From Cetorhinus maximus (Eukaryota), in assembly GCF_964194155.1 (NCBI RefSeq), contig NC_135901.1, positions 27,962,001 to 28,026,000 of the forward strand: a DNA stretch of 64,000 nt, written 5' to 3'. The notes under the pieces are model-generated. The model worked only from the letters and a program-made list of their open reading frames with translations. It did not search any database and was not told the DNA's origin. This document shows positions 1-64,000 of the stretch, in pieces. Position numbers and translations under genes: made by a program. The stretch's first letter is position 1, and every line of letters begins with the position of its first letter.

Positions 1-32
1 TCACCTCTCCCCCCACCCCAATTAGTTGGAGG

Positions 33-214
33 CCCATTTCCCAGTCAGTGCTCCAGCACCTTCCTGTCTCTCTATCAGTGCGACACCCATGGCAGTTTCC
101 TAACTGTGGTGCAGGCCCCGTTATTCTCAGCTAAATTCAGCCCTCAGCTCCGTCGCCTGGCTGCCATTGACACGAGCAATAGAGAGACAGAAAGGTGCTG
201 GAGGCTCAAATGGG
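33..214. repeat. Inverted repeat / MITE-like hairpin
   Basis: 51-75 CTCCAGCACCTTCCTGTCTCTCTAT is the reverse complement of 179-203 at 24/25 positions; outer CCCATTT (33-39) / AAATGGG (208-214). Confidence 0.6.
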
Positions 215-242
215 AAGTTGAAACTTGTGGCTCTAAATCAAA

Positions 243-1298
243 TGTTAGGATCTCTGTAAAGACTGCTAATTTCTAAAAAGAAATTCAAATTCCCAGTGAA
301 CAAATTAAGGGATCAGATGACAAGACTTCAAATTTTATCATTTTTACTGCAGCAAACAAACTAGAAGCAACATTGACAAAACACTACGTTTGTAGGCAAA
401 GTATACGTATACCTTAAACTATAAAACAGAATTCTGCCCTTTTACTTTTGACACAATTAAAAATCTTACTCCATGGTTATATTGTACTCTGTTCCTGAAG
501 TTGACACTCAATACTCCCAGAACCAGTCCAAAGTGATTCTTCGCCCCCGAGGGTTTACTTCCATTCTTTTCTTTGCCAAGTCTGGCAATTATTAATGCCA
601 GAACTGACTTTCACCATGAAGGTTCTCCAGAGGATTCTCCCTCTAACTCAAGCAAGGTGAATCTTCCAGCCTTGTTTTAAATCCTCTCAAATTTGGTCTT
701 TTCAACCTGAGCATGAAGTCCCACCCACATTGCTGCATGGTGAACCATGCAGACTTGTCACCTCTATCTGTTCCCTCCCTCTCTCCATCCTGGCAGACTG
801 ATCTGTCTTTGAAATTCAGGGATATCTTTGAAAACCTTCCAATCCAATCGTACAATGGCTTCCTAGATACTCTTTCCCTCTCAAAGCCAATTTCCATGGC
901 AACGGGAATCACATGGACCTTGTATTTAGGTAGACATGTCAATTAGCTATCCTTTAGACTCCCAACTTCATTCTTTCTTGAAACTAAATAGACAATTAAA
1001 GCATAACCGTTGACAAAATCTGAAATTTTCAACTTCTTCCTGGGATTTTGGAGACTCACAGTCCATCCACTATCAGCAGAGATACTTTTGCCATTTTCTA
1101 CAGGTGTGACCACCCTGCACCTTCTTTCCAGTAAAATAACCTGGGGCTCCCTTTAATCTTTAACAGTCAAGTCACCGGGTTTGATATCAGCGGAGTTCAG
1201 AACAGGTCACATCACACCCCTTCATTCCTCCATTTTACCCTAAAATGAAAACACAGTCTCAAAACAGAACAATCATATAAAACCTCATGTTTGTAACA
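243..1298. mobile_element. Putative solo LTR
   Basis: Bounded by TGTTA...TAACA, flanks CAAA/CAAC (3/4 match, possible 4-bp TSD), no coding potential. Confidence 0.4.
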
Positions 1299-1429
1299 CA
1301 ACACTTCAACATTTGTCAATAAATATGTTATTTATACTGGGGTTTTTATTATTAGATTTTTTAGTTGGAGGCAAAGGGTGGGGGCTTCTCAAGGGTAACT
1401 TTCCCTTCCTAACTTTGTATTGTCTATAG

Positions 1430-1655
1430 TGTCAGCCGTGGCTCAGTGGGTGGCACTCTCACCTCTGGGTCAGAAGGTTGTGGGTTCAAATCCCAGTTCA
1501 AGGAACCCAAGCACAAAAATCAAAGCCAATTTTCCAAGTGCCAGCACCGAGGGAGCTCTGCATTGTTGGAGGTGCTGTCTTATGGATAAGTTGTTAAAGG
1601 GCCCATCTGCCCTCTCGGGGGGGGGATATAAAAAGTGGCACAGCCACTATTTCCG
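1430..1655 (+). mobile_element. tRNA-derived SINE (DeuSINE/SacSINE1-like), 3'-truncated
   Basis: A-box TGGCTCAGTGG and B-box GGTTCAAATCC; homologous to fuller copies at 18112 and 25665. Confidence 0.75.
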
Positions 1656-1755
1656 CCCTCCCCCCCTTCCTTGCCAACTGTAAGGGTCAATATGCTTCGG
1701 TCCTGTCCTGGATGTGATTAACAGCAGCAATAACAGCAGAATTGAACCCCTGGAA

Positions 1756-2765
1756 TCACGTGTGAACTTGCTGGTGTCTCAGCAGATTGGATATCTGAGT
1801 GAATCCCTTTCCACACTGAGAGCAGGTGAATGGCCTCTCTCCGGTGTGAACTCGCTGGTGTCTCTGCAGGGTGGTTAACTGAGTGAATCCCTTCCCACAC
1901 TCAGAGCAGGTGAGCGGTCTTTTCCCAGTGTGAATTCGCTGGTGTGTCAGCAGATGGAATAAATCTATGAATTCCTTCCCACACTGAGAGCAGATGTATG
2001 GCCTCTCCCCGATGCGAATTCGCTGGTGTGTTCGCAGGTGGGATGACAGACTGAATCCCTTCCCACACTCAGAGCAGGTGTATGACCTCTCCCTGCTGTG
2101 AACTCGCTGGTGTGTAAGGAGGTTAGATGATTGAGTGAATCCCTTCCCACAAACAGAGCAGGTGAACAGCCTCTCCCCAGTGTGAACGCGCTGGTGCATC
2201 TGCAGGTTATATAACTGAGTGAATCCCTTACCACATTCAGAGCAGGTGAATGACCTCTCCTCAGTGTGAACTCGCTGGTGTAGCAGGAGGGTGGATGAAT
2301 TAATGAATCCCTTCTCATACTCAAAGCAGGTGAATGGCCTCTACCCAGTGTGAACTCACTGGTGTTTCAGCAGGTTTGATGACTGCGTGAATCCCTTCTC
2401 ACACTCAAAGCAGGTGAATGGCCTCTCCCCAGTGTGAACTCGCTGGTGTTTCAGCAGGTTTGATGACTGCGTGAATCCCCTCCCACACACAGAACAGGTG
2501 ATCGGCCTCTCCCCGCTGTGAATTCTTTGGTGATTCTGCTGGGTGGCTAAGTCACTGAATCCCTTCCCAAACTCAGAGCTGGTGAATGGCCTCTCCACAG
2601 CATGAACTCGCTGATGTGCCTGCAGAAGGGATAAACCACTGAATCCTTCTCACACACAGGGCAGGTGAATGGCCTCTCCCTGGTGTGAACACGCTGATGA
2701 GTTTTCAGCTCACATGGGAACCAGAATCCTTTCTCACAGTTCCCACATTTCCATGGTTTCTCCAT
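1756..2765 (-). pseudogene. C2H2 ZNF gene A, 12 finger units, disrupted
   Basis: ACCATGG start (MEKPWKCGNC) at 2765; 1-nt deletion near 2645 in finger 2; in-frame TGA at 2356-2358; remaining fingers run to the stop at 1756. Acceptor at 3109-3110. Confidence 0.85.
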
Positions 2766-3689
2766 GGTGCGGGTGTCCTTGTCCCTCTTCAGGTTCAATG
2801 ATCAGTTGAACATAGGACACGTGTACGGACTCTCCCCGCTATCAATGGTGTGATGTTTTTTTCAGGCTGTATAACTGGTTAAAGCTCTTTCCACAGTCAA
2901 ATGCACTGGAACACTCTCACTCGGGTGTGTCTGTCTAGGTATTTTTTCAGTCACACTGATGTTTAAAATCTTTTGAAGCAGACAGAACAGATAAAGATTC
3001 TTCTTTCTAGATTCAAAGGCCAATAATATTCAGATCCCAATGAATCGAGTGACTCTGTAAGATCTTCATCTGATGTTTGGTTTGAGATTTCTGTCTGTAA
3101 ATCTTCTCCTGTGAAAGGAATTTACAAAAGTCAGCACTGTCAGTACAGGATAGAAATTCAGAACTATTCTAGTTTCTATGGAATATTCTTTCCTCTCTTG
3201 TTACCCAAAAGCTGTAAATCTCCAACCCACACACTCTCCCTCCATTCTCACTCTCCTGTATCTAATATACACCCTTTCAACTGCTGAAGATGCTAATCAA
3301 TGCTGATCGACAGATCATGCTCACCATTTCCTGTCCTGGACACACAGACCTGAAAATCTTCATGCAGGCTGCTAGCCCTATATCTGTCTATATTACTGGA
3401 AAAAATTGTGTGCAATATACAGTCATGTTAGACCTGATTAGCGATATGGTGATGGGGGAGTGAGGAAGAATTTTATTCAGGCAGTGAGTGGACATGACTC
3501 ACAACAACACTAGAAACAAATTCAGAATATACAATTCTAGTTGCTATGACCCCTGTGACTGGAAATATATAAAATGGATGTTAGGTTGCGACAGTACAAA
3601 ATACAGAAATAAGAATATGTATAAGAATATATTTTATCAGAGAACCATAAATAATATACTTAATATGTACCAGAAAACAGCACTAGACA

Positions 3690-4095
3690 TATCTCTGTCC
3701 TATCTTAATTTACTGTCCCCTTAAATGTCAGTCATCTGTTGGGGAAACCACCCCTTTAATTGTGAACATTAGGAAAGAGACCATCCTTTTAGCCAGACAA
3801 ATAAATGTGTCAAGCTGAGGGAGCAAAGGATGTCAATGTCTTTAAGACAGAGAGAGAGAGACCTGGGCCAACCTTTCCAGAGTCTGCACCCTCTCTGGAT
3901 TCACTTCCTTTCCCTTCAGTTCCTGCAAGTCAACAATTTCCCCCCAGAATGAGAAAAGAAAGTGTTTTACTCACAGATGTTGGACACAGGAGGAAGTTTT
4001 AGTCTGTGTGAAACTCAGTCTTCATTCACACAAAGCCCGCGCTCTGATTGGCTGGAGGACCAGAGTCTGTCCGGTCCTCCAATTATTCCCATTGG
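3690..4095 (-). promoter_or_regulatory. Conserved ZNF 5' module of gene A (two CCAAT boxes, exon 1, GTGAGT donor at 3974, micro-exon)
   Basis: Near-identical to eight other copies, each upstream of a ZNF array; ATTGG at 4047-4051 and 4091-4095; about 20 nt deleted in intron 1. Confidence 0.75.
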
Positions 4096-4104
4096 TTAAT
4101 CCCT

Positions 4105-4490
4105 CGCATAAAGACAATTACAGGTATCTCCGGGACATAAAACGTTTCTCGGACTGCTGTTCTAGTCGCATTCTGAGATCCACACTCAGTGCCATGCACT
4201 GCCATATGAACACACTCGACCTCTCCCTCCAGCAGCACCGCCGCATCCTTTTTCAAAGCTGCACGTGCCCCAGTTTCATTTTATTCTTCGTCTCATCCGA
4301 CGCCTCAACAGGAAACTTTTTCTCTTTCTCTCAAGTGCTAAGGAACGCAAGCTCCAACAACTCATCGACACCAATACCCATCCAGGACCCTCCACCCCTG
4401 CCTGTCCCTCTGTCCCTGCCCCATCTTCCAATCCCAGCCCCGGCCGTGTATTCGCTATACCCCCTGACCTTCCCCTCTCCGATGCTAGAG
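4105..4490 (+). mobile_element. Penelope-like element, N-terminal ORF fragment
   Basis: Translates to RILRSTLSAM...FILRLIRRLN...RVFAIPPDLPLSDA, resembling the pre-RT region of fish Penelope ORFs; absent from the paralogous site near 45440. Confidence 0.6.
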
Positions 4491-4682
4491 TGAGAATGGA
4501 GGGAGAGTGTGTGGGTGACATATTGGGGAGGGCAATTGGTGAGTGTGAAACTGAACCCAGGAGTCAGCACCTTCAGGGGAGGAGAATTGGGGAAAAAGCA
4601 GGAGGGGGATAATAGGATGAATTAGTGTTAAATTAAATTGGGAGGAGGGAGTGTGTGGGGGACAGAGATTTATAGCTTGAGA

Positions 4683-5000
4683 GGCGGCTGGATAGTGACA
4701 TTGTCAGTGGACAGGTATTCCAGAGACCCAGGCAATTCTCTGGGGACCCGAGTTCGAATGCCACTATGGCAGCTGGCAAAAATTGAATTCAACAAATACC
4801 TGGAGTTTAAGGTTTGATGATGACAGTGAAACCATTGCTGATTGTTGCAAAAACCCTTCTAATTCCATCAGGAAATCTGCTGTCCTTACCCAGTCTGGCC
4901 TACATGTGACTCCAGACCCACAGCAATGCGGTTGACTCGTAAATGCCCACTGAACAAGGGCAATTTGGTATGAGCCACCCACATCCCAGAAATGACTGAG
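4683..5000 (+). mobile_element. tRNA-headed SINE-like repeat (second family)
   Basis: B-box-like GAGTTCGAATGCC; further copies at 45960-46275 (+) and 40480-40745 (-). Confidence 0.65.
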
Positions 5001-5454
5001 AAAAAGGGAGTGGGATGTTCTATGACATAACCCTGAACAACTTTATCAATTTCTGTTTCAAAATGCTCCTTGGGACCTTGACCTTGAACCCGCAATGGAC
5101 TATGTCAGAGGTAAAGGCCATACTGGGCTCAATTACATTGAAAATACAGCACAGAAACAGGACGTTTTGTTACATTTTGTTACATTGAAGGTGGTATATT
5201 AATACAGGTTATTGTTTTATTGAAGACTGCCTCTTGAACTCCCTCACTGCCCCCGAACTCCAAGACTCCTATGATGAACAGTCTGATCAACAATCTCATT
5301 CCCACAGCCCAGCCCAGCCCAACCATTCTCAGTGAAACTCCTCTCCTCAGGCTCCCTTGTGACTCTGTCCCTGCTCTCTCACTGTGCTGAGTTCAGGTGT
5401 GAACAAAGCATTTTTGTCTTCAGATTTTCACTCTGATAGGTTGAATGCATCAGG

Positions 5455-5860
5455 AGACGATGAATAGGCTGGGTCACCTCACTCTTGGAAAGACAAGGCT
5501 GAGGGCTAATGGAGGTTTTTATAATTCTGAAAGGTTTTGATAGACACAGAGAATGTTTCCACTTGGAGGAGGGAGAGCAAAACTAGAGGCCATCAACATA
5601 AGATAGTGATTGATAAATCTAATCAGGAATTCAGGAGAAACTTCTTTACCAGAGAATGGTGAGAATGTGGAACTCGCTACCACAGGGAGTGGTGGAGGTG
5701 AATATCCTGGATCCATTTAAGGGGAAGCTGGGTAAACACATGGGGGAGAAATTAACAGAAGGATTCGCTGAGAGTGAGATGAGAAAGAATAAGAGGAGGC
5801 ACAAGTGAAGTATAAACACTGACATGGATTGGGTGGGCTGAATGAACTGTTTTTGTGCTG
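5455..5860 (+). mobile_element. CR1 LINE 3' fragment, decayed
   Basis: RRNFFTQRMVRMWNSL-like terminal ORF2 motif and GGGCTGAATG tail. Confidence 0.7.
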
Positions 5861-6224
5861 TATATTCAATGTAATTGAACCTGGTATTGCCTTTAACTCT
5901 GTCATAGTCAATTCCGGGTTAAAGAGAAACAGTTTAACTCACAGAAGAACATTTCAGCTCATTGCTTCCAGCTATTGTCCAATCACTGCCTCTTGTCAGC
6001 CAGGTGTCCGAGTGAGGAGCCAAGACATTCAATTCAAATACAAACATCTCATGTGATTTATTCCAATATAACTTTGAAGAGCAGGTCTTTTGAAAATGGA
6101 CGGAAACTATTTAAATTTACTGGGCCCCAGTCATTTCCTAAAACAATTATTATTTATCAGCCAGTCTTTTTCATATTGGAGAGTCTGTTTCATCCAGCAC
6201 AACGCAGCCCACATTAATGGCAGC

Positions 6225-6435
6225 CCATCCGCCACCTTCAATACTCACTCCCTCCACCAGTGCAGTACAGTTGCTGCAGTGTGTACCATCTACAAGATGC
6301 ACTGCATTGACTCACTGAAGCTCCTTCAACATCACCTTCCAAACCCACTACTTCCACCATCTCCAATAGCAAAAGACACATGGGAACAGCATTAGTTGAG
6401 ATTCCCCTCCGAGTGGCGCATCATCCTGACTTGGG
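6225..6435 (+). mobile_element. LINE ORF2 C-terminal fragment
   Basis: HSLHQCSTVAAVCTIYKMHC...LLQHHLPNP, typical of decayed LINE 3' ends; followed by a SINE head at 6438-6515 that the paralog lacks. Confidence 0.5.
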
Positions 6436-6604
6436 AGGTGTCAGCTGTGGCTCAGTTCATAGCACCCTCGCCTTTGAATCAGAGGGTTGTGGGTTCATGT
6501 CCCACTCCAGGAAACCAAGAACTGTGATTGTACTCGAAAAGAGTTGCAATCTGTGACTGTTGATAACTCGAAAGAGTATCCTGACTTGGATCTCTGTTGC
6601 TAAG

Positions 6605-6755
6605 GAAGAGAAGCGCGAGAGGAGCCGGGAGTTGAAGGGAAGCGCGAGAGGAGCCGGGAGTTGAAGGGAAGCACGAGAGGAGTCGGGAGCTGAAGGGAAG
6701 CGCGAGAGGAGTCGGGAGTTGAAGGGAAGCGCGAGAGGAGGCGGGAGTTGAAGAG
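6605..6755 (+). repeat. 29-bp purine-rich minisatellite (~5 units)
   Basis: GAAGCGCGAGAGGAGCCGGGAGTTGAAGG repeated directly upstream of CR1 ORF1. Confidence 0.9.
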
Positions 6756-9700
6756 TCACCGGCTGCAGATCCTGGAAGCTCGGGTTTCGGAGTTGAAGCG
6801 GCGGCTGGGAACACTGGAGCATCTGCGAGGTGGAGAGTATCATGGATAGAAGGTATAGAGAGGTGGTCATACCGCAGGCTAAGAGTCCACAGGCAGAAAG
6901 GGAATGGGTGACCACCAGGCAGAGCAAGCGGACTAGGCAGGCAGTGCAGGAATCTCCTGAGGCTATTCCCCTGCAAAACAGATATACCACTTTGGATACT
7001 GTTGAGGGGAATGGCCTCTCAGGGGTAAGCAGCAACAGCCAAATTCGTTACATCACGGTTGGCTCTGTGCAGCACAGGGGAGGCGTAAAAAAAATGGGAA
7101 TGCAATAGTTATAGGGGATTCAATTGTAAGGGGAATAGATAGGCATTTCTGTGGCCACAAATGAGACTTCAGGATGGTATGTTGCCTCCCTGGTGCAAGG
7201 GTCAAGGATGTCTCAGAGCGGCTACAGGACATTCTGAAGGGGGAGGGTGAACAGCCAGTGGTCGTGGTACACATTGCTACAAATGACATAGATAAAATTC
7301 TAGAGTCCATTTAAAAGATTTAATAGCTACGCACGTGGAAAACAGTGGCAGAATCAGACAGAGTCGGCATGGATTTATGAAAGGGAAATCATGCTTGACA
7401 AATCTACTGGAATGTTTCGAGGATGTAACCAGTAGAGTTGATGAGGGGGAGCCAGTGGATGTGGTTTATGTGGACTTTCAGAAGGCTTTCGACAAAGTCC
7501 CACATAAGAGATTGGCTTGTAAAATTAAAGCGCATGTGATTGGGGGTAGTGTATTGAGATGGATAGAAAACTGGTTGGCAGACGGGAAACAAAGAGTAGG
7601 AATAAACGGGTCTTTTATGAATGGCAGGCAATGACTTGTGGGGTACTGCAGGGATCGTAGCTGAGACCCCAGTTATTCACAATATATATTAATGATTTAG
7701 ATGAGGGAATTAAATGTAATATCTCCAAATTTGCAGATGACACAAAGCTGGGTGGGAGGGTCAGCTGTGAGGAGGATGCAGGGATGCTTCAGTGTGATTT
7801 GGACAAGCTGAGTGAGTGGGCAAATGCATGGCAGATGCAGTATAATGTGAATAAATGTGAGGTTATCCATTTTGGTAGCAAAAACAGGAAGACAGATTAT
7901 TCTGAATGGCTATAAATTGAGAAAGGGGAATGTGCAACGAGACTTGGGTGGCCTTGTCCACCTGTCGTTGATGGTAAGCATGCAGATGCAGCAGGCGGTA
8001 AAGAAGGCAAATGGTATGTTGGCTTTCATAGCCAGAGGATTCGAGTACAGGAACAGGGATGTCTTGCTGCAATTATATAGGATCTTGGTGAGACCGCACC
8101 TGGAATATTGTGTGCAGTTTTTGTCTCCTTATCTGAGGACGGGTGTACTTGCTATAGAGGGAGTGCAGCAAAGGTTTACCCGACTGATTCCTGGGATGGC
8201 GGGACTGACATATGAGGAGAGATTGAGTCGATTAGGATTATATTAGCTGGAGTTCAGAAGAATATGGGGGGATCTCATAGAAACCCATAAAATTCGAACA
8301 GGACTAGACAGGATAGTTGCAGGAAGGATGTTCCCGATGGTGGGGGAATCCAGAACCAGGGGTCACAGTCTGAGGATATGGAGTAGACCATTTAGGACTG
8401 AGATGAGGAGAAATTTCTTCACCCGGAGAGTGGTAAGCCTGTGGAATTCATTACCACAGAAAGAAGTTGAGACCAAAACATGTTTTTAAGGAGTTAGATA
8501 TAGCTCTTGGGGCGAAAGGGATCAAAGGGTCTTGGGAGAAAGCAGGGGCAGGCTATTGAGTTGAATGATCAGTCATAGTCATAGTGAATGATGGAGCGGG
8601 CTCGAGGGGCTAAATGGCCTTCTCCTGCTCCTAGTTTCTAAGTAAAAAAGGGATGAGGTCCTCAAAGCAGACTATAGGGAGTTAGGAAGTAAGTTGAAAA
8701 GTCGGACCTCAAAGGTAGTGATCTCAGGATTACTACCAGTGCCACGTGCTAGTCAGAGTAGAAATAGCAGGATATATCGAATGAATTCGTGACTGAAGAG
8801 ATGGTGCGAGGGGGAGGGTTTCAGATTCCTGGGACATTGGGACCGGTTCTGGGCAATGTGGGACCAGTACAAACTGGACGGGTTACACCTGGGCAGGACC
8901 GGGACTGGTGTCCTGGGGGGAACGTTTGCCAGCGTGGCTTGGGAGGGTTTAAGCTAAAATGGCAGGGGGATGGGAACCTATGTAAGGAGTCAGAGGGGGG
9001 GAAATCAAGGACATGAACAAAAGACAGAAAGGAGAATTAGAAAAGTGATAGGCAGAGAAATCAAGGGCAAGAATCAAATAGGGCCTCAGTGAAAAATAGT
9101 GGGAATGGGACAAGTAATGTTAAAAAGACAAGCCTTAAAAAGATAAGGCTTTGTGCCTTAATGCAAGGAGCATTTGCAATAAAGTGGATGAATTAAACAC
9201 ACAAATAGATGTAAACAGGTATGATATAGTCGGGATTACGGAAACATGGATGCAGGGTGACCAGGGATGGGTACTGAACACCCAGTGGTATTCGGTATTT
9301 AGGAAGGACAGACAAAAAGGAAAAGGCAGTGGAGTTGCATTGCTGGTTAAAGAGGAAATTAACGAATAGTGAGGAAAGATATTAGCTCCGATGATGTGGA
9401 ATCTGTTTGGGTAAAGCTGAGAAACACTAAGGGGCAAAAAACGTTAGTTGGGGTTGTATATAAACCACCAAACTATAGTGGTGATGTTGGGAATGGCATT
9501 AAACAGGAAATTAGAGATGCATGTAATAAAGGAACATCTGTAATTATGGGTAGCTTTAATCTGCATATAGATTGGGCAAATCAAATTAGTAACAATACCA
9601 TAGAGGAAGAATTCCTGGAGTGTATACGGGATGGTTTTCTGGGCCAATACATTGAGGAACCAACGAGAGAACAGGCTAACCTGGACTAGGTATTTTGTAA

Positions 9701-9890
9701 TGAGAAAGGAATAATTGGCAATCTTGGTGTGCGAGGCTCCTTGGGGATGAGTGACCATAATGTGATAGAATTCTTCATCAAGATGGAGAGTGATGTAGTT
9801 GATTCTGAGACTAGGGTCCTGAATCTTAATAAAGGAAACCACAATGGTATGAGGCGCAAGTTGGCTATGATGGATTGGGAAACGTTAAAT
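6756..9890 (+). mobile_element. CR1 LINE 5' part: ORF1 (coiled-coil plus SGNH/GDSL esterase) and ORF2 AP endonuclease, interrupted by a nested insertion
   Basis: NAIVIGDSIVRGID...CCLPGARVKDV...VVVHIATND, resuming at 8641 with DEVLKADYRELG...VVISGLLPVP; EN motifs CLNARSI, GITETW, GSFNLH. Confidence 0.85.
7294..8640 (+). mobile_element. 5'-truncated CR1 (RT domain plus 3' tail) nested in ORF1 of the host CR1
   Basis: HGFMKGKSCLTNLL, DFQKAFDKVPH, KFADDTK, VRPHLEYCVQF and tail CCTTCTCCTGCTCCTAGTTTCT. Confidence 0.85.
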
Positions 9891-10099
9891 GGATGAGCTC
9901 AGTCAGTCTCATACTCTCGCCTCTGAGTCTGAAGGTTATGGGTTCAAATCCCCACTCCAGAGACTCGAGTCCCCCATAATCCAGGGATGGCACTCTTTCA
10001 GTCTTCAGCTGCCAGGTTCCTAAACTCTGGAATTCCCTCCCTTAACCCCTCCACTTCTCTCTCCTTCTTTTAGACTCTGCTTAAAACCTACTTTTTCTT

Positions 10100-10530
10100 C
10101 TCTCACATCAAGGTCTCGATAAACTGTGTCCCCAAAACAAAGCTGATTTATTTGACATTTACCCAGAATATTAACCTCCAGCCCAGTTACAGGGGTTATT
10201 AAAATCAACAGAAACAAATACCAACTGTCAGAATGAACATGGTTCAGTCCTGGCTGTGATTAGCAGCAGCAATAACAGCAGAATCCAGCCCTTGGAGTGA
10301 ACAATGGACTCACTGGTGTGTCAGGAGCTGGGATGAGAGAGTGAATCCGTCCCACACTTGGAACATTTAATCAGCCTCTCGCCAGCCTGAACCCACTGCT
10401 GGGCCAGTAGACTGGATGACTGAGTGACTCCATTCCCACATACGGAGCAGGTGAACGACCTCTCCGCGGTGTGAGCTCACACATATGTAATCGAGCTGGA
10501 TGAGGAAGTGAATCCCTTTCTTTCTCCTAC
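10100..10530 (-). pseudogene. Decayed ZNF remnant B (2-3 eroded fingers plus family 3' UTR), divergent partner of gene C
   Basis: [29 protein letters not shown]; family 3'-UTR block at 10225-10290; homologs at 51640-52075 and 63265-63665. Confidence 0.7.
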
Positions 10531-10669
10531 AATCTGACCCACATCGTCATGACCTGCACCATGGGTAGGTCAAGGAGGCAGATCCAGAATCCACCCCAGC
10601 CTGAATGTGGATCGAGCCCCGTGCTCTTGGCACCAATCTGATCCGCACCCACCATCCAGGTGATTGAGC

Positions 10670-10771
10670 CGACTAGCCCCCATCCCCCACAAGGAATGTG
10701 AGTCGACCAGCCCCCATCCCCCACAAGGGATGTGAGTCGACCAGTCCCCATCCCCCACAAGGGATGTGAGT
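10670..10771 (+). repeat. 34-bp tandem repeat x3
   Basis: CGACCAGCCCCCATCCCCCACAAGGGATGTGAGT; single copy in the paralog near 52213. Confidence 0.85.
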
Positions 10772-11237
10772 TGCTATGGCAACATACACGGTTACACACT
10801 ATGGATAGTGATGGTCACAGCTCCAATTTCTTTCCACCATGTGGCTGAACAGAAATCTCTCCCAATCTTACAGCCTACCATTGGTGTGTGTTTGAAGGCT
10901 TTACAAGTTGATGCTAAACCTATTTGGCTGCATCATGAAGACACTTTCCTCGACCATCAAGTCCTGTACTGGAACTTGAACCGGTAGCTTCAGACTCAGA
11001 GGACACTATCCACTGCTCCACAAGACCTGCTCCGTTACCCAGGAGTTTGGAGACTGGGCTCAAGATGAGTAATGGCAGCCGCAGCTCCCACAATCCCGCG
11101 CGCTGAGGAAACCGCTCTCTGCGCCGTGCGGACGGGTGACCCGCGACTGCGCATGTCTGAGGGAGAGGGGAAGGTACGCATGTGCGGGAGGGAGCCCGTC
11201 CCTTTCCTTCAGGCCAGGAGTTGGCCAATCCGCAGTA

Positions 11238-11427
11238 GCTTTTTGTTTTTATATCTGGGTTCACCCCCCACCCCCTTCCCACCTTAAACCAGCTTATATT
11301 TCACCCCTCTCCTAATATTACTCAGTTCTGTTGAAGGGTCATGAGGACTCGAAACGTCAACTCTTTTCTTCTCCGCCGATGCTGCCAGACCTGCTGAGTT
11401 TTTCCAGGTAATTCTGTTTTTGTTTTA
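11238..11427 (+). mobile_element. Penelope terminal-repeat fragment inside the gene C promoter
   Basis: Reverse complement of the tails of the GIY-YIG-bearing copies at 21545 and 32286; absent from paralog near 52980. Confidence 0.8.
11324..11362 (+). ncRNA. Minimal type I hammerhead-ribozyme-like motif (variant core CUGUUGA)
   Basis: AGTT-CTGTTGA-A-GGGTC-ATGAG-GACTC-GAAAC-GTC-AACT: stem I, stem II, GAAA box, palindromic ACGT stem III, GUC site. Confidence 0.6.
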
Positions 11428-11865
11428 GCCAATGGGATTCATTGGAGGACCGGAAGGACTCTGCTCCTCCAGACAATCAAAGCGCAGGATTTGTTTGAAT
11501 GACGATTGAGCTTCACTCGGACGAAAACTTCCTCCTGTGTCCAACATCTGTGAGTAAAACACTTTCTTTTCTCCCCCTTTCCATTTCTTTTCTCATTCTG
11601 GGGGGAAATTGTTGACTTGCAGGAACTGAAGGGAAAGGAAGTGAATCCAGGGAGGGTGCAGACTCTGGAAAGGTTGGCCCAGGTCTCTCTCTCTCTCTCT
11701 CTTAAAGACATTGGCATCCTTTGCTCCCTCAGCTTGACACATTTATTTGTCTGGCTAAAAGGATGGTCTCTTTCTGAATGTTCACAATTAAAGGGGTGAT
11801 TTCCCCAGGATATGGCTGACATTTAAGGGGACAGGAAATTAATATAGGACAGAGATATGTCTGGT
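11428..11865 (+). promoter_or_regulatory. Conserved ZNF 5' module of gene C (exon 1 ends 11549; micro-exon 11623-11672)
   Basis: TCT|GTGAGT donor, 73-nt pyrimidine-rich intron, TTGCAG| acceptor, AAG|GTTGG donor. Confidence 0.75.
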
Positions 11866-12781
11866 ATTGTAATATGGTACATATTAGACTTGATATTTAT
11901 GGTTCAGGAATAAAGTACATTTATTATTATTTCTAGTCTTTTAATATATGTAGGTGTGTACGTATTTAATATATTTTTGGCTGTGTCTTCAAGTTCATTT
12001 ATTATTTCTAGTCTTGTAATATAGTACAGGAGCTACCTTATATATTTCCAGCCTTACCTTCATTACAACACAGAAAGAGTCCATTTGGAAACTCAAGTCC
12101 AAGATCGTGACCACGCGCTAAATAAATAAAGTTCTTCCTCGCATTCCCCCTGTATCTCTCACCAGTAAATATACTTGTATGAGAATTTTCATTTTCACAG
12201 GAGTCAGTGAGCATGCGTTTTTTGATCAGCATGAATCGGCACCTTCAGGAGAATTGGGAGGGTGCACATTCGGTGCAGCAGAGTAAGAACGGAGGGAGAG
12301 TGTGTGGGATACAGATTGACAGCTTTTGGGGAATGAGAGAGGAAAGAATTCTCCATACAAAGTAGAATTGTTGTTTCTGAATTTCTGTCCTGTACTGACA
12401 GTGATGAATTTTGTAAACACCTTTTACAGAAGGGGATTTGCAGACAGAAATCTCAATGTAAACATCACATCAAGATCTGAGAGAGCAACCCATTTCATCA
12501 GGACCTGAATATCACCAGCCTTTGAATCCAGAAGGAGAAATGTTTGTCTGCTCTGTCAGCCTCAATCAGTTTTAAACGTCTGTGTGACTGGAAAAGCACC
12601 AAGACACACACACCCGAGTGAGAATGTTTCCAGTGCACTGACTGTGAAAAGGGCTTTCACCAGTTACACAGACTAAAAAAAAATCACCATTCACAGTGAG
12701 GAGAGACATTGTACATGTTCTGTGCATGGACGAGGCTTCAACTGACCGTTGGACCTGGAGAGACACAAAGACAGCTGCACC

Positions 12782-13372
12782 ATGGAGAAACCATGGAAAT
12801 GTGGGGACTGTGGGAAGGGATTCAGATGCCCATCTGAGCTGGAAATTCATAGACGCAGTCACACTGGGGAGAGGCCGTTCACCTGCTCTGTGGGTGGAAA
12901 GGGTTTCAGTCATTTATCCAACATAATGTCGCACAAACTAGTTCACACCGGTGAGAGATGGTTCACCTGCTCTGAGTGTGGGAAGAAATTCAGATCCCCA
13001 TCTAAGCTGAAGATTCACCGATGCACTCACACCGGGGAGAGGCCATTCACCTGCTTTGAGTGTGGGAAGGGATTCAGTCAGTTATCAAACCTGCAGACAC
13101 ACCGGCGAGTTCACACTGGGGAGAGGCCATTCACCTGTTCTGCGTGTGGGAAGGGATTCAGTGATTCATCTGGCCTGCGGACAAATCAGCGAGTTCTCAC
13201 TGGGGAGAGGCCGTACACCTGCTCTGAGTGTGAGAAGGGATTCAGAGATTCATCCAGCCTGCTGACTCACCAGCGAGTTCACACAGAGGAAAGGCCGTTC
13301 ATCTGTCCTGTGTGCGGGAAGGGCTTCAATCAGTCAAGCAACCTCCTGCGACACCAGCGAGTTCAAAAATGA
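12782..13372 (+). CDS. C2H2 ZNF gene C, 196 aa, 7 finger units (about 4 with all ligands)
   Basis: ACCATGG Kozak, open frame, TGERP linkers; branch point TACTGAC and acceptor TTTTACAG at 12428-12429. Confidence 0.8.
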   Translation: MEKPWKCGDCGKGFRCPSELEIHRRSHTGERPFTCSVGGKGFSHLSNIMSHKLVHTGERWFTCSECGKKFRSPSKLKIHRCTHTGERPFTCFECGKGFSQLSNLQTHRRVHTGERPFTCSACGKGFSDSSGLRTNQRVLTGERPYTCSECEKGFRDSSSLLTHQRVHTEERPFICPVCGKGFNQSSNLLRHQRVQK

Positions 13373-13639
13373 TTACAGGAGTTGGATTCTGCTGTTATTG
13401 CTGCTGTTATTCACATCCAGGACTGAACCATGTTCATTCTGACACTTGGCAAAGTGGGAGGGTCGATGGGTTTCTTTCCGCTGGTCTGGCCGATCTCACG
13501 ACTTTGCTTCCAGTGGGCTGATGCTCTTTGAGCCTGGGAGTGCACATTTCCACTGAAATGATCCACAAAAGCTGATGAAGTACATTTATTTTACCCTAGA
13601 TAGTAAGTAATGATTTTCTTACGACTGGAGGTAAATCTA

Positions 13640-14730
13640 AAAGAAGTACATTTGTCTCTGTTCCATTGAGTCTACAGCACTGGGCCAGGCCAGTTGGCTC
13701 AATTGGTCTCTGTCAGTATTTATGCTCCACATGAGCCTCCACCCACCCCTCTTCTCCCCCCATCAGCACATCCTTCTATTCCTTTCTCCCTCATGTATGT
13801 ATCTAGCTTCCCCTTAAATGTATTCATGCGATTCACCTCAACCACTCACTGTGGTAGCAAGTTCCACATTCTCACCACTCACTGGGTAAAGAGGTTTCTC
13901 ATGAAATCCCTATTGGTTTATTGATCCCCTTCATCATCTTAAAGACTTCCGTCAGGTCACCCTTCAGTCTTCTCTTTTGTAGAGAAAAGCAGCCGCAGCC
14001 TTTCCTGAGGGTTAAATGCTCTCAGTTCTGGAATTATTCTTATGAATCTTTGTTGCCCCTTCTCCAGTGCCTCTATTTCATTTTTCTAAACGGAGATGAC
14101 AAATATTGACAGTACTCCCAGTGTAGGCTAACCATGGTTCGAAACAAGTTGAACATAACCTCCCTGCTTTTCAATTCTATCCCTCTAGAATGGAACCTAT
14201 ATCTGGGCCCCATACTTTTGGAAAGATGTGAAGTTCTTAGAGAGGGTGCAGAGAAGATTTACGAAAATGGCACCAGAGGTGAGGGACTTCAGTTATTTGG
14301 AGAGATTGCAGCAGCTTCAAATGTTCTCTTTTGATCATTGAGTCATCAGGGAAGAAAATGGGGTCATTCTGTCTTTCGAGTCCATGATAGCTCTATATAG
14401 AGCAAACCAGTCAGTCCCATTGCTCCGTGGTATCCCCATAGCCTGGCAAGTTTATTTCCCTGTAGTGCCCATCCAATTTCATTTCAATTTCGCTCATCTC
14501 CTCTGTTTCCACCACACTCAAAGGCAGCGAGTTCCAGGACATTACCACTCGCTGTGTAAAAATGTTCCTCCTCACATCCCCCTGCATCTCCTGCCCAAAA
14601 CCCGAAATCTCTGTCCCCCTCATCCTTGTACCATCAGCGAATGTCTGCCTTATTTAAACCTGTCATAATTTTGTACACCTCTATCAAATCTCCCCTCAAC
14701 CTCCTTTGCTCCAAGGAGAACAACCCCAGT
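13640..14730. mobile_element. Patchwork of decayed CR1 3' fragments (mostly minus strand)
   Basis: RRNIFTQRVVMSWNSLP and related motifs; similar patchwork at 19600-19980, 24830-25640 and 55200-56295. Confidence 0.65.
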
Positions 14731-16349
14731 TGGACATCAAAAATAAAATATGTTCATGCCTGACATCAAATGTGAATGGTGAATTTCTGTTTTGAAAATA
14801 TTATGAATATATTGTACTGGACAGTAAAGGAATTGGAATGACTCACCTTGGGTGTCGCTCAGTGGAATATATCAATCTGGTATCCACCTACATTCTAGTG
14901 AAAGGCAAGAAAGTGGAGATCAGATGAATAATTTGATATCTTATCTTGGAAATATTTGTTTCCTTTGAGAATGATTTAAAAAAAAAGAAAACCACATTTG
15001 ACAGCCTGGCCAACACTGAAATATCAGGACCATAATGGGGAGAGATAAGCAAAGGCAGACACTCACTTTGATCTTTTGATAAAGCACACCTGAAAGTTCA
15101 GAATATGTGGCCTGACATTGGGATACCGGTGTGAGTGTGCAGATGTGATTTGTTACATGTGAAGACAATAGCACGCGTAAATTCATGGTGAAGTGGACTG
15201 AAGACTGGGTCCCAAACATATACAGATACTTGACAAACAGCCTGACATCAAATGGTTAATGTGGCCAGGGGAATGAGACAACATTTTGACACCATCAAGG
15301 CACTGATACACACTCCAGAGAGAAACTAACTTTAAAACTTTAAAACACATTGGTCATGGTCAAAAAATAAGTAAAATTGAAGTAACAGATAAACATTTTG
15401 GTTGGGACAATTAAGGGCTTGGGAGAAATAATACTGAGTGAGAACTCTCCACAAGTTGGACAGGGTAAGGAGAGAGCTGGAGAATCTTTTACATCCATGC
15501 TTGATCTGTAGCTGGAAGCATACGTCCTTATGTACTAGTAACCTAGAACTCACGGCGCTCCTTCAGGAGAAGAAAAGATCGAGCAGATGTTACCCCTGGC
15601 GGGGCCAGAACAGAACTAGAAAATAACAGAGTGAAATTGAGTGAGGGGTCAGAGAGAGAGTTCTCCTCCCTCTCAAGGTGTGGACTGTAAGAATCCCGGG
15701 GGACCCCCTACTTCAGGTGTTCTTGCTAATTAGTGGACACTGAATTAAAAACTATGACTGGCTGTGCATTGATTTTTAATTTGATTGTTACAGTTCTCCT
15801 GTTTTTATTCCTGTTGTGATTGCTCTCTGGGTGAGGATAGTTGAAAGGTGACAGGATCGGAAATTGTGGTTTGGAATACTGACTCTCTGTACTGGGGACG
15901 GAGCGTGGGAAGCCAATTGTTTGAGAGTTTGACGTGGCTTGGGCGAGTACAGATGGTTCAATGACAGGTTTTGTAATTGATCCATTCAAATGTTAGCTCG
16001 GCAATGATTCGATTAAATCAGTCTCCATAGACTTTGTGATGTAAAAAAGTATCAGAAGGGATTCCCCGAGCACAGAGATTTGTAGAGGTTTTACATATTG
16101 CATTGACTGGTGCCATGGCATCTGGGGCAGACCAGGGAGCATTTACGTGGAGATGGTGCTTCTACACAGAGTGTAATGGTAATGCTGCTGCACTTTGATA
16201 CTACTGCTCAGACATGAGCATGTGTAAGGTCTTATTTATACTGAATAAAATCTAACCACTGTCACCAATATGGGTTATCACTGTGAATCATTTCAGAGTT
16301 TGGGAAAAGGGGTAAACAGTTAATTGACCCCCTGACCCCCATTTTCTAA

Positions 16350-16890
16350 CATCGCTGTGTCAAAAATAAATTCTCATCTCCCCTTCTGGCTCCTTTGCCA
16401 ATTACCTTAGAGGGACTCACTCTCTGTAAAAGAGCCTGCCAACCCCTCTCATCCACTTTCCCTGAAGTGCATAAATCTAATCATGAAAAGTCCAGAAAAA
16501 TCAAATATTTTTACTGATAAAAGTTTATTAATGAAACAGAACATGGTTAAACAAACAGAAAATTACTTGAAGATCAAAGACAACCAGAGTAAAATGATGT
16601 GCACAATGTTCTGGACCCAAATGATTTCTCTTTAATTTGTCTGTCCCGTGTTCCCTGCCCTCTTTGTGGAACACCTCTGCTCAGTCCACAAGCATGACCC
16701 TGACCTTCCAGTTGCTGCCATTATAATTCACCACCTTGCTCTCATGCTCACATTTCTGTCCTCGGCCTGCTGTAATGTTCCTGAGAAGCCCAACACAAGC
16801 TGAACGAACAGCACCTCATCCTCCGATGAGGCACTTTACAGCCTTCTGGACTCAACATTGAGTTCAACAACTTCAGACCATCAACTCTGT
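16350..16890 (+). repeat. Copy of the ZNF downstream module including a decayed Penelope GIY-YIG C-terminus
   Basis: Homologous to 28700-29230, 57930-58460 and (inverted) 35550-36090; EHLCSVHKHDPDLPVA. Confidence 0.75.
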
Positions 16891-17283
16891 CCTCCGTTTG
16901 GATCTATTTTTTGTGGCTGCGTTTGCTGCCAACGTGGGGCATGCTCAGTGTTACCACTTCACGCAGTGATGTCATTGTGAGTGACAGAGATCAGAACTCT
17001 ACGCATTCCCCCAACCTCAGTGTGATACTCATCCTCTCCAGTTAGTTTCTCCCTGTTTTTAAACCAATTTCAAACTTGCAGTAATCCTAATGAGAACTGA
17101 AACTGAAGAACAAAATTCAATGAACAATCCTAGAGAGTGGATTTTGGACCCAGAAAGGGCTATTTCATTCAGAACAAAATCCAATACCCATTTTCCCCTT
17201 GGTCATTTCCTTTAGTTTTATCTGTTCATTAATTTAAAAGTTTAATTCACTCACCAAAATGGCCAGTGATTTACCTTTGCTAC

Positions 17284-18110
17284 TGTTAGACCAGGATAAA
17301 AGAGCCTTTAAGCACATTCTTTCAATAAACTCAGAATGATTGATTTATTATATAAAAAATATTTTTAAAAACAATTTGCAAGAACTGGTTAACAGGCAAT
17401 TATAATCTGGAATTGTAACTATCAATCCCATTTAAAATACTCCAGGTCACACACAAACTAAGGACAAACAGACAGGGTCTCTGCAGAGATGGGCTTTGGA
17501 GAATAGATTTCATGAAGAAATAGGATAAAGACTGGAAGGTTTTGAGACAGTTGATCTTGAATTCGCTCATGTGAAGACAGAACCCTAGTTCCAGTAGATC
17601 CCTGGAGCTTCGGCGTGGAGGAAAGTAGAGCTGGATCAATCCTTCTCCTCTCAGCCTCTCGTTTTCCAAAGACAGACAATTTCCACCGAGATGAGGATTC
17701 TTAGCTGGATACTGTTAACCAATCTACTTGTGGCTAGACGAGGAGAATGTGAGCATGGCAGCTTTTCACTTTCTCCATTCAGTCCCAACTGAATTTAAAA
17801 AAAGCAAGTTAAAAATTTAAAGCTCACCTCTGTCATGTGGTTTCCAGTAAATTACTCGCCTTTGTCTTTAAACCAGTTTCTTTCCCCCATCCATGTAAAT
17901 AAGTGCAGTGCAAACAAGCAAACACTTCTTTCCCCCTCAAGTACCCTGCTGGTCAGGTGATTTCTTGGAAAAGTCATGCTTGCTCCCAGCCCAAAGCTAA
18001 ACTATTGACCCTTTTAAAAGAAACCCAGGTCAGCTTCCAAATCCACTGATAATGCTGTGTCCTTCCATATTGTGAACGAAAATATTGTCCTGGAAAATAT
18101 GTTTCTAATA
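17284..18110. mobile_element. Putative solo LTR
   Basis: TGTTAGA...TCTAATA termini, internal TTTATT (AATAAA on minus); no TSD seen. Confidence 0.35.
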
Positions 18111-18111
18111 T

Positions 18112-18560
18112 GTGTCAGCTGTGGCTCACACTCTCACCTCTGAGTCAGAAGGTTCAAGTCCCAGTCCAGAGCCCCGAGAGCAAAAATCACATCCAACATT
18201 CCAAGTGCCAGCACTGAGGGAGTGCTGCACTGTGGGAGCTGCTTCCTTTTGGATGAGACACAAACCCAATGGCCCCATCTCCTGTTTCTTTTGGACTTAG
18301 AAGATCCTGTGGCCAATATTTTGAAGAAGAGCAGGGGAGTTTTCTCCAGTGTCCTGGTCAATATTCATCTCTCAATCAACATCACCAAAAACATATCATC
18401 TGGTCATTATCACATTGCTGTTTGTGGGATCTTGCTGTGTGTGATTGGTTGCCACGCTTCCTAAATTACAACAATGACTGCACTTCAAAAGTATTTCATT
18501 GGCTGTAAAGCACTTTGGGGTGTATTGTGGACGTGAAAGGTGCTATATAAAGGCAAGTTT
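18112..18560 (+). mobile_element. tRNA-derived SINE (DeuSINE/SacSINE1-like), near full length
   Basis: tRNA-like head, central GAAGAAGAGCAGGGGAGTT...CACATTGCTGTTTGTGGGA block, L2-type tail GCTATATAAA. Confidence 0.8.
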
Positions 18561-19379
18561 TTAAATTTAAAATTTATGTCACCTGATCTTGTTATCTGTA
18601 ATTTAATTGATTTCAGCCACCCCCAACTTGCCATTTAATAAATTCACTTTGGTTCAGACAAGATTTTAACCAATTAAGGCAAAGGCAGAATTCTCTGGAT
18701 AGTAAATTTTAAAAGAAGTTTATTAAAATAAAAATGTTTACTTAACAACTTTAAGACATTGACTTTTATAACTTCATGTGGGTGATCAGTCTGTGGAAGC
18801 ATAAAACTCTCTGGCTCTTTCTTTGATAGTAATTCTTGTGGAATTTGCCCTCGGGAGTCTGGCTCCTTCTCTGACAGTAATTTCCTTGGAACTCGGCCTC
18901 GGGAGTCTTCAGTACTTAGCTAGCAAGGGAGACCTTCAGAACCTCTACTTTTATCCCCAAAGTGACCATTACCTCACGTCAGAGTTGGGCCTGTTGTAAC
19001 ATGACAATTGGTCAGTTTGGTTACTAGATTAATTTAATTGGATCCCCAATTACTTACACCACCTTCTCTCATTATCTTAGACAGGAATACAATAGAACTG
19101 TTTCATACTATCCCTTTATCTGATTCTATACCATCCCTTATTCATACAGATTCAAATGTTGAGGCTAATCGGAGGTTGAAGGTCTCTCTTGCCAGTACAT
19201 TTATCATCACTGCACATTCTTTACATACAAGCAATTAAGATTTTACATGTTTACAGAAAATAAAATTCAAAGTCTTTTACTCAACTACTGATTCATTATT
19301 GATTCATTAATTGTAACTCAGTTCAGGCCGACTACTTATTCAATCATCTGTTACTGACTGGTAGTTAATTAAAGCAGTA

Positions 19380-19600
19380 ATTGCTGAAAAAAGAGATGTC
19401 GAAGCTTTTCATCTTCCACTCATCAGGACATTCGCAAGAATACCGAATGTAAAGGGAACAACAATTTATGCTTTGTGAGAAGAGAGTGCTGCTTGGAGGG
19501 AAAGTGGACACTAGTTGGAAGAGGTGTTGCCATGGATAATGCACCAATTAACTGATGACTGACAGTTAATTGCCAAGCTTTGTTTAAATTCAGGTTGACT
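19380..19600 (-). mobile_element. Short Penelope-related / retrozyme-like repeat
   Basis: Carries a hammerhead motif; a second, diverged copy lies at 26990-27178 (+). Confidence 0.55.
19396..19431 (-). ncRNA. Minimal type I hammerhead ribozyme with canonical core
   Basis: Minus strand reads ATGTC-CTGATGA-GTGGAAGAT-GAAA-AGCT-TC-GACAT: 5-bp stem I, CUGAUGA and GAAA boxes, AAGCTT palindrome, UUC site; stem II weak. Confidence 0.65.
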
Positions 19601-20104
19601 CTGGTCCAGTCTCTCCAATGAACTGAAGTCCCTCATCCCCGTTGCCATTCTTGTAAATTTCCCCTGCACCCTCTCGAAGAACTTCACATCTTTCCTAAAC
19701 TGTAGGGCCCAGATCTAGGGTTCCATTCTAGAGGGATAGAATTGAAAAGCAGGGAGGTTATGTTCAACTTGTTTCGAACAATGGTTAGACTACACTGGAA
19801 GTAATGTCAATATTTGTGATCTCCATTTAGAAAAAGGAAATAGAGGCACTGGAGAAGTGACAGGAAGGATTCACAAGAATAATACCATAGCTGAGAGCAT
19901 TTAACCCTCAGGAAAGACTGAGGCTGCTTTTCTCCAGAAAAGAGAAGACTGAAGGGTGACCTTTAAGATCCTGAAGGGGTTCAATTGAAATTCAATGAAA
20001 TTAAAACCATCCACCCTTCCCAGTTCACCAACTGTCAGAATGAACATGGTTCAGTCCTGGATGTGATTAACAGCAGCAATAACAGCAGAATCCAGCCCTT
20101 GTAA

Positions 20105-20443
20105 TCACTTGCTAACTCGCTGGTGTCTCAGCAGGTGGCATGACTGCGTGAATGTCTTCCCAAACTCAGGGCAGGCGTACGGCCTCTCCCCAGTGTGAGC
20201 TCGCTGGTGTGTCGGCAGGTAGTACGCATCACTGAATCCCTTCCCACACTCAGAGCAGGTGAATGGCCTCTCCCCAGTGTGAATTTGCTGGTGTGTCAGC
20301 AGGGCAGATGAGTGAGTGAATCCCTTCCCACACTCAGAGCAGGTGAATGGTCTCTCCCCGGTGTGATTGCGTCGATGAGTTTCAAGAGCAGATGGGAAAA
20401 GGAACCCCTTCCCACAGTCCCCACATGTCCACGGTTTCTCCAT
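20105..20443 (-). CDS. C2H2 ZNF gene D, 112 aa, 3 intact fingers plus 1 degenerate
   Basis: [17 protein letters not shown]; acceptor 20785-20786; exon-1 donor 21304; 5' module partly deleted, so expression is uncertain. Confidence 0.65.
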
Positions 20444-21205
20444 GGTGTGGATGTCCTTGTGTCTCTCTTTTTCGATGATCAGTTGAAGCCGCACCCACAA
20501 ACAGAACACATGTACGGTCTCTCCGCTCTGTGAATAGTGCGATATTTTTCAGTCTGTGTAACTGGTTAAAACTGTTTCCACAGTAAGTGAACGGGAACAC
20601 TCTCACTCGGGTGTGTGTGTCTTGATGTTATTTCTGTCACAAGGATGTTTAAAATCTTCTGAAGCAAACAGAACTGACAAAATTTTCTCCTAGATTCAAG
20701 GCTGCTGATAGTCAAGTCCTGCTGAATCGAGTCACTCTGTCACGTTGTCTGGTATCTGTCTGTAAATCATCTGCTTCCGATATCCTGCAACAGTTATTTA
20801 CAAAAGTCATCACTGTCAATGCATGGCAGAAATTCAGAACAGACAATTCTAGTTTCCTGGAACAAATCTTTCCTCTCTCATACCCCAAAATCTGTAAATC
20901 TCGGTCCCACGCACTTTCCCTCCATTCGCAATCTGCTGGATTTATATGCACACTCCCAATTCTCCTGAAGGTGTTGTTCATGCTGATCGACAGATCCATG
21001 CTATACCGCTTCCTATCCAGAACACAGGGATCTGAAATCATCATGCAGGCTGAAAGAAACAGAAATGTTCACTCATTCATGCTCATCGACAGATCCAGGC
21101 TCTCTGCCTCCTGTCCTGGACACAATACACCAGAAAATGCAGTCTGCAAGCCATATATATATATGTATATCTATATGGCTGGACTAAATATGTTTACAAC
21201 ATAAT

Positions 21206-21540
21206 GGATTTACTTCCATTCCCTTCAGTTCCTGCAAGTCAACAATTTGCCCCCAGAATGAGAAAAGAAATGGAAAGGGGGAGAAAAGAAAGTGTTTTAC
21301 TCACAGATGTTGGACACAGGAGGAAGTTTTAGTCTGAAGCTCATTCTCCAACTTCCGCATTGTGACGTCCACAATGGAACCCTGCCTGAATCAGCCAATT
21401 GGAATCACTGCTCCGTGGTGATGTCCTCGGGTTCCAGTCTGTAGGCCAGGTGCGTGGACACGGGAGCCCCGCCCCCACCCATTGTTACCCCTCCACCTCC
21501 CCCTCCTCGAGCCAAGGTTTCCAGGCAACCGGCTGACGGC
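21206..21540 (-). promoter_or_regulatory. Truncated 5' module of gene D plus CpG-rich divergent promoter core
   Basis: Donor retained, proximal CCAAT deleted; 21360-21540 is homologous to 32084-32267 (TGACGT, CCAAT, GC box). Confidence 0.6.
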
Positions 21541-21544
21541 AACT

Positions 21545-22378
21545 CAAAAACAGAAACAGAAATACCTGGAAAAACTCAGCAGGTCTGGCAACATCGGCAG
21601 AGAAGAGCACAGTTGACGTTTCGAGTCTTCATGACCCTTCAACAGAACTAAGTAAAAATAGGAAAGGGGTGAAATATAAGCTGGTTTAAGGGTGGGGGGG
21701 TGGGGTTGTTGGGACAAGAAGCCAGTAATAGGTGGAGATAACCAAAAGATGTCACAGACAAAAGGACAAAGAGGTGTTGAAGGTGGTGATATTATCTAAA
21801 GGAATGTGCTAATTAAGAGTAGAAAGCAGGACAAACAAGGTACAGATAGCTCTAGTGGGGGTGGGGTGGGGTGAAGGAATACTCAAAAGGCTAAAAGATA
21901 GAGATAAACAATGGGTGGAAATACATTTAAAAATAATGGAAATAGGTGGGATAAGAAAAATCTATATAAATTATTGGAAAAAAGAGAGAGGAAGGGGAAG
22001 AAACGGAAAGGGGGTGGGGATGGAGGAGAGAGTTCATGATCTAAAATTGTTGAACTAAATATTCAGTCCGGAAGGTTGTAAAGTGCCTAGTCGGAAGATG
22101 AGGTGCTGTTCCTCCAGTTTGCTTTGAGCTTCACTGGAACAATTCAGCAAGCCAAGGACAGACATGTGGGCATGAGAGCAGGGTGGAGTGTTGAAATGGC
22201 AAGCGACAGGGAGGTCTGGGTAATGCTTGCGGACAGACCGAAGGTGTTCTGCAAAGCGGTCACCCAGTCTGCGTTTGGTCTCTCCAATGTAGAGGAAACC
22301 ACATTGGGAGCAACGAATGCATTAGACTAAGTTGAGGGAAGTGCAAGTGAAATGCTGCTTCACTTGAAAGGAGTGTTT
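21545..22378 (-). mobile_element. Penelope-like element 3' part (GIY-YIG endonuclease plus tail with hammerhead-like motif at 21611-21649)
   Basis: FQVKQHFTC...LYIGETKRRLGDRFAEHLRSV...LEEQHLIFRLGTLQPSGLNI with internal stops. Confidence 0.85.
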
Positions 22379-22710
22379 GTCCAACATCTGTGAGTAAAAC
22401 ACTTTCTTTTCTCCCCCTTTCCATTTCTTTTCTCATTCTGGGGGCAAATTGTTGACTTGCAGGAACTGAAGGGAAAGGAAGTGAATCCAGGGAGGGTGCA
22501 GATTCTGGAAAGGTTGGCCCAGGTCTCTCTCTCTCTCTCTCTTAAAGACATTGACATCCTTTGCTCCCTCAGCATGACACATTTATTTGTCTGGCGAAAA
22601 GGATGGTCTCTTTCCTAATGTTAACAATTAAAGGGGTGGTTTTCCCAAGAGATGGCTGACATTTAAGGGGACAGTAAATTAACATAGAACAGAGATATTT
22701 CTAGTGTTGT
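22379..22710 (+). promoter_or_regulatory. 5' module of gene E lacking its promoter and most of exon 1
   Basis: Penelope sequence abuts TCCAACATCT|GTGAGT (donor 22390). Confidence 0.7.
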
Positions 22711-23537
22711 TTACTGGTACTTATTAGATATATAATTTATGGTTCTGTAATAAAGTTGACATATTATTTCTAGTGCTGTAATATAGCATTGTATCTACGT
22801 TATATATTTCCAGTCATAGTCATTAGAGCACAGAAGGAGTCCATTCAGTAACTCGAGTCCATGCTAACTCTCTGTGGAGCAATCCAGTCAGTCCCATACC
22901 CCCTCTATATCCCCGTTCCTCTGCAAGTTTATTTCCTTCAAGTGTCCATCCAATTTCATTTTGAAATAATTGATTGTCTCCACTTCCACCACTGTCAGTA
23001 AATACAGTTATAGAAAGATTCTCAAATCTTTGGACAAGCAGACGTGAGCACCTTCAGGAGAATTGGGAGGATGGACATGAGGTACAACAGAGTGACAATG
23101 GAGTGAGAGTTTGTGGGAGACGGAGATTTACAGCTTTTAGGGAACGAGAGAGGAAAGGATGTTCCATAGAAACTAGACTTGTCTGTTCTGAATTACTATG
23201 CTGTACTGTCAGTGATAACTTTTGTGAACTCCTTTCACAGGATATTAGAAGCGGAGCATTTGCAGACAGAAATCTGAAATCCAAACATCATGCCAAGCAC
23301 TGCCAGAATCACTCAATTCATCATAATATGAATATCCTCGGCCTTTGAATCTAGAAGGAGAAATGTTTGCCGGTTCTGTCTGCTTCAAAATGTTTCAAAC
23401 ATCAGAGGGACCGGAAAGGACCTGAGACACATACACCGGAGTGAGAGTGTTTCCAATGCACTGATTGTGGCAAGAGCTTTAACTAGTTACACAGCCTGAA
23501 AGCATCGAACCTCGAAAGACAGAAGGATACGTGCACC

Positions 23538-24548
23538 ATGGAGAAACTGTGGAAATGTGGGGACTGTGGGAAGGGATTCCTGACCCCATCTGCATTGGAA
23601 ACTCATTGATGCAGTCACACTGGGGAGAGGCCATTCACCTGCTCTGAGTGTGGGAAGGGATTCATTCAGTCAACCTACCTGCGGACACACCAGCGAGTTC
23701 ACACCAGGGAGAAGCCGTTCACCTGCTCTGAGTATAGGAAGGGATTCACTCAGTCATCCGACCTGCTGGTACACCAGCGATTTCACAGTGGGGAAAGACC
23801 ATTCACCCGTTCTGAGTGTGAGAAGGAATTCACTGCTTCATCCCACCTGAAGACACACCAGCGAGTTCACACCAGAGAGAGACCATACAGCTGCTCAGTG
23901 TGTGGTAAGGGATTCAGTCATACTTCTGCCCTGCTGAGGCACTGGCGAGTTCACACCAGGGAGAAGCCGTTCACCTGCTCCGAGTGTGGGAAGGGTCTTA
24001 GTGATTCATCCGCCCTGCTGAGGCACCAGCAAGCTCACAGTGGGGAGAGGCCATTCACCTGCTCTGAGTGTGGGAAGGGATTCACCGACTTATCCATGCT
24101 GCAGATCCACCTGCGAGTTCACACGGGAGAGAAGCCATTCACCTGCTCCGAGCGTGGGAAGGGATTCATTCAGTCAACCTCCCTGCGGACACACCAGCGA
24201 GTTCACACCAGGGAGAAGTCGTTCACCTGCTCTGAGTGTGGGAAGGGATTCACTCAGTTATCCCACCTGCAGAGGCACCAGCGAGTTCACAGTGGGGAGA
24301 GACCTTTCACTTGCTCTGTGTGTGGGAAGGGATTTACTCAGTTATCCAGCCTGCTGACACACCATGTCACTCACACAAATGAGAGACCTTTTAAATGCTC
24401 TGACTGTGGGAGTTGTTTCAAAAGCTCTCAGGTACTGATGGCCCACCAGCGCATTCACACTGGGGAGAGGCCCTTCACGTGCTCCATGTGTGGGATGGGA
24501 TTCACTACGTCATCCCACCTGCTGAGACACCAGCGAGTTCACAATTGA
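23538..24548 (+). pseudogene. C2H2 ZNF gene E, 12 finger units, premature stop in finger 1
   Basis: ACCATGG MEKLWKCGDC; in-frame TGA at 23607-23609; several lost Cys (SEY, RSEC, SER); acceptor 23239-23240. Confidence 0.8.
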
Positions 24549-25664
24549 TTACAGGAGTTTGATTCTGCTGTTATTGCTGCTGTTAATCACATCCAGGACT
24601 GAACCATGTTCATTCTGACAGTTGGTGAAGTGGGAGGGTCGGAGGGTTTCTTTCTGCTGGGCTGGCCGGTCTCACAACTTTGATTCCAATGGGCTGATGC
24701 TCTTTGAGCCTGGGTGTACACATTTCCACTGAAATGGTCCACAAAAGCTGATGAAGGACCTTTATTTCATCCTGGACAGTAAATGGTGTCTTCCCTAACA
24801 ATGCAGGTAGATCTAAAATAAATACATTTGTCTCTGTTCCATTGAGTCCACAGCACAGGGCCAGGCCAGTCGCCTCAATCAGTCTCTGTCAGTATTTATG
24901 CTCCACATGAGCCTCCAACCACCCCTCTTCATCTCCCCCAACCAGCATATCCTTCTCTTCATTTCTAGCTTCCCCTTAAATGTATTCATGATATTCACCT
25001 CAACCGCTCGCTGTGGTAGCGAGTTCCACATTCTCACCACTCACTGGGTAAAGAGGTTTCTCATGAAATCCCTATTGGATTATTGGTCCCCTTCATCATC
25101 TTAAAGACTTCCACCAGGTCACCCTTCAGTCTTCTCTTTTCTTGAGAAAAGCAGCCCCAGCCTTTCCTGAGGGTCAAATGCTCTCACTCCTGGTATTATT
25201 CTTGTGAATCTTTGTTGCCCCTTCTCCAGTGCCTCCATTTCATCTGTCTAAATGGAGATCACAGATGTTGACAGTACTCCCACTGTAGTCTAACCATGGT
25301 TCGAAACAAGTTGAACATAACCTCCCTGCTTTTCAATTCTGTCCCTCTAGAATGGAACCCGATATCTAGGCCTCACACTTTTGGAAAGATGTGAAGTTCG
25401 AGGGGGTGCAGAGGAGATTTATGAGAGTGATACCACGGATGAAAGGACCTGGAGGCAGATTCATTCATGTTTTTCCACAGAGAACTGGATAATTATCTGA
25501 AGAGAAGAAATTGGCAGGGTGATAGGGAAAGGCAGGGGAGTGGCTTTGGTTGAGTTGTTGTTGCAGAGAGCTGGCACAGACACAATGGGCTGAATGGCCT
25601 CCTTCAGTGTTGGAACCATTCCATGATTCTAGAACACCAGCTCGCTGATTCTATTCCATACGGC

Positions 25665-26115
25665 ATGACGGTGGCTAGCACTCTCGCCTCTGAGTCAGGA
25701 GGTGTGGAGTTCGAATCCCCACTCCAGAGACTCGAGCCCCCATAATCCAGCGCCCACACTGCCGGTGCCAGTACTGAGGGAGAACCGTCCTGTCGGAGGG
25801 ACCATCTTTCGAGTGAGACATTAACCCGAGGGTCCCGCCTGCCCTCTCAGGTAGATGTACAAGACTGAATGGTCATAATTGGAAGGAGAGCAGGAGTGGG
25901 AGTGTCCTGGGGACTGATATTTATCCCTTAAACAATATCAGTAAAAATTGATGATCTGGTCATCATCACATTGCTGTCTGTGGGATCTTGCTCTGCACAA
26001 ATTGGGTTCCACGTTTCCTGCAGTGACAACACTTCAGAAAGAGCTTCTGTGGCAGTGAAACACACATTGAGATGCCCTGAGGTGGTGAAAGGCGCTATAT
26101 AAATGCAGGTTTCAT
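25665..26115 (+). mobile_element. tRNA-derived SINE (DeuSINE/SacSINE1-like)
   Basis: B-box GAGTTCGAATCCC, central block and GGCGCTATATAAATGCA tail as at 18112. Confidence 0.75.
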
Positions 26116-27679
26116 TTTAAACTCACACATTCCTACCCTTACAGGCAGATCGTCCAGCAGGAGCATGAGCCAGCATGAGCCAGCTGACTCGGGGGCAGGA
26201 ACTCCCAGTGTGGACCGAGGCTGCTTCCCTTCAGAGGCCACTGAATCCATTGTGGGAAGTGGCCATTTAAAGAGGGTGCATTGACTTGCTGGTCTGAGAA
26301 TCCAGCCCTTTTCCCCCTGTGTAATGCTGGCTGAGAATAGACATTGGGGCTGCTGAAGGTACTGAAAGTACCTCTGCCGCTGAAGATGGGCGGAGGTAAT
26401 GTTTACATCCCTGTTATTCTGTTTGTAAACAATTTATCTCCCAAACTAATGAACGGAGTTTAACAAAACTCAGCACACGAACAGGATATGGCTCGTGGAA
26501 GAACTGATTTGTTTTTGGCGATGATCTGAATCCTGGAATTTTTGAAGGGATTCGTTTGCATTGGGAGATTGTGAGAATTGACTATTTTCTTTTAGATTCT
26601 CGGAGTTTGCTTTACTTTGAATGTTGATTGTTTTTGAATGTTGTGGATTGTCTCCGCTGCTGGGGTGGAATGTGTCACAGTTGTCAAAATGTGAGCAGAG
26701 TTTTCAGATCAGGTTATTGGATCTGGAGATTGGTTCTGTTAATAAATGTGTTTATTTTTTCTGCTTTGCAGATACAGAGCATACTTTCAGCCCTGTTTGT
26801 CTGTCTGTAATACGTCTCAAAAATTAATGGATGGATTTGGATATGATAAGGCCCAAGAAAGAAACTATGACATTTGTTGAAAATGCTGACCAGATCCAGA
26901 TCCTGGAAGCTTTTGTATTCATACGCAGAGCCCAGTCCTCTGCAGGCAAAAGGAATTTGTCCAGGCATTTCACCTTTTCAATTAAACAAAAGCTTGGGGG
27001 ACAATTGTTCCCTCGTGCATTCTCCATGGTAACTCCTCAACCAATCTGAGTCCATGTGCCAACCAATCAACACCCTGTTTCTCAGTCAGTGTAAGTTGCT
27101 GTTCCCTCTGACATTTGTATTCTTGGCTCTGGCCGGATGACTGCAAGACAGAAAACTTCAACAACATGTCTCTTTTTTGTGTGTTTTAAAAGTCTTTGTT
27201 AGCATTGAGAGATTGTGTGAAATAATGCTTTGTTTCCTCACTGACAATTTATTGTAATCAATGATAACAAACTGTCATCAAAAAACTCACATATATTTGC
27301 ACTAGCAAATTTTTAATTTTAGTGGTAAATGTTCTTGATCTGGATCATTTTTCAGATCCAAAGATCAATTCTATACATGTAGTTAAAAATTCTGTTTAAA
27401 AACTCACACAAACGATCGTTTCTGCTCCCTGCACAATGATAAAGCAATGTGCAGCCATCAGCTAATCCCACACTCCCAATGAAGTCTATAGTCTGGTGTC
27501 AGCTGATTGTGGAATCACAAACATGCTGATGTCATCTTATGACATCAATACAATAGAATGTGATGACATCAGCGGATTGCGCAATCCCAATGGAATGCGA
27601 TGATATCAGCTTGATCTTAGACATAAGCTGTGTGATGGGAAATGTACAGAGCTGGACCAGTTTTCTTCAATAGAGAAAC

Positions 27680-28250
27680 TCTGCTGCCCGTCTCCCAACT
27701 CACACTCAGTCCCGTTCACCTATCACCCTCTGTACTCACTGACTGACATTGGCTCCCACTCAAGCAATGCCTCAATTTTAAAATTCTCACCGGGCCCGGT
27801 TTACCTCGTAAAGGTGAATGGGATTTTTATTGAGCTAAATTCGGGCCCATTCTTTTCAAATCCCTCCACGGCCTCCTTTTATTCAAATCACCATGTGGTC
27901 ACACACTCGCAATCTCCCCCTCTCTTTCATCTTCTCCATCCTTACAACCCTCCGGGATATCCATGCTCCACTAATTCTGGCCTCTTCAGTATCCCCAGTT
28001 TCAATTGCACAACCACTGGGGGCCGTGTCTTCAGCTGCCTGGGCCCCACGTTCTGGAATTCCCTCCCTAAACCTCTCTGCCCCTCGATCTTTTTCGCTCT
28101 TTTAGGACACTCCTTAAAACCTACCTCTCTGACCAAGCTACTATTGATCTGAGCTAAGTGGCTCGGTGTCAGATTTGATTTGATAATCGCTCCTGTGAAG
28201 CTCCCTGGGATGTTTAAAGGAGCTATATAAATGCAGGTTGTTTTTGTTGT
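27680..28250 (+). mobile_element. L2 LINE 3' end with a small palindromic insert (27791-27848)
   Basis: GGRVFSCLGPTFWNSLPKPL...LKTYL motif and GCTATATAAATGCA tail; insert bounded by GGGCCCG/CGGGCCC. Confidence 0.7.
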
Positions 28251-28994
28251 GGTGTTTGAATTATTTTCAGGGGACGCCGCTATTGTTAAGCAGTCAAACG
28301 CTTTCTTGCTGCGTCCAAAGAGAGCTACAGGAAGGCTGTTGACTATAATCGGCCATGCAAGGCTTTGTTCCATGTTTAAATATACAGAGGAGTGGAGACA
28401 TTGTTATATCGGTCACTCAGAGCTGAACAGAAACCTGTCTCTTTAAATACATATACAGGGAAGAGGCTGAAATGAAATCTGTCCCCTTTAATCTGCACAA
28501 AAGCAAGAGCCTCAGATTCACAGGCTGGAGAAGTCCATTCGGCCCATCGTGCCCCTGCCATCTCTTTGAAAGGACTCTGATTCATCCAACTGCTCTGCTC
28601 TTTCCCCACAGCCCTGCAAATTCTTCCCCTTCAAGTATTTACCCTTTGGAAAGATACCATTGAATCTGCTTTCAGACAGATCAGAACAACTCGCTGTGTC
28701 AAAAAATAAAATCACATCTCGCCCTCTGGCTCCTTTGCCAATTACCTTAGAGGGACTCACTTTCTGTTAAAGAGCCTGCCAACCCCTCTCACCCACTTTC
28801 CCTCAAATCGAGTCAAGATAAAAAATCAGAAAAATCAAATATTTTTACTGATAAAGGTTGGTAATGAAACAGAACATTGTTAAAAGAAAACAGAAAATTA
28901 CTTGAGGATCAAAGACAAACAAAGTAAAAGGATGTGCACAATGTTCTTGACCCAAATGGTTTCTCTTTAATTCGTCTGTCCCCTGTTTGCTGCC

Positions 28995-29620
28995 CTCTTT
29001 GTGGAACACCTCCGCTCAGTCCATAAGCATGACCCTGACCTTCCAGTTGCTGCCATTATAATTCACCACCTTGCTCTCATGCTCACATTTCTGTCCTCGG
29101 CCTGCTGCAATGTTCCCGAGAAGCACAACACAAGCTGGACGTACAGCACCTCATCCTCTGATGAGGCACTTTACAGCCTTCTGGACTCAACATTGAGTTC
29201 AACAACTTCAGACTGTCAACTCTGTCCTGTGTTTTGATTTTTTTTTTGCCAAGTGCCAGTCTGCATCTTGTTTTCATGTTTTTGGTTTCAGACAGAGCTG
29301 TCTTTTATTCTGCCATTAACACTTACTCTGGACCAATGCTTTGTTTCTTTACTACATCCATTACCTCTCCCTTTGTCTTTTGTTCCATGATATTTTTGTT
29401 ATTTAATCTTGCCTGCCTTCTAACCAATCCCTGACTTTCCCTTTTGTTCTACCGGACCCTCCCTCCTTTCTCAACAGCATCAAACCCATCACATTTCTCC
29501 CTCTTTGAAATTCTGGACAAGAGTCATATTGGACTCGAAATGTTAACTCTGTTTCTCTCACCAAAGATGCTGCCAGACCTGCTGTTTTTCCAACGCTTTC
29601 TGTATTTATTTTAGATCTAC
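28995..29620 (+). mobile_element. Old Penelope 3' remnant downstream of gene F
   Basis: Frameshifted GIY-YIG C-terminus and tail with eroded hammerhead (GAGTC-ATATTG-GACTC-GAAA near 29521). Confidence 0.7.
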
Positions 29621-29879
29621 CTGTAGTGGTAGGAACAATCACTATTTACTATCCAGGATAAAATAAATGTACTTCATCAGCTTTTGTGGATCATTTCAGT
29701 GGAAATGTGCACTCCCAGGCTCAAAGAGCATCAGCCCACTGGAAGCAAAGTCGTGAGACCAGCCAGTCCAGCCAAAAGAAACCCTCTGACCCTCCCACTT
29801 CACCAAGTGTCAGAATGAACATGGTTCAGTCCTGGATGTGATTAACAGCAGCAATAACAGCAGAATCCAACCCCTGTAA

Positions 29880-30470
29880 TCATTTGTGAACTCGCTGGTG
29901 TGTCAGTAGGTTCGATAACTGAGTGAATCCCTTCCCACACTCAGAGCAGGTGAACGGCCTCTCCCCGGTGTGAACTCGCTGGTGGTTCCGCAGGGTGGAT
30001 ACATCACTGAATCCTTTCCCACACTGCGAGCAGATGTATGGCCTCTCCCCAGTGTGAACTCGCTTATGTGTCACCAGGTTGGAAGAATTATTAAATCTCT
30101 TTCCACACCAAGAGCAGGTGAATGGCCTCTCCCCAGTGTGAACTCGCTGGTGTTCCTGCAGGTTGTTTAACTGAGTGAATCTTTTTCCACACAGAGAGCA
30201 GGTGAAAGGCCTCTCCCCAGTGTGAACCTGCCGGTGCCTCCGCAGATTGGAATGATTACTGAATCCTTTCCCGCACTCAGAGCAGGTGAACGGCCTCTCT
30301 CCAGTGTGAACTCGCTGGTGTTTCAGCAGGTTGAATGACTGAGTGAACCTCTGCCCACATTCAAAGCATGTGAATGGCCTCTCCCCAGTGTGAATGCGTT
30401 GATGAATTTTCAGCGTAGATGGGAACTGGAATTCCTTCCCGCAGTCCCCACATTTCCACGGTTTCTCCAT
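29880..30470 (-). CDS. C2H2 ZNF gene F, 196 aa, 7 intact fingers
   Basis: AACATGG MEKPWKCGDC; all C2H2 ligands and TGERP linkers intact; acceptor 30835-30836, exon-1 donor 31791, CCAAT 31864-31868. Best candidate for a functional gene. Confidence 0.9.
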   Translation of the reverse strand: MEKPWKCGDCGKEFQFPSTLKIHQRIHTGERPFTCFECGQRFTQSFNLLKHQRVHTGERPFTCSECGKGFSNHSNLRRHRQVHTGERPFTCSLCGKRFTQLNNLQEHQRVHTGERPFTCSWCGKRFNNSSNLVTHKRVHTGERPYICSQCGKGFSDVSTLRNHQRVHTGERPFTCSECGKGFTQLSNLLTHQRVHK

Positions 30471-31469
30471 GTTCCAGGTGTCCTTTTGTAATTTCCCCAA
30501 GTTTAACGGTCTGTTGACACCTCGTCCACACAGAGAACACGTGTGCAGTCTCTCCCGCTGTGAATGGTGCAATGTTTTTTCAGGCTGTTGTAACTGACTA
30601 AAGCTCTTCCCACAGTCAGTGCATAGGAATCCTCTCACTTGGGTGTTTCCGCCTCACTTCTTTTCCAGGCAACCCTGATACTTAAAAACTTCAGAAGGAG
30701 AGAGAACAGAGAAACATTTGTCCTGCCGGATGCAAAGGCCGATATTCAGGTCCTGATGAATTGAGTGACTTGTCACATCTCAACATGACGTTTGGTTTGA
30801 GATTTCTGTCTGTAAATCGTCCTCTTCTAATGTCCTGTAAAAGGAATTTTCAAAAGTCATCACTGTTAGTACAGGATAGAAATTAAAAACAGACAATTTT
30901 AGTTTCTATGGAACATTCTTACCTCTCTCATTCCCCAAAAGATGTAAATGTCCATCCCACACACTCTCCCTCCATTCTCACTCTGCTTTACCTAATATAC
31001 TCTCTAAATTCCCCTGAAGCTGCCGATTCATGCTGATTGACAGATTCATGCTGACTGATTCTATACAGAATATATTTATCACACTAAAAACTGAATGCAA
31101 TATCTGTTACATACAGCATTATATTACTTGATACATGGGGGATGAGAGGAAGGACTTTATTTAGGTAGTGTGTGTGGTCTTGACATGGAACTTACATTCT
31201 GTGAGGATGGTGGGAGCAGAGATGATCAAAGATTTGAAAATGAACTTGCAGGGGAACAAGGATATAGAGGGGGAATGGGACGGACTGGATTGCTCTACAG
31301 AGAGTCAGCATGGACTCAAGTTGTCGAATGGGCTCCTTCTGTGCTGTATTGACTCTCTGACTGTAAAGATATAATATAGCTACAGTCCTGCACTACAAGA
31401 CTAGAAATAATAAAAAAGGATCTTTATTTAAGAACCATACCTAATATATCTAATGTCAGCCATATAACA

Positions 31470-32285
31470 ACACTAGGCATATATCTGTCCTATGTTAATT
31501 TATTGTCCTTTAAATGTCAGCCATCTCCTGGGGAAACCACCCCTTTAATTGTGAACATTAGGAAAGAGACCATCCTTTTAGCCAGACAAATAAATGTGTC
31601 AAGCTGAGGGAGCAAAGGATGTCAATGTCTTTAAGGGAGAGAGAGGGAGAGAGAGACCTGGGCCAACCTTTCCAGAGTCTGCACCTTCCCTGGATTCACT
31701 TCCTTTCCCTTCAGTTCCTGCAAGTCAACAATTTCCTCCCCAGAATGAGAAAAGAAATGGAAAGGGGGAGAAAAGAAAGTGTTTTACTCACAAATGTTGG
31801 ACACAGGAGGACGTTTTAGTTTGTGTGAAGCTCAATCTTCATTCACACAAAGTCCGCGCTCTGATTGGCTGGAGGACCAGAGTCCTTCCGGTCCTCCAAA
31901 TCTCCTCATTTGTCATCCCCTGTATGAAAGCAATGAGGAAGCGGAGCCCGAGCCCACGTGGGGTTGGGAGAGACTTTGACCGGCAGCCGCGCTGAGCTGT
32001 TGTCCAATCCGCAGTATTTTCCTTCTGGAACCAGTGTTATTGCTCCCAATGGGACAGTGTGTTGGGAACGCCCCTCTCAGTCGTTGTGACGTAGAAAACG
32101 GGACGCTGCATGAATCAGCCAATAGAAATCACTCTGCTCTGCGGTGACGTCATCGGGTTCCAGTCTGCAGGCCAGGCGCGCGGACAGGGGAGCCCCGCCC
32201 CCACTCATAGTTCCCCCTCCCCAACCACCATCTTGAGCCAAGGTTTCCAGGCAACCGGCTGACGGCTACGGCCAGAGCGAGAAGC
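31470..32285. promoter_or_regulatory. 5' module of gene F and CpG-rich bidirectional promoter core
   Basis: CCAAT boxes on both strands, full CRE TGACGTCA at 32145-32152, GC box CCCCGCCCC near 32192. Confidence 0.7.
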
Positions 32286-33107
32286 CAAAACAAAAACAGA
32301 ATTACCTGGAAAAACTCAGCAGGTCTGGCAGCATCGGCGGAGATGAACAAAGTTGACGTTTCGAGTCTCATTACCCTTCAACAGAACTGAGTAAAAATAA
32401 GAGAGGGGTGAAATATAAGCTGGTTTAAGGGGTGGGGGGTGTGGTTGTGGGGACAAGCAAGCAGTGATAGGAGCAGATAACCAAAAGATGTCACAGACAA
32501 AAGAACAAAGAGGTCTTGAAGGTGCTGATATTATCTAAAAGAATGTGCTAATTAAGAATGGATAGCAGGACACGCAAGGCACAGATAGCTCTAGTGGGGG
32601 TGGGGTGAGATAAGACTAAAAGGGCATTAAAGGTATAGATTTAAAAATAATGGAAATAGGTGGGAAAAGAAAAATCTATGTAAATTATTAGAAAAAACAA
32701 AAGGGAAGGGGAAGAAACGGAAAGGGGGTGGGGATGGAGGAGGGAGTTCAAGATCTAAAGTTGTTGAACTCAATATTCAGTCCGGAAGGCTGTAAAGTGC
32801 CTAGTCGGAAGATGAGGTGCTGTTCCTCTGGTTTGCGTTGAGCTTCACTGGAACAATGCAGCAAGCCAAGGACAGACATGTGGGCAAGAGAGCAGGGTGG
32901 AGTGTTAAAATGGCAAGCGACAGGGAGGTCTGGGTCATTCTTGCAGACAGACCGAAGGTGTTCTGCAAAGCGGTCGCCCAGTCTGCGTTTGGTCTCTCCA
33001 ATGTAGAGGAGACTGCATTGGGAGCAACGAATACAGTAGACTAAGTTGGGGGAAATGCAAGTGAAATGCTGCTTCACTTGAAAGGAGTGTTTGGGCCCTT
33101 GGACGGT
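32286..33107 (-). mobile_element. 5'-truncated Penelope-like element with open GIY-YIG C-terminal frame and 11-bp TSD
   Basis: NLVYCIRCSQCSLLYIGETKRRLGDRFAEHLRSV...GLNIEFNNFRS; GAGCGAGAAGC at 32275-32285 and 33108-33118; hammerhead-like motif 32351-32388. Confidence 0.9.
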
Positions 33108-33194
33108 GAGCGAGAAGCTGCTTGGAGAACTTGAGAGAGGGGAAGTTGCGCATGTCCAGTGGAGAGCCCGCCCCTTTCGTTCATGGTGAGGGAT

Positions 33195-33630
33195 TGACCA
33201 ATGGGAAGAGTTGGAGGACTGAAAGGACCCTGGTCCTCCAGCCAATCAGAGCGCGGGCTTTGTGTGAATGAAGATTGAGCCTCACACAAACTAAAACTTC
33301 CTCCTGTGTCCAACATCTGTGAGTAAAACACTTTCTTTTCTCCCCCTTTCCATTTCTTTTCTCATTCTGGGGGGAAATTGTTGACTTGCAGGAACTGAAG
33401 GGAAAGGAAGTGAATCCAGGGAGGGTGCAGACTCTGGAAAGGTTGGCCCAGGTCTCTCTCTCTCTCTCTTAAAGACATTGACATCCTTTGTTCCCTCAGC
33501 TTGACACATTTATTTGTCTGGCTAAAAGGATGGTCTCTTTCCTAATGTTCACCATTAAAGGGGTGATTTCCCCAGGAGATGGCTGACATTTAAGGGGACA
33601 GTAAATTAATATAGGACAGAAATATATCTC
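33195..33630 (+). promoter_or_regulatory. Conserved 5' module of gene G
   Basis: CCAAT at 33198 and 33242, uORF ATGAAGATT...TAA, donor 33319. Confidence 0.75.
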
Positions 33631-34569
33631 ATGTTGTTATATAGAATGCATTAGATATATTATATATGGTTCTGTATTAAAGTGTTTATTATTATTTCTA
33701 GTCTTGTAATATGGTACTAACTACGTGATATATTGCCAGTCATAGAGTCATTATGACACAGAAGGATTCCATTCAGCAACTCAAGTAGATGCCGACTATC
33801 TGCAGAGCAGCAGTCATTGCCTCTCTCTTTCCTCTTTCCCCAGCAAGTTTATATCCTTCATTTTCATTTTGAAATCAATGACCCTCTCCACTTCCAACAT
33901 CTTCATGGGCAGCGAGATCCAGGTCATCACCACTGTCTGTCGAAATTCAGTTATCCCTCACAGCCCCATGTATCTCTAATTATGTAATATGGTTCTGTAT
34001 TTTACACACATTTTAGTGCAGTACTGTTGGGTGTATTTTAGATACTGCACAGTGAGACTGGAGAGGAGTGTATGTGAGGATGTACAGTTTTTGCGGAACA
34101 AGAATGAAACAAGTGCACCATAGAAACTAGAATTGTCTGCTCTGAATTTCTATCCTGTACTGACAGTGATGATTTTTGTAAACTCCCTTTACAGGACATT
34201 AGAAGGGGAAGATTTGCAGACATAAACCTGAAACCAAATGTCACATCAAGATCTGACAGAGTCACTCGATTCATGAGACCTGACTATCACTGGATTTTGA
34301 ATCTGGAAGGAGAAATGTTTCTCTGTTCTGTTTGCTTCAAGAGATTTTAAATATCAGTGTGACTGGAAAAGTACCGACTCACACACAAGTGAAACTGTTG
34401 CAATGCACTGACTGTGAAAAGAGCTTTAACCAGTCAAAGCTGAAAAAACAGCCTGAAAAAACACCACACCACTCACAATGAGGAGAGACTGTGCGCATGT
34501 TCTGTGGAGGGGGGGGGGCGAGGCTTCAACTAATCATTGAACCTGGAGAGACACAAGGCCACCTGCAGC

Positions 34570-34959
34570 ATGGAAAAACAGTGGAAATGTGGTGACTGTG
34601 GAAAGGGATTCAAATACCCTTCACAGCTGGAAATTCATTGGCACGGTCACACTGAGGAGAGGCCGTTCATTTGCTCTGTTTGTAGGAAGGGATTCAGTCG
34701 GTTATCATCCTTGGAGTCACACCAACGAGTTCACACCGGGGAGAAGCCGTTCACCTGCTCTGAATGTGGCAAGGGCTTCACTCAGTTATCCCACCTGCAG
34801 GGACACCAGCGAGTTCACACCGGGGAGAGACCATTCACCTGTTCCGAGTGTGGGAAGGGATTCACTCAGTCATCCCACCTGCAGCGACACCAAGTTCACA
34901 AGTGGTTCCAGGGGTTGGATTCTGCTGTTATTGCTACTGTTAATTACATCCAGAATTGA
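34570..34959 (+). CDS. C2H2 ZNF gene G, 129 aa, 4 finger units, family stop lost
   Basis: [10 protein letters not shown]; last finger lacks one codon; TGG at the family TGA position gives read-through into the 3' UTR; acceptor 34193-34194. Confidence 0.7.
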
Positions 34960-35164
34960 ACCATGTTCATTCTGACAGTTGGTGAAGTGGGAGTGTCGGA
35001 GGGTTTCTTTCTGCTGGACTGGCCAGTCTCACGACTTTGCTTCCAGTGGCTGATGCTCTTTGAGCCTGGGAGTGCACATTACCACTGAAATGATCCACAA
35101 AAGCTGATGAAAATAGATTTGTTTTATTCTAGATAATAAGTAGTTTTTCCTTACCACTACAGGT

Positions 35165-35790
35165 AGATCTAAAATAAATACAGACAGTGCAAGAAAAACT
35201 CAGCAGGTCTGGCAGCATCTTTGTAGAGAGAAACAGAGTTAACGTTTCCAGTCCAATATGACTCTTCCTGAGAACTTCAGAGAGAGAAATGTGATGGGTT
35301 TAATGGTGTGGTGAAAAGGGGGAGGGTCAGGGAGAACAAAAGGGAAGGTCAGGGATTGGTTAGAGGGCGGGCAAGATTAAATAACAAAAATGTCATGGAA
35401 CAAAAGGGAAAGGGATAGGTAATGGTTGCGGTAAAGAAACAAAGCATTGGTCCAGAGTAAGTGTTAATGGCAGAATAAAGGACAGCTCCGTTTGAAAGAA
35501 AAAACTTGAAAACAAGATGCAGACTGGCACTTGGGAAAAAAAATCAAAACAGAGAACAGAGTTGACAGTCTGAAGTTGTTGAACTCAATGTTGAGTCCAG
35601 AAGGCTGTAAAATGCCTCATCGGAGGATGAGGCGCTGTTCATCCAGCTTGTGTTGGGGTTCTCAGGAACATTGCAGCAGGCCGAGGACAGAAATGTGAAC
35701 ACGAGAGCAAGGTGGTGAATTATAATGGCAGCAACTGGAAGGTCAGGGTCATGCTTGTGGACTGAGCACAGGTGTTCCACAAAGAGGGCA
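35165..35790 (-). mobile_element. Old Penelope 3' remnant downstream of gene G
   Basis: Mirror of 28995-29620; eroded hammerhead at 35237-35276. Confidence 0.7.
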
Positions 35791-36710
35791 GCAAACAGGG
35801 GACAGATGAATTAAAGAGAAGCCATTTGGGTCCAGAACATTGTGCACATCCTTTTACTCTGTTTGTCTTTGATGCTCAAGTAATTTTCTGTTTTTTTAAC
35901 CATGTTCTGCTTCATTAATAAACTTTTATCAGTAAAAATATTTGATTTTTCTGAATTTTTCATGATGAGGTTTATGCACTTTAGGGAAAGTGGGTGAGAG
36001 GGTTTGGCAGGCTCTTTAACAGAAAGTCAGACCCTCTAAGGTAATTGGCAAAGGAGCCAGAGGGGAGATGAGATTTTATTTTTTGATGCAGCAAGTTGTT
36101 CTAATCAGCCTGAAAGCAAATTCAATAATATCTTTCCAAAGGGTAAATACTTGGAAGGGAAGAATTTGCAGGGCTGTGGGGAAAGAGCAGAGCAGTTGGA
36201 TGAATCAGAGTCCTTTCAAAGAGGTGGCAGGGGCATGATGGGCTGAATGGACTCCTTCTGCAGCCTGTGAATCTGAGCCTCCTGCTTTTGTGCAGGTTAA
36301 AAGGGACAGATTTCATTTCAGCCTCTTCCCTATATCTGTATTTAAAGAGACGGGTTTCTGTTCAGCTCTGAGTGACCGACTTAACAATGTCTCCACTCCT
36401 CTATATTTAAACATGGAACAAAGCCTTGCATGGCCGATTAGAATCAACAGCCTTCCTGTAGCTCCCACTGGACGCAGCAAGAAAGTGTTTGACTGCTTAA
36501 CAATAGCAACATCCCCTGAAAATAATTCAAACACCACAACAAAAACAACCTGCATTTATATAGCACCTTTAATGCAGTAAAACTTCCCAGGGAGCTTCAC
36601 ATAAGCGATTATCAAACCAAATCTGACACTGAGCCACATAAAGAGATATTAGGTCAGGTGACACAAAGCTCGGACAAAGAGGCAGGTTTTAAGGGAAGTC
36701 TTAAAGGAGG

Positions 36711-36852
36711 AAAAATAAAATACCTGGAAAAACTCAGCAGGTCTGACAGCATCTGGGAAGAGGAACACAGTTAACGTTTCGAGTCAGTATGACTCTTCAA
36801 CAGAACTAAGGAAAAATAGAAGAGAGGTGAAATATAAGCTGGTTTAAGGGGT
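36711..36852 (-). mobile_element. Penelope tail fragment inserted in L2, hammerhead-like motif at 36769-36807
   Basis: Minus strand AGTT-CTGTTGA-A-GAGTC-ATACT-GACTC-GAAAC-GTT-AACT; absent from the left arm. Confidence 0.7.
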
Positions 36853-37144
36853 TTTACTTTTATCTTAAAGGAAGAAAGTGAGGTAGGGAGTCGGAGAGGT
36901 TTAAGGAGGGAATTCCTGAGCTTGGGACACAAGCAGCTGAAGACACAGCAGCCAATGGTGGAGCGATTAAAATCAGGGATACTCCAGAATGAGAGGAGCA
37001 CAGATATTTCAGAGGGTTGGAGGGATGGAGGAGATTACAGAGATGGGGAGGGGTGAGATCATGGAGGGATTTGAAAAGAATGGGCCCGATTTTAACTCAT
37101 TCAAAATCCCATTCACTTTTACAGAGGTAAAATCGGGCTCATCG

Positions 37145-37825
37145 AGTCTGCACTGACACGTGAGAAACACCTGACCTCCCTACCTAATCCCATTTACCAG
37201 CACTTGGCCCATAGCCTTGAATGTTATGACGTGCCAAGTGCTCATCCAGGTACTTTTTACAGGATGTGAGGCAACCCGCCTCCACCATCCTCCCAGGCAG
37301 CGCATTCCAGACCGTCACCACCCTCTGGGTAAAAAGGTTTTTCCTCACATCCCCCCTAAACCTCCTGCTCCTCACCTTGAACTTGTGTCCCCTTGTGACT
37401 GACCCTTCAACTAAGGGGAACAGCTGCTCCCTATCCACCCTGTCCATGCCCCTCATAATCTTGTACACCTTGATCAGGTCGCCCCTCAGTCTTCTCTGCT
37501 CCAACGAAAACAACCCAAGTCTATCCAACCTCTCTTCATAACTTAAATGTTTCATCCCAGGCAACATCCTGGTGAATCTCCTCTGCACCCCCTCCAGTGC
37601 AAACACATCCTTCCTATAATGTGGCAACCAGAACTGCACACAGTACTCCAGCTGTGGCCTCACCAAGGTTCTCATCAACTCCAACATGATCTCCCTACTT
37701 TTGTAATCTATGCCTTGACTGATAAAGGCAAGTGTCCCATATGCCTTTTTCACCACCCCACTAACATGCCCCTCCGCCTTCAGAGATCTCTGGACACACA
37801 CGCCAAGGTCCTTTTGTTCCTCAGA
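37145..37825 (-). mobile_element. Relatively young 5'-truncated CR1 (ORF2 C-terminus)
   Basis: Open frame QKDLGV...VRPQLEYCVQFW...LEQRRLRGDLI...GYGPSAGKWD; splits the L2 remnant of the right arm. Confidence 0.85.
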
Positions 37826-38891
37826 AATCCAGGCATTGGTTCGACGGGAGCCAATGTCGGTCAGTGAGCACAGGGGGTGATAGGTGAACGGACTGAGTGT
37901 GAATGGGGACACTTTATTTGCAGATTAACAGAGTAAGCACTGTACTTGAATCAATGTTATTAACGGATGGAATTGAATCAAGGGTCAGATTAACGATATC
38001 ACAATAACCCAGCATCAGCTCAGTCTGCTTAATACAGAACAGGGTTACACCCAGTGTCCAATATTAGAGGCGGCTGTGGCTGTTGGACGCCTAGTTTCAC
38101 TGTCCAGCTGTCAAGCCCACAGCTTCGGAGAACGAGTCTACCCAGGGTATGTTTCTAAAGCCTCCTCACAACACATTGCCTGGTTAGCTCCCAGCTGAGA
38201 GAATTCTTGCTGCGTTTAAGGATGCTCTCTTCCTTCTGGCTTGGTCAGTTGTGGGGGATCTGCCTCCTGGAGGGTTCATGTGTGTGTTCATTGGGCTCCG
38301 GTTCCCCGGCCCCACCCCCACTCCCACTCTAATCTCACTGGCTTCCATCCCTCATCGACCCAACCCTGTGCAGAGCGCAGCAAAGACAGGAGCACGGAGT
38401 GGAGGTGTCGATCAGCCATGAGATGACTGAGTGGCAGAGGAGGTCCCCTTCCTAATCTTCCCAGGCTGCGTGTTTTAATGGGGACTGGGACCTGTTCTAA
38501 TGTTTGTCTCTCTCTCTCCTCTCAAAGACTTGATCAGGTTTACATAAAGCTTTCCCATCTCAGATACACATCAGACCCATTTCATCCCCATTTTATTGAC
38601 CTGATCCAGGCTTGACTTGTTCATTAACTAAACCCCTTCTTACGTTCCAGGTCTGAATAATAAACAGCGGACATGCCAGATTAAACTGGCTTTCCTTTGG
38701 GTCCCTCCCAGCTATTGGTTCTCTTACCCAGATATCAAAACAGAATTGGATGGGCACTTGAGGGAAATAAACTTGCAGGGGTACGGTGTTAGGACTGGAG
38801 AATGGGACTAACTATACTGTTAAAAAGAGGATCAGCATGGACTTGATGGGTGGAACGGCCTCCTTCTCTGCCCTAATGACTCTATGACTCT

Positions 38892-40047
38892 CGTTCCGAT
38901 TCCTGTAGACACCGGTAACTTATTAAATGAAATGAATCCCTACGACACCAATGGAAAGAAAACCCAAAGACAAGATTTCACCTTTTAAAACTTTTACTGT
39001 AATAAACCAACTAAAATCAACACAAACATTAATTAACAGGCAATGGATATTTAAAAGAAAAGGGGAAATTTCACTTTAAATAGTCGAAAGAACAAAGATA
39101 CACCTCAGGTTGTTATAGGCACCCACATTACTTCCTACACACATGTTGCACCCTGGGCAATCTCACAGTCTTTCCAATTGCCCTCCGTATGTCAGATCTC
39201 TCACTTTCCACTGAATGGATTTGGCCCTGGAGTCACGTTCACCGGTACCATTATTCTATCCGAGGTCCCCGAATACGGTGAACACCAACAAAGTGCACGT
39301 CTGCAAATGCTCTCTCTCTCTCTCGAGTCATGACAGTCCTGATGTCACAGAATCCCCAGAGATTCCCTTCTTCAACCCCTTTAAAAGGTCTGGTTTGCTC
39401 TGGCAAAACAAATAGAAGCAAGGGATTTTTTCCAATCCAGAACCCCCTGCTCTCCTTGTCTTCAGCTCTCTGCTCTCTGTCCTTTCCAGCTGTATAACAC
39501 GCAGGGTATCACAGTCCCTACTCTATCCTGAGAGCCCTGCTTCAACACCAGGTTCTGTTTTGAACTGCTGCTTATTTTCTTGACTGTGTCTGTCATTTGC
39601 CTCTGTAACTGAACCTGCTTCAGCAGGGCTCAAACTGTAATTCAATCTGCAATTCGCTGTCTGTTTACTCTTGGCTTCTGAGCTGTTCATCCCCGTAGTG
39701 ACCGCATGGGTATTTCTTGAAATTAATGACCTCAGAGCCAGGAAATCAATTACTCCTCCTTCAGAAAAATCCCCAGTTTCACTTTGGGTTTAAAGGGGAC
39801 ATTGCCTGAGAAAAAACATCCTTTTCCCAGGTACATGGGAATGTCACATGCTCCCCCACACCACCCCTGAAAAACCTGACTGAGGTAAGGAAGTTTCCAC
39901 AATCCTTTTCAAACTACAACACATTTTACCAAGATAAAACACTGTAACAACTACCTTTTTACACACTGTGCAGATAATGTTTTCCCTTTGTCACATTTAA
40001 CAATTAAATATATCACCTTGGCAACACAACAAACTTAACTCGTAACA
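38892..40047 (-). mobile_element. Putative solo LTR
   Basis: TCGTAACA at 40040-40047 and degenerate inverted terminus CGTTCCGA at 38892-38899; no TSD seen. Confidence 0.4.
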
Positions 40048-40049
40048 AA

Positions 40050-40480
40050 ACCAACCAGCAGAGGGAGGGCGGTGTGTGGTAACCAGCAGGAGGTTTCCTT
40101 GCCCGTGTTTCACCTGATGCCATGAGACTTCCCAGGGCAACTCCCTCCTGACTGTATACCACTGTGCCGCCACCTCTGCTGGGCCTGTCCTGCAGGAGGG
40201 ACAGGACATACCCAGGGATGGTGATGGTGGTGTCTGGGACATTATCTGTAAGGTATGATTCCGTGAGGATGACCATGTCAGGCTGTTACTTCACTAGTCT
40301 GTAAGACAGCTCTCCCAATTTGGGCTCTAGCCCCCAGATGTAAGGAGGACTTTGCAGGATCGACAGGGCTGGGTTTGCCGTTGTCGTTTCCGGAGCCTCG
40401 CTCGATGCCGGGTGGTCCGTCCGGTTTCATTCCTTTTCATTGACTTTTTAGCGGTTTGATACAATTGAGTGACTCACGAG
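40050..40480 (-). mobile_element. LINE AP-endonuclease fragment
   Basis: VILTESYLTDNVPDTTITIPGYVLS..DRPSRGGGTVVY. Confidence 0.75.
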
Positions 40481-40912
40481 GCCAGAGTCAACCACATTAC
40501 TGCAGATCTGGAGTCATATTTAGGCCAGACCAGGTAAGGACAGCAGATTTCCTTCTCTAAAGGACATTAATGAACCAGATGGGTTTTTACAACAATCGAC
40601 AATGGTTTGTTTCATGGTCCAGATTTTTATTGAATTGAAATTTCACCATCTGCCGTGTCCGGATTCAAACCTGGATCCCCTGAGCATTACCCTGGGTGCT
40701 TGGATTCCCAGTCCAGTGACAATACCACTCGCAACCGCCTCCCCTTATTTATATGGCTAATCCAGTTCAGTTTCTGGTCAATGATGACCCCTAGGATGTT
40801 GACAGGGAAGCTCAAAACTTATGCTCCTCTGAATGAAGACCTGACAGTGCTCGGTACCGGAGAAAATGGTGTTTCCATAACTCCCACTGCTGGTCTCTCT
40901 GTGGGTCCTCGA

Positions 40913-41759
40913 GGCAGGGACTGCTCACCAGGTATGGTCATCGTTATCTCTCTCCAGCGCCTCCTTCAGGACAGGGACTGCTCACCAGGTACAGTCACCG
41001 TTACCGCTCTCCAGCGCCTCCTTCAGGGCAGGGACAGGGACTGCTCACCAGGTACAATCATTGTTACCTCTCTCCAGAATCTCCTTCAGGACAGGGACAG
41101 GGACTGCTCACTAGGTACGGTCATCTTTACCCCTCTCCAGAGTCTCCTTCAGGACAGGGACAGGGACTGCTCACCAGGTACGGTCATCATTACCTCTCTC
41201 CAGCGCCTCCTTCAGGACAGGGACAGGTACTGCTCACCAGGTACGGTCATCACTACCTCTCTCCAGCGCCTCCTTCAGGGCAGAGACAGGGACTGCTCAC
41301 CAGGTATGGTCATCATTACCTCTCTCCAGCGCCTCCTTCAGGACAGGGACTGCTCACCAGGTACGGTCATCGTTACCTCTCTCCAGCGCCTCCTTCAGGG
41401 CAGAGACAGGGACTGCTCACCAGGTACAGTCATTGTTACCTCTCTCCAGAGCCTGCTTCAGGACAGGGACAGGGACTGCTCACCAGGTACAGTCATCTTT
41501 ACCTCTCTACAGAGTTTCATTCAGGACAGGGACAGGGACTGCTCACCAGGTACGGTCATCGTCACCTCTCTCCACAGCCTCCTTCAGGGCAGGGACTGCT
41601 CACCAGATACAGTCATCGTTACCTCTTTCCAGCGCCTCCTTCAGGACAGGGACAGGGAGCTCACCAGGTATGGTCATCATTACCTCTCTCCAGCGCCTCC
41701 TTCAGGACAGGGACTGCTCACCAGGTACGGTCATCATAACCTCTTTCCAGAGCCTCCTT
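40913..41759. repeat. 57/63-bp minisatellite, 14 units, inside an LTR-element leader
   Basis: (GACAGG)1-2 GACTGCTCACCAGGTACGGTCATCGTTACCTCTCTCCAGCGCCTCCTTCAG. Confidence 0.9.
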
Positions 41760-41863
41760 TTCTGCCAGTTTTTTATGAGCTGCTTTCAGAGGTTTCTCCA
41801 CACTGTGGTTCCTTCGATAACACCAATCTGTTTTATACATCGATGTCTCACTTGATGCCACCA

Positions 41864-42139
41864 TGTTCGGAGATGTGTCCTTCTATCTCGGACTCTAGGC
41901 GTGGGATGTGGCTAGCAGACAGACTGTAGACACACTCTGGTATCTGCTAAACACTTGTTTATTAGTACTACCTCCAAACAGGTTACAGAGAATGCACATT
42001 GTTCCAAGGCATAATTCCAACCTCTCTCTCTCTCGCTCTCTCAGAGAGAGAGTCTAACATGTGACTGACTGATGTCAGTGGTACATCATTCACTATGTCA
42101 TCCATTAGCATATCCCATCTGTTAACCCTTTCTACTACA
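41864..42139 (-). mobile_element. LTR (276 bp) followed by a primer-binding site, Gypsy-like
   Basis: Minus strand TGTAGTAG...CCGAACA, AATAAA at 41958-41963, then TGGTGGCA (41856-41863), complementary to the tRNA-Leu 3' end UGCCACCA. Confidence 0.7.
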
Positions 42140-42195
42140 GTTCGATCATGGATGTGATGAACAGCAGCAAGAACAGCAGAATCAAATTCCTATAA

Positions 42196-42786
42196 TCACT
42201 TGTGAACCCACTGGTGCCTCAGCAGGTTGGATACCTGACTGAAGCCCTTCCCACACTCGGAGCAGGTGAATGGCCTCTCCCCGGTATGAACTCGCTGGTG
42301 TGTCAGAAGGTGGGATGAATCACTGAATCGCTTCCCACACTTGGAGCAGATGAAGGGCCTCTCCTCAGTGTGAACTCGTCGGTGTTTCTGCAGTGCAGAT
42401 GAATCAGTGAATCCCTTCCCACATTCGGAGCAGGTGAAGGGCCTCTCCCCGGGGTGAACTCGTCGGTGCGTCAGCAGTTGGGATGACCGACTGAATCCCT
42501 TCCCACACACGGAGCAGGTGAATGGTCTCTTCCCAGTGTGAACTCGCTGATGTATCAGCAGGTAGGATGAATCAGTGAAACCCTTCCCATACTGAGAGCA
42601 GGTGAACGGCCTCTCCCCGGTGTGAACTCGCCTGTGTATCAGAAGGTGGGATGACTGACTGAATTCCTGCCCACACTCAGAGCAGGTGAACGGCCTCTCC
42701 CCAGTGTGTCTGTGTCGATGAGTTTCCAGTGCAGATGGGTTATGGAATCCCTTCCCACAGTCCCCACATGTCCACAGTTTCTCCAT
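42196..42786 (-). CDS. C2H2 ZNF gene H, 196 aa, 7 finger units (one C-to-Y)
   Basis: [17 protein letters not shown]; open frame; acceptor 43136-43137; exon-1 donor 45314. Confidence 0.8.
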
Positions 42787-43337
42787 GGTGCGGGTGTCCT
42801 GGTGTCTCTCCAGGTTCAATGATCAGTTGAAGCCTCATCCACAGACAGTCTCTCCCGACTGTGAATGGTGCAATGGTATTTTGAGTCTGCGTTACTGGTT
42901 AAAGCTCTTTCCACAGTCAGAGCACAGAAACACTCTCACTCGGGTATGTGTGTCTCGGTGCTTTTCCAGTCCCAGTGATGTTAAAGCCTTATAAGCAGAC
43001 AGAACAGACAAACACTTCTCCTTCCACATTCAAAGGCTGATGATATTCAGGTCCTAATAAATCAAGCGACTCTGTCAGATCTTGACATGACGATTGGTTT
43101 GAGATTTCTGTTGCAAATCCTCCCTTTCTAATATCCTGTAAAAGGAGTTTACAAAAGTCATCACTGTCAGTACAGGATAGAAATTCAGAACAGACAATTC
43201 TAGTTTCTGTGGATCATTCTTTCCTTTTTTACCCCAACAGTCATCCCAGACACTCTTCCTCCATTCTCACTCTACTGGGCCTAACATTCACCCTCCCAGT
43301 TCTCCTGAAGGTGCTGATTCATGCTGATGTACAGATC

Positions 43338-44535
43338 CATACATACAAACGCACAAACATACGAACATACGAATTAGGAGCAGGAGCTGGCCACTTGCCC
43401 CCTCAAGCTTGCTCCATATTCAATAAGATCATGACTGATCTGAATGTAACCTCAACCTCACATTACTGCCCACCCCCAATAACCTTTCACCCCCTTATTA
43501 ATCAAGAATCTATCTAGCTGTGCATTAAAAATGTTTAAAGACTCTGCTTCCACTGCCTTTTGAGGAAGAGGGCTCCAAAGGCTCAACGCCCTCTGAGAGA
43601 AAAAATTTCTCCTCAGCTCTGTCTGAAATGAGCGACCCCTTATTTTTAAAGTGACCCCTAATACTAGATTCTCCCACAAGAGGAAACATCGTCTCCACAT
43701 CCATCCTGCCAAGACCCCTCAGGATTTTAAAGGTTTCAATTAAGTCGCCTCTTACTCTTCTAAATTCCAGTGGATACAAGCCTAACCTGTCCAGCCTTTC
43801 CTCATAAAACAACCCACCCATTCCTGGTATTAGTCCCGTAAACTTTCTCTGAATTGCTTCTAAAACTTTTGCATCTTTCTTTAAATAAGGAGACCATCAC
43901 TGTACACAGTACTCCAGATGTGATCTCACCAGTGCCCTGTACAACTGAAGCATAACCTCCCTACTTTTGTATTCAATTCCCCTCACAATAAATGATAACA
44001 TTCCATTAGCTTTCCTAATTACTTGCTGTGCCTGAATATTACCTTTAGTGATTCATGCACGAGAACACCCAGATTCCTCTGAATTTCAGAGCTCTGCAAT
44101 TTCTCACCATTTAGATTATATGCTCCTTTTTCATTCTTCCTGCCAAAATGAATGATTTCACATTTGCCCACATTATACTCCATTTACCTGATCTTTGCCC
44201 ACTCACTTGACCTATATATGTCACTTTGTAGCCTCCTTACATCCTCTGTACAATTTACTTTCCTACCTATCTTTGTGTCATCAGCAAATCTAGCCACCAT
44301 TCTTTTGGTCCCTTTATCCAATTCATTTATATAAATTGTAAAAAGTTGAGGCCCCAGCACTGATCCCTGTGGCACACCACTCGTCACATCCTGCCAACCA
44401 GAACAAAATTGGTTGAACATGATTTCAATTGAACAAAACCATGTCAACTCTGCTTGATTGCCTTGAATTTTTCTAAGTGCCCTGCTATAACATCTTTAAT
44501 AATAGCGTCTAACATTTTCCCTGTGACAGATATAA
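43338..44535 (-). mobile_element. CR1 LINE 3' portion in the intron of gene H
   Basis: SGVPQGSVLGP, RFADDTK, LEFRRVRGDLIE; microsatellite tail (CATACGAA)n at 43338-43373. Confidence 0.85.
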
Positions 44536-45004
44536 AGTCACTGCTTCAAGTCATGGACACAGAGACCTGAAAATCTTTATGCAGGCTGCTAGCCTTATAT
44601 ATGTGTATATACTGGACCACAAATGTGTGCAATATACACTATATTACTTGATCAGAGATACAGAGGGGATGCATGGAAGAACATTATTTAGGAGCGAGTT
44701 GTAATGACCTCAAAATTGCTGCCTGTAAGGTTGCTGGAAGGGGAGATGATCAATGATGTCAACACAAAATTGTACGGTCACTTGAAGGAAATAAACTTAC
44801 AGGGGAAGGGGGCCAACTGGATTATTATACAGAGAGTCGGCCATGGACTCGCATTGATGAATGGACTCCTTCTGTGCTGTAATGTCTCTATGACTGGAAA
44901 TTTATAACGTAGCAACAATACAATATTAAAACACTAGAAATAATAATCAATTAAATGTATTACAGACCCATAAATAATATATCTAATATGTATCAAATAA
45001 CAAC

Positions 45005-45720
45005 ACTAGGCATATCTCTGTCTTGTATTAATTTACTGTCCCTTTAAATGTCAGCCATCACCTGGGGAAACCACCCCTTTAACTGTGAACATGAAGAAAG
45101 TGACCATCATTTTAGCCAGACAAATAAATATGTCAAGCTGAGGAAGCAAAGGATGTTAATGTCTTTAAGAGAGAGAGAGAGACCTGGGCCAACATTTCCA
45201 GAGTCTGCACCCTCCCTGGATTCACTTCCTTACCCTTCAGTTCCTGCAAGTCAACAATTTGCCCCCAGAATGAGAAAAGAAATGGAAAGGGGGAGAAAAG
45301 AAAGTTTTACTCACAGATGTTGTACACAGGAGGAAATTTTAGTCTGTGAAACTCAATCTTCAATCACACAAAGTCCACGCTCTGACTGGTTGGAGGACAA
45401 GTGTCCTTCCGGTCCTCCAACTATTCCCATTGGTTAATCTCTTGCCTGAAGACAATGGGGAGGCGGAAGGGAAGGGGTGGGGCGGGGTGGTGGGATCGCC
45501 CCCCAGATGCGCCGATTCCCCCTCCCTTGGACATTCGCAGTCCCGGGCCTCCCGTCCACGCGGCGGATAGAGCGGTTTCCCCACCGCGGAGGATTCTGGG
45601 AGCTGCAGCCCCTATTACTCAGCCGGAGCCCAGTCTCCAAACTCCTAGGATTGGGATGGAAAGTGGGGTTGGGGGGGGCGCAGTGACCCCGCCCTGACAC
45701 AAAGTACATGTGGGTAGTTA
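45005..45720 (-). promoter_or_regulatory. 5' module of gene H and CpG-rich upstream core
   Basis: Donor 45314; GC-rich block homologous to 52730-52980 and 62240-62500. Confidence 0.7.
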
Positions 45721-47721
45721 CTGAATTTGATTGTGACGTCCCCTTAGCAAAACAGTTTATTAACTTCAGGTGTCAAGATTTAGACGCTTGGGTGACATAT
45801 TGGGGAGGGCAATTGGTGAGTGTGAAACTGAACCCGGGAGTCAGCACCTTCAGGGGAGGAGAACTGGGGGAAACGCAGGAGGGCGATAATAGGATGAATT
45901 AGTGTTAAGTTAAATATGGAGGAGGGAGTGTGTGGGGGACAGAGACTTATAGCTCGAGAGGGGGTGGGATAGTGGCATTGTCAGTGGACAGGTATTTCAG
46001 AGACCCTGGGTTATTCTCTGGGGACCCGAGTTCGAATGTCACCACGGCAGCTGGCAAAATTTGAATTCAACAAATACCTGGAGTTTAAGGTTTGATGATG
46101 ACAGTGAAACCATTGCCAATTGTTGCAAAAACCCTTCTGATTCCATAAGGAAATCTGCTGTCCTTACCCAGTCTGGCCTACATGTGACTCTCGGCTCACA
46201 GCAATGCGGTTGAGTCATAAATGCCCTCTGAACAAGGGCAATTTGGTATGAGCCACCCACATCACAGAAACGACTGAGAAAAAGGGAGTGGGATGTTCTA
46301 CGACATAATCTTGACCAACTTTATCAATTTCTGTTTCAAAATGATCCTTGGGACCTTGAACTTGAACCCACAATGGACTATGTCAGAGGTAAAGGCCATG
46401 CTGGGCTCAATTATAATGAAAATACAGCACAGAAACAGGACGTTTTGTTACATTGAAGGTGATATATTAATACAGGTTGTTGTTTTATTGAAGGCTGCCT
46501 CTTGAACTCCCTCACTGCACCCTAACTCCAAGACCCCTATGATGAACAGTCTGATCAACAATCTCATTCCCACAGCACAGCACAGCCCAGCCCAGCCATT
46601 CACAGTGAATCTCCTCTCCTCAGGCTCCCTTGTGACTCTGTCCCTGCTCTCTTACTGTGCTGAGTTGATGTGTGAACAAAGCATTTTTGTCTTCAGATTT
46701 TCACTCTGAAAGGTTTAATGCACCAGGAGACGATGAATAGGCTGGGTCACTTCACTCTTGGAAAGACAAGGCTGAGGGCTAATGGAGGTTTTTATAATTC
46801 TGAAAAGTTTTGATAGACACAGAGAATGTTTCCACTTGTCGGAGGGAGAGCAAAATCGGAGGCCATCAACATAAGATAGGGATTGATTAAGCTAATCGGG
46901 AATTCGGGAGAAACTTCTTTCCCAGAGAGTGGTGAGAATGTGGAACTCGCTACCACAGGGAATGGTGGAGGTGAATAACATAGATACATTTAAGGGGAAG
47001 CTGGGTAAACACATAGGGGAGAAATGAACATAAGGATTCACTGAGAGTGAGATGAGAAAGAATGAGATGAGGCTCAAGTGAAGTATAAACACTGGCATGG
47101 ATTGGATGGGCTGAATGGCCTGTTTTTGTGCTGTATATTCAATGTAATTGAACCTGGTATTGCCTTTAACTCTGACATTGTCAATTCCGAGTTAAAGAGA
47201 AATAGTTCAACTCACAGAAGAACATTTCAGCTCATTGTTTCCAGTTATTGTCCAATCACTGCCTCTTGTCAGCCATGTGTCCGAGTGAGGAGCCAAGACA
47301 TTCAACTCAACTACAAACATCTCATGTGATTTGCTCCAATATAACTTGAAGAGCAGATCTTTTGAAATGGACGGAAACTATTTAAATTTACTGGCTCCCA
47401 GTCACTTCCTAAAACAATTATTATTTATCAGCCAGCCTTTTTAATATTGGAGAGTCTGTTTCATCCAGCACAACGCAGCCCACTTTAATGGCAGCCCATC
47501 CGCCACCTTCAATACTCAGTCGCACCACCAGTGCCGTACATGTGGCTGCAGCGTGTACCATCTACAAGATGCACTGCATTGACTCACCGAAGCTCCTTCA
47601 ACATCACCTTCCAAACCCACTACTTCTACCATCTCGAATAGCAACAGACACATGGGAACAGCATCTGTTGAGATTCCCCTCCGAGTGGCGCACCATCCTC
47701 ACTTGGATCTCTATTGCTCAG

Positions 47722-48460
47722 GAAGAGAAGCGCGAGAGGTGCCGGGAGTTGAAGAGAAGCGCGAGAGGTGCCGGGAGTTGAAGGGAAGCGCGAGAGGTGC
47801 CGGGAGTTGAAGGGAAGCGCGAGAGGAGCCGGCAGTTGAAGGGAAGCGCGAGAGGAGCCGGCAGTTGAAGAAAAGTGCGAGGAGTCGGCAGCTGAAGAGA
47901 AGCGAGGGGAGCCGGTAGTTGAAAAGAAGCGCGAGAGGAGCCGGCAGATGAAGAGAAGCGAGAGGAGACGGCAGCTGAAGAGAAGCGCGAGAGGCGCCGG
48001 CAGATGAAGAGAAGCGCGAGAGGAGCCGGCAGTTGAAGGGAAGCACGAGTGACGCAGGTAGTTGAAGGGAAGCGCGAGAGGTGCCGGCAGATGAAGAGAA
48101 GCACGAGAGGAGCCGGCAAATTAAGAGAAGCCGGCAAATTAAGAGAAGCGCGAGAGACGCCGGCAGATGAAGAGAAGCGCGAGAGGAGCCGGCAGTTGAA
48201 GAGAAGCGCGAGAGACGCCGGTAGTTGAAGGGAAGCGCGAGAGGAGCCGGCAGCTGAAGAGAAGCGAGAGGAGCCGGCGGATGAAGAGAAGTGAGAGGAG
48301 CCGGCAGTTGAAGAGAAGCGCGAGAGACGCCGGCAGTTGAAGGGAAGCGCGAGAGGAGCCGGCAGTTGAAGGGAAGCGCGAGAGACGCCGGCAGTTGAAG
48401 GGAAGCGCGAGAGGAGCCGGGAGTTGAAGAGAAGCGCGAGAGGAATCGGGAGTTGAAGAG
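47722..48460 (+). repeat. Expanded ~29-bp minisatellite (~25 units)
   Basis: GAAGCGCGAGAGGAGCCGGCAGTTGAAG(G/A) variants; about 5 units in the paralog. Confidence 0.9.
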
Positions 48461-51436
48461 TCGCCAGCTGCAGATCCTGGAAGTCCCGCTTTCGGAGTTG
48501 AAGCGGCGGCTGGGAAGACTGGAGCATCCGCGAGGTGGAGAGTATCATGGATAGAAGGTATAGAGAGGGGAATGGCCTCTCAGGGGTAAGCAGCAACAGG
48601 CAAATTCGTTACATCACGGTTGGCTCTGCTGCACAGGGGAGGAGTAAAAAGTGTGGGAATGCAATAGTTATAGGGGATTCAATTGTAAGGGGAATAGATA
48701 GGCGTTTCTGTGGCCGCAAATGAGACTCCAGGATGGTATGTTGCCTCCCTGGTGCAAGGGTCAAGGATGTCTCAGAGCGGCTACAGGGCATTCTGAATGG
48801 GGAGGATGAACAGCCAGTGGTTGTGGTACACATTGCTACAAACGACAGAGGTATAATTCTTGAGTCCATTATGAAATATTTAATAGCTGCGCACGTGGAA
48901 AACAGTGGCAGAATCGGACAGAGTCAGCATGGATTTATGAAAGGGAAATCATGCTTGACAAATCTACTGGAATTTTTCTAGGATGTAACCAGTAGAGTTG
49001 ATGAGGGGGAGCCAGTGGATGTGGTTTACTTGGACTTTCAGAAGGCTTTCGACAAAGTCCCACATAAGAGATTGGCGTGTAAAATTAAAGCGCATGGGAT
49101 TGAGGGTCATGTATTGAGATGGATAGAAAACTGGTTGGCAGACAGGAAACAAAGAGTAGGAATAAACGGGTCTTTTTCCGAATGGCAGGCAGTGATTAGT
49201 GGGGTACCGCAGGGATCGGTGCTGGGACCCCGGTTATTCACAATACATATTAATGATTTAGATGAGGGAATTAAAAGTAATGTCTGCAAATTTGCAGATG
49301 ACACAAAGCTGGGTGAGGGGGTGAGTTGTGAGAAGGATGCAGAGATGCTTCAGTGTGATTTGGACAAGCTGAGTGAGTGGTCAAATGCACGGCAGATGCA
49401 GTATAATGTGGATAAATGTGAGGTTATGCATTTTGGTAGCAAAAATAGGAAGGCAGATTATTATCTGAATGGGAATGTGCAATGAGACCTGGGTGTTCTT
49501 GTACACCAGTCGCTGAAGGTAAGCATACAGGTACAGCAGACGGTAAAGAAGGCAAATGGTATGTTGGCTTTCGTAGCCAGAGGATTCGAGTCCAGGAACA
49601 GGGATGTCTTGCTGCAATTGTATAGGACCTTGGTGAGATCATACCTGGAATATTGTATGCAGTTTTGGTCTCCTTATCTGAGGAAGGATGTTCTTTCTAT
49701 AGAGGGAGTGCAGCAAAGGTTTACCCGACTGATTCCTGGGATGGCGGGGTTGACATATCAGGAGAGATTGAATCGTTTAAGATTATATTCACTGGAGTTC
49801 AGAAGAATGAGGGGGGATCTCATAGAAACCTATAAAATTCTAACAGGGCTAGACAGGGTAGCTGCAGGAAGGATGTTCCCAATGGTGGGGGAGTCCAGAA
49901 CCAGGGGTCACAGTCTGAGGATATGGGGTAGGCCATTTGGGACTGAGATGAGGAGAAATTTCTTCACCCAGAGAGTGGTGAGCCTGTGGAATTCGTTACC
50001 ACAGAAAGTAGTTGAGACCAAAACATTGTATGTTTTTAAGGAGTTAGATATAGCCCTTGGGGTGAAAGTGATCAAAGGGTATGGGGAGAAAGCGGGAGCA
50101 GGCTATTCAGTTGGATGATCAGCCATGATCATAATGAATGGTGGAGCGGGCTCGAGGGGCTGAATAGCCTTTTCCTGCTCCTCGTTTCGATATAAAAAAA
50201 TGGATGAGGTCCTCAAAGCAGAATATAGGGAATTAGGAAGTAAGTTGAAAAGTTGGACCTCAAAGGCAGTGATCTCAGGATTACTACCAGTGCTCCATCC
50301 TCATCAGAGTAGGAATAGCAGGATATATCAGATGAATATGTGGCTGAAGGGATGGTGCAATGGGGGAGGGTTTCAGATTCCTGGGACATTGGGACCGGTT
50401 CTGGGCAATGTGGGACCAGTACAAACTGGCCGGGTTACACCTGGGCAGGACTGGGACTGATGTCCTAGGGGGAGCATTTGCCAGAGTGGCTGGGGAGGGT
50501 TTAAGCTAAAATGGTAGGGGGATCCTATGCAAGGAGTCAGGGGAGGGGGAATCAAGGACATGAACAAAAGACAGAAAGGGAAATTAGAAAAGTGATAGGC
50601 AGAGAAATCAAGGGCAAGAATCAAACAGGGCCTCAGTGAAAAATAGTGGGAATGGGACAAGTAATGTTAAAAAGACAAGCCTTAAGGCTTTGTGCCTTAA
50701 TGCGAGGAGCATTTGCAATAAAGTGGATGAATTAAACACGCAAATAGATGTAAACAGGTATGATATAGTCGGGATTACGGAGACATGGCTGCAAGGTGAC
50801 CAGGAATGGGAACTGAACATCCAGGGGTATTCAGTATTTAGGAAGGACAGACAAAAAGGAAAAGGTGGTGGATTTGCATTGCTGGTTAAAGAGGAAATTA
50901 ATTAATAGTAAAGAAAGATATTAGCTCCAACGATGTGGAACCTGTATGGGTGGAGCTGAGAAACACTAAGGGTCAAAAAACGTTAGTGGGGGTTGTTTCT
51001 AAACCCCCAAACTATAGTGGTGATGTTGGGAATGGCATTAAACAGGAAATTAGAGACGCATGCAAGAAAGGAACATCTATAATTATGGGTGGCTTTAATC
51101 TGCATATAGATTGGGCAAATCAAATTAGTAACAATACCGTAGAGGAAGAATTCCTGGAGTGTATACGGGATGGTTTCCTGGGCCAATACGTTGAGGAACC
51201 AATGAGAGAACAGGCTAACCTGGACTAGGTATTTTGTAATGAGAAAGGAATAATTGGCAATTGAGGTGTGCGAGGCTCCTTGGGGATGAGCGACCATAAT
51301 ATGATAGAATTCTTCATCAAGATGGAGAGTGATGTAGTTGATTCTGAGACTAGGGTCCTGAATCTGAATAAAGGAAACTACAATGCTATGAGGCGCAAGT
51401 TGGCTATGATGGATTGGGAAACGTTTCTTAAAGGGA
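48461..51436 (+). mobile_element. Nested CR1 composite, copy 2 (RT insert about 48853-50190)
   Basis: Esterase ORF1, RT (YLDFQKAFDKV, GVPQGSVLGP, FADDTK), ORF1 remainder, then EN. Confidence 0.85.
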
Positions 51437-51639
51437 TGAGCTCAGTCAGTCTCATACTCTCGCCTCTGAGTCTGAAGGTTATGGGTTCAAGTCCCACCCC
51501 AGAGACTCGAGTCCCCCATAATCCAGGGCTGGCACTCTTTCAGTCTTCAGCTGCCAGGATCCTAAACTCTGGAATTCCCTCCCTTAACCTCTCCACTTCT
51601 CTCTCCTCCTTTTAGACTCTGCTTAAAACCTACCTTTTC

Positions 51640-52075
51640 TTCTCTCACATCAAGGTCTTGATAAGCTGTGACCCCAAAACAAAGCTGATTTATTTGACAT
51701 TTACCCAGAATATTAATCTCCAGCCCAGTTACAGGGGTTATTAAAATCAACAGAAACAAACCCCAACTGTCAGAATGAACATGGTTCAGTCCTGGTTGTG
51801 ATTAGCAGCAGCAATAATAGCAGAATCCAGCCCCTGGAGTGAACAATGGACTCACTGGTGTGTCAGGAGCTGGGATGAGCGAGTGAATCCGTTCCCACAC
51901 TCGGAACATTTAATCAGCCTCTCGCCTGTCTGAACCCACTGCTGGGCCAGCAGGCTGGCTGACTGAGTGACTCCATTCCCACATATGGAGCAGGTGAATG
52001 GCCTCTCCCCAGTGTGAGCTCACATATATGTAACCGAGCTGGATGAGGAAGTGAATCCCTTTCCTTCTCCTTCAA
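51640..52075 (-). pseudogene. Decayed ZNF remnant B'
   Basis: [18 protein letters not shown]; family 3' UTR at 51765-51835. Confidence 0.7.
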
Positions 52076-52729
52076 TCTGACCCACGCCATCATGACCTGC
52101 ATCATGGGTAGAACAAGGAGGCAGGTCCCGAATCCACCCCAGCCTGAATGTGGATCGAGCCGCATGCTATTGGCACCAATCTGGTCCGCACTCACCATCC
52201 AGGTGACTGAGCCGACCAGCCCCCATCCACCATAAGGAACAAGAGAAACATACACTGTTATGCGCAATTTACAGTCTGGAGCTATGGATAGTGATGGTCG
52301 CAGCTCCAATTTCTTTCCATCGTGTGGCTGAGCCGAAATCTGTCCCACTCTTACCACCTGTCATTGATGTGTATTGGAAGGTTTTACAAGTTGATGCTAA
52401 ACCTGTTTGGCTGCATCGTGAAGACACTTTCCTTGGCCATCAAGTCCTGGACTGGGACTTGAACCGGGAGCTTCAGGCTCAGCGGCAGGGACACTACCCA
52501 CTGCTCCACAAGACCTACCCCGGCACCCATTGCCCTCCCCAATATGTCACCAGCTGTCTATATCTTTACAGAAAGAGAGTCATATTCTACCCGAAACATT
52601 AACTCCGTTTCTCTCTTCACAGATGATTCCTGACCTGTTGAGTATCTCCAGCACTTTCTGTTTCTATTTCAGTCGAAGTGTTTGCACTCGAAACACCTGT
52701 TTTGCTAAGGGGGCGTCACAATCAAACCC

Positions 52730-53420
52730 AGTGACTACCCACATGTACTTTGTTTCCGGGCGGGGTCACTGCGCTCCCCACCCCACTTTCCATCCCAGTC
52801 CCAGGATTTTGGAGACTGGGCTCCGGATGAGTAATGGCGGCCGCAGCTCCCACAGTCCCCCGCGGTGGGGAAGCCGCTCTATCCACCGCGCGGGCGGGCG
52901 ACCCGGGGCTGCGCATGTCCGAGGTGGAGGGTAAGTTGCCCATGTGCGGGGGAGAGCCCGCCCCTTCCCTTCATGCTGAGGGCTCCACCAATGGGAAAAG
53001 TTGGTGGACCGGATGAACTCTGGCCTTCCAGCCAATGAGAGCGTGGGCTTTGTGTGAATGAAGATTGAGCTTCACACAGACTAAATCTTCTTCCTGTGTC
53101 CAACATCTGTGAGTAAAACACTTTCTTTTCTCCCCCTTTCCATTTCTTTTCTCATTCTGGGGGTAACTTGTTGAATTGCAGGAACTGAAGGGGAAGGAAG
53201 TGAATCCAGGGAGGGTGCAGACTCTGGAAAGGTTGGCCCAGGTCTCTCTCTCTCTCTTAAAGACATTGACATTATTTGCTCCCTCAGATTGACACATTTA
53301 ATTGTCTGGCTAAAAGGATGGTCTCTTTCCTAATGCTCACAATTAAAGGGGTGGTTTCCCCAGGAGATGGCTGACATTTAAGGGGGCAGGAAATTAATAT
53401 AGGACAGAGATATGTCTGGT
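52730..53420 (+). promoter_or_regulatory. CpG-rich core and 5' module of gene I
   Basis: CCAAT near 52988 and 53032, GC box, donor 53109. Confidence 0.75.
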
Positions 53421-54339
53421 GTTGTTATATGGTACATATTAGACTTGATATTTATGGTTCAGGAATAAAGTACATTTATTATTATTTCTAGTCTTTTAAT
53501 ATATGTAGGTACGTACATATTCAATATATTTTTGGCTGTGTCTTCAAGTTCATTTATTATTTCTAGTCTTGTAATATAGTACTGGAGCTGCCTTATATAT
53601 TTCCAGCCTTACATTCATTACAACACAGAAAGAGCCCATTTGGAAACTCAAGTCCAAGATCGTGACCACGCGCTAAATAAATAAAGTTCTTCCTCGCATT
53701 CCCCCTGTATCTCTCACCAGTAAATATACTTCTATGAGGATTTTCAAGTCATGAACAGGAATCAGTGACCATTCATTTTTTGATCAGCATGAATCGGCAC
53801 CTTCAGGAGAATTGGGAGGGTGCACATTCGGTGCAGCAGAGTAAGAACGGAGGGAGAGTGTGTGGGATACAGATTGACAGCTTTTGGGAAATGAGAGAGG
53901 AAAGAATTCTCCATACAAAGTAGAATTGTTGTTTCTGAATTTCTGTCCTGTACTGACAGTGATGAATTTTGTAAACACCTTTTACAGAAGGGGATTTGCA
54001 GACAGAAATCTCAATGTAAACATCACATCAAGATCTAAGAGAGCAACCCATTTCATCAGGACCTGAATATCACCAGCCTTTGAATCCAGAAGGAGAAATG
54101 TTTGTCTGCTCTGTCAGCCTCAATCAGTTTTAAACGTCTGTGTGACTGGAAAAGCACCAAGACACACACACCCGAGTGAGAATGTTTCCAGTGCACTGAC
54201 TGTGAAAAGGGCTTTCACCAGTTACACAGACTAAAAAAAAATCACCATTCACAGTGAGGAGAGACATTGTACATGTTCTGTGCATGGACGAGGCTTCAAC
54301 TGACCGTTGGACCTGGAGAGACACAAAGACAGCTGCACC

Positions 54340-54930
54340 ATGGAGAAACCATGGAAATGTGGGGACTGTGGGAAGGGATTCAGATGCCCATCTGAGCTGG
54401 AAATTCATAGACGCAGTCACACTGGGGAGAGGCCGTTCACCTGCTCTGTGGGTGGAAAGGGTTTCAGTCATTTATCCAACATAATGTCGCACAAACTAGT
54501 TCACACCGGTGAGAGATGGTTCACCTGCTCTGAGTGTGGGAAGAAATTCAGATCCCCATCTAAGCTGAAGATTCACCGATGCACTCACACCGGGGAGAGG
54601 CCATTCACCTGCTTTGAGTGTGGGAAGGGATTCAGTCAGTTATCAAACCTGCAGACACACCGGCGAGTTCACACTGGGGAGAGGCCATTCACCTGTTCTG
54701 CGTGTGGGAAGGGATTCAGTGATTCATCTGGCCTGCGGACAAATCAGCGAGTTCTCACTGGGGAGAGGCCGTACACCTGCTCTGAGTGTGAGAAGGGATT
54801 CAGAGATTCATGCAGCCTGCTGACTCACCAGCGAGTTCACACAGGGGAAAGGCCGTTCATCTGTCCTGTGTGCGGGAAGGGCTTCAATCAGTCAAGCAAC
54901 CTCCTGCGACACCAGCGAGTTCAAAAATGA
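54340..54930 (+). CDS. C2H2 ZNF gene I, 196 aa, near-identical to gene C
   Basis: Differs from C at only two residues (DSSS/DSCS, TEERP/TGERP); acceptor 53986-53987. Confidence 0.8.
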   Translation: MEKPWKCGDCGKGFRCPSELEIHRRSHTGERPFTCSVGGKGFSHLSNIMSHKLVHTGERWFTCSECGKKFRSPSKLKIHRCTHTGERPFTCFECGKGFSQLSNLQTHRRVHTGERPFTCSACGKGFSDSSGLRTNQRVLTGERPYTCSECEKGFRDSCSLLTHQRVHTGERPFICPVCGKGFNQSSNLLRHQRVQK

Positions 54931-57900
54931 TTACAGGAGTTGGATTCTGCTGTTATTGCTGCTGTTATTCACATCCAGGACTGAACCATGTTCATTCTGA
55001 CACTTGGCAAAGTGGGAGGGTCGATGGGTTTCTTTCCGCTGGTCTGGCCGATCTCACGACTTTGCTTCCAGTGGGCTGATGCTCTTTGAGCCTGGGAGTG
55101 CACATTTCCACTGAAATGATCCACAAAAGCTGATGAAGTACATTTATTTTACCCTAGATAGTAAGTAATGATTTTCTTACGACTGGAGGTAAATCTAAAA
55201 GAAGTACATTTGTCTCTGTTCCATTGAGTCTACAGCACTGGGCCAGGCCAGTTGGCTCAATTGGTCTCTGTCAGTATTTATGCTCCACATGAGCCTCCAC
55301 CCACCCCTCTTCTCCCCCCATCAGCACATCCTTCTATTCCTTTCTCCCTCATGTATGTATCTAGCTTCCCCTTAAATGTATTCATGCGATTCACCTCAAC
55401 CACTCACTGTGGTAGCAAGTTCCACATTCTCACCACTTGCTGGGTAAAGAGGTTTCTCATGAAATCCCTATTGGTTTATTGATCCCCTTCACCATCTTTA
55501 AGACTTCCATCAGGTCACCCTTCAGCCTTCTCTTTTCTAGAGAAAAGCAGCCGCAGCCTTTCCTGATGGTTAAATGCTCTCAGTTCTGGAATTATTCTTG
55601 TGAATCTTTGTTGCCCCATCTCCAGTGCCCTTATTTCCTTTTTCTAAATGGAGATGACAAATGTTGACAGGACTCCCAGTGTAGTCTAACCATGGCTTGA
55701 AACAAGTTGAACATAACCTCCCTGCTTTTCAATTCTATCCCTCTAGAATGGAACCTATATCTGGGCCCCACACTTTTGGAGAGATGTGAAGTTCTTAGAG
55801 AGGGAGCAGAGGAGATTTACGAGAATGGCACCAGAGATGAGGGACTTCAGTTATTTGGAGAGATTGCAGCAGCTACAATTGTCCTCTTTAGATTATTGAA
55901 TCATCAGGGAAGAAAATGGGGCCATTCCGTCTATCGAGTCCATGATAGCTCTATATAGAGCAAACCAGTCAGTCCCATTGCTTCGTGGTATCCCCGTAGT
56001 CTGGCAGCTTTATTTCCCTGTAATGCCCATCCAATTTCACTCATCTCCTCTGTTTCCACCACACCTAAAGGCAGCGAGTTCCAGGACATTACCACTCGCT
56101 GTGTAAAAATGTACTTCCTCACATCCCCCTGCATCTCCTGCCCAAAACCTTAAATCTGTGTCCCCCTCGTCCTTGTACCATCAGCGAATGGGAACAGCTT
56201 TTCTTTGTCCACCTTCTCTAACCCTGTCATAATCTTGTACACCTCTATCAAATCTCCCCTCAACCTCCTTTGCTCCAAGGAGAACAACCCCAGTTTGACA
56301 TCAAAAATAAAATATGTTCATGCCTGACATCAAATGTGAATGTTGAATTTCTGTTTTGAAAATATTATGAATATATTGTACTGGACAGTAAAGGTATTGG
56401 AATAACTCACCTTGGGTATTGCTCAGTGGAATATGTCAACCTGGTAACCACCTACATTCTAGTGAAAGGCAAGAAAGTGGAGATCAGATGAATAATTTGA
56501 CATCTTATCTTGGAAATATTTGTTTCCTTTCACAATGATTTTAAAAAAAAGAAAACCACATTTGACAGCCTGGCCAACACCTGAAATATCAGGACCATAA
56601 CAGGGGGAGATAAGCAAAGGCAGACACCCACTTTGATCTTTTGATAAGCACACCTGAAAGTTCAGAATATGTGGAGTGACATTGGGATACCGGTGTGAGT
56701 GTGCAGATGTGATTTGTTACATGTGAAGACAATAGCACGTGTAAATTCATGGCGAAGTGGACTGAAGACTGGGTCCCAAACCATACACAGCTACTTGACA
56801 AACAGCCTGTCATTAAATGGTTAATGTGGCCAGGGGAATGAGACAACATTTTGACATCATCAAGGCACTGACACACACTCCAGAGAGAAACTGACTTTAA
56901 AACAGTCAGAATAGAATTAAACACACTGGTCATGGTCAAAAAATAAGTAAAATTGAAGTAACCGAGACAACATTTGGGTTGGGACAATTAAGGGCTTGGG
57001 AGAAATAATACTGAGTGAGAACTGTCCACAAGTCAGACAGGAGTAAGGAGAGAGCTGGAGAATCTTTTACATCCATGATTGATCTGTTGCTTGAAGCGTA
57101 TGTCCTTATGTACTAGTAACCTAGAACTCACGGTGCTCCTTCAGGAGAAAAGATTGAGTAGGTGTTACCCCAGGTGGGGCCAGAACAGAACTGGAAAATA
57201 ACGGAGTGAAATTGAGTGAGGGGTCAGAGAGAGAGTTCCGCTCCCCCTCAGGGTGTGGACTGTAAGAATCCTGGGGGACCCCCTACTTCGGGTTTTCTTG
57301 CTAATTAGTGAACACTAAATTAAAAACTATGACAGGCTGTGCATTGATTTCTAATTTGATTGTTACATTTATCCTGTTTTTATTCCTGTTGTGATTACTC
57401 TCTGAGTAAGGATGGTTGACAGGTGACAGGAAGGGAAATTGTGGTTTGGAATGCTGACTCCCTGTACCGGGGATGGAGTGTGGGAAGCCAATTGTTTGAG
57501 AGTTTGATGTGGTTTGGGCAGGTACAAATGGTTCAATGACAGGTTTTGTAATTGGTCCATTCAAATGTTAGCTCAGCAATGATTGGGTTAAATCAGTCTC
57601 CATAGACTTTGTGATGTAAAAAAGTATCAGAAGGGATTCCCCGAGCACAGAGATTTGTAGAGGTTTTACATATTGCATTGACTGGTGCCATGGCATCTGG
57701 GGCAGAGCAGGGAGCATTTACATGGAGATGGTGCTTCTACCCAGAGTGTAATGGTAATGCTGCTGCACTTTGATACTACTGCTCAGACATGAGCATGTGT
57801 CAGGTCTTATTTATACTAAATAAAATCTAACCACTGTCACCAATATGGGTTATCACTGTGAATCATTTCAGAGTTTGGGAAAAGGGTATAAACGGTTAAT

Positions 57901-59159
57901 TGACTCCCTGAACCCCATTTTCTAACATCGCTGTTAGAAAATCTCATCTCCCCCTCTGGCTCCTTTGCCACTTACCTGAGAGGGACTCACTTTCTGTAAA
58001 AGAGCCTGCCAACCCCGCTCATCCACTTTCCCTGAAGTGCATAAATCTAATCATGAAAAGCCCAGAAAAATCAAATATTTTTACTGATATAAGTTTATTA
58101 ATGAAACAGAACATGGTTAAAAACAGAAAATTACTTGAGGATCAAAGACAACCAGAGTAAAATGATGTGCACAATGTTCTGCACCCAAATGGTTTATCTT
58201 TAATTCATCTGTCCCCAGTTCACTGCCCTCTTTGTGGAACACCTCCGCTCAGTCCACAAGCATGACCCTGACCTTCCAGTTGCTGCCATTATAATTCACC
58301 ACCTTGCTCTCATGCTCACATTTCTGTCCTCGGCCTGCTGCAATGTTCCCGAGAAGCCCAATACAAGCTGGACGAACAGCACTTCATCCTCCAATGAGGC
58401 ACTTTACAGCCTCCTGGACTCAACATTGAGTTCAACAACTTCAGACCGTCAACTCTGTCCTCCATTTGGATCTATTTTTCGTGGCTGGGTTTGCTGCCAA
58501 CGCGGGGCGTGCTCACTTGTACTGCTTCACGCCGTGACATCATTGTGAGTGATGGAGATCAGAACTCTACTCATTCCCCTAGCCTCAGTGTGATACTCAT
58601 CCTCTCCAGTTAGTTTCTCCCTGTTTTTAAACCAATTTTGAACTCGCAGCAATCCTAATGAGAACTGAAACTGAAGAACAAAATTCAATGAACAATCCTA
58701 GAGAGTGGATTTTGGACAAAGAAGGGGCTATTTCATTCAGAACAAAATTCAATACCCATTTTTCCCTCGGTCACTTCCTTTAGCTTTCTCTGTTTCCATG
58801 GCGTATTTTCAGTTCTATTATATACAAACCCGGGCTGCTCACTCATCAATACCTGAAACATTTTACTATTCTCTGCACTGTCTGTTTCTTTTAACATAGA
58901 GTCAAATACAATCCACTGTTTTCTCTTCCACAATCTGTAACATATGTAGTTTTGTTAACAATAACAACGGAAATGTGTGGTTTTACTTTCCAATGTTTCT
59001 AATCGGGCTGCGTTTACTGCAGGTGCATCCGGCCAATGACGTTATTGGTGTTGAGCGCTCAGACGGACAAGTGCACATGTGCAGACGGGTATTGGTGGCC
59101 ATCTTGTGCAGTCATCTTGTGCGGCCATCTTGCGTTGACAGGGAACAAGGTGTTTTTTA

Positions 59160-59525
59160 ACCAAGTGCCAGTCTGGATCTCATTTTCATGATTTTTGCTT
59201 TCAGACAGAGCTGTCCCTTATTCTGCCATTAACACTTAGTCTAGGTGAATGCTTTGTTTCTTTATTACAACCATTACTATTCCTTTTACATGTGGTTCCA
59301 TGATATTTTTGTCATTTAATCTCGCTCACCCTCAAACCAATCCCTGACTTTCCCTATTGTTCTACCTGACCGTCCCCCCTTTCTCAACAGCATCAAACCC
59401 ATCATATTTATCCCTCTCTCTACTTCTGAAGAAGAGTCATATTGGACTCATATATGAAATCTGTTTCTCTCTCCACAGATGCTGCCAGACCATTCCAGCA
59501 CTTTCTGTATTTATTTTAGATCAAC
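59160..59525 (+). mobile_element. Old Penelope tail remnant downstream of gene J
   Basis: Homologous to 29250-29620; CTGAAGA-AGAGTC-ATATTG-GACTC with broken GAAA box. Confidence 0.65.
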
Positions 59526-59782
59526 CTGTAGTGGTAGAAAAACACTATTTACTATCCAAGATAAAATAAATCTATTTTGTCAGCTTTTGCAGATAATTTC
59601 AGCAGAAACGTGAATTCCAAGGCTCAAAGATCATCAGACCAATGGAAGCAAATTCATGAGACCGGCCAGTCCAGCAGAAAGAAACCCTCTGACCCTCCCA
59701 CTTCACCAAGTGTCAGAATGAACATGGTTCAGTGCTGGATGAGATTAACAGCAGCAATAACAGCAGAATCCAAACCCTGTAA

Positions 59783-60541
59783 TCACTTGTGAACTTGCTG
59801 GTGTCTCAGCAAGTGCGATGAGTGAGTGAATCCCTTCCCACACTGAGTGCAAATGAACAGCCTCTCCCCAGTGTGAACTCGCTGGTGTGTCTGCAAATTG
59901 GATGAATGAGTGAATCCCTTCCCACACTCAATGCAGGTGAACGGTTTCTGCCCGGTGTGAACTCGCTTGTGGGTCTGCACGCTGTATGAGTCAGTGAATC
60001 CCTTACTGCACTCGGCGCAGGTGAAGGGCATCTCCCCAGTGTGAATTCACTGGTGTGCCAGCAGGGTGGATGAAACAGTGAATCCCTTCCCACACTCAGA
60101 ACAGGTGAATGGCCTCGCCCCACTGTGAACTCGCTGGTGTTTTCTAAGGTCAGATGAATTACTGAATCCCTTCCCACACTCAGAGCAGGTGAACGGCCTC
60201 TACCAGGTGTGAACTCGCTGGTGTGTCTGCAGATGGGTTGAAATACTGAATCCCTTCCCACACTCAGAACAGGTAAATGGCTTTTCCCCGGTGTGAACTC
60301 GCTGATGCCTCTGGAAGTTGGATGAATCACTGAATCTCACCCCACACTCAGAGCGGGTGAAGGGCCTCACCCCAGCGTGAACTCGCTGGTGAGTCCGCAG
60401 GGTGGAAGAAGCAGAGAATCCCTTCCCACACTCAGAGCAGGTGAACGGCCTCTCCCCGGTGTGACTGCGTCGATGCGTTTCCAGCTTCAATGGGGTTTTG
60501 AATCCCTTCCCACAGTCCCCACATTTCCACTGTTTCTCCAT
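59783..60541 (-). pseudogene. C2H2 ZNF gene J, 9 finger units, in-frame TAG after finger 4 (may encode a 113-aa truncated protein)
   Basis: [17 protein letters not shown]; linker HTGERP reads HTW*RP at 60200-60202; downstream fingers stay in frame. Confidence 0.75.
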
Positions 60542-61499
60542 GGTGCGTGTGTGCTTGTGACTCTCCAGGTTCGACAATCAGTTGAAGCCTAGTCCACACA
60601 CCGGACACGTACAGTTTCTCCCCGCTGAGAATGGCGATGTTTTTTCAGGCTGTGTAACTGGTTAAAGCTCTTTCCACAGTCAGTGCACTGGAACACTCTC
60701 ACTTGGGTGTGTGTATCTCAGTGCTTTTCCAATCACACTGATGTTTAAAATCTTTTGAAGCAGGTAGAACAAACATTTCTCCTTCTAGATTCAAAGGCCA
60801 GTGATATTCAGGTCACGATGAATCAAGCAACTGTCAGATTTTGACGTTAAGTTTGATTTGAGATATCAGTCCACAAATCCTCCCTTTCTAATATCCTGTA
60901 AAAGGAGTTTAGAAAAGACACCACTATCAGTACAGGATAGAGATTCAGAACAATTTTAGTTTCTGTGGTGTACTCTCTCATTCCCCAAAAGCTGTAAGTC
61001 TCCTCAGCATGCACTCTCTCTACATTCCAACTCTGCTATACTCTCTCTCTATTCTCATTCTGCTGTATGTACAGCACCTAAAATGTGTCTAATGTACAGA
61101 ACTCTTACATGATTAAGAGATACTTGGGGCTGTGAGGGAGAACTTTATTTTGACAGCAAGTGGTGATGATCTGTAACTCGCTGCCTATGAGGGTGGTGGA
61201 AGTGGAGGCAATCAATGATTTCAAAATGAAACTGGATGGACAATTGAAGGAAATAACCTTGCAGAGGAACGGGGACGTAGACGAGGATTGGGACTGTCTG
61301 GATTTCTCCACAGAGAGTCGGCATGGACTCAAATTACTGAATGGATTCCTTCTGTGCAGTAATGACTCTATGACTGGAAATATATAACGTAACTACACTA
61401 ATATATATTAGGACTAGAAATAATAATAAATGTGCTTTACTACAGAACAATAAATACCACAAAATTAGACATATCTATGTCCTATATTACTATATTGTC

Positions 61500-61831
61500 T
61501 GGGGTGTGCAACTCCTCTGAAATTAAATAAGGGACACTTCAGCTGTGGGGCTGGAGGCATGGAGTAGGGGAGGCTGGAGACAGAGAGTGCTGGTTGTGGT
61601 GGGCTTGGGTTTCAATAAGGGGGGTAGGGAGGAGGGGTCTTGCAACGTATCTTGTTTAGTCAGAACATCATCTCTCTGCTGGCCAACTCGCTCACTTACC
61701 GCCCCACTTGAATTGCTCAAATTCACCCTGGAGACCCCTGGGATCAGTTTTCCACAGGCTGTCCTAGAAATATGGGACAAAAGGCAAAATAAGGAGCAAT
61801 CCCTTAAAATGCAGGACAGTTAATCACCCTG
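61500..61831. mobile_element. Non-autonomous hAT-like DNA transposon in the intron of gene J
   Basis: Imperfect TIRs TGGGGTGTGCAACT / AGTTAATCACCCTG; 8-bp TSD ATATTGTC / AAATTGTC; empty site in the other paralogs. Confidence 0.6.
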
Positions 61832-61834
61832 AAA

Positions 61835-62500
61835 TTGTCCCCTTAAATGTCAGCCATCTCCTGGGGAAACCACCCCTTTAATTGTGAACATTAAGAAAGA
61901 GATCATCCTTTTAGCCAGACAAATAAATGTGTCAAGCTGAGGGAGCAAAGGATGTCAATGTCTTTAAGAGAGAGAGAGAGAGACCTGGGCCAACCTTTCC
62001 AGAGTCTGAAACCTCCTGGATTCACTTCCTTTCCCTTCAGTTCCTGCAAGTCAACAATTTGCCCCCAGAATGAGAAAAGAAATGGAAAGGGGGAGAAAAG
62101 AGTGTTTTACTCACAGATGTTGGACACAGGAGGATGTTTTAGTCTGTGTAACGCTCGGTCTTCATTCACACCAAGCCCGCGCTCTGGTTGGCTGGAGGAC
62201 CAGGTCCTTTTTGTCCTCCAACTCTCCCCATTGGTCACTCCCTCAACGTGAAGGTTACGGGGGGGTGGGGTGGGGGCTGTCACCCGCACATGCACAGCTT
62301 TCCCTCTCCCTTGAACATTCGCAGTCCCGGGACGCCCGTCCGCGCAGCAGATAGAGTGCTTTCCCCAGCGCGGGACATTGTGGAAGCTGCGGCCGCCATT
62401 ACCCATCCGGAGCCCAGTCTCCAAACCCCTGACACTGAGATGGAAAGTGGGGGTGGGGGGGTGCAGTGACCTCACCCTGACACAAAGTACATGTGGGTAG
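61835..62500 (-). promoter_or_regulatory. 5' module of gene J and CpG-rich core
   Basis: Donor 62114; inverted homolog of 52730-53400. Confidence 0.7.
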
Positions 62501-63264
62501 TCACTGGATTTGATTGTGACGCTCCCTTCACAAAAACAGTTTGTTAACTTCATGTGTAAAGATTTAGACACCTGGGTGACATATTGGGGAGGGCAATAGG
62601 CGAGTGTGAAACTGAACCCGAGAGTCAGCACCTTGAGGAGAGGAGAATTAGATAAAAGGCAAGAGGGGTAGGATGAATATGGGTGAGACAAAAATGAAAA
62701 TAGAAAGCGCTGGAGACACTCAACAGGGATGGAATCATGTGTGGAGAGAGAAACGGAGTTAACATTTCGAGTAGAATATGACTCTCCTTCTGTAACGGTG
62801 TAGACTCCTGGGTGACATATTGGGGAGGGCAATAGGTAATGGAGGAGGTCTTATGGAGCAGTGGGTGGTGCCCCTGCCTCTGAGCCAGAAGCTTCTGGTT
62901 CAAGTCCGACTCCAGGACTTGATGGCCAAGGAAAGTGTCTTCAAAATGCAGACAAACAGGTTTAGTATCAACTTGTAAAACCTTCGAACACACACCAATG
63001 GCAAGCAGTAAGAGGAGTGGGAGGGCGGGGGAGATTCCTGCTCAGCCGCACGATGGAAAGAAATTGGAACCTCAGCTATCACTATCAGAGCAACTCCCAC
63101 TCCTCGGGGGGCTGGTTGGCTCAGTCGCCTGGAAGGTGGGTATATATCAGATTGGTGCCAACAACCTGTTCTGGCTGGGGTGGATTCGGGATCTGCCTCC
63201 TTGCCCTACCTCTGGTGGAGGTCGTGGCGCAGTGGGTCAGGCCTGTCTGCGCAGAGAACTCAAG

Positions 63265-63665
63265 AAGGAGGAAAAGGATTCACTCTCTCATCGAGCTCGA
63301 TTACATACCAGGGAGAGGCCGTTCACCTACTCCATATGTGGGAATGGATTGACTCAGTCCTACTGGCATGTTCAGACTGGAGATAGGCTGATTAAATGTT
63401 CCAAGTGTGAGAGGGGATTCATTTGCTCATCCCACTTCCTAACACACAAATGAGTACATGTTTGATTGCAGGGGCTGGATTCTGCTGTTACTGCTGCTGC
63501 TCATCACATCCAGGACTGAACCATGTTTATTCTGACAATTGGGGTCTGTTTCTGCTGATGTTAATAACCCCTGTAACTGGGTTGCAGTTTAATATTCTGG
63601 ATAAATGTCAAATAAATCAGCTTTGTTTTGGACACACAGTTTCTCAAGTGCTTGATGTCTCTGAG
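63265..63665 (+). pseudogene. Decayed ZNF remnant B''
   Basis: HTRERPFTYSICGNG...LIKCSKCERGFICSSHFLTHK plus family 3' UTR. Confidence 0.7.
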
Positions 63666-64000
63666 AGAAGAAAACGTAGGTTTTAAGCAGAGTCTTAAAG
63701 GAGGAGAGAGAAGTGGAGGGGTTAAGGGAGGGAATTCCAGAGTTTGGAACTTGGCAGCTGAAGACTGGAAGAGTGTCAGCCCTGGATTATGGGGGACTCG
63801 AGTCTCTGGAGTGGGGACTTGAACCCACGACCTTCAGACTCAGAGGCGAGTGTATGAGACTGACTGAGCCCTGGTATTCGGGGAAGTGATGTGAAGTCTC
63901 AGTTGCCTCATCCTTTCTCTGTCCTTTTCCCCTTTCCAGGATCAGCACATCGAGCTGAGAAACTGGGCAACAATTAAAAGGGGCAAGAAGAAAGTTAAGA

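Follow-up and report, generated by a model that had tools for sequence, protein, structure and literature searches.

Tetrapod KRAB-ZNF and insect ZAD-ZNF clusters turn over fast, and KRAB-ZNFs often target transposons via an N-terminal effector. Traits of these KRAB-ZNFs include TRIM28-dependent repression of transposable elements, and those of cyprinid FiNZ-ZNFs include positive selection at base-contacting residues and expression at zygotic genome activation. Cartilaginous fishes are reported to have lost the KRAB families or to be without them (PMC8455134), and knockdown of FiNZ genes demonstrated TE repression (Wells et al. 2023, PMC10547256). The latter report also describes a correlation of ZNF and retroelement numbers whatever the accessory domain, with dozens of ZNF families uncharacterised, and gives 703-3586 ZNF ORFs per shark assembly, so that large shark ZNF counts are already published (PMC10547256). 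For the catshark, ZNF-rich duplicate clusters are described on chromosomes 13 and 17 (10.1101/2024.05.23.595469). Here we analysed a 64-kb stretch of Cetorhinus DNA (the window), whose C2H2 cluster probably belongs to a birth-and-death family of finger-only genes that is shark-wide and is selected through the fingers.

Cluster layout and duplication

The window holds nine C2H2 loci on strictly alternating strands, plus three remnants made of 2-3 broken fingers and a shared 3' block (Table 1). The units are of Kruppel type (C-x2-C-x12-H-x3-H repeats, TGE(K/R)P linkers) and the layout is KRAB-ZNF-like, with clustered genes and one finger exon each. Located ATGs, finger counts and 3' blocks confirm the nine ZNF loci and three remnants of the preliminary description, together with its 4-12 fingers per CDS (12, 7, 4, 12, 7, 4, 7, 7 and 9 units from g1 to g9) and its count of at least three disrupted loci, namely g1, g4 and g9, with frameshift and/or stops. 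That description also had the same cassette everywhere: the exon-1, intron, leader and 3' blocks are indeed common to the copies (pairwise divergence 6-21% by module, a resemblance far beyond chance), but most of the shared CCAAT/exon-1 block is gone from g3 and g4.

Table 1. Features of the window; each CDS starts, on its strand, at its MEK(P/L/Q)W ATG.
Feature	Position	Strand	Remarks
g1 CDS remnant, 12 units	1756..2765	-	finger-2 frameshift + two stops; leader 2766-3108; exon-1 donor 3975
~13-kb segmental duplication	4512-17226 vs 45789-58794		long blocks 90-94% identical
remnant r1	~10220-10520	-	last broken fingers + shared 3' block
g2 exon-1 end + conserved intron-1 core	11430..11830	+	donor after 11549
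tract near-identical to g8	12218..13879	+	4 differences across 1662 nt, against 4-9% in the flanks
g2 leader	12430..12781	+	acidic linker + three dead fingers; predicted 5' UTR
g2 CDS, open, 7 units	12782..13372	+	3 units without a zinc ligand
g3 CDS, open, 4 units	20105..20443	-	3 intact; leader 20444-20784; donor 21305; exon-1 block mostly replaced
g4 CDS, pseudogene, 12 units	23538..24548	+	finger-1 stop; leader 23241-23537; donor 22389; CCAAT/exon-1 block deleted
g5 CDS, open	29880..30470	-	7/7 fingers intact
g5 leader	30471..30862	-	predicted acceptor 30834; alternative acceptor 30862 matches contig X1 record 6 join
g5 conserved intron-1 core	31510..31791	-
g5 non-coding exon 1 + CpG-richer promoter region	31792..32210	-	spliced contig covers to 32131
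g6 exon-1 end, intron-1 core, candidate mini-exon	33190..33598	+	donor after 33318; mini-exon from 33392 (end 33441 or 33451)
g6 CDS, open, 4 units	34570..34959	+	codon deletion in last unit; leader 34195-34569
g7 CDS, open, 7 units	42196..42786	-	6 intact; leader 42787-43135; donor 45315
remnant r2	~51763-52064	-	r1 duplicate
g8 CDS	54340..54930	+	g2 duplicate; leader 53988-54339; donor 53108
g9 CDS remnant, 9 units	59783..60541	-	two stops; leader 60542-60895; donor 62115
remnant r3	~63311-63542	+	inverted homologue of r1/r2

Because g2/g8, with r1 and r2, sit in one ~13-kb duplication, we counted eight independent loci. Among their 62 finger units 14 miss a zinc ligand, one being a frameshifted unit and another a codon deletion. 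Three of these eight loci are disrupted and three of the seven fingers of g2/g8 are broken, which weighs against the explanation that we favour. Only g5 has every finger intact, making it the best candidate for a working gene of the cluster; its promoter region carries what we take to be CCAAT, TGACGTCA and GC-box-like motifs.

The tract that g2 shares with g8 reflects either recent gene conversion or assembly collapse. The 5' ends of the cassette are mosaic among loci, and the module distance matrices showed no positive correlation, which fits mosaicism with the low power of seven loci. These data show inverted and segmental duplication as the source of new copies, which swap segments through apparent gene conversion and frequently decay.

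Gene structure and the dead-finger leader

We found that three dead fingers, overlooked in an earlier reading, make up a ~350-nt leader at the start of the finger exon, with three shared stops and 2-4 frameshifts per copy. Read-through of the shared stops was rejected, since these frameshifts surround them. Between the acceptor and the MEKPWK ATG an in-frame stop lies in 9/9 copies, so that translation of a KRAB, SCAN or BTB exon spliced to the finger exon from upstream would end before the fingers. The leader sequence evolves neutrally: dN/dS is ~1.1, with 250 non-synonymous changes against 219 expected (29 against 26 at Cys/His codons), and 28 of its 34 indels shift the frame in 2798 nt, a count read as 27-28 because one is an artefact of the chosen g6 start, while some may be shared by descent. 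It also carries 1-5 upstream ATGs per copy, which may suppress translation; 6/9 copies keep one at the old first finger.

Contig X1 record 6, from the 15 of 300 joints that were listed, connects 31792 with ~30860, so that exon 1 passes directly into the finger exon at precisely the donor that we had predicted; at ~93% identity it stems from a relative or paralogue, and the RNA nature of its source run is a guess. The summed contig depth, which stands for neither copy number nor evidence and to which we gave no weight, was high over the cassette in the DNA-like run; in the three guessed-RNA runs it fell close to zero across the distal g6 intron.

Conservation across the cassette is highest in a non-coding stretch, 280 nt of intron 1. 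Structured RNA was rejected for this core (folding z -0.5, no Rfam match), and the 64-kb window holds neither Rfam families nor tRNAs. Pure constraint is insufficient as the sole cause of its conservation: g2 and g8 differ there at 17 positions against 5.5 expected at four-fold constraint, and since this is near the flank rate, conversion contributes. As for mobile-element features, the copies keep their introns, and their homology declines gradually to either side of the core.

The search for an effector combined a local KRAB HMM, a few SCAN/BTB queries and Pfam scans of two chosen sets of proteins (9 and 14). The HMM, built from 10 KRAB proteins, gave a best E of 2.6 among the listed matches to pieces of the window, compared to 1e-11 to 1e-59 for KRAB-bearing proteins. 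In a weak tblastn test with three SCAN queries and one BTB query, the best matches were short (E 0.24 and 0.04), and none of the 15 chondrichthyan proteins among the 120 long matches listed bore KRAB, SCAN, BTB or zf-AD. The intervening leader stops leave none of the nine copies with a FiNZ-type N-terminal peptide exon whose frame could run on into the fingers. The absence of a fused effector, proposed in the preliminary description, is thus supported by the stops upstream of the ATG, the lack of KRAB signal in the window and the contig that joins exon 1 to the finger exon. As judged from sequence, the predicted products could only take the form of bare finger arrays without a silencing domain.

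Selection on the fingers and distribution in sharks

By counting, framework dN/dS was 0.30 (0.22-0.42), 0.19 in open genes and 0.22 pairwise, with values per gene from 0.04 (g5) up to 0.93 (g3, few sites). The codon models, which contribute likelihoods only, gave a 2dlnL of 80 for the framework against neutrality; finger counts are phylogenetically non-independent. Purifying selection acts on the finger framework, and neutral finger evolution, which the preliminary description had named as contrary to its reading, was not seen.

The recognition helices, described there as variable, diversify fast by counting: at positions -1,2,3,6, dN/dS was 2.0 (star) and 1.66 (pairwise), and variation was highest at the DNA-contacting -1, +3 and +6 (entropy 2.6-2.9 bits). 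The codon-model check advocated for -1,2,3,6 did not reject neutrality (2dlnL 1.2), so positive selection is not formally significant there. At -2,+1,+5 the model was significant (2dlnL 6.2), and the direction rests on counting (1.13-1.69).

The preliminary description had also claimed a lineage-specific family. The shark origin holds, as 17 of the 20 homologues looked up could be named and all are from sharks; yet the family is shark-wide rather than local, because the same MEKPWKCGDC first finger and leader occur in gene models of seven genera (Heterodontus, Pristiophorus, Scyliorhinus, Carcharodon, Cetorhinus, Mustelus and Stegostoma). Generic fingers dominated an initial homologue search, most of the 150 profile matches listed (of 602) hit the finger part alone, and exact look-up of five window proteins matched none. 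The homologous models have unrelated N-termini. In favour of the predicted start, three of the 16 public models examined, in Heterodontus and Pristiophorus, likewise start at MEK(P/A)WK. The leader profile found one longer protein, a histone-H2A chimeric model. The dead leader would explain many odd shark gene models, be they truncated, chimeric or concatenated.

Explanations and known systems

We propose that each gene would consist of a non-coding exon 1 spliced to one large exon, the structure shown by the contig. The leader would be a former coding linker plus three fingers, dead since an ancestral copy and now 5' UTR, and translation would begin downstream at the strong-context MEKPWK ATG to yield a 4-12-finger protein without effector. 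Since the framework is kept while the helices diversify, sequence-specific DNA binding is the most likely target of this selection. The proteins might, tentatively and on the model of KRAB- and FiNZ-ZNFs, act on repeat-derived DNA by site occupancy or finger-borne contacts.

The many broken fingers, the three dead loci, the helix pattern common to disrupted and open genes, the conversion-like g2/g8 tract and the mosaic 5' ends would also suit a mostly decaying amplification, in which ectopic recombination multiplied a cassette from a few functional founders, and older history together with finger-repeat homogenisation accounts for the purifying signal. We consider this unlikely, given that the leader bears 27-28 frameshifts whereas the adjacent CDS, of similar age and nearly double length (5208 nt), bears one, that framework changes are far below expectation (1 vs 26 in g5, 1 vs 9.5 in g6, 4 vs 26 in g7), and that linkers are more constrained in open (dN/dS 0.23) than in disrupted genes (0.66). 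The products could also act mainly on or as RNA, either as RNA-binding poly-finger proteins or through transcripts whose output depends on the uORF-laden leader and on ribosomes that stall while translating the fingers. For such a role speak the lack of an effector, the upstream ATG kept at the old first finger, the non-coding nature of the most conserved sequence and a report that translation of tandem C2H2 arrays in zebrafish leads to ribosome collision and mRNA decay (PMC11620358). Against it stand the peak of variation at DNA-contacting positions, the canonical TGERP linkers, the conserved core without folding signal and the neutral leader, and we regard it as quite improbable.

An alternatively spliced exon, be it the conserved mini-exon or one farther away, could instead provide a short FiNZ-like N-terminal peptide. 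By inspection, exon 1, the 50-nt mini-exon form and the linker share one frame, and Scyliorhinus torazame models translate the mini-exon with 18-19/21 residues identical. However, those models have neither fingers nor a Pfam domain, any such frame stops in the leader before the live fingers, the intron around the mini-exon is equally conserved, and the N-termini of homologous models are unrelated, which makes a hidden effector very improbable. Returning to a finger-only family under selection, a broader picture would have a large shark repertoire recognise transposons or repeats and silence or stabilise them without a fused effector, with co-regulation by the conserved intronic element, tuning by the fossil-finger 5' UTR and stops predating the split of the two shark superorders; we hold this to be doubtful.

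As effector fusion is precluded by its own sequence, the cluster would allow a possible action of bare finger arrays on repeats to be tested cleanly, in animals reported to have about 700-3600 ZNF ORFs and to lack KRAB families (PMC10547256, PMC8455134). The shared 5' sequence would be a handle for knockdown or profiling of the whole family at once.

The closest relatives are shark models annotated as 'zinc finger protein 239-like', '850-like' or 'ZFP2-like', with the same first finger and leader as the cluster; these names are borrowed from human genes, and our literature search for their shared architecture found no describing paper. Insect ZAD-ZNFs and cephalopod C2H2 expansions (PMC12513265) are likewise lineage-restricted and poly-finger, but unrelated in sequence. 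Like the cluster, cyprinid FiNZ-ZNFs are reported as a KRAB-independent vertebrate expansion with two exons, rapid turnover and fast helix evolution; their upstream exon, however, encodes a conserved 28-residue N-terminal domain (PMC10547256), whereas the shark fingers share no open frame with any upstream peptide. With tetrapod KRAB-ZNF clusters, the shark cluster shares the tandem arrangement, a single last exon in which a linker precedes all the fingers, TGE(K/R)P linkers, variable helices and frequent pseudogenes. Unlike them, it has no KRAB exon, its upstream exons are non-coding, and the first three fingers of its genes are dead and serve as predicted 5' UTR.

Organization of the cluster and its repeats

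A six-frame scan of the 64-kb window found canonical C2H2 fingers in nine arrays plus a few scattered pieces. Together with a self-comparison of the window, it bore out the nine zinc-finger loci (g1 to g9, left to right), the three remnants, the arrays of 4-12 units and the at least three disrupted loci of the preliminary description. All nine arrays begin with ATG-MEK(P/L/Q)W, seven of them in the strong context CACCATGG, and the loci strictly alternate in strand. The remnants consist of final broken fingers and the common 3' block. The claim that every locus has the same shared blocks held for most copies but not for g3 and g4, from which the exon-1 block is largely gone. We noticed that g4 exon 1 is replaced by part of a repeated element, whose degraded frame presumably resembles a Penelope/GIY-YIG retroelement end.

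Coordinates of loci and repeats in the window
Feature	Position	Strand	Units	Remarks
g1	ATG 2765	-	12	disrupted
g2	ATG 12782	+	7	
g3	ATG 20443	-	4	
g4	ATG 23538	+	12	disrupted
g5	ATG 30470	-	7	sole locus with all fingers intact
g6	ATG 34570	+	4	
g7	ATG 42786	-	7	
g8	ATG 54340	+	7	
g9	ATG 60541	-	9	disrupted
LINE-like reverse-transcriptase remnant (presumably CR1/L2 type)	7296-8243			RVT_1 confirmed, 7296-7631
same	37187-37924			
same	43372-44396			inside g7 intron
same	48982-50115			RVT_1 confirmed, 48982-49482
Repeated element, degraded frame	16352-16913			no Pfam match for the element, one frame scanned
same	22020-22262			
same	28691-29248			
same	32734-33093			
same	35536-36083			
same	57938-58479			
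63-nt minisatellite	40915-41759		~14 copies	just downstream of g7; long open frames on +; no Pfam match, one frame scanned
29-nt CpG-rich tandem repeat	6605-6753		5 copies	in duplicates; adjoins LINE reverse-transcriptase remnant
same	47722-48460		~25 copies	

The self-comparison also revealed that 4512-17226 and 45789-58794 derive from a single ~13-kb duplication, so that g2/g8 and two remnants are non-independent, and that the g3-g4 and g5-g6 spacers are homologous, marking a duplicated head-to-head pair. In most flanking windows g2 and g8 differ by 4-9%; between 12218-13879 (g2) and ~53776-55437 (g8), a tract spanning neutral leader and 3' sequence, we counted 4 differences in 1662 positions, which, within a duplication of greater age, reflects either recent gene conversion or assembly collapse. 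Since their exon-1 ends are 19% different, the 5' parts were exchanged.

Within the cassette, conservation is highest over the first ~280 nt of intron 1, counted from the donor, where copies depart by 0-4% versus 12.8% in the leader (the stretch between acceptor and ATG). This core has sharp edges, its changes are mostly singletons, and a search for a folding signal in it found none. Within it lies a candidate mini-exon, of which Scyliorhinus torazame models translate 18-19 of 21 residues identically, compared with 59-71% identity for the leader. Probably both constraint and conversion act on the core, and we would guess that it is a shared cis-regulatory element. Between all paralogues, this 280-nt segment (11550-11830 in g2) differs by 4-9%, several-fold below any other module, coding fingers included.

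Splicing and the dead leader

Donor sites occupy the equivalent spot of the 5' block in each of the nine copies, and acceptors precede the ATG by ~300-375 nt. We compared contigs of four sequencing runs, three of them RNA by our guess and one DNA-like, with 29600-35200 at 90% likeness. A 468-nt contig (X1 record 6) covers 30733-30860 and 31792-32131 at ~93% identity, and thus comes from a relative or paralogue. Its join is exact at the predicted g5 donor, agrees on the other side with an AG located 28 nt ahead of the predicted acceptor, and links exon 1 directly to the finger exon with no intervening exon (among 15 of 300 joints listed). Another contig (X2 record 22) terminates one base beyond the g6 donor. 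These contigs support splicing at the family level, short of proof of expression of the window loci. Upstream of the spliced-contig end we observed a CpG-richer patch (32050-32250) with what we take to be CCAAT, TGACGTCA and GC-box-like motifs; judged by sequence, it is likely the g5 promoter and possibly one common to the head-to-head pair.

Aligned from acceptor to ATG, the leader comprises an acidic linker of 43 codons and what used to be three fingers, and its majority sequence contains three stops, present in 6/8, 5/8 and 6/8 independent copies. It evolves neutrally: non-synonymous changes number 250 against 219 expected, and Cys/His codons show 29 changes where 26 are expected. Of its 34 indels, 28 are frameshifting (one is an artefact of the g6 start coordinate and some may be shared by descent); the 5208 nt of adjacent CDS contain a single frameshift. 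Several upstream ATGs occur, one of them at the old first finger in six of nine copies. In every copy an in-frame stop lies between acceptor and ATG with no in-frame ATG after it; therefore an upstream effector exon joined to these acceptors could not be translated with the fingers. The proposal that the genes lack an effector is in this way upheld, from sequence alone, against a KRAB, SCAN or BTB exon spliced to the acceptors found. A local profile detected no KRAB: its best E value across the window was 2.6, against 1e-11 to 1e-59 for positives. Weak searches of the window returned no SCAN or BTB. We regard a hidden effector exon as very improbable.

Selection on the fingers and probable mode of action

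Selection was analyzed on 52 fingers, leaving out g8, first fingers, a frameshifted unit and a deleted unit. Against modal codons, dN/dS was 0.18 for zinc ligands, 0.11 for core Phe/Leu, 0.48 for linkers and 2.0 for helix positions -1,2,3,6; in pairwise comparisons the framework stood at 0.22 and these helix positions at 1.66. A codon model on the finger tree rejected neutrality at framework sites, with a 2dlnL of 80; at the helix positions, with 1.2, it did not. Because the fingers are non-independent, purifying selection is demonstrated and positive selection at -1,2,3,6 is suggested. Constraint varied by gene: framework changes observed versus expected were 1 versus 26 in g5, 4 versus 26 in g7 and 19 versus 45 in g1.

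The family combines a two-exon spliced layout (at family level), a dead leader and a finger-only frame under purifying selection with duplication, exchange and decay. Translation would start at the MEKPWK ATG despite the upstream ATGs, and the protein would bind DNA sequence-specifically, acting via site occupancy or finger-mediated partners; by analogy, repeats may be the targets. We hold a finger-only gene family working in this manner to be the probable explanation. That the cluster is largely a decaying amplification seems unlikely, and a role at the RNA level slightly more so.

Distribution among sharks and comparison with known systems

A profile of three leader pieces, with stops as X, gave 602 matches, 150 of them listed; we looked up 20 proteins, selected for covering the linker or first-finger motif. 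Seventeen were named, all from sharks of seven genera (Heterodontus, Pristiophorus, Scyliorhinus, Carcharodon, Cetorhinus, Mustelus, Stegostoma). The family is accordingly shark-wide rather than local, which broadens the suggested lineage specificity. N-termini of the homologous models are mutually unrelated, and Pfam found no domain besides fingers in the six scanned. KRAB, SCAN, BTB and zf-AD were absent from 15 chondrichthyan proteins (among 120 of 288 long homologues listed), and 3 of 16 chondrichthyan models examined start with MEK(P/A)WK. The first-finger motif was matched in one skate protein, and no leader was found in four ray proteins examined.

Four models (two Pristiophorus, one Heterodontus, one unnamed) end precisely at the second shared stop, and one Carcharodon model at the third. 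At the protein level, these model ends suggest that the second and third stops are older than the galeomorph-squalomorph split, which took place more than 200 million years ago, and that the first stop is younger. A second shark subtype (P0111, P0141, P0153, P0159, P0269) keeps the linker with a different first finger preceded by an in-frame Met, which divides the linker family into two branches or more. Public models (P0110 and P0346 of Pristiophorus; P0116, P0117, P0111) fuse histone genes to the leader or concatenate several neighbouring finger genes, which suggests that ZNF clusters lie next to histone clusters and that the family is not reliably annotated.

For six shark assemblies, Wells et al. 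(PMC10547256) report 703-3586 ZNF ORFs; they describe a ZNF-retroelement correlation independent of accessory domains, their main text lacking the word "shark". A catshark genome preprint (10.1101/2024.05.23.595469) mentions ZNF duplicate clusters, the whale shark paper (PMC8455134) reports lost KRAB families, PMC11603059 deals with ray-finned fish, and PMC11620358 describes ribosome collision and mRNA decay upon tandem C2H2 translation in zebrafish. Literature searches gave no description of a finger-only, dead-leader architecture, subscription papers being mostly outside coverage. The cluster is built like KRAB-ZNF and FiNZ-ZNF clusters, but without the N-terminal domain in frame with the fingers that defines each of them. 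Its kind is ordinary and its details are unusual: it belongs to a finger-only family, found across sharks, whose 5' UTR is made of fossil fingers and whose intron holds a conserved core.

Follow-up and report, generated by a model that had tools for sequence, protein, structure and literature searches.

A shared non-coding module at the 5′ ends of clustered C2H2 zinc-finger genes in Cetorhinus maximus

Why should the non-coding 5′ ends of a group of zinc-finger paralogs resemble each other more closely than the fingers that they precede? The question is raised by a 64,000-nucleotide stretch of the Cetorhinus maximus genome, which we call the window, and which holds a tandem cluster of C2H2 zinc-finger genes amid LINE-type fragments. 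A sequence-only reading of this DNA had proposed either strong selection on a shared regulatory or RNA element, or repeated gene conversion of the 5′ ends. Judging from sequence comparisons, we put at roughly 55% the probability that the module acts as a 5′ control cassette common to a very large C2H2 family, held under purifying selection while the rest of each gene diverges.

The module and its nine copies

The module lies upstream of nine finger exons in the window (copies A, B, C, D, E, F, H, I and J), in the same orientation as the exon and 0.9-2.5 kb 5′ of the finger ATG. A BLAST search within the window with 33195-33630 as query found all eight other copies: six near full length at 90-94% identity, one at 22378-22702 over 325 nt (95%) that has no promoter, and one at 21205-21336 over 132 nt (97%). 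Every copy named in the sequence-only reading, including a partial one near 21206, was recovered in this way.

The copy under study, F, is on the forward strand (33198-33600), and positions 33319-33600 of it define what we call the core. Copies B (11429-11833), D (22378-22673) and I (52988-53388) share this strand; copies A (3714-4095), E (31504-31912), H (45037-45433), J (61836-62234) and the partial copy C (21205-21336) are on the reverse strand. The module of A has a 21-nt deletion, and its finger ORF has a frameshift and three stops; D has a repeat fragment in place of its promoter and a stop in finger 1; in J, some 340 nt of inserted sequence lie precisely at the 3′ boundary of the core. 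Copy E, with seven intact fingers, has changes at 3/253 core sites and copy I at 10/254, while H has the most decayed core (15/254) and a finger ORF that is nonetheless open.

Each of the nine copies encodes between 4 and 12 fingers. The finger-start motif and the repeats seem shark-like. Arrays of 28-residue fingers with TGERP-type linkers in a single last exon identify the genes as C2H2, and Pfam matches the fingers of copy E to PF00096 and PF13465. The four-finger ORF of copy F (34570-34959, forward) is assigned to the family through paralog E and PF00096. It is preceded by the 5′ part of the last exon (34195-34569, forward), a decayed linker and fingers with three consensus stops, which evolves neutrally in all three frames (omega about 1). 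All copies restart at an ATG downstream of this stop-carrying start of the last exon.

Some further features of the window are recorded here. Three short, degenerate finger remnants without a module (10220-10521, 51763-52064 and 63298-63542) lie head-to-head upstream of B, I and J. The copies C/D and E/F form head-to-head pairs with related intervening DNA (21336-22378 and 31912-33198). The fragment that replaces the D promoter is 93% like the repeat upstream of F, which itself has a weak GIY-YIG match (E 0.0005, below the cut-off). A 63-bp minisatellite of 13.8 copies with several long open frames occupies 40915-41759. A 29-bp minisatellite lies in the duplicated pair 6605-6753/47722-48460, with 5 copies in one member and about 25 in the other. 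A LINE-type reverse transcriptase fragment (PF00078) is found at 48982-50115, with related fragments elsewhere, one of them in the H intron.

In copy F the module begins with a partly conserved promoter part (33198-33266, forward) with two CCAAT boxes (33198 and 33242); an ETS-like CCGGAA site is present in 3 of the 7 full copies. The names of CCAAT-type and ETS-like factors for these sites are our assumption. Between the CCAAT boxes, at 33210-33240, the majority sequence has a 9-bp inverted repeat (TGGAGGACC / GGTCCTCCA), which is broken in several copies with no compensatory change. Exon 1 (33267-33318, forward, start approximate) ends in a GT donor and contains an ATG uORF of 8 codons that shows no codon constraint. 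From 33318 to 33373 (forward) follow 56 nt with no substitution in any of the nine copies, comprising the donor, a pyrimidine tract and a G-run. This run is longer than random placement of changes would give (P 0.00045), and slippage indels occur in its G-run stretch in 4/9 copies.

The 50-nt micro-exon proposed in the sequence-only reading (33392-33441, forward) has a canonical acceptor in 9/9 copies and a canonical donor in 7/9. The '73-nt intron' said to precede it is a conserved stretch as described, with a length that varies from 52 to 74 nt among copies. Downstream lie a (CT)n tract (33452-33469, forward; 15-23 nt across copies in the alignment) and a conserved intronic block of 133 nt (33468-33600, forward) with TGACA repeats, ATTAAA and a GGGG-N6-CCCC motif; a possible donor at its 3′ end is kept in 4 of 8 copies. 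The motif GGGGTG(G/A)TTTCCCC, given as common to the copies, is exact in seven of eight and altered in the other. An NF-kB reading of this motif and a CTCF-like site beside it presume the usual consensus sequences; both vary among copies and were set aside.

How conserved is the core? With the recent pair B/I excluded, mean pairwise identity is 0.978 in the short 'intron', 0.960 in the 'micro-exon' and 0.936 in the next 133 nt. It is 0.862 in the promoter and exon 1, 0.790 in the 110 nt after the core, 0.799 in the last 150 nt of the intron, 0.765 in the last exon 5′ of the finger ATG, and 0.824 and 0.792 in the first and last fingers. Compared with the consensus, the core has 53/2082 changes (2.5%) and the other homologous non-coding (neutral) blocks have 570/4476 (12.7%); each of the nine copies deviates less from the consensus in its core than in the remaining non-coding blocks of the same copy (Fisher P 2e-10 to 0.048). 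The replacement sites of zinc-ligand codons, with 18 changes in 248 codons (2.7%), are indistinguishable from the core by this measure (Fisher P 0.78). Finger framework positions 1-2 diverge by 8.9% and helix positions by 31%, in a comparison of fingers that are not orthologous. Along the module, divergence falls from 10% at the first CCAAT box to zero at 33318-33373, and rises past 33600.

These block identities bear out the claim that the non-coding 5′ module is more conserved than the fingers, and the claim also survives comparison with neighbouring sequence, above which the module stands far. The description 'nearly identical' suits the core; the promoter part is just 86% identical. The rest of the intron and the last exon are more diverged across the family, except in the pair B/I, whose finger exons resemble each other much more closely than their modules do.

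The 250 nt 3′ of the finger stop (e.g. 34906-35155) form a second block of conservation, less pronounced than the first. Among B, D, E, F, I and J the 3′ UTRs reach 84-91% identity, exceeding the 77-80% of the introns of the same copies; in A, C and H the block is interrupted.

Splicing and a candidate reading frame in the leader

We aligned contigs from four sequencing runs to 33120-34570, one of which, X16, is RNA by the tool's guess. In five X16 contigs a joint links 33318-33320 with 34198-34204, and the intervening letters extend exactly to the acceptor at 34194/34195. Exon 1 is thus spliced straight to the last exon, which places the 280-nt core at the beginning of intron 1. Among the joints listed (best 15 of 82 and 12 of 13), none enters the micro-exon (33318-33392). 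In X17, one contig joins 33419 to the last exon and another single contig joins 33598, so internal exits from the core are present in some paralogs. The reading that fits best makes the core the first part of a single intron, about 880 nt long, with a minor or cryptic exon in it; 33392-33441 is probably that exon. The exon map proposed earlier, a short intron followed by a micro-exon, thus gives way to one that is mostly intron, as the five RNA-type contigs bypass the micro-exon.

RNA-type contig depth rises across 33218-33315, a weak sign given that it is the depth of contigs. Several other readings were set aside. A drop of X17 depth after 33560 coincides with a stretch that has no cover and is not read as an RNA end. 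A reading frame through an ATG in exon 1, the micro-exon and the last exon is in the finger register in 4/7 copies, meets a stop at codon 9 in 5/7, and is unconstrained. Long antisense ORFs cross the module, but none of the minus frames has an excess of synonymous changes.

Does the leader encode anything at all? A run of 15 codons at 33275-33322 (forward) has a synonymous excess. Its first codon is TTG in 5/7 copies, CTG in A and CCG in J, and its unspliced frame stops at a TGA inside the donor. Only the rearranged copy C has an ATG, at 21360, which opens a 19-codon ORF in the constrained frame. Synonymous alleles make up 11/17, with 4.9 expected, at a P of 0.0014 that is post hoc, being the best of 45 windows; it becomes about 0.009 when corrected for six exon-frame tests and is non-significant over about 120 window-frame tests. 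In the last 44 nt of exon 1 there are 14 synonymous and 6 replacement changes among 7 copies, at rates of 0.214 and 0.025 per copy (omega about 0.15). The constrained frame is the one that direct splicing sets in register with the fingers. A 9-bp inverted repeat overlaps the signal.

We lean slightly towards a real codon signal, and exon 1 may hold a short putative uORF with no ATG. It can be a uORF at most, because all 7 of 7 copies have stops between it and the finger ATG, 2-9 of them under direct splicing and 3-10 when the micro-exon is included, and because the linker evolves neutrally. The synonymous rate of 0.214 is unlike that of the core (P 4e-9) and resembles that of the neutral blocks (P 0.06), which implies that the sequence adjoining the invariant run is old. 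If the signal is real, sites beside this run date back as far as the gene bodies do, which excludes an overwriting of the region as a whole.

Selection, exchange and other explanations

Purifying selection fits the conserved core better than conversion does. We favour it for the star-shaped variation of the core, its divergence at the level of the zinc ligands and the old synonymous sites of exon 1. The core alleles are singletons in 40 of 45 cases, where a neutral coalescent among donors gives 46%; the excess has a P of 0.049 if the core is treated as one block, 0.001 as three and 0.0004 as five. Copy C retains 70 of the 71 nt of the short intron between non-homologous flanks, and its gene body is the most diverged of all. 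Copy E is the sole copy with no zinc-ligand change (0/28), and its core divergence is joint lowest.

Some observations count against selection. Variable sites in the core (43/254) are almost evenly spread: a uniform model predicts 47 and a free-subset model 33, and the model with a fifth of core sites free is rejected. Such an even spread is what recent homogenisation would leave. Per-copy decay of the core and of the ligands is uncorrelated (rho 0.14, n=9), copy H combines an open ORF with the worst core, and conservation drops off as a gradient. The 2.5% scatter in the core would, under selection, come from copies that have been released; release fails to explain why the broken copies A, D and J likewise have no substitution in the 56-nt run.

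The chief competitor, which we consider unlikely though well ahead of those that follow, is concerted evolution. Breaks near the promoter would be repaired from paralogs, the first 300 nt of the intron would be repeatedly overwritten, and no function other than that of the splice donor would be required. The evenness of the core changes and the smooth gradient with its zero zone suit this account, as does site 33381, which differs in all 6 contigs of a further organism (organism C below) among the matches listed. Promoter-directed recombination where PRDM9 is partial, reported for some cartilaginous fish in the portion of PMC5519329 available to us, would supply a suitable setting. However, the singleton excess rejects a random-donor equilibrium, exon 1 synonymous sites stand at full neutral depth less than 50 nt from the zero zone, and the isolated 130-nt island in copy C is still 99% conserved.

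The pair B/I shows exchange directly. Trees built block by block, a check suggested in the sequence-only reading, are discordant: B and I group with 100% support in the gene body and fall apart in the core and promoter. The duplication is 94-96% identical overall, with 3-5% difference at 9500-10399 and 205/3275 differences (6%) in the 3′ flank. Differences reach 8-21% per 100 aligned nt between B 10400-11500 and I 51950-53060, and number 23/121 in the promoter and exon 1. The core differs at 15/254 sites (5.9%), which is the flank rate and so agrees with conversion, and B and I share 0/254 derived sites there. In contrast, the finger exons differ at 4 positions in about 1,600 nt (99.7% identity, degenerate fingers included), in a tract at 12218-13824 (forward) that matches the I exon at about 53800-55400. 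This near-identity reflects recent conversion or assembly collapse. The whole history is most simply read as the acquisition of a third paralog's promoter, joined within the core, together with a recent finger-exon conversion. The pair is therefore a case of exchange that uses the module with different rather than identical promoters as the outcome. Across the module, site classes are not equally homogenised and shared variants do not follow a coalescent pattern. Of the two causes first proposed, then, both operate, unequally: exchange is seen directly in B/I alone, and selection is the better explanation of the core.

An RNA element was also part of the original proposal. The 133-nt block could be an intron-encoded structured RNA, H/ACA-like with two hairpins and an ACA end, that has multiplied with its host genes. 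Its length (133-136 nt), a conservation that stops at ACA, a single ANANNA hexamer at position 58 and the fold of copy F (z -2.5) all invite the idea, which we regard as improbable. Rfam gives no match at the gathering score and only chance-level matches by E-value (SNORA55, on the opposite strand, scores 14 bits where the cut-off is 45), and a tRNA scan is also empty. No compensatory pairs are seen (0/36, in 8 close sequences with low power), the consensus z is -0.63, and changes do not avoid stems (P 0.27), nor do they in five segments folded on both strands (10/10 with P >0.1). The hexamer is paired in the best fold and opening the boxes by force costs 9 kcal/mol; hence the two hairpins with a single-stranded H box, an ACA 3 nt from the end and covariation that mark H/ACA snoRNAs are not found together here. 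Moreover, the most conserved part sits 5′ of the block. The covariation and Rfam checks that had been proposed for this DNA thus yielded nothing, and the shared RNA element, in the sense of a structured RNA, is unsupported by Rfam, covariation or folding. The intronic blocks of the core carry no codon signal either.

Slightly less probable still is a mobile origin of the module, as a young cassette or transposon that was inserted at the genes' 5′ ends or spread through them in a sweep; the module's star tree with short branches (length 0.196 vs 1.147 for gene bodies) and high apparent copy number might suggest it. Within the window, 9/9 copies lie upstream of a finger exon in the same place and orientation, with no solo copy; 33150-33720 has no terminal repeats; homology continues into the intron at 79%; and the summed depths of the module and the last-exon start are of the same order. 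A match to a young transposon had been named at the outset as something that could overturn the claim; within the window, no transposon anatomy was found.

A local mutation cold spot in open, unmethylated, CpG-free chromatin is the least credible account: the core has 0 CpG, but CpG decay does not explain its contrast because the adjoining 110 nt are also CpG-free yet 79% identical. The 5.9% difference of the B/I core and the neighbouring exon 1 synonymous sites at 21% also speak against a cold spot.

Spread, known counterparts and possible role

How far does the module extend beyond the window? Parts of the stretch occur in 20 of 24 listed sequencing runs, which come from 11 studies and bear three organism and two metagenome labels. 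The contigs across the F intron differ from it at 20/413 letters in organism A and 18/402 in organism B, and to judge from these letters they probably come from relatives and not from the source of the window. At the sites private to F (33220, 33222, 33281, 33289, 33491, 33553 and 33566), organisms A, B and C share the window consensus letter among the matches listed. In the best bins, the depth summed across the module comes to 21,000-66,000, compared with 22-36 for single intron-spanning contigs, and it is of the same order at the last-exon start; this sum is not a copy number, and half of each run was read. As a rough figure, the module probably has hundreds to thousands of copies.

A 19-mer query has no match in viral contigs or in genome contigs, and seven metagenome matches, none of which extends beyond 21 nt, were discarded as chance. 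The run X19, RNA labelled as coral metagenome, contains 0.26 of the module's words, which is not evidence of habitat. A search with the linker peptide gave 1 protein among 14 candidates and no Atlas match. We found no description of the module in searches of the open literature, some of which assumed a shark, and five module motifs are absent from the papers of an open library. The paralog-conserved leader is real, unusually strong and apparently undescribed.

Two well-known systems are partly similar. Ultraconserved elements around the 'poison' exons of splicing-factor genes are near-invariant intron-exon-intron stretches around a minor exon; those are conserved between orthologs of single genes, whereas the module is conserved between paralogs and has its exon in a 5′ leader. 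In the primate gamma-globin pair, gene conversion has left the 5′ part more alike than the 3′ part, with a simple repeat inside the tract. Two adjacent genes are concerned there; the copies here are very numerous, lie in both orientations, vary in a star-shaped manner and have old synonymous sites within the module.

The core may work most like MER57E3, by analogy with which we suggest a putative activating role. In the accounts available from PMC9122532 and PMC12947407, MER57E3 lies in the first introns of primate ZNF genes and drives expression, and its knock-out or CRISPRi lowers the host ZNF. Like the module, it is by these accounts a shared non-coding element just 3′ of the start in many zinc-finger paralogs and is thought to have spread with the genes. 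However, they describe it as a remnant of an LTR that typically lies some 1 kb from the start and also has copies in other places. The core here has its 5′ end at the first donor and exceeds the finger framework in conservation; it has no LTR anatomy, and terminal repeats, target-site duplication and solo copies are all absent within the window.

The organisation also resembles that of FiNZ-ZNF and KRAB-ZNF genes, which are described in the consulted part of PMC10547256 as families of hundreds with a constant 5′ exon and a variable finger exon. The greater variability of the helix positions (31% vs 9% for the framework) is a further likeness. In those genes, by that account, what stays constant is a protein domain joined to the fingers, whereas here constancy is greatest within the intron. 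No 5′ effector domain is in frame with the fingers, given the intervening stops and neutral linker, Pfam shows no KRAB-type family among the matches listed (best 25 of 54), and the micro-exon peptide has no Pfam family. Sharks go unmentioned in the main text of PMC10547256. The passages of PMC8455134 record that cartilaginous fishes have lost KRAB families, and clusters of this kind go undescribed there.

How might the cassette work? A CCAAT-type promoter would start the short exon 1, maybe with a small translated uORF. The core, at about +50 to +330, would be a platform densely packed with binding sites, recognised as DNA or as nascent RNA, and would set transcription and first-intron splicing of all members together while their fingers diversify. 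We modestly favour a proximal element acting at the DNA level over control via the cryptic exon. The core may double as a joint for ectopic exchange of promoters and finger exons, since it is the sole stretch alike in every paralog.

A bolder proposal, which we consider doubtful, is that this lineage has swapped a constant protein domain of the KRAB or FiNZ type for a constant non-coding module, made of a 280-nt intronic element and a non-AUG micro-ORF. One trans-acting signal would then switch the whole finger repertoire, and the same identity would serve as the crossover joint. Nearly every base would be constrained across some thousand paralogs, and the signal could be a protein of the family itself, an RNA-binding protein or a small RNA that reads homology.

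Outside tetrapods and cyprinids, it is an open question how hundreds of fast-evolving ZNF genes are co-activated and how they act without KRAB. The available part of PMC10547256 names both questions for fish. An element common to most of the family would offer one handle on it, and a single guide, morpholino or reporter could probe the whole repertoire. If conversion is instead the cause, the module would clearly exemplify a patch close to the promoter that is homogenised across very many dispersed paralogs. With either cause, the element would help to annotate the 5′ ends of these genes correctly.
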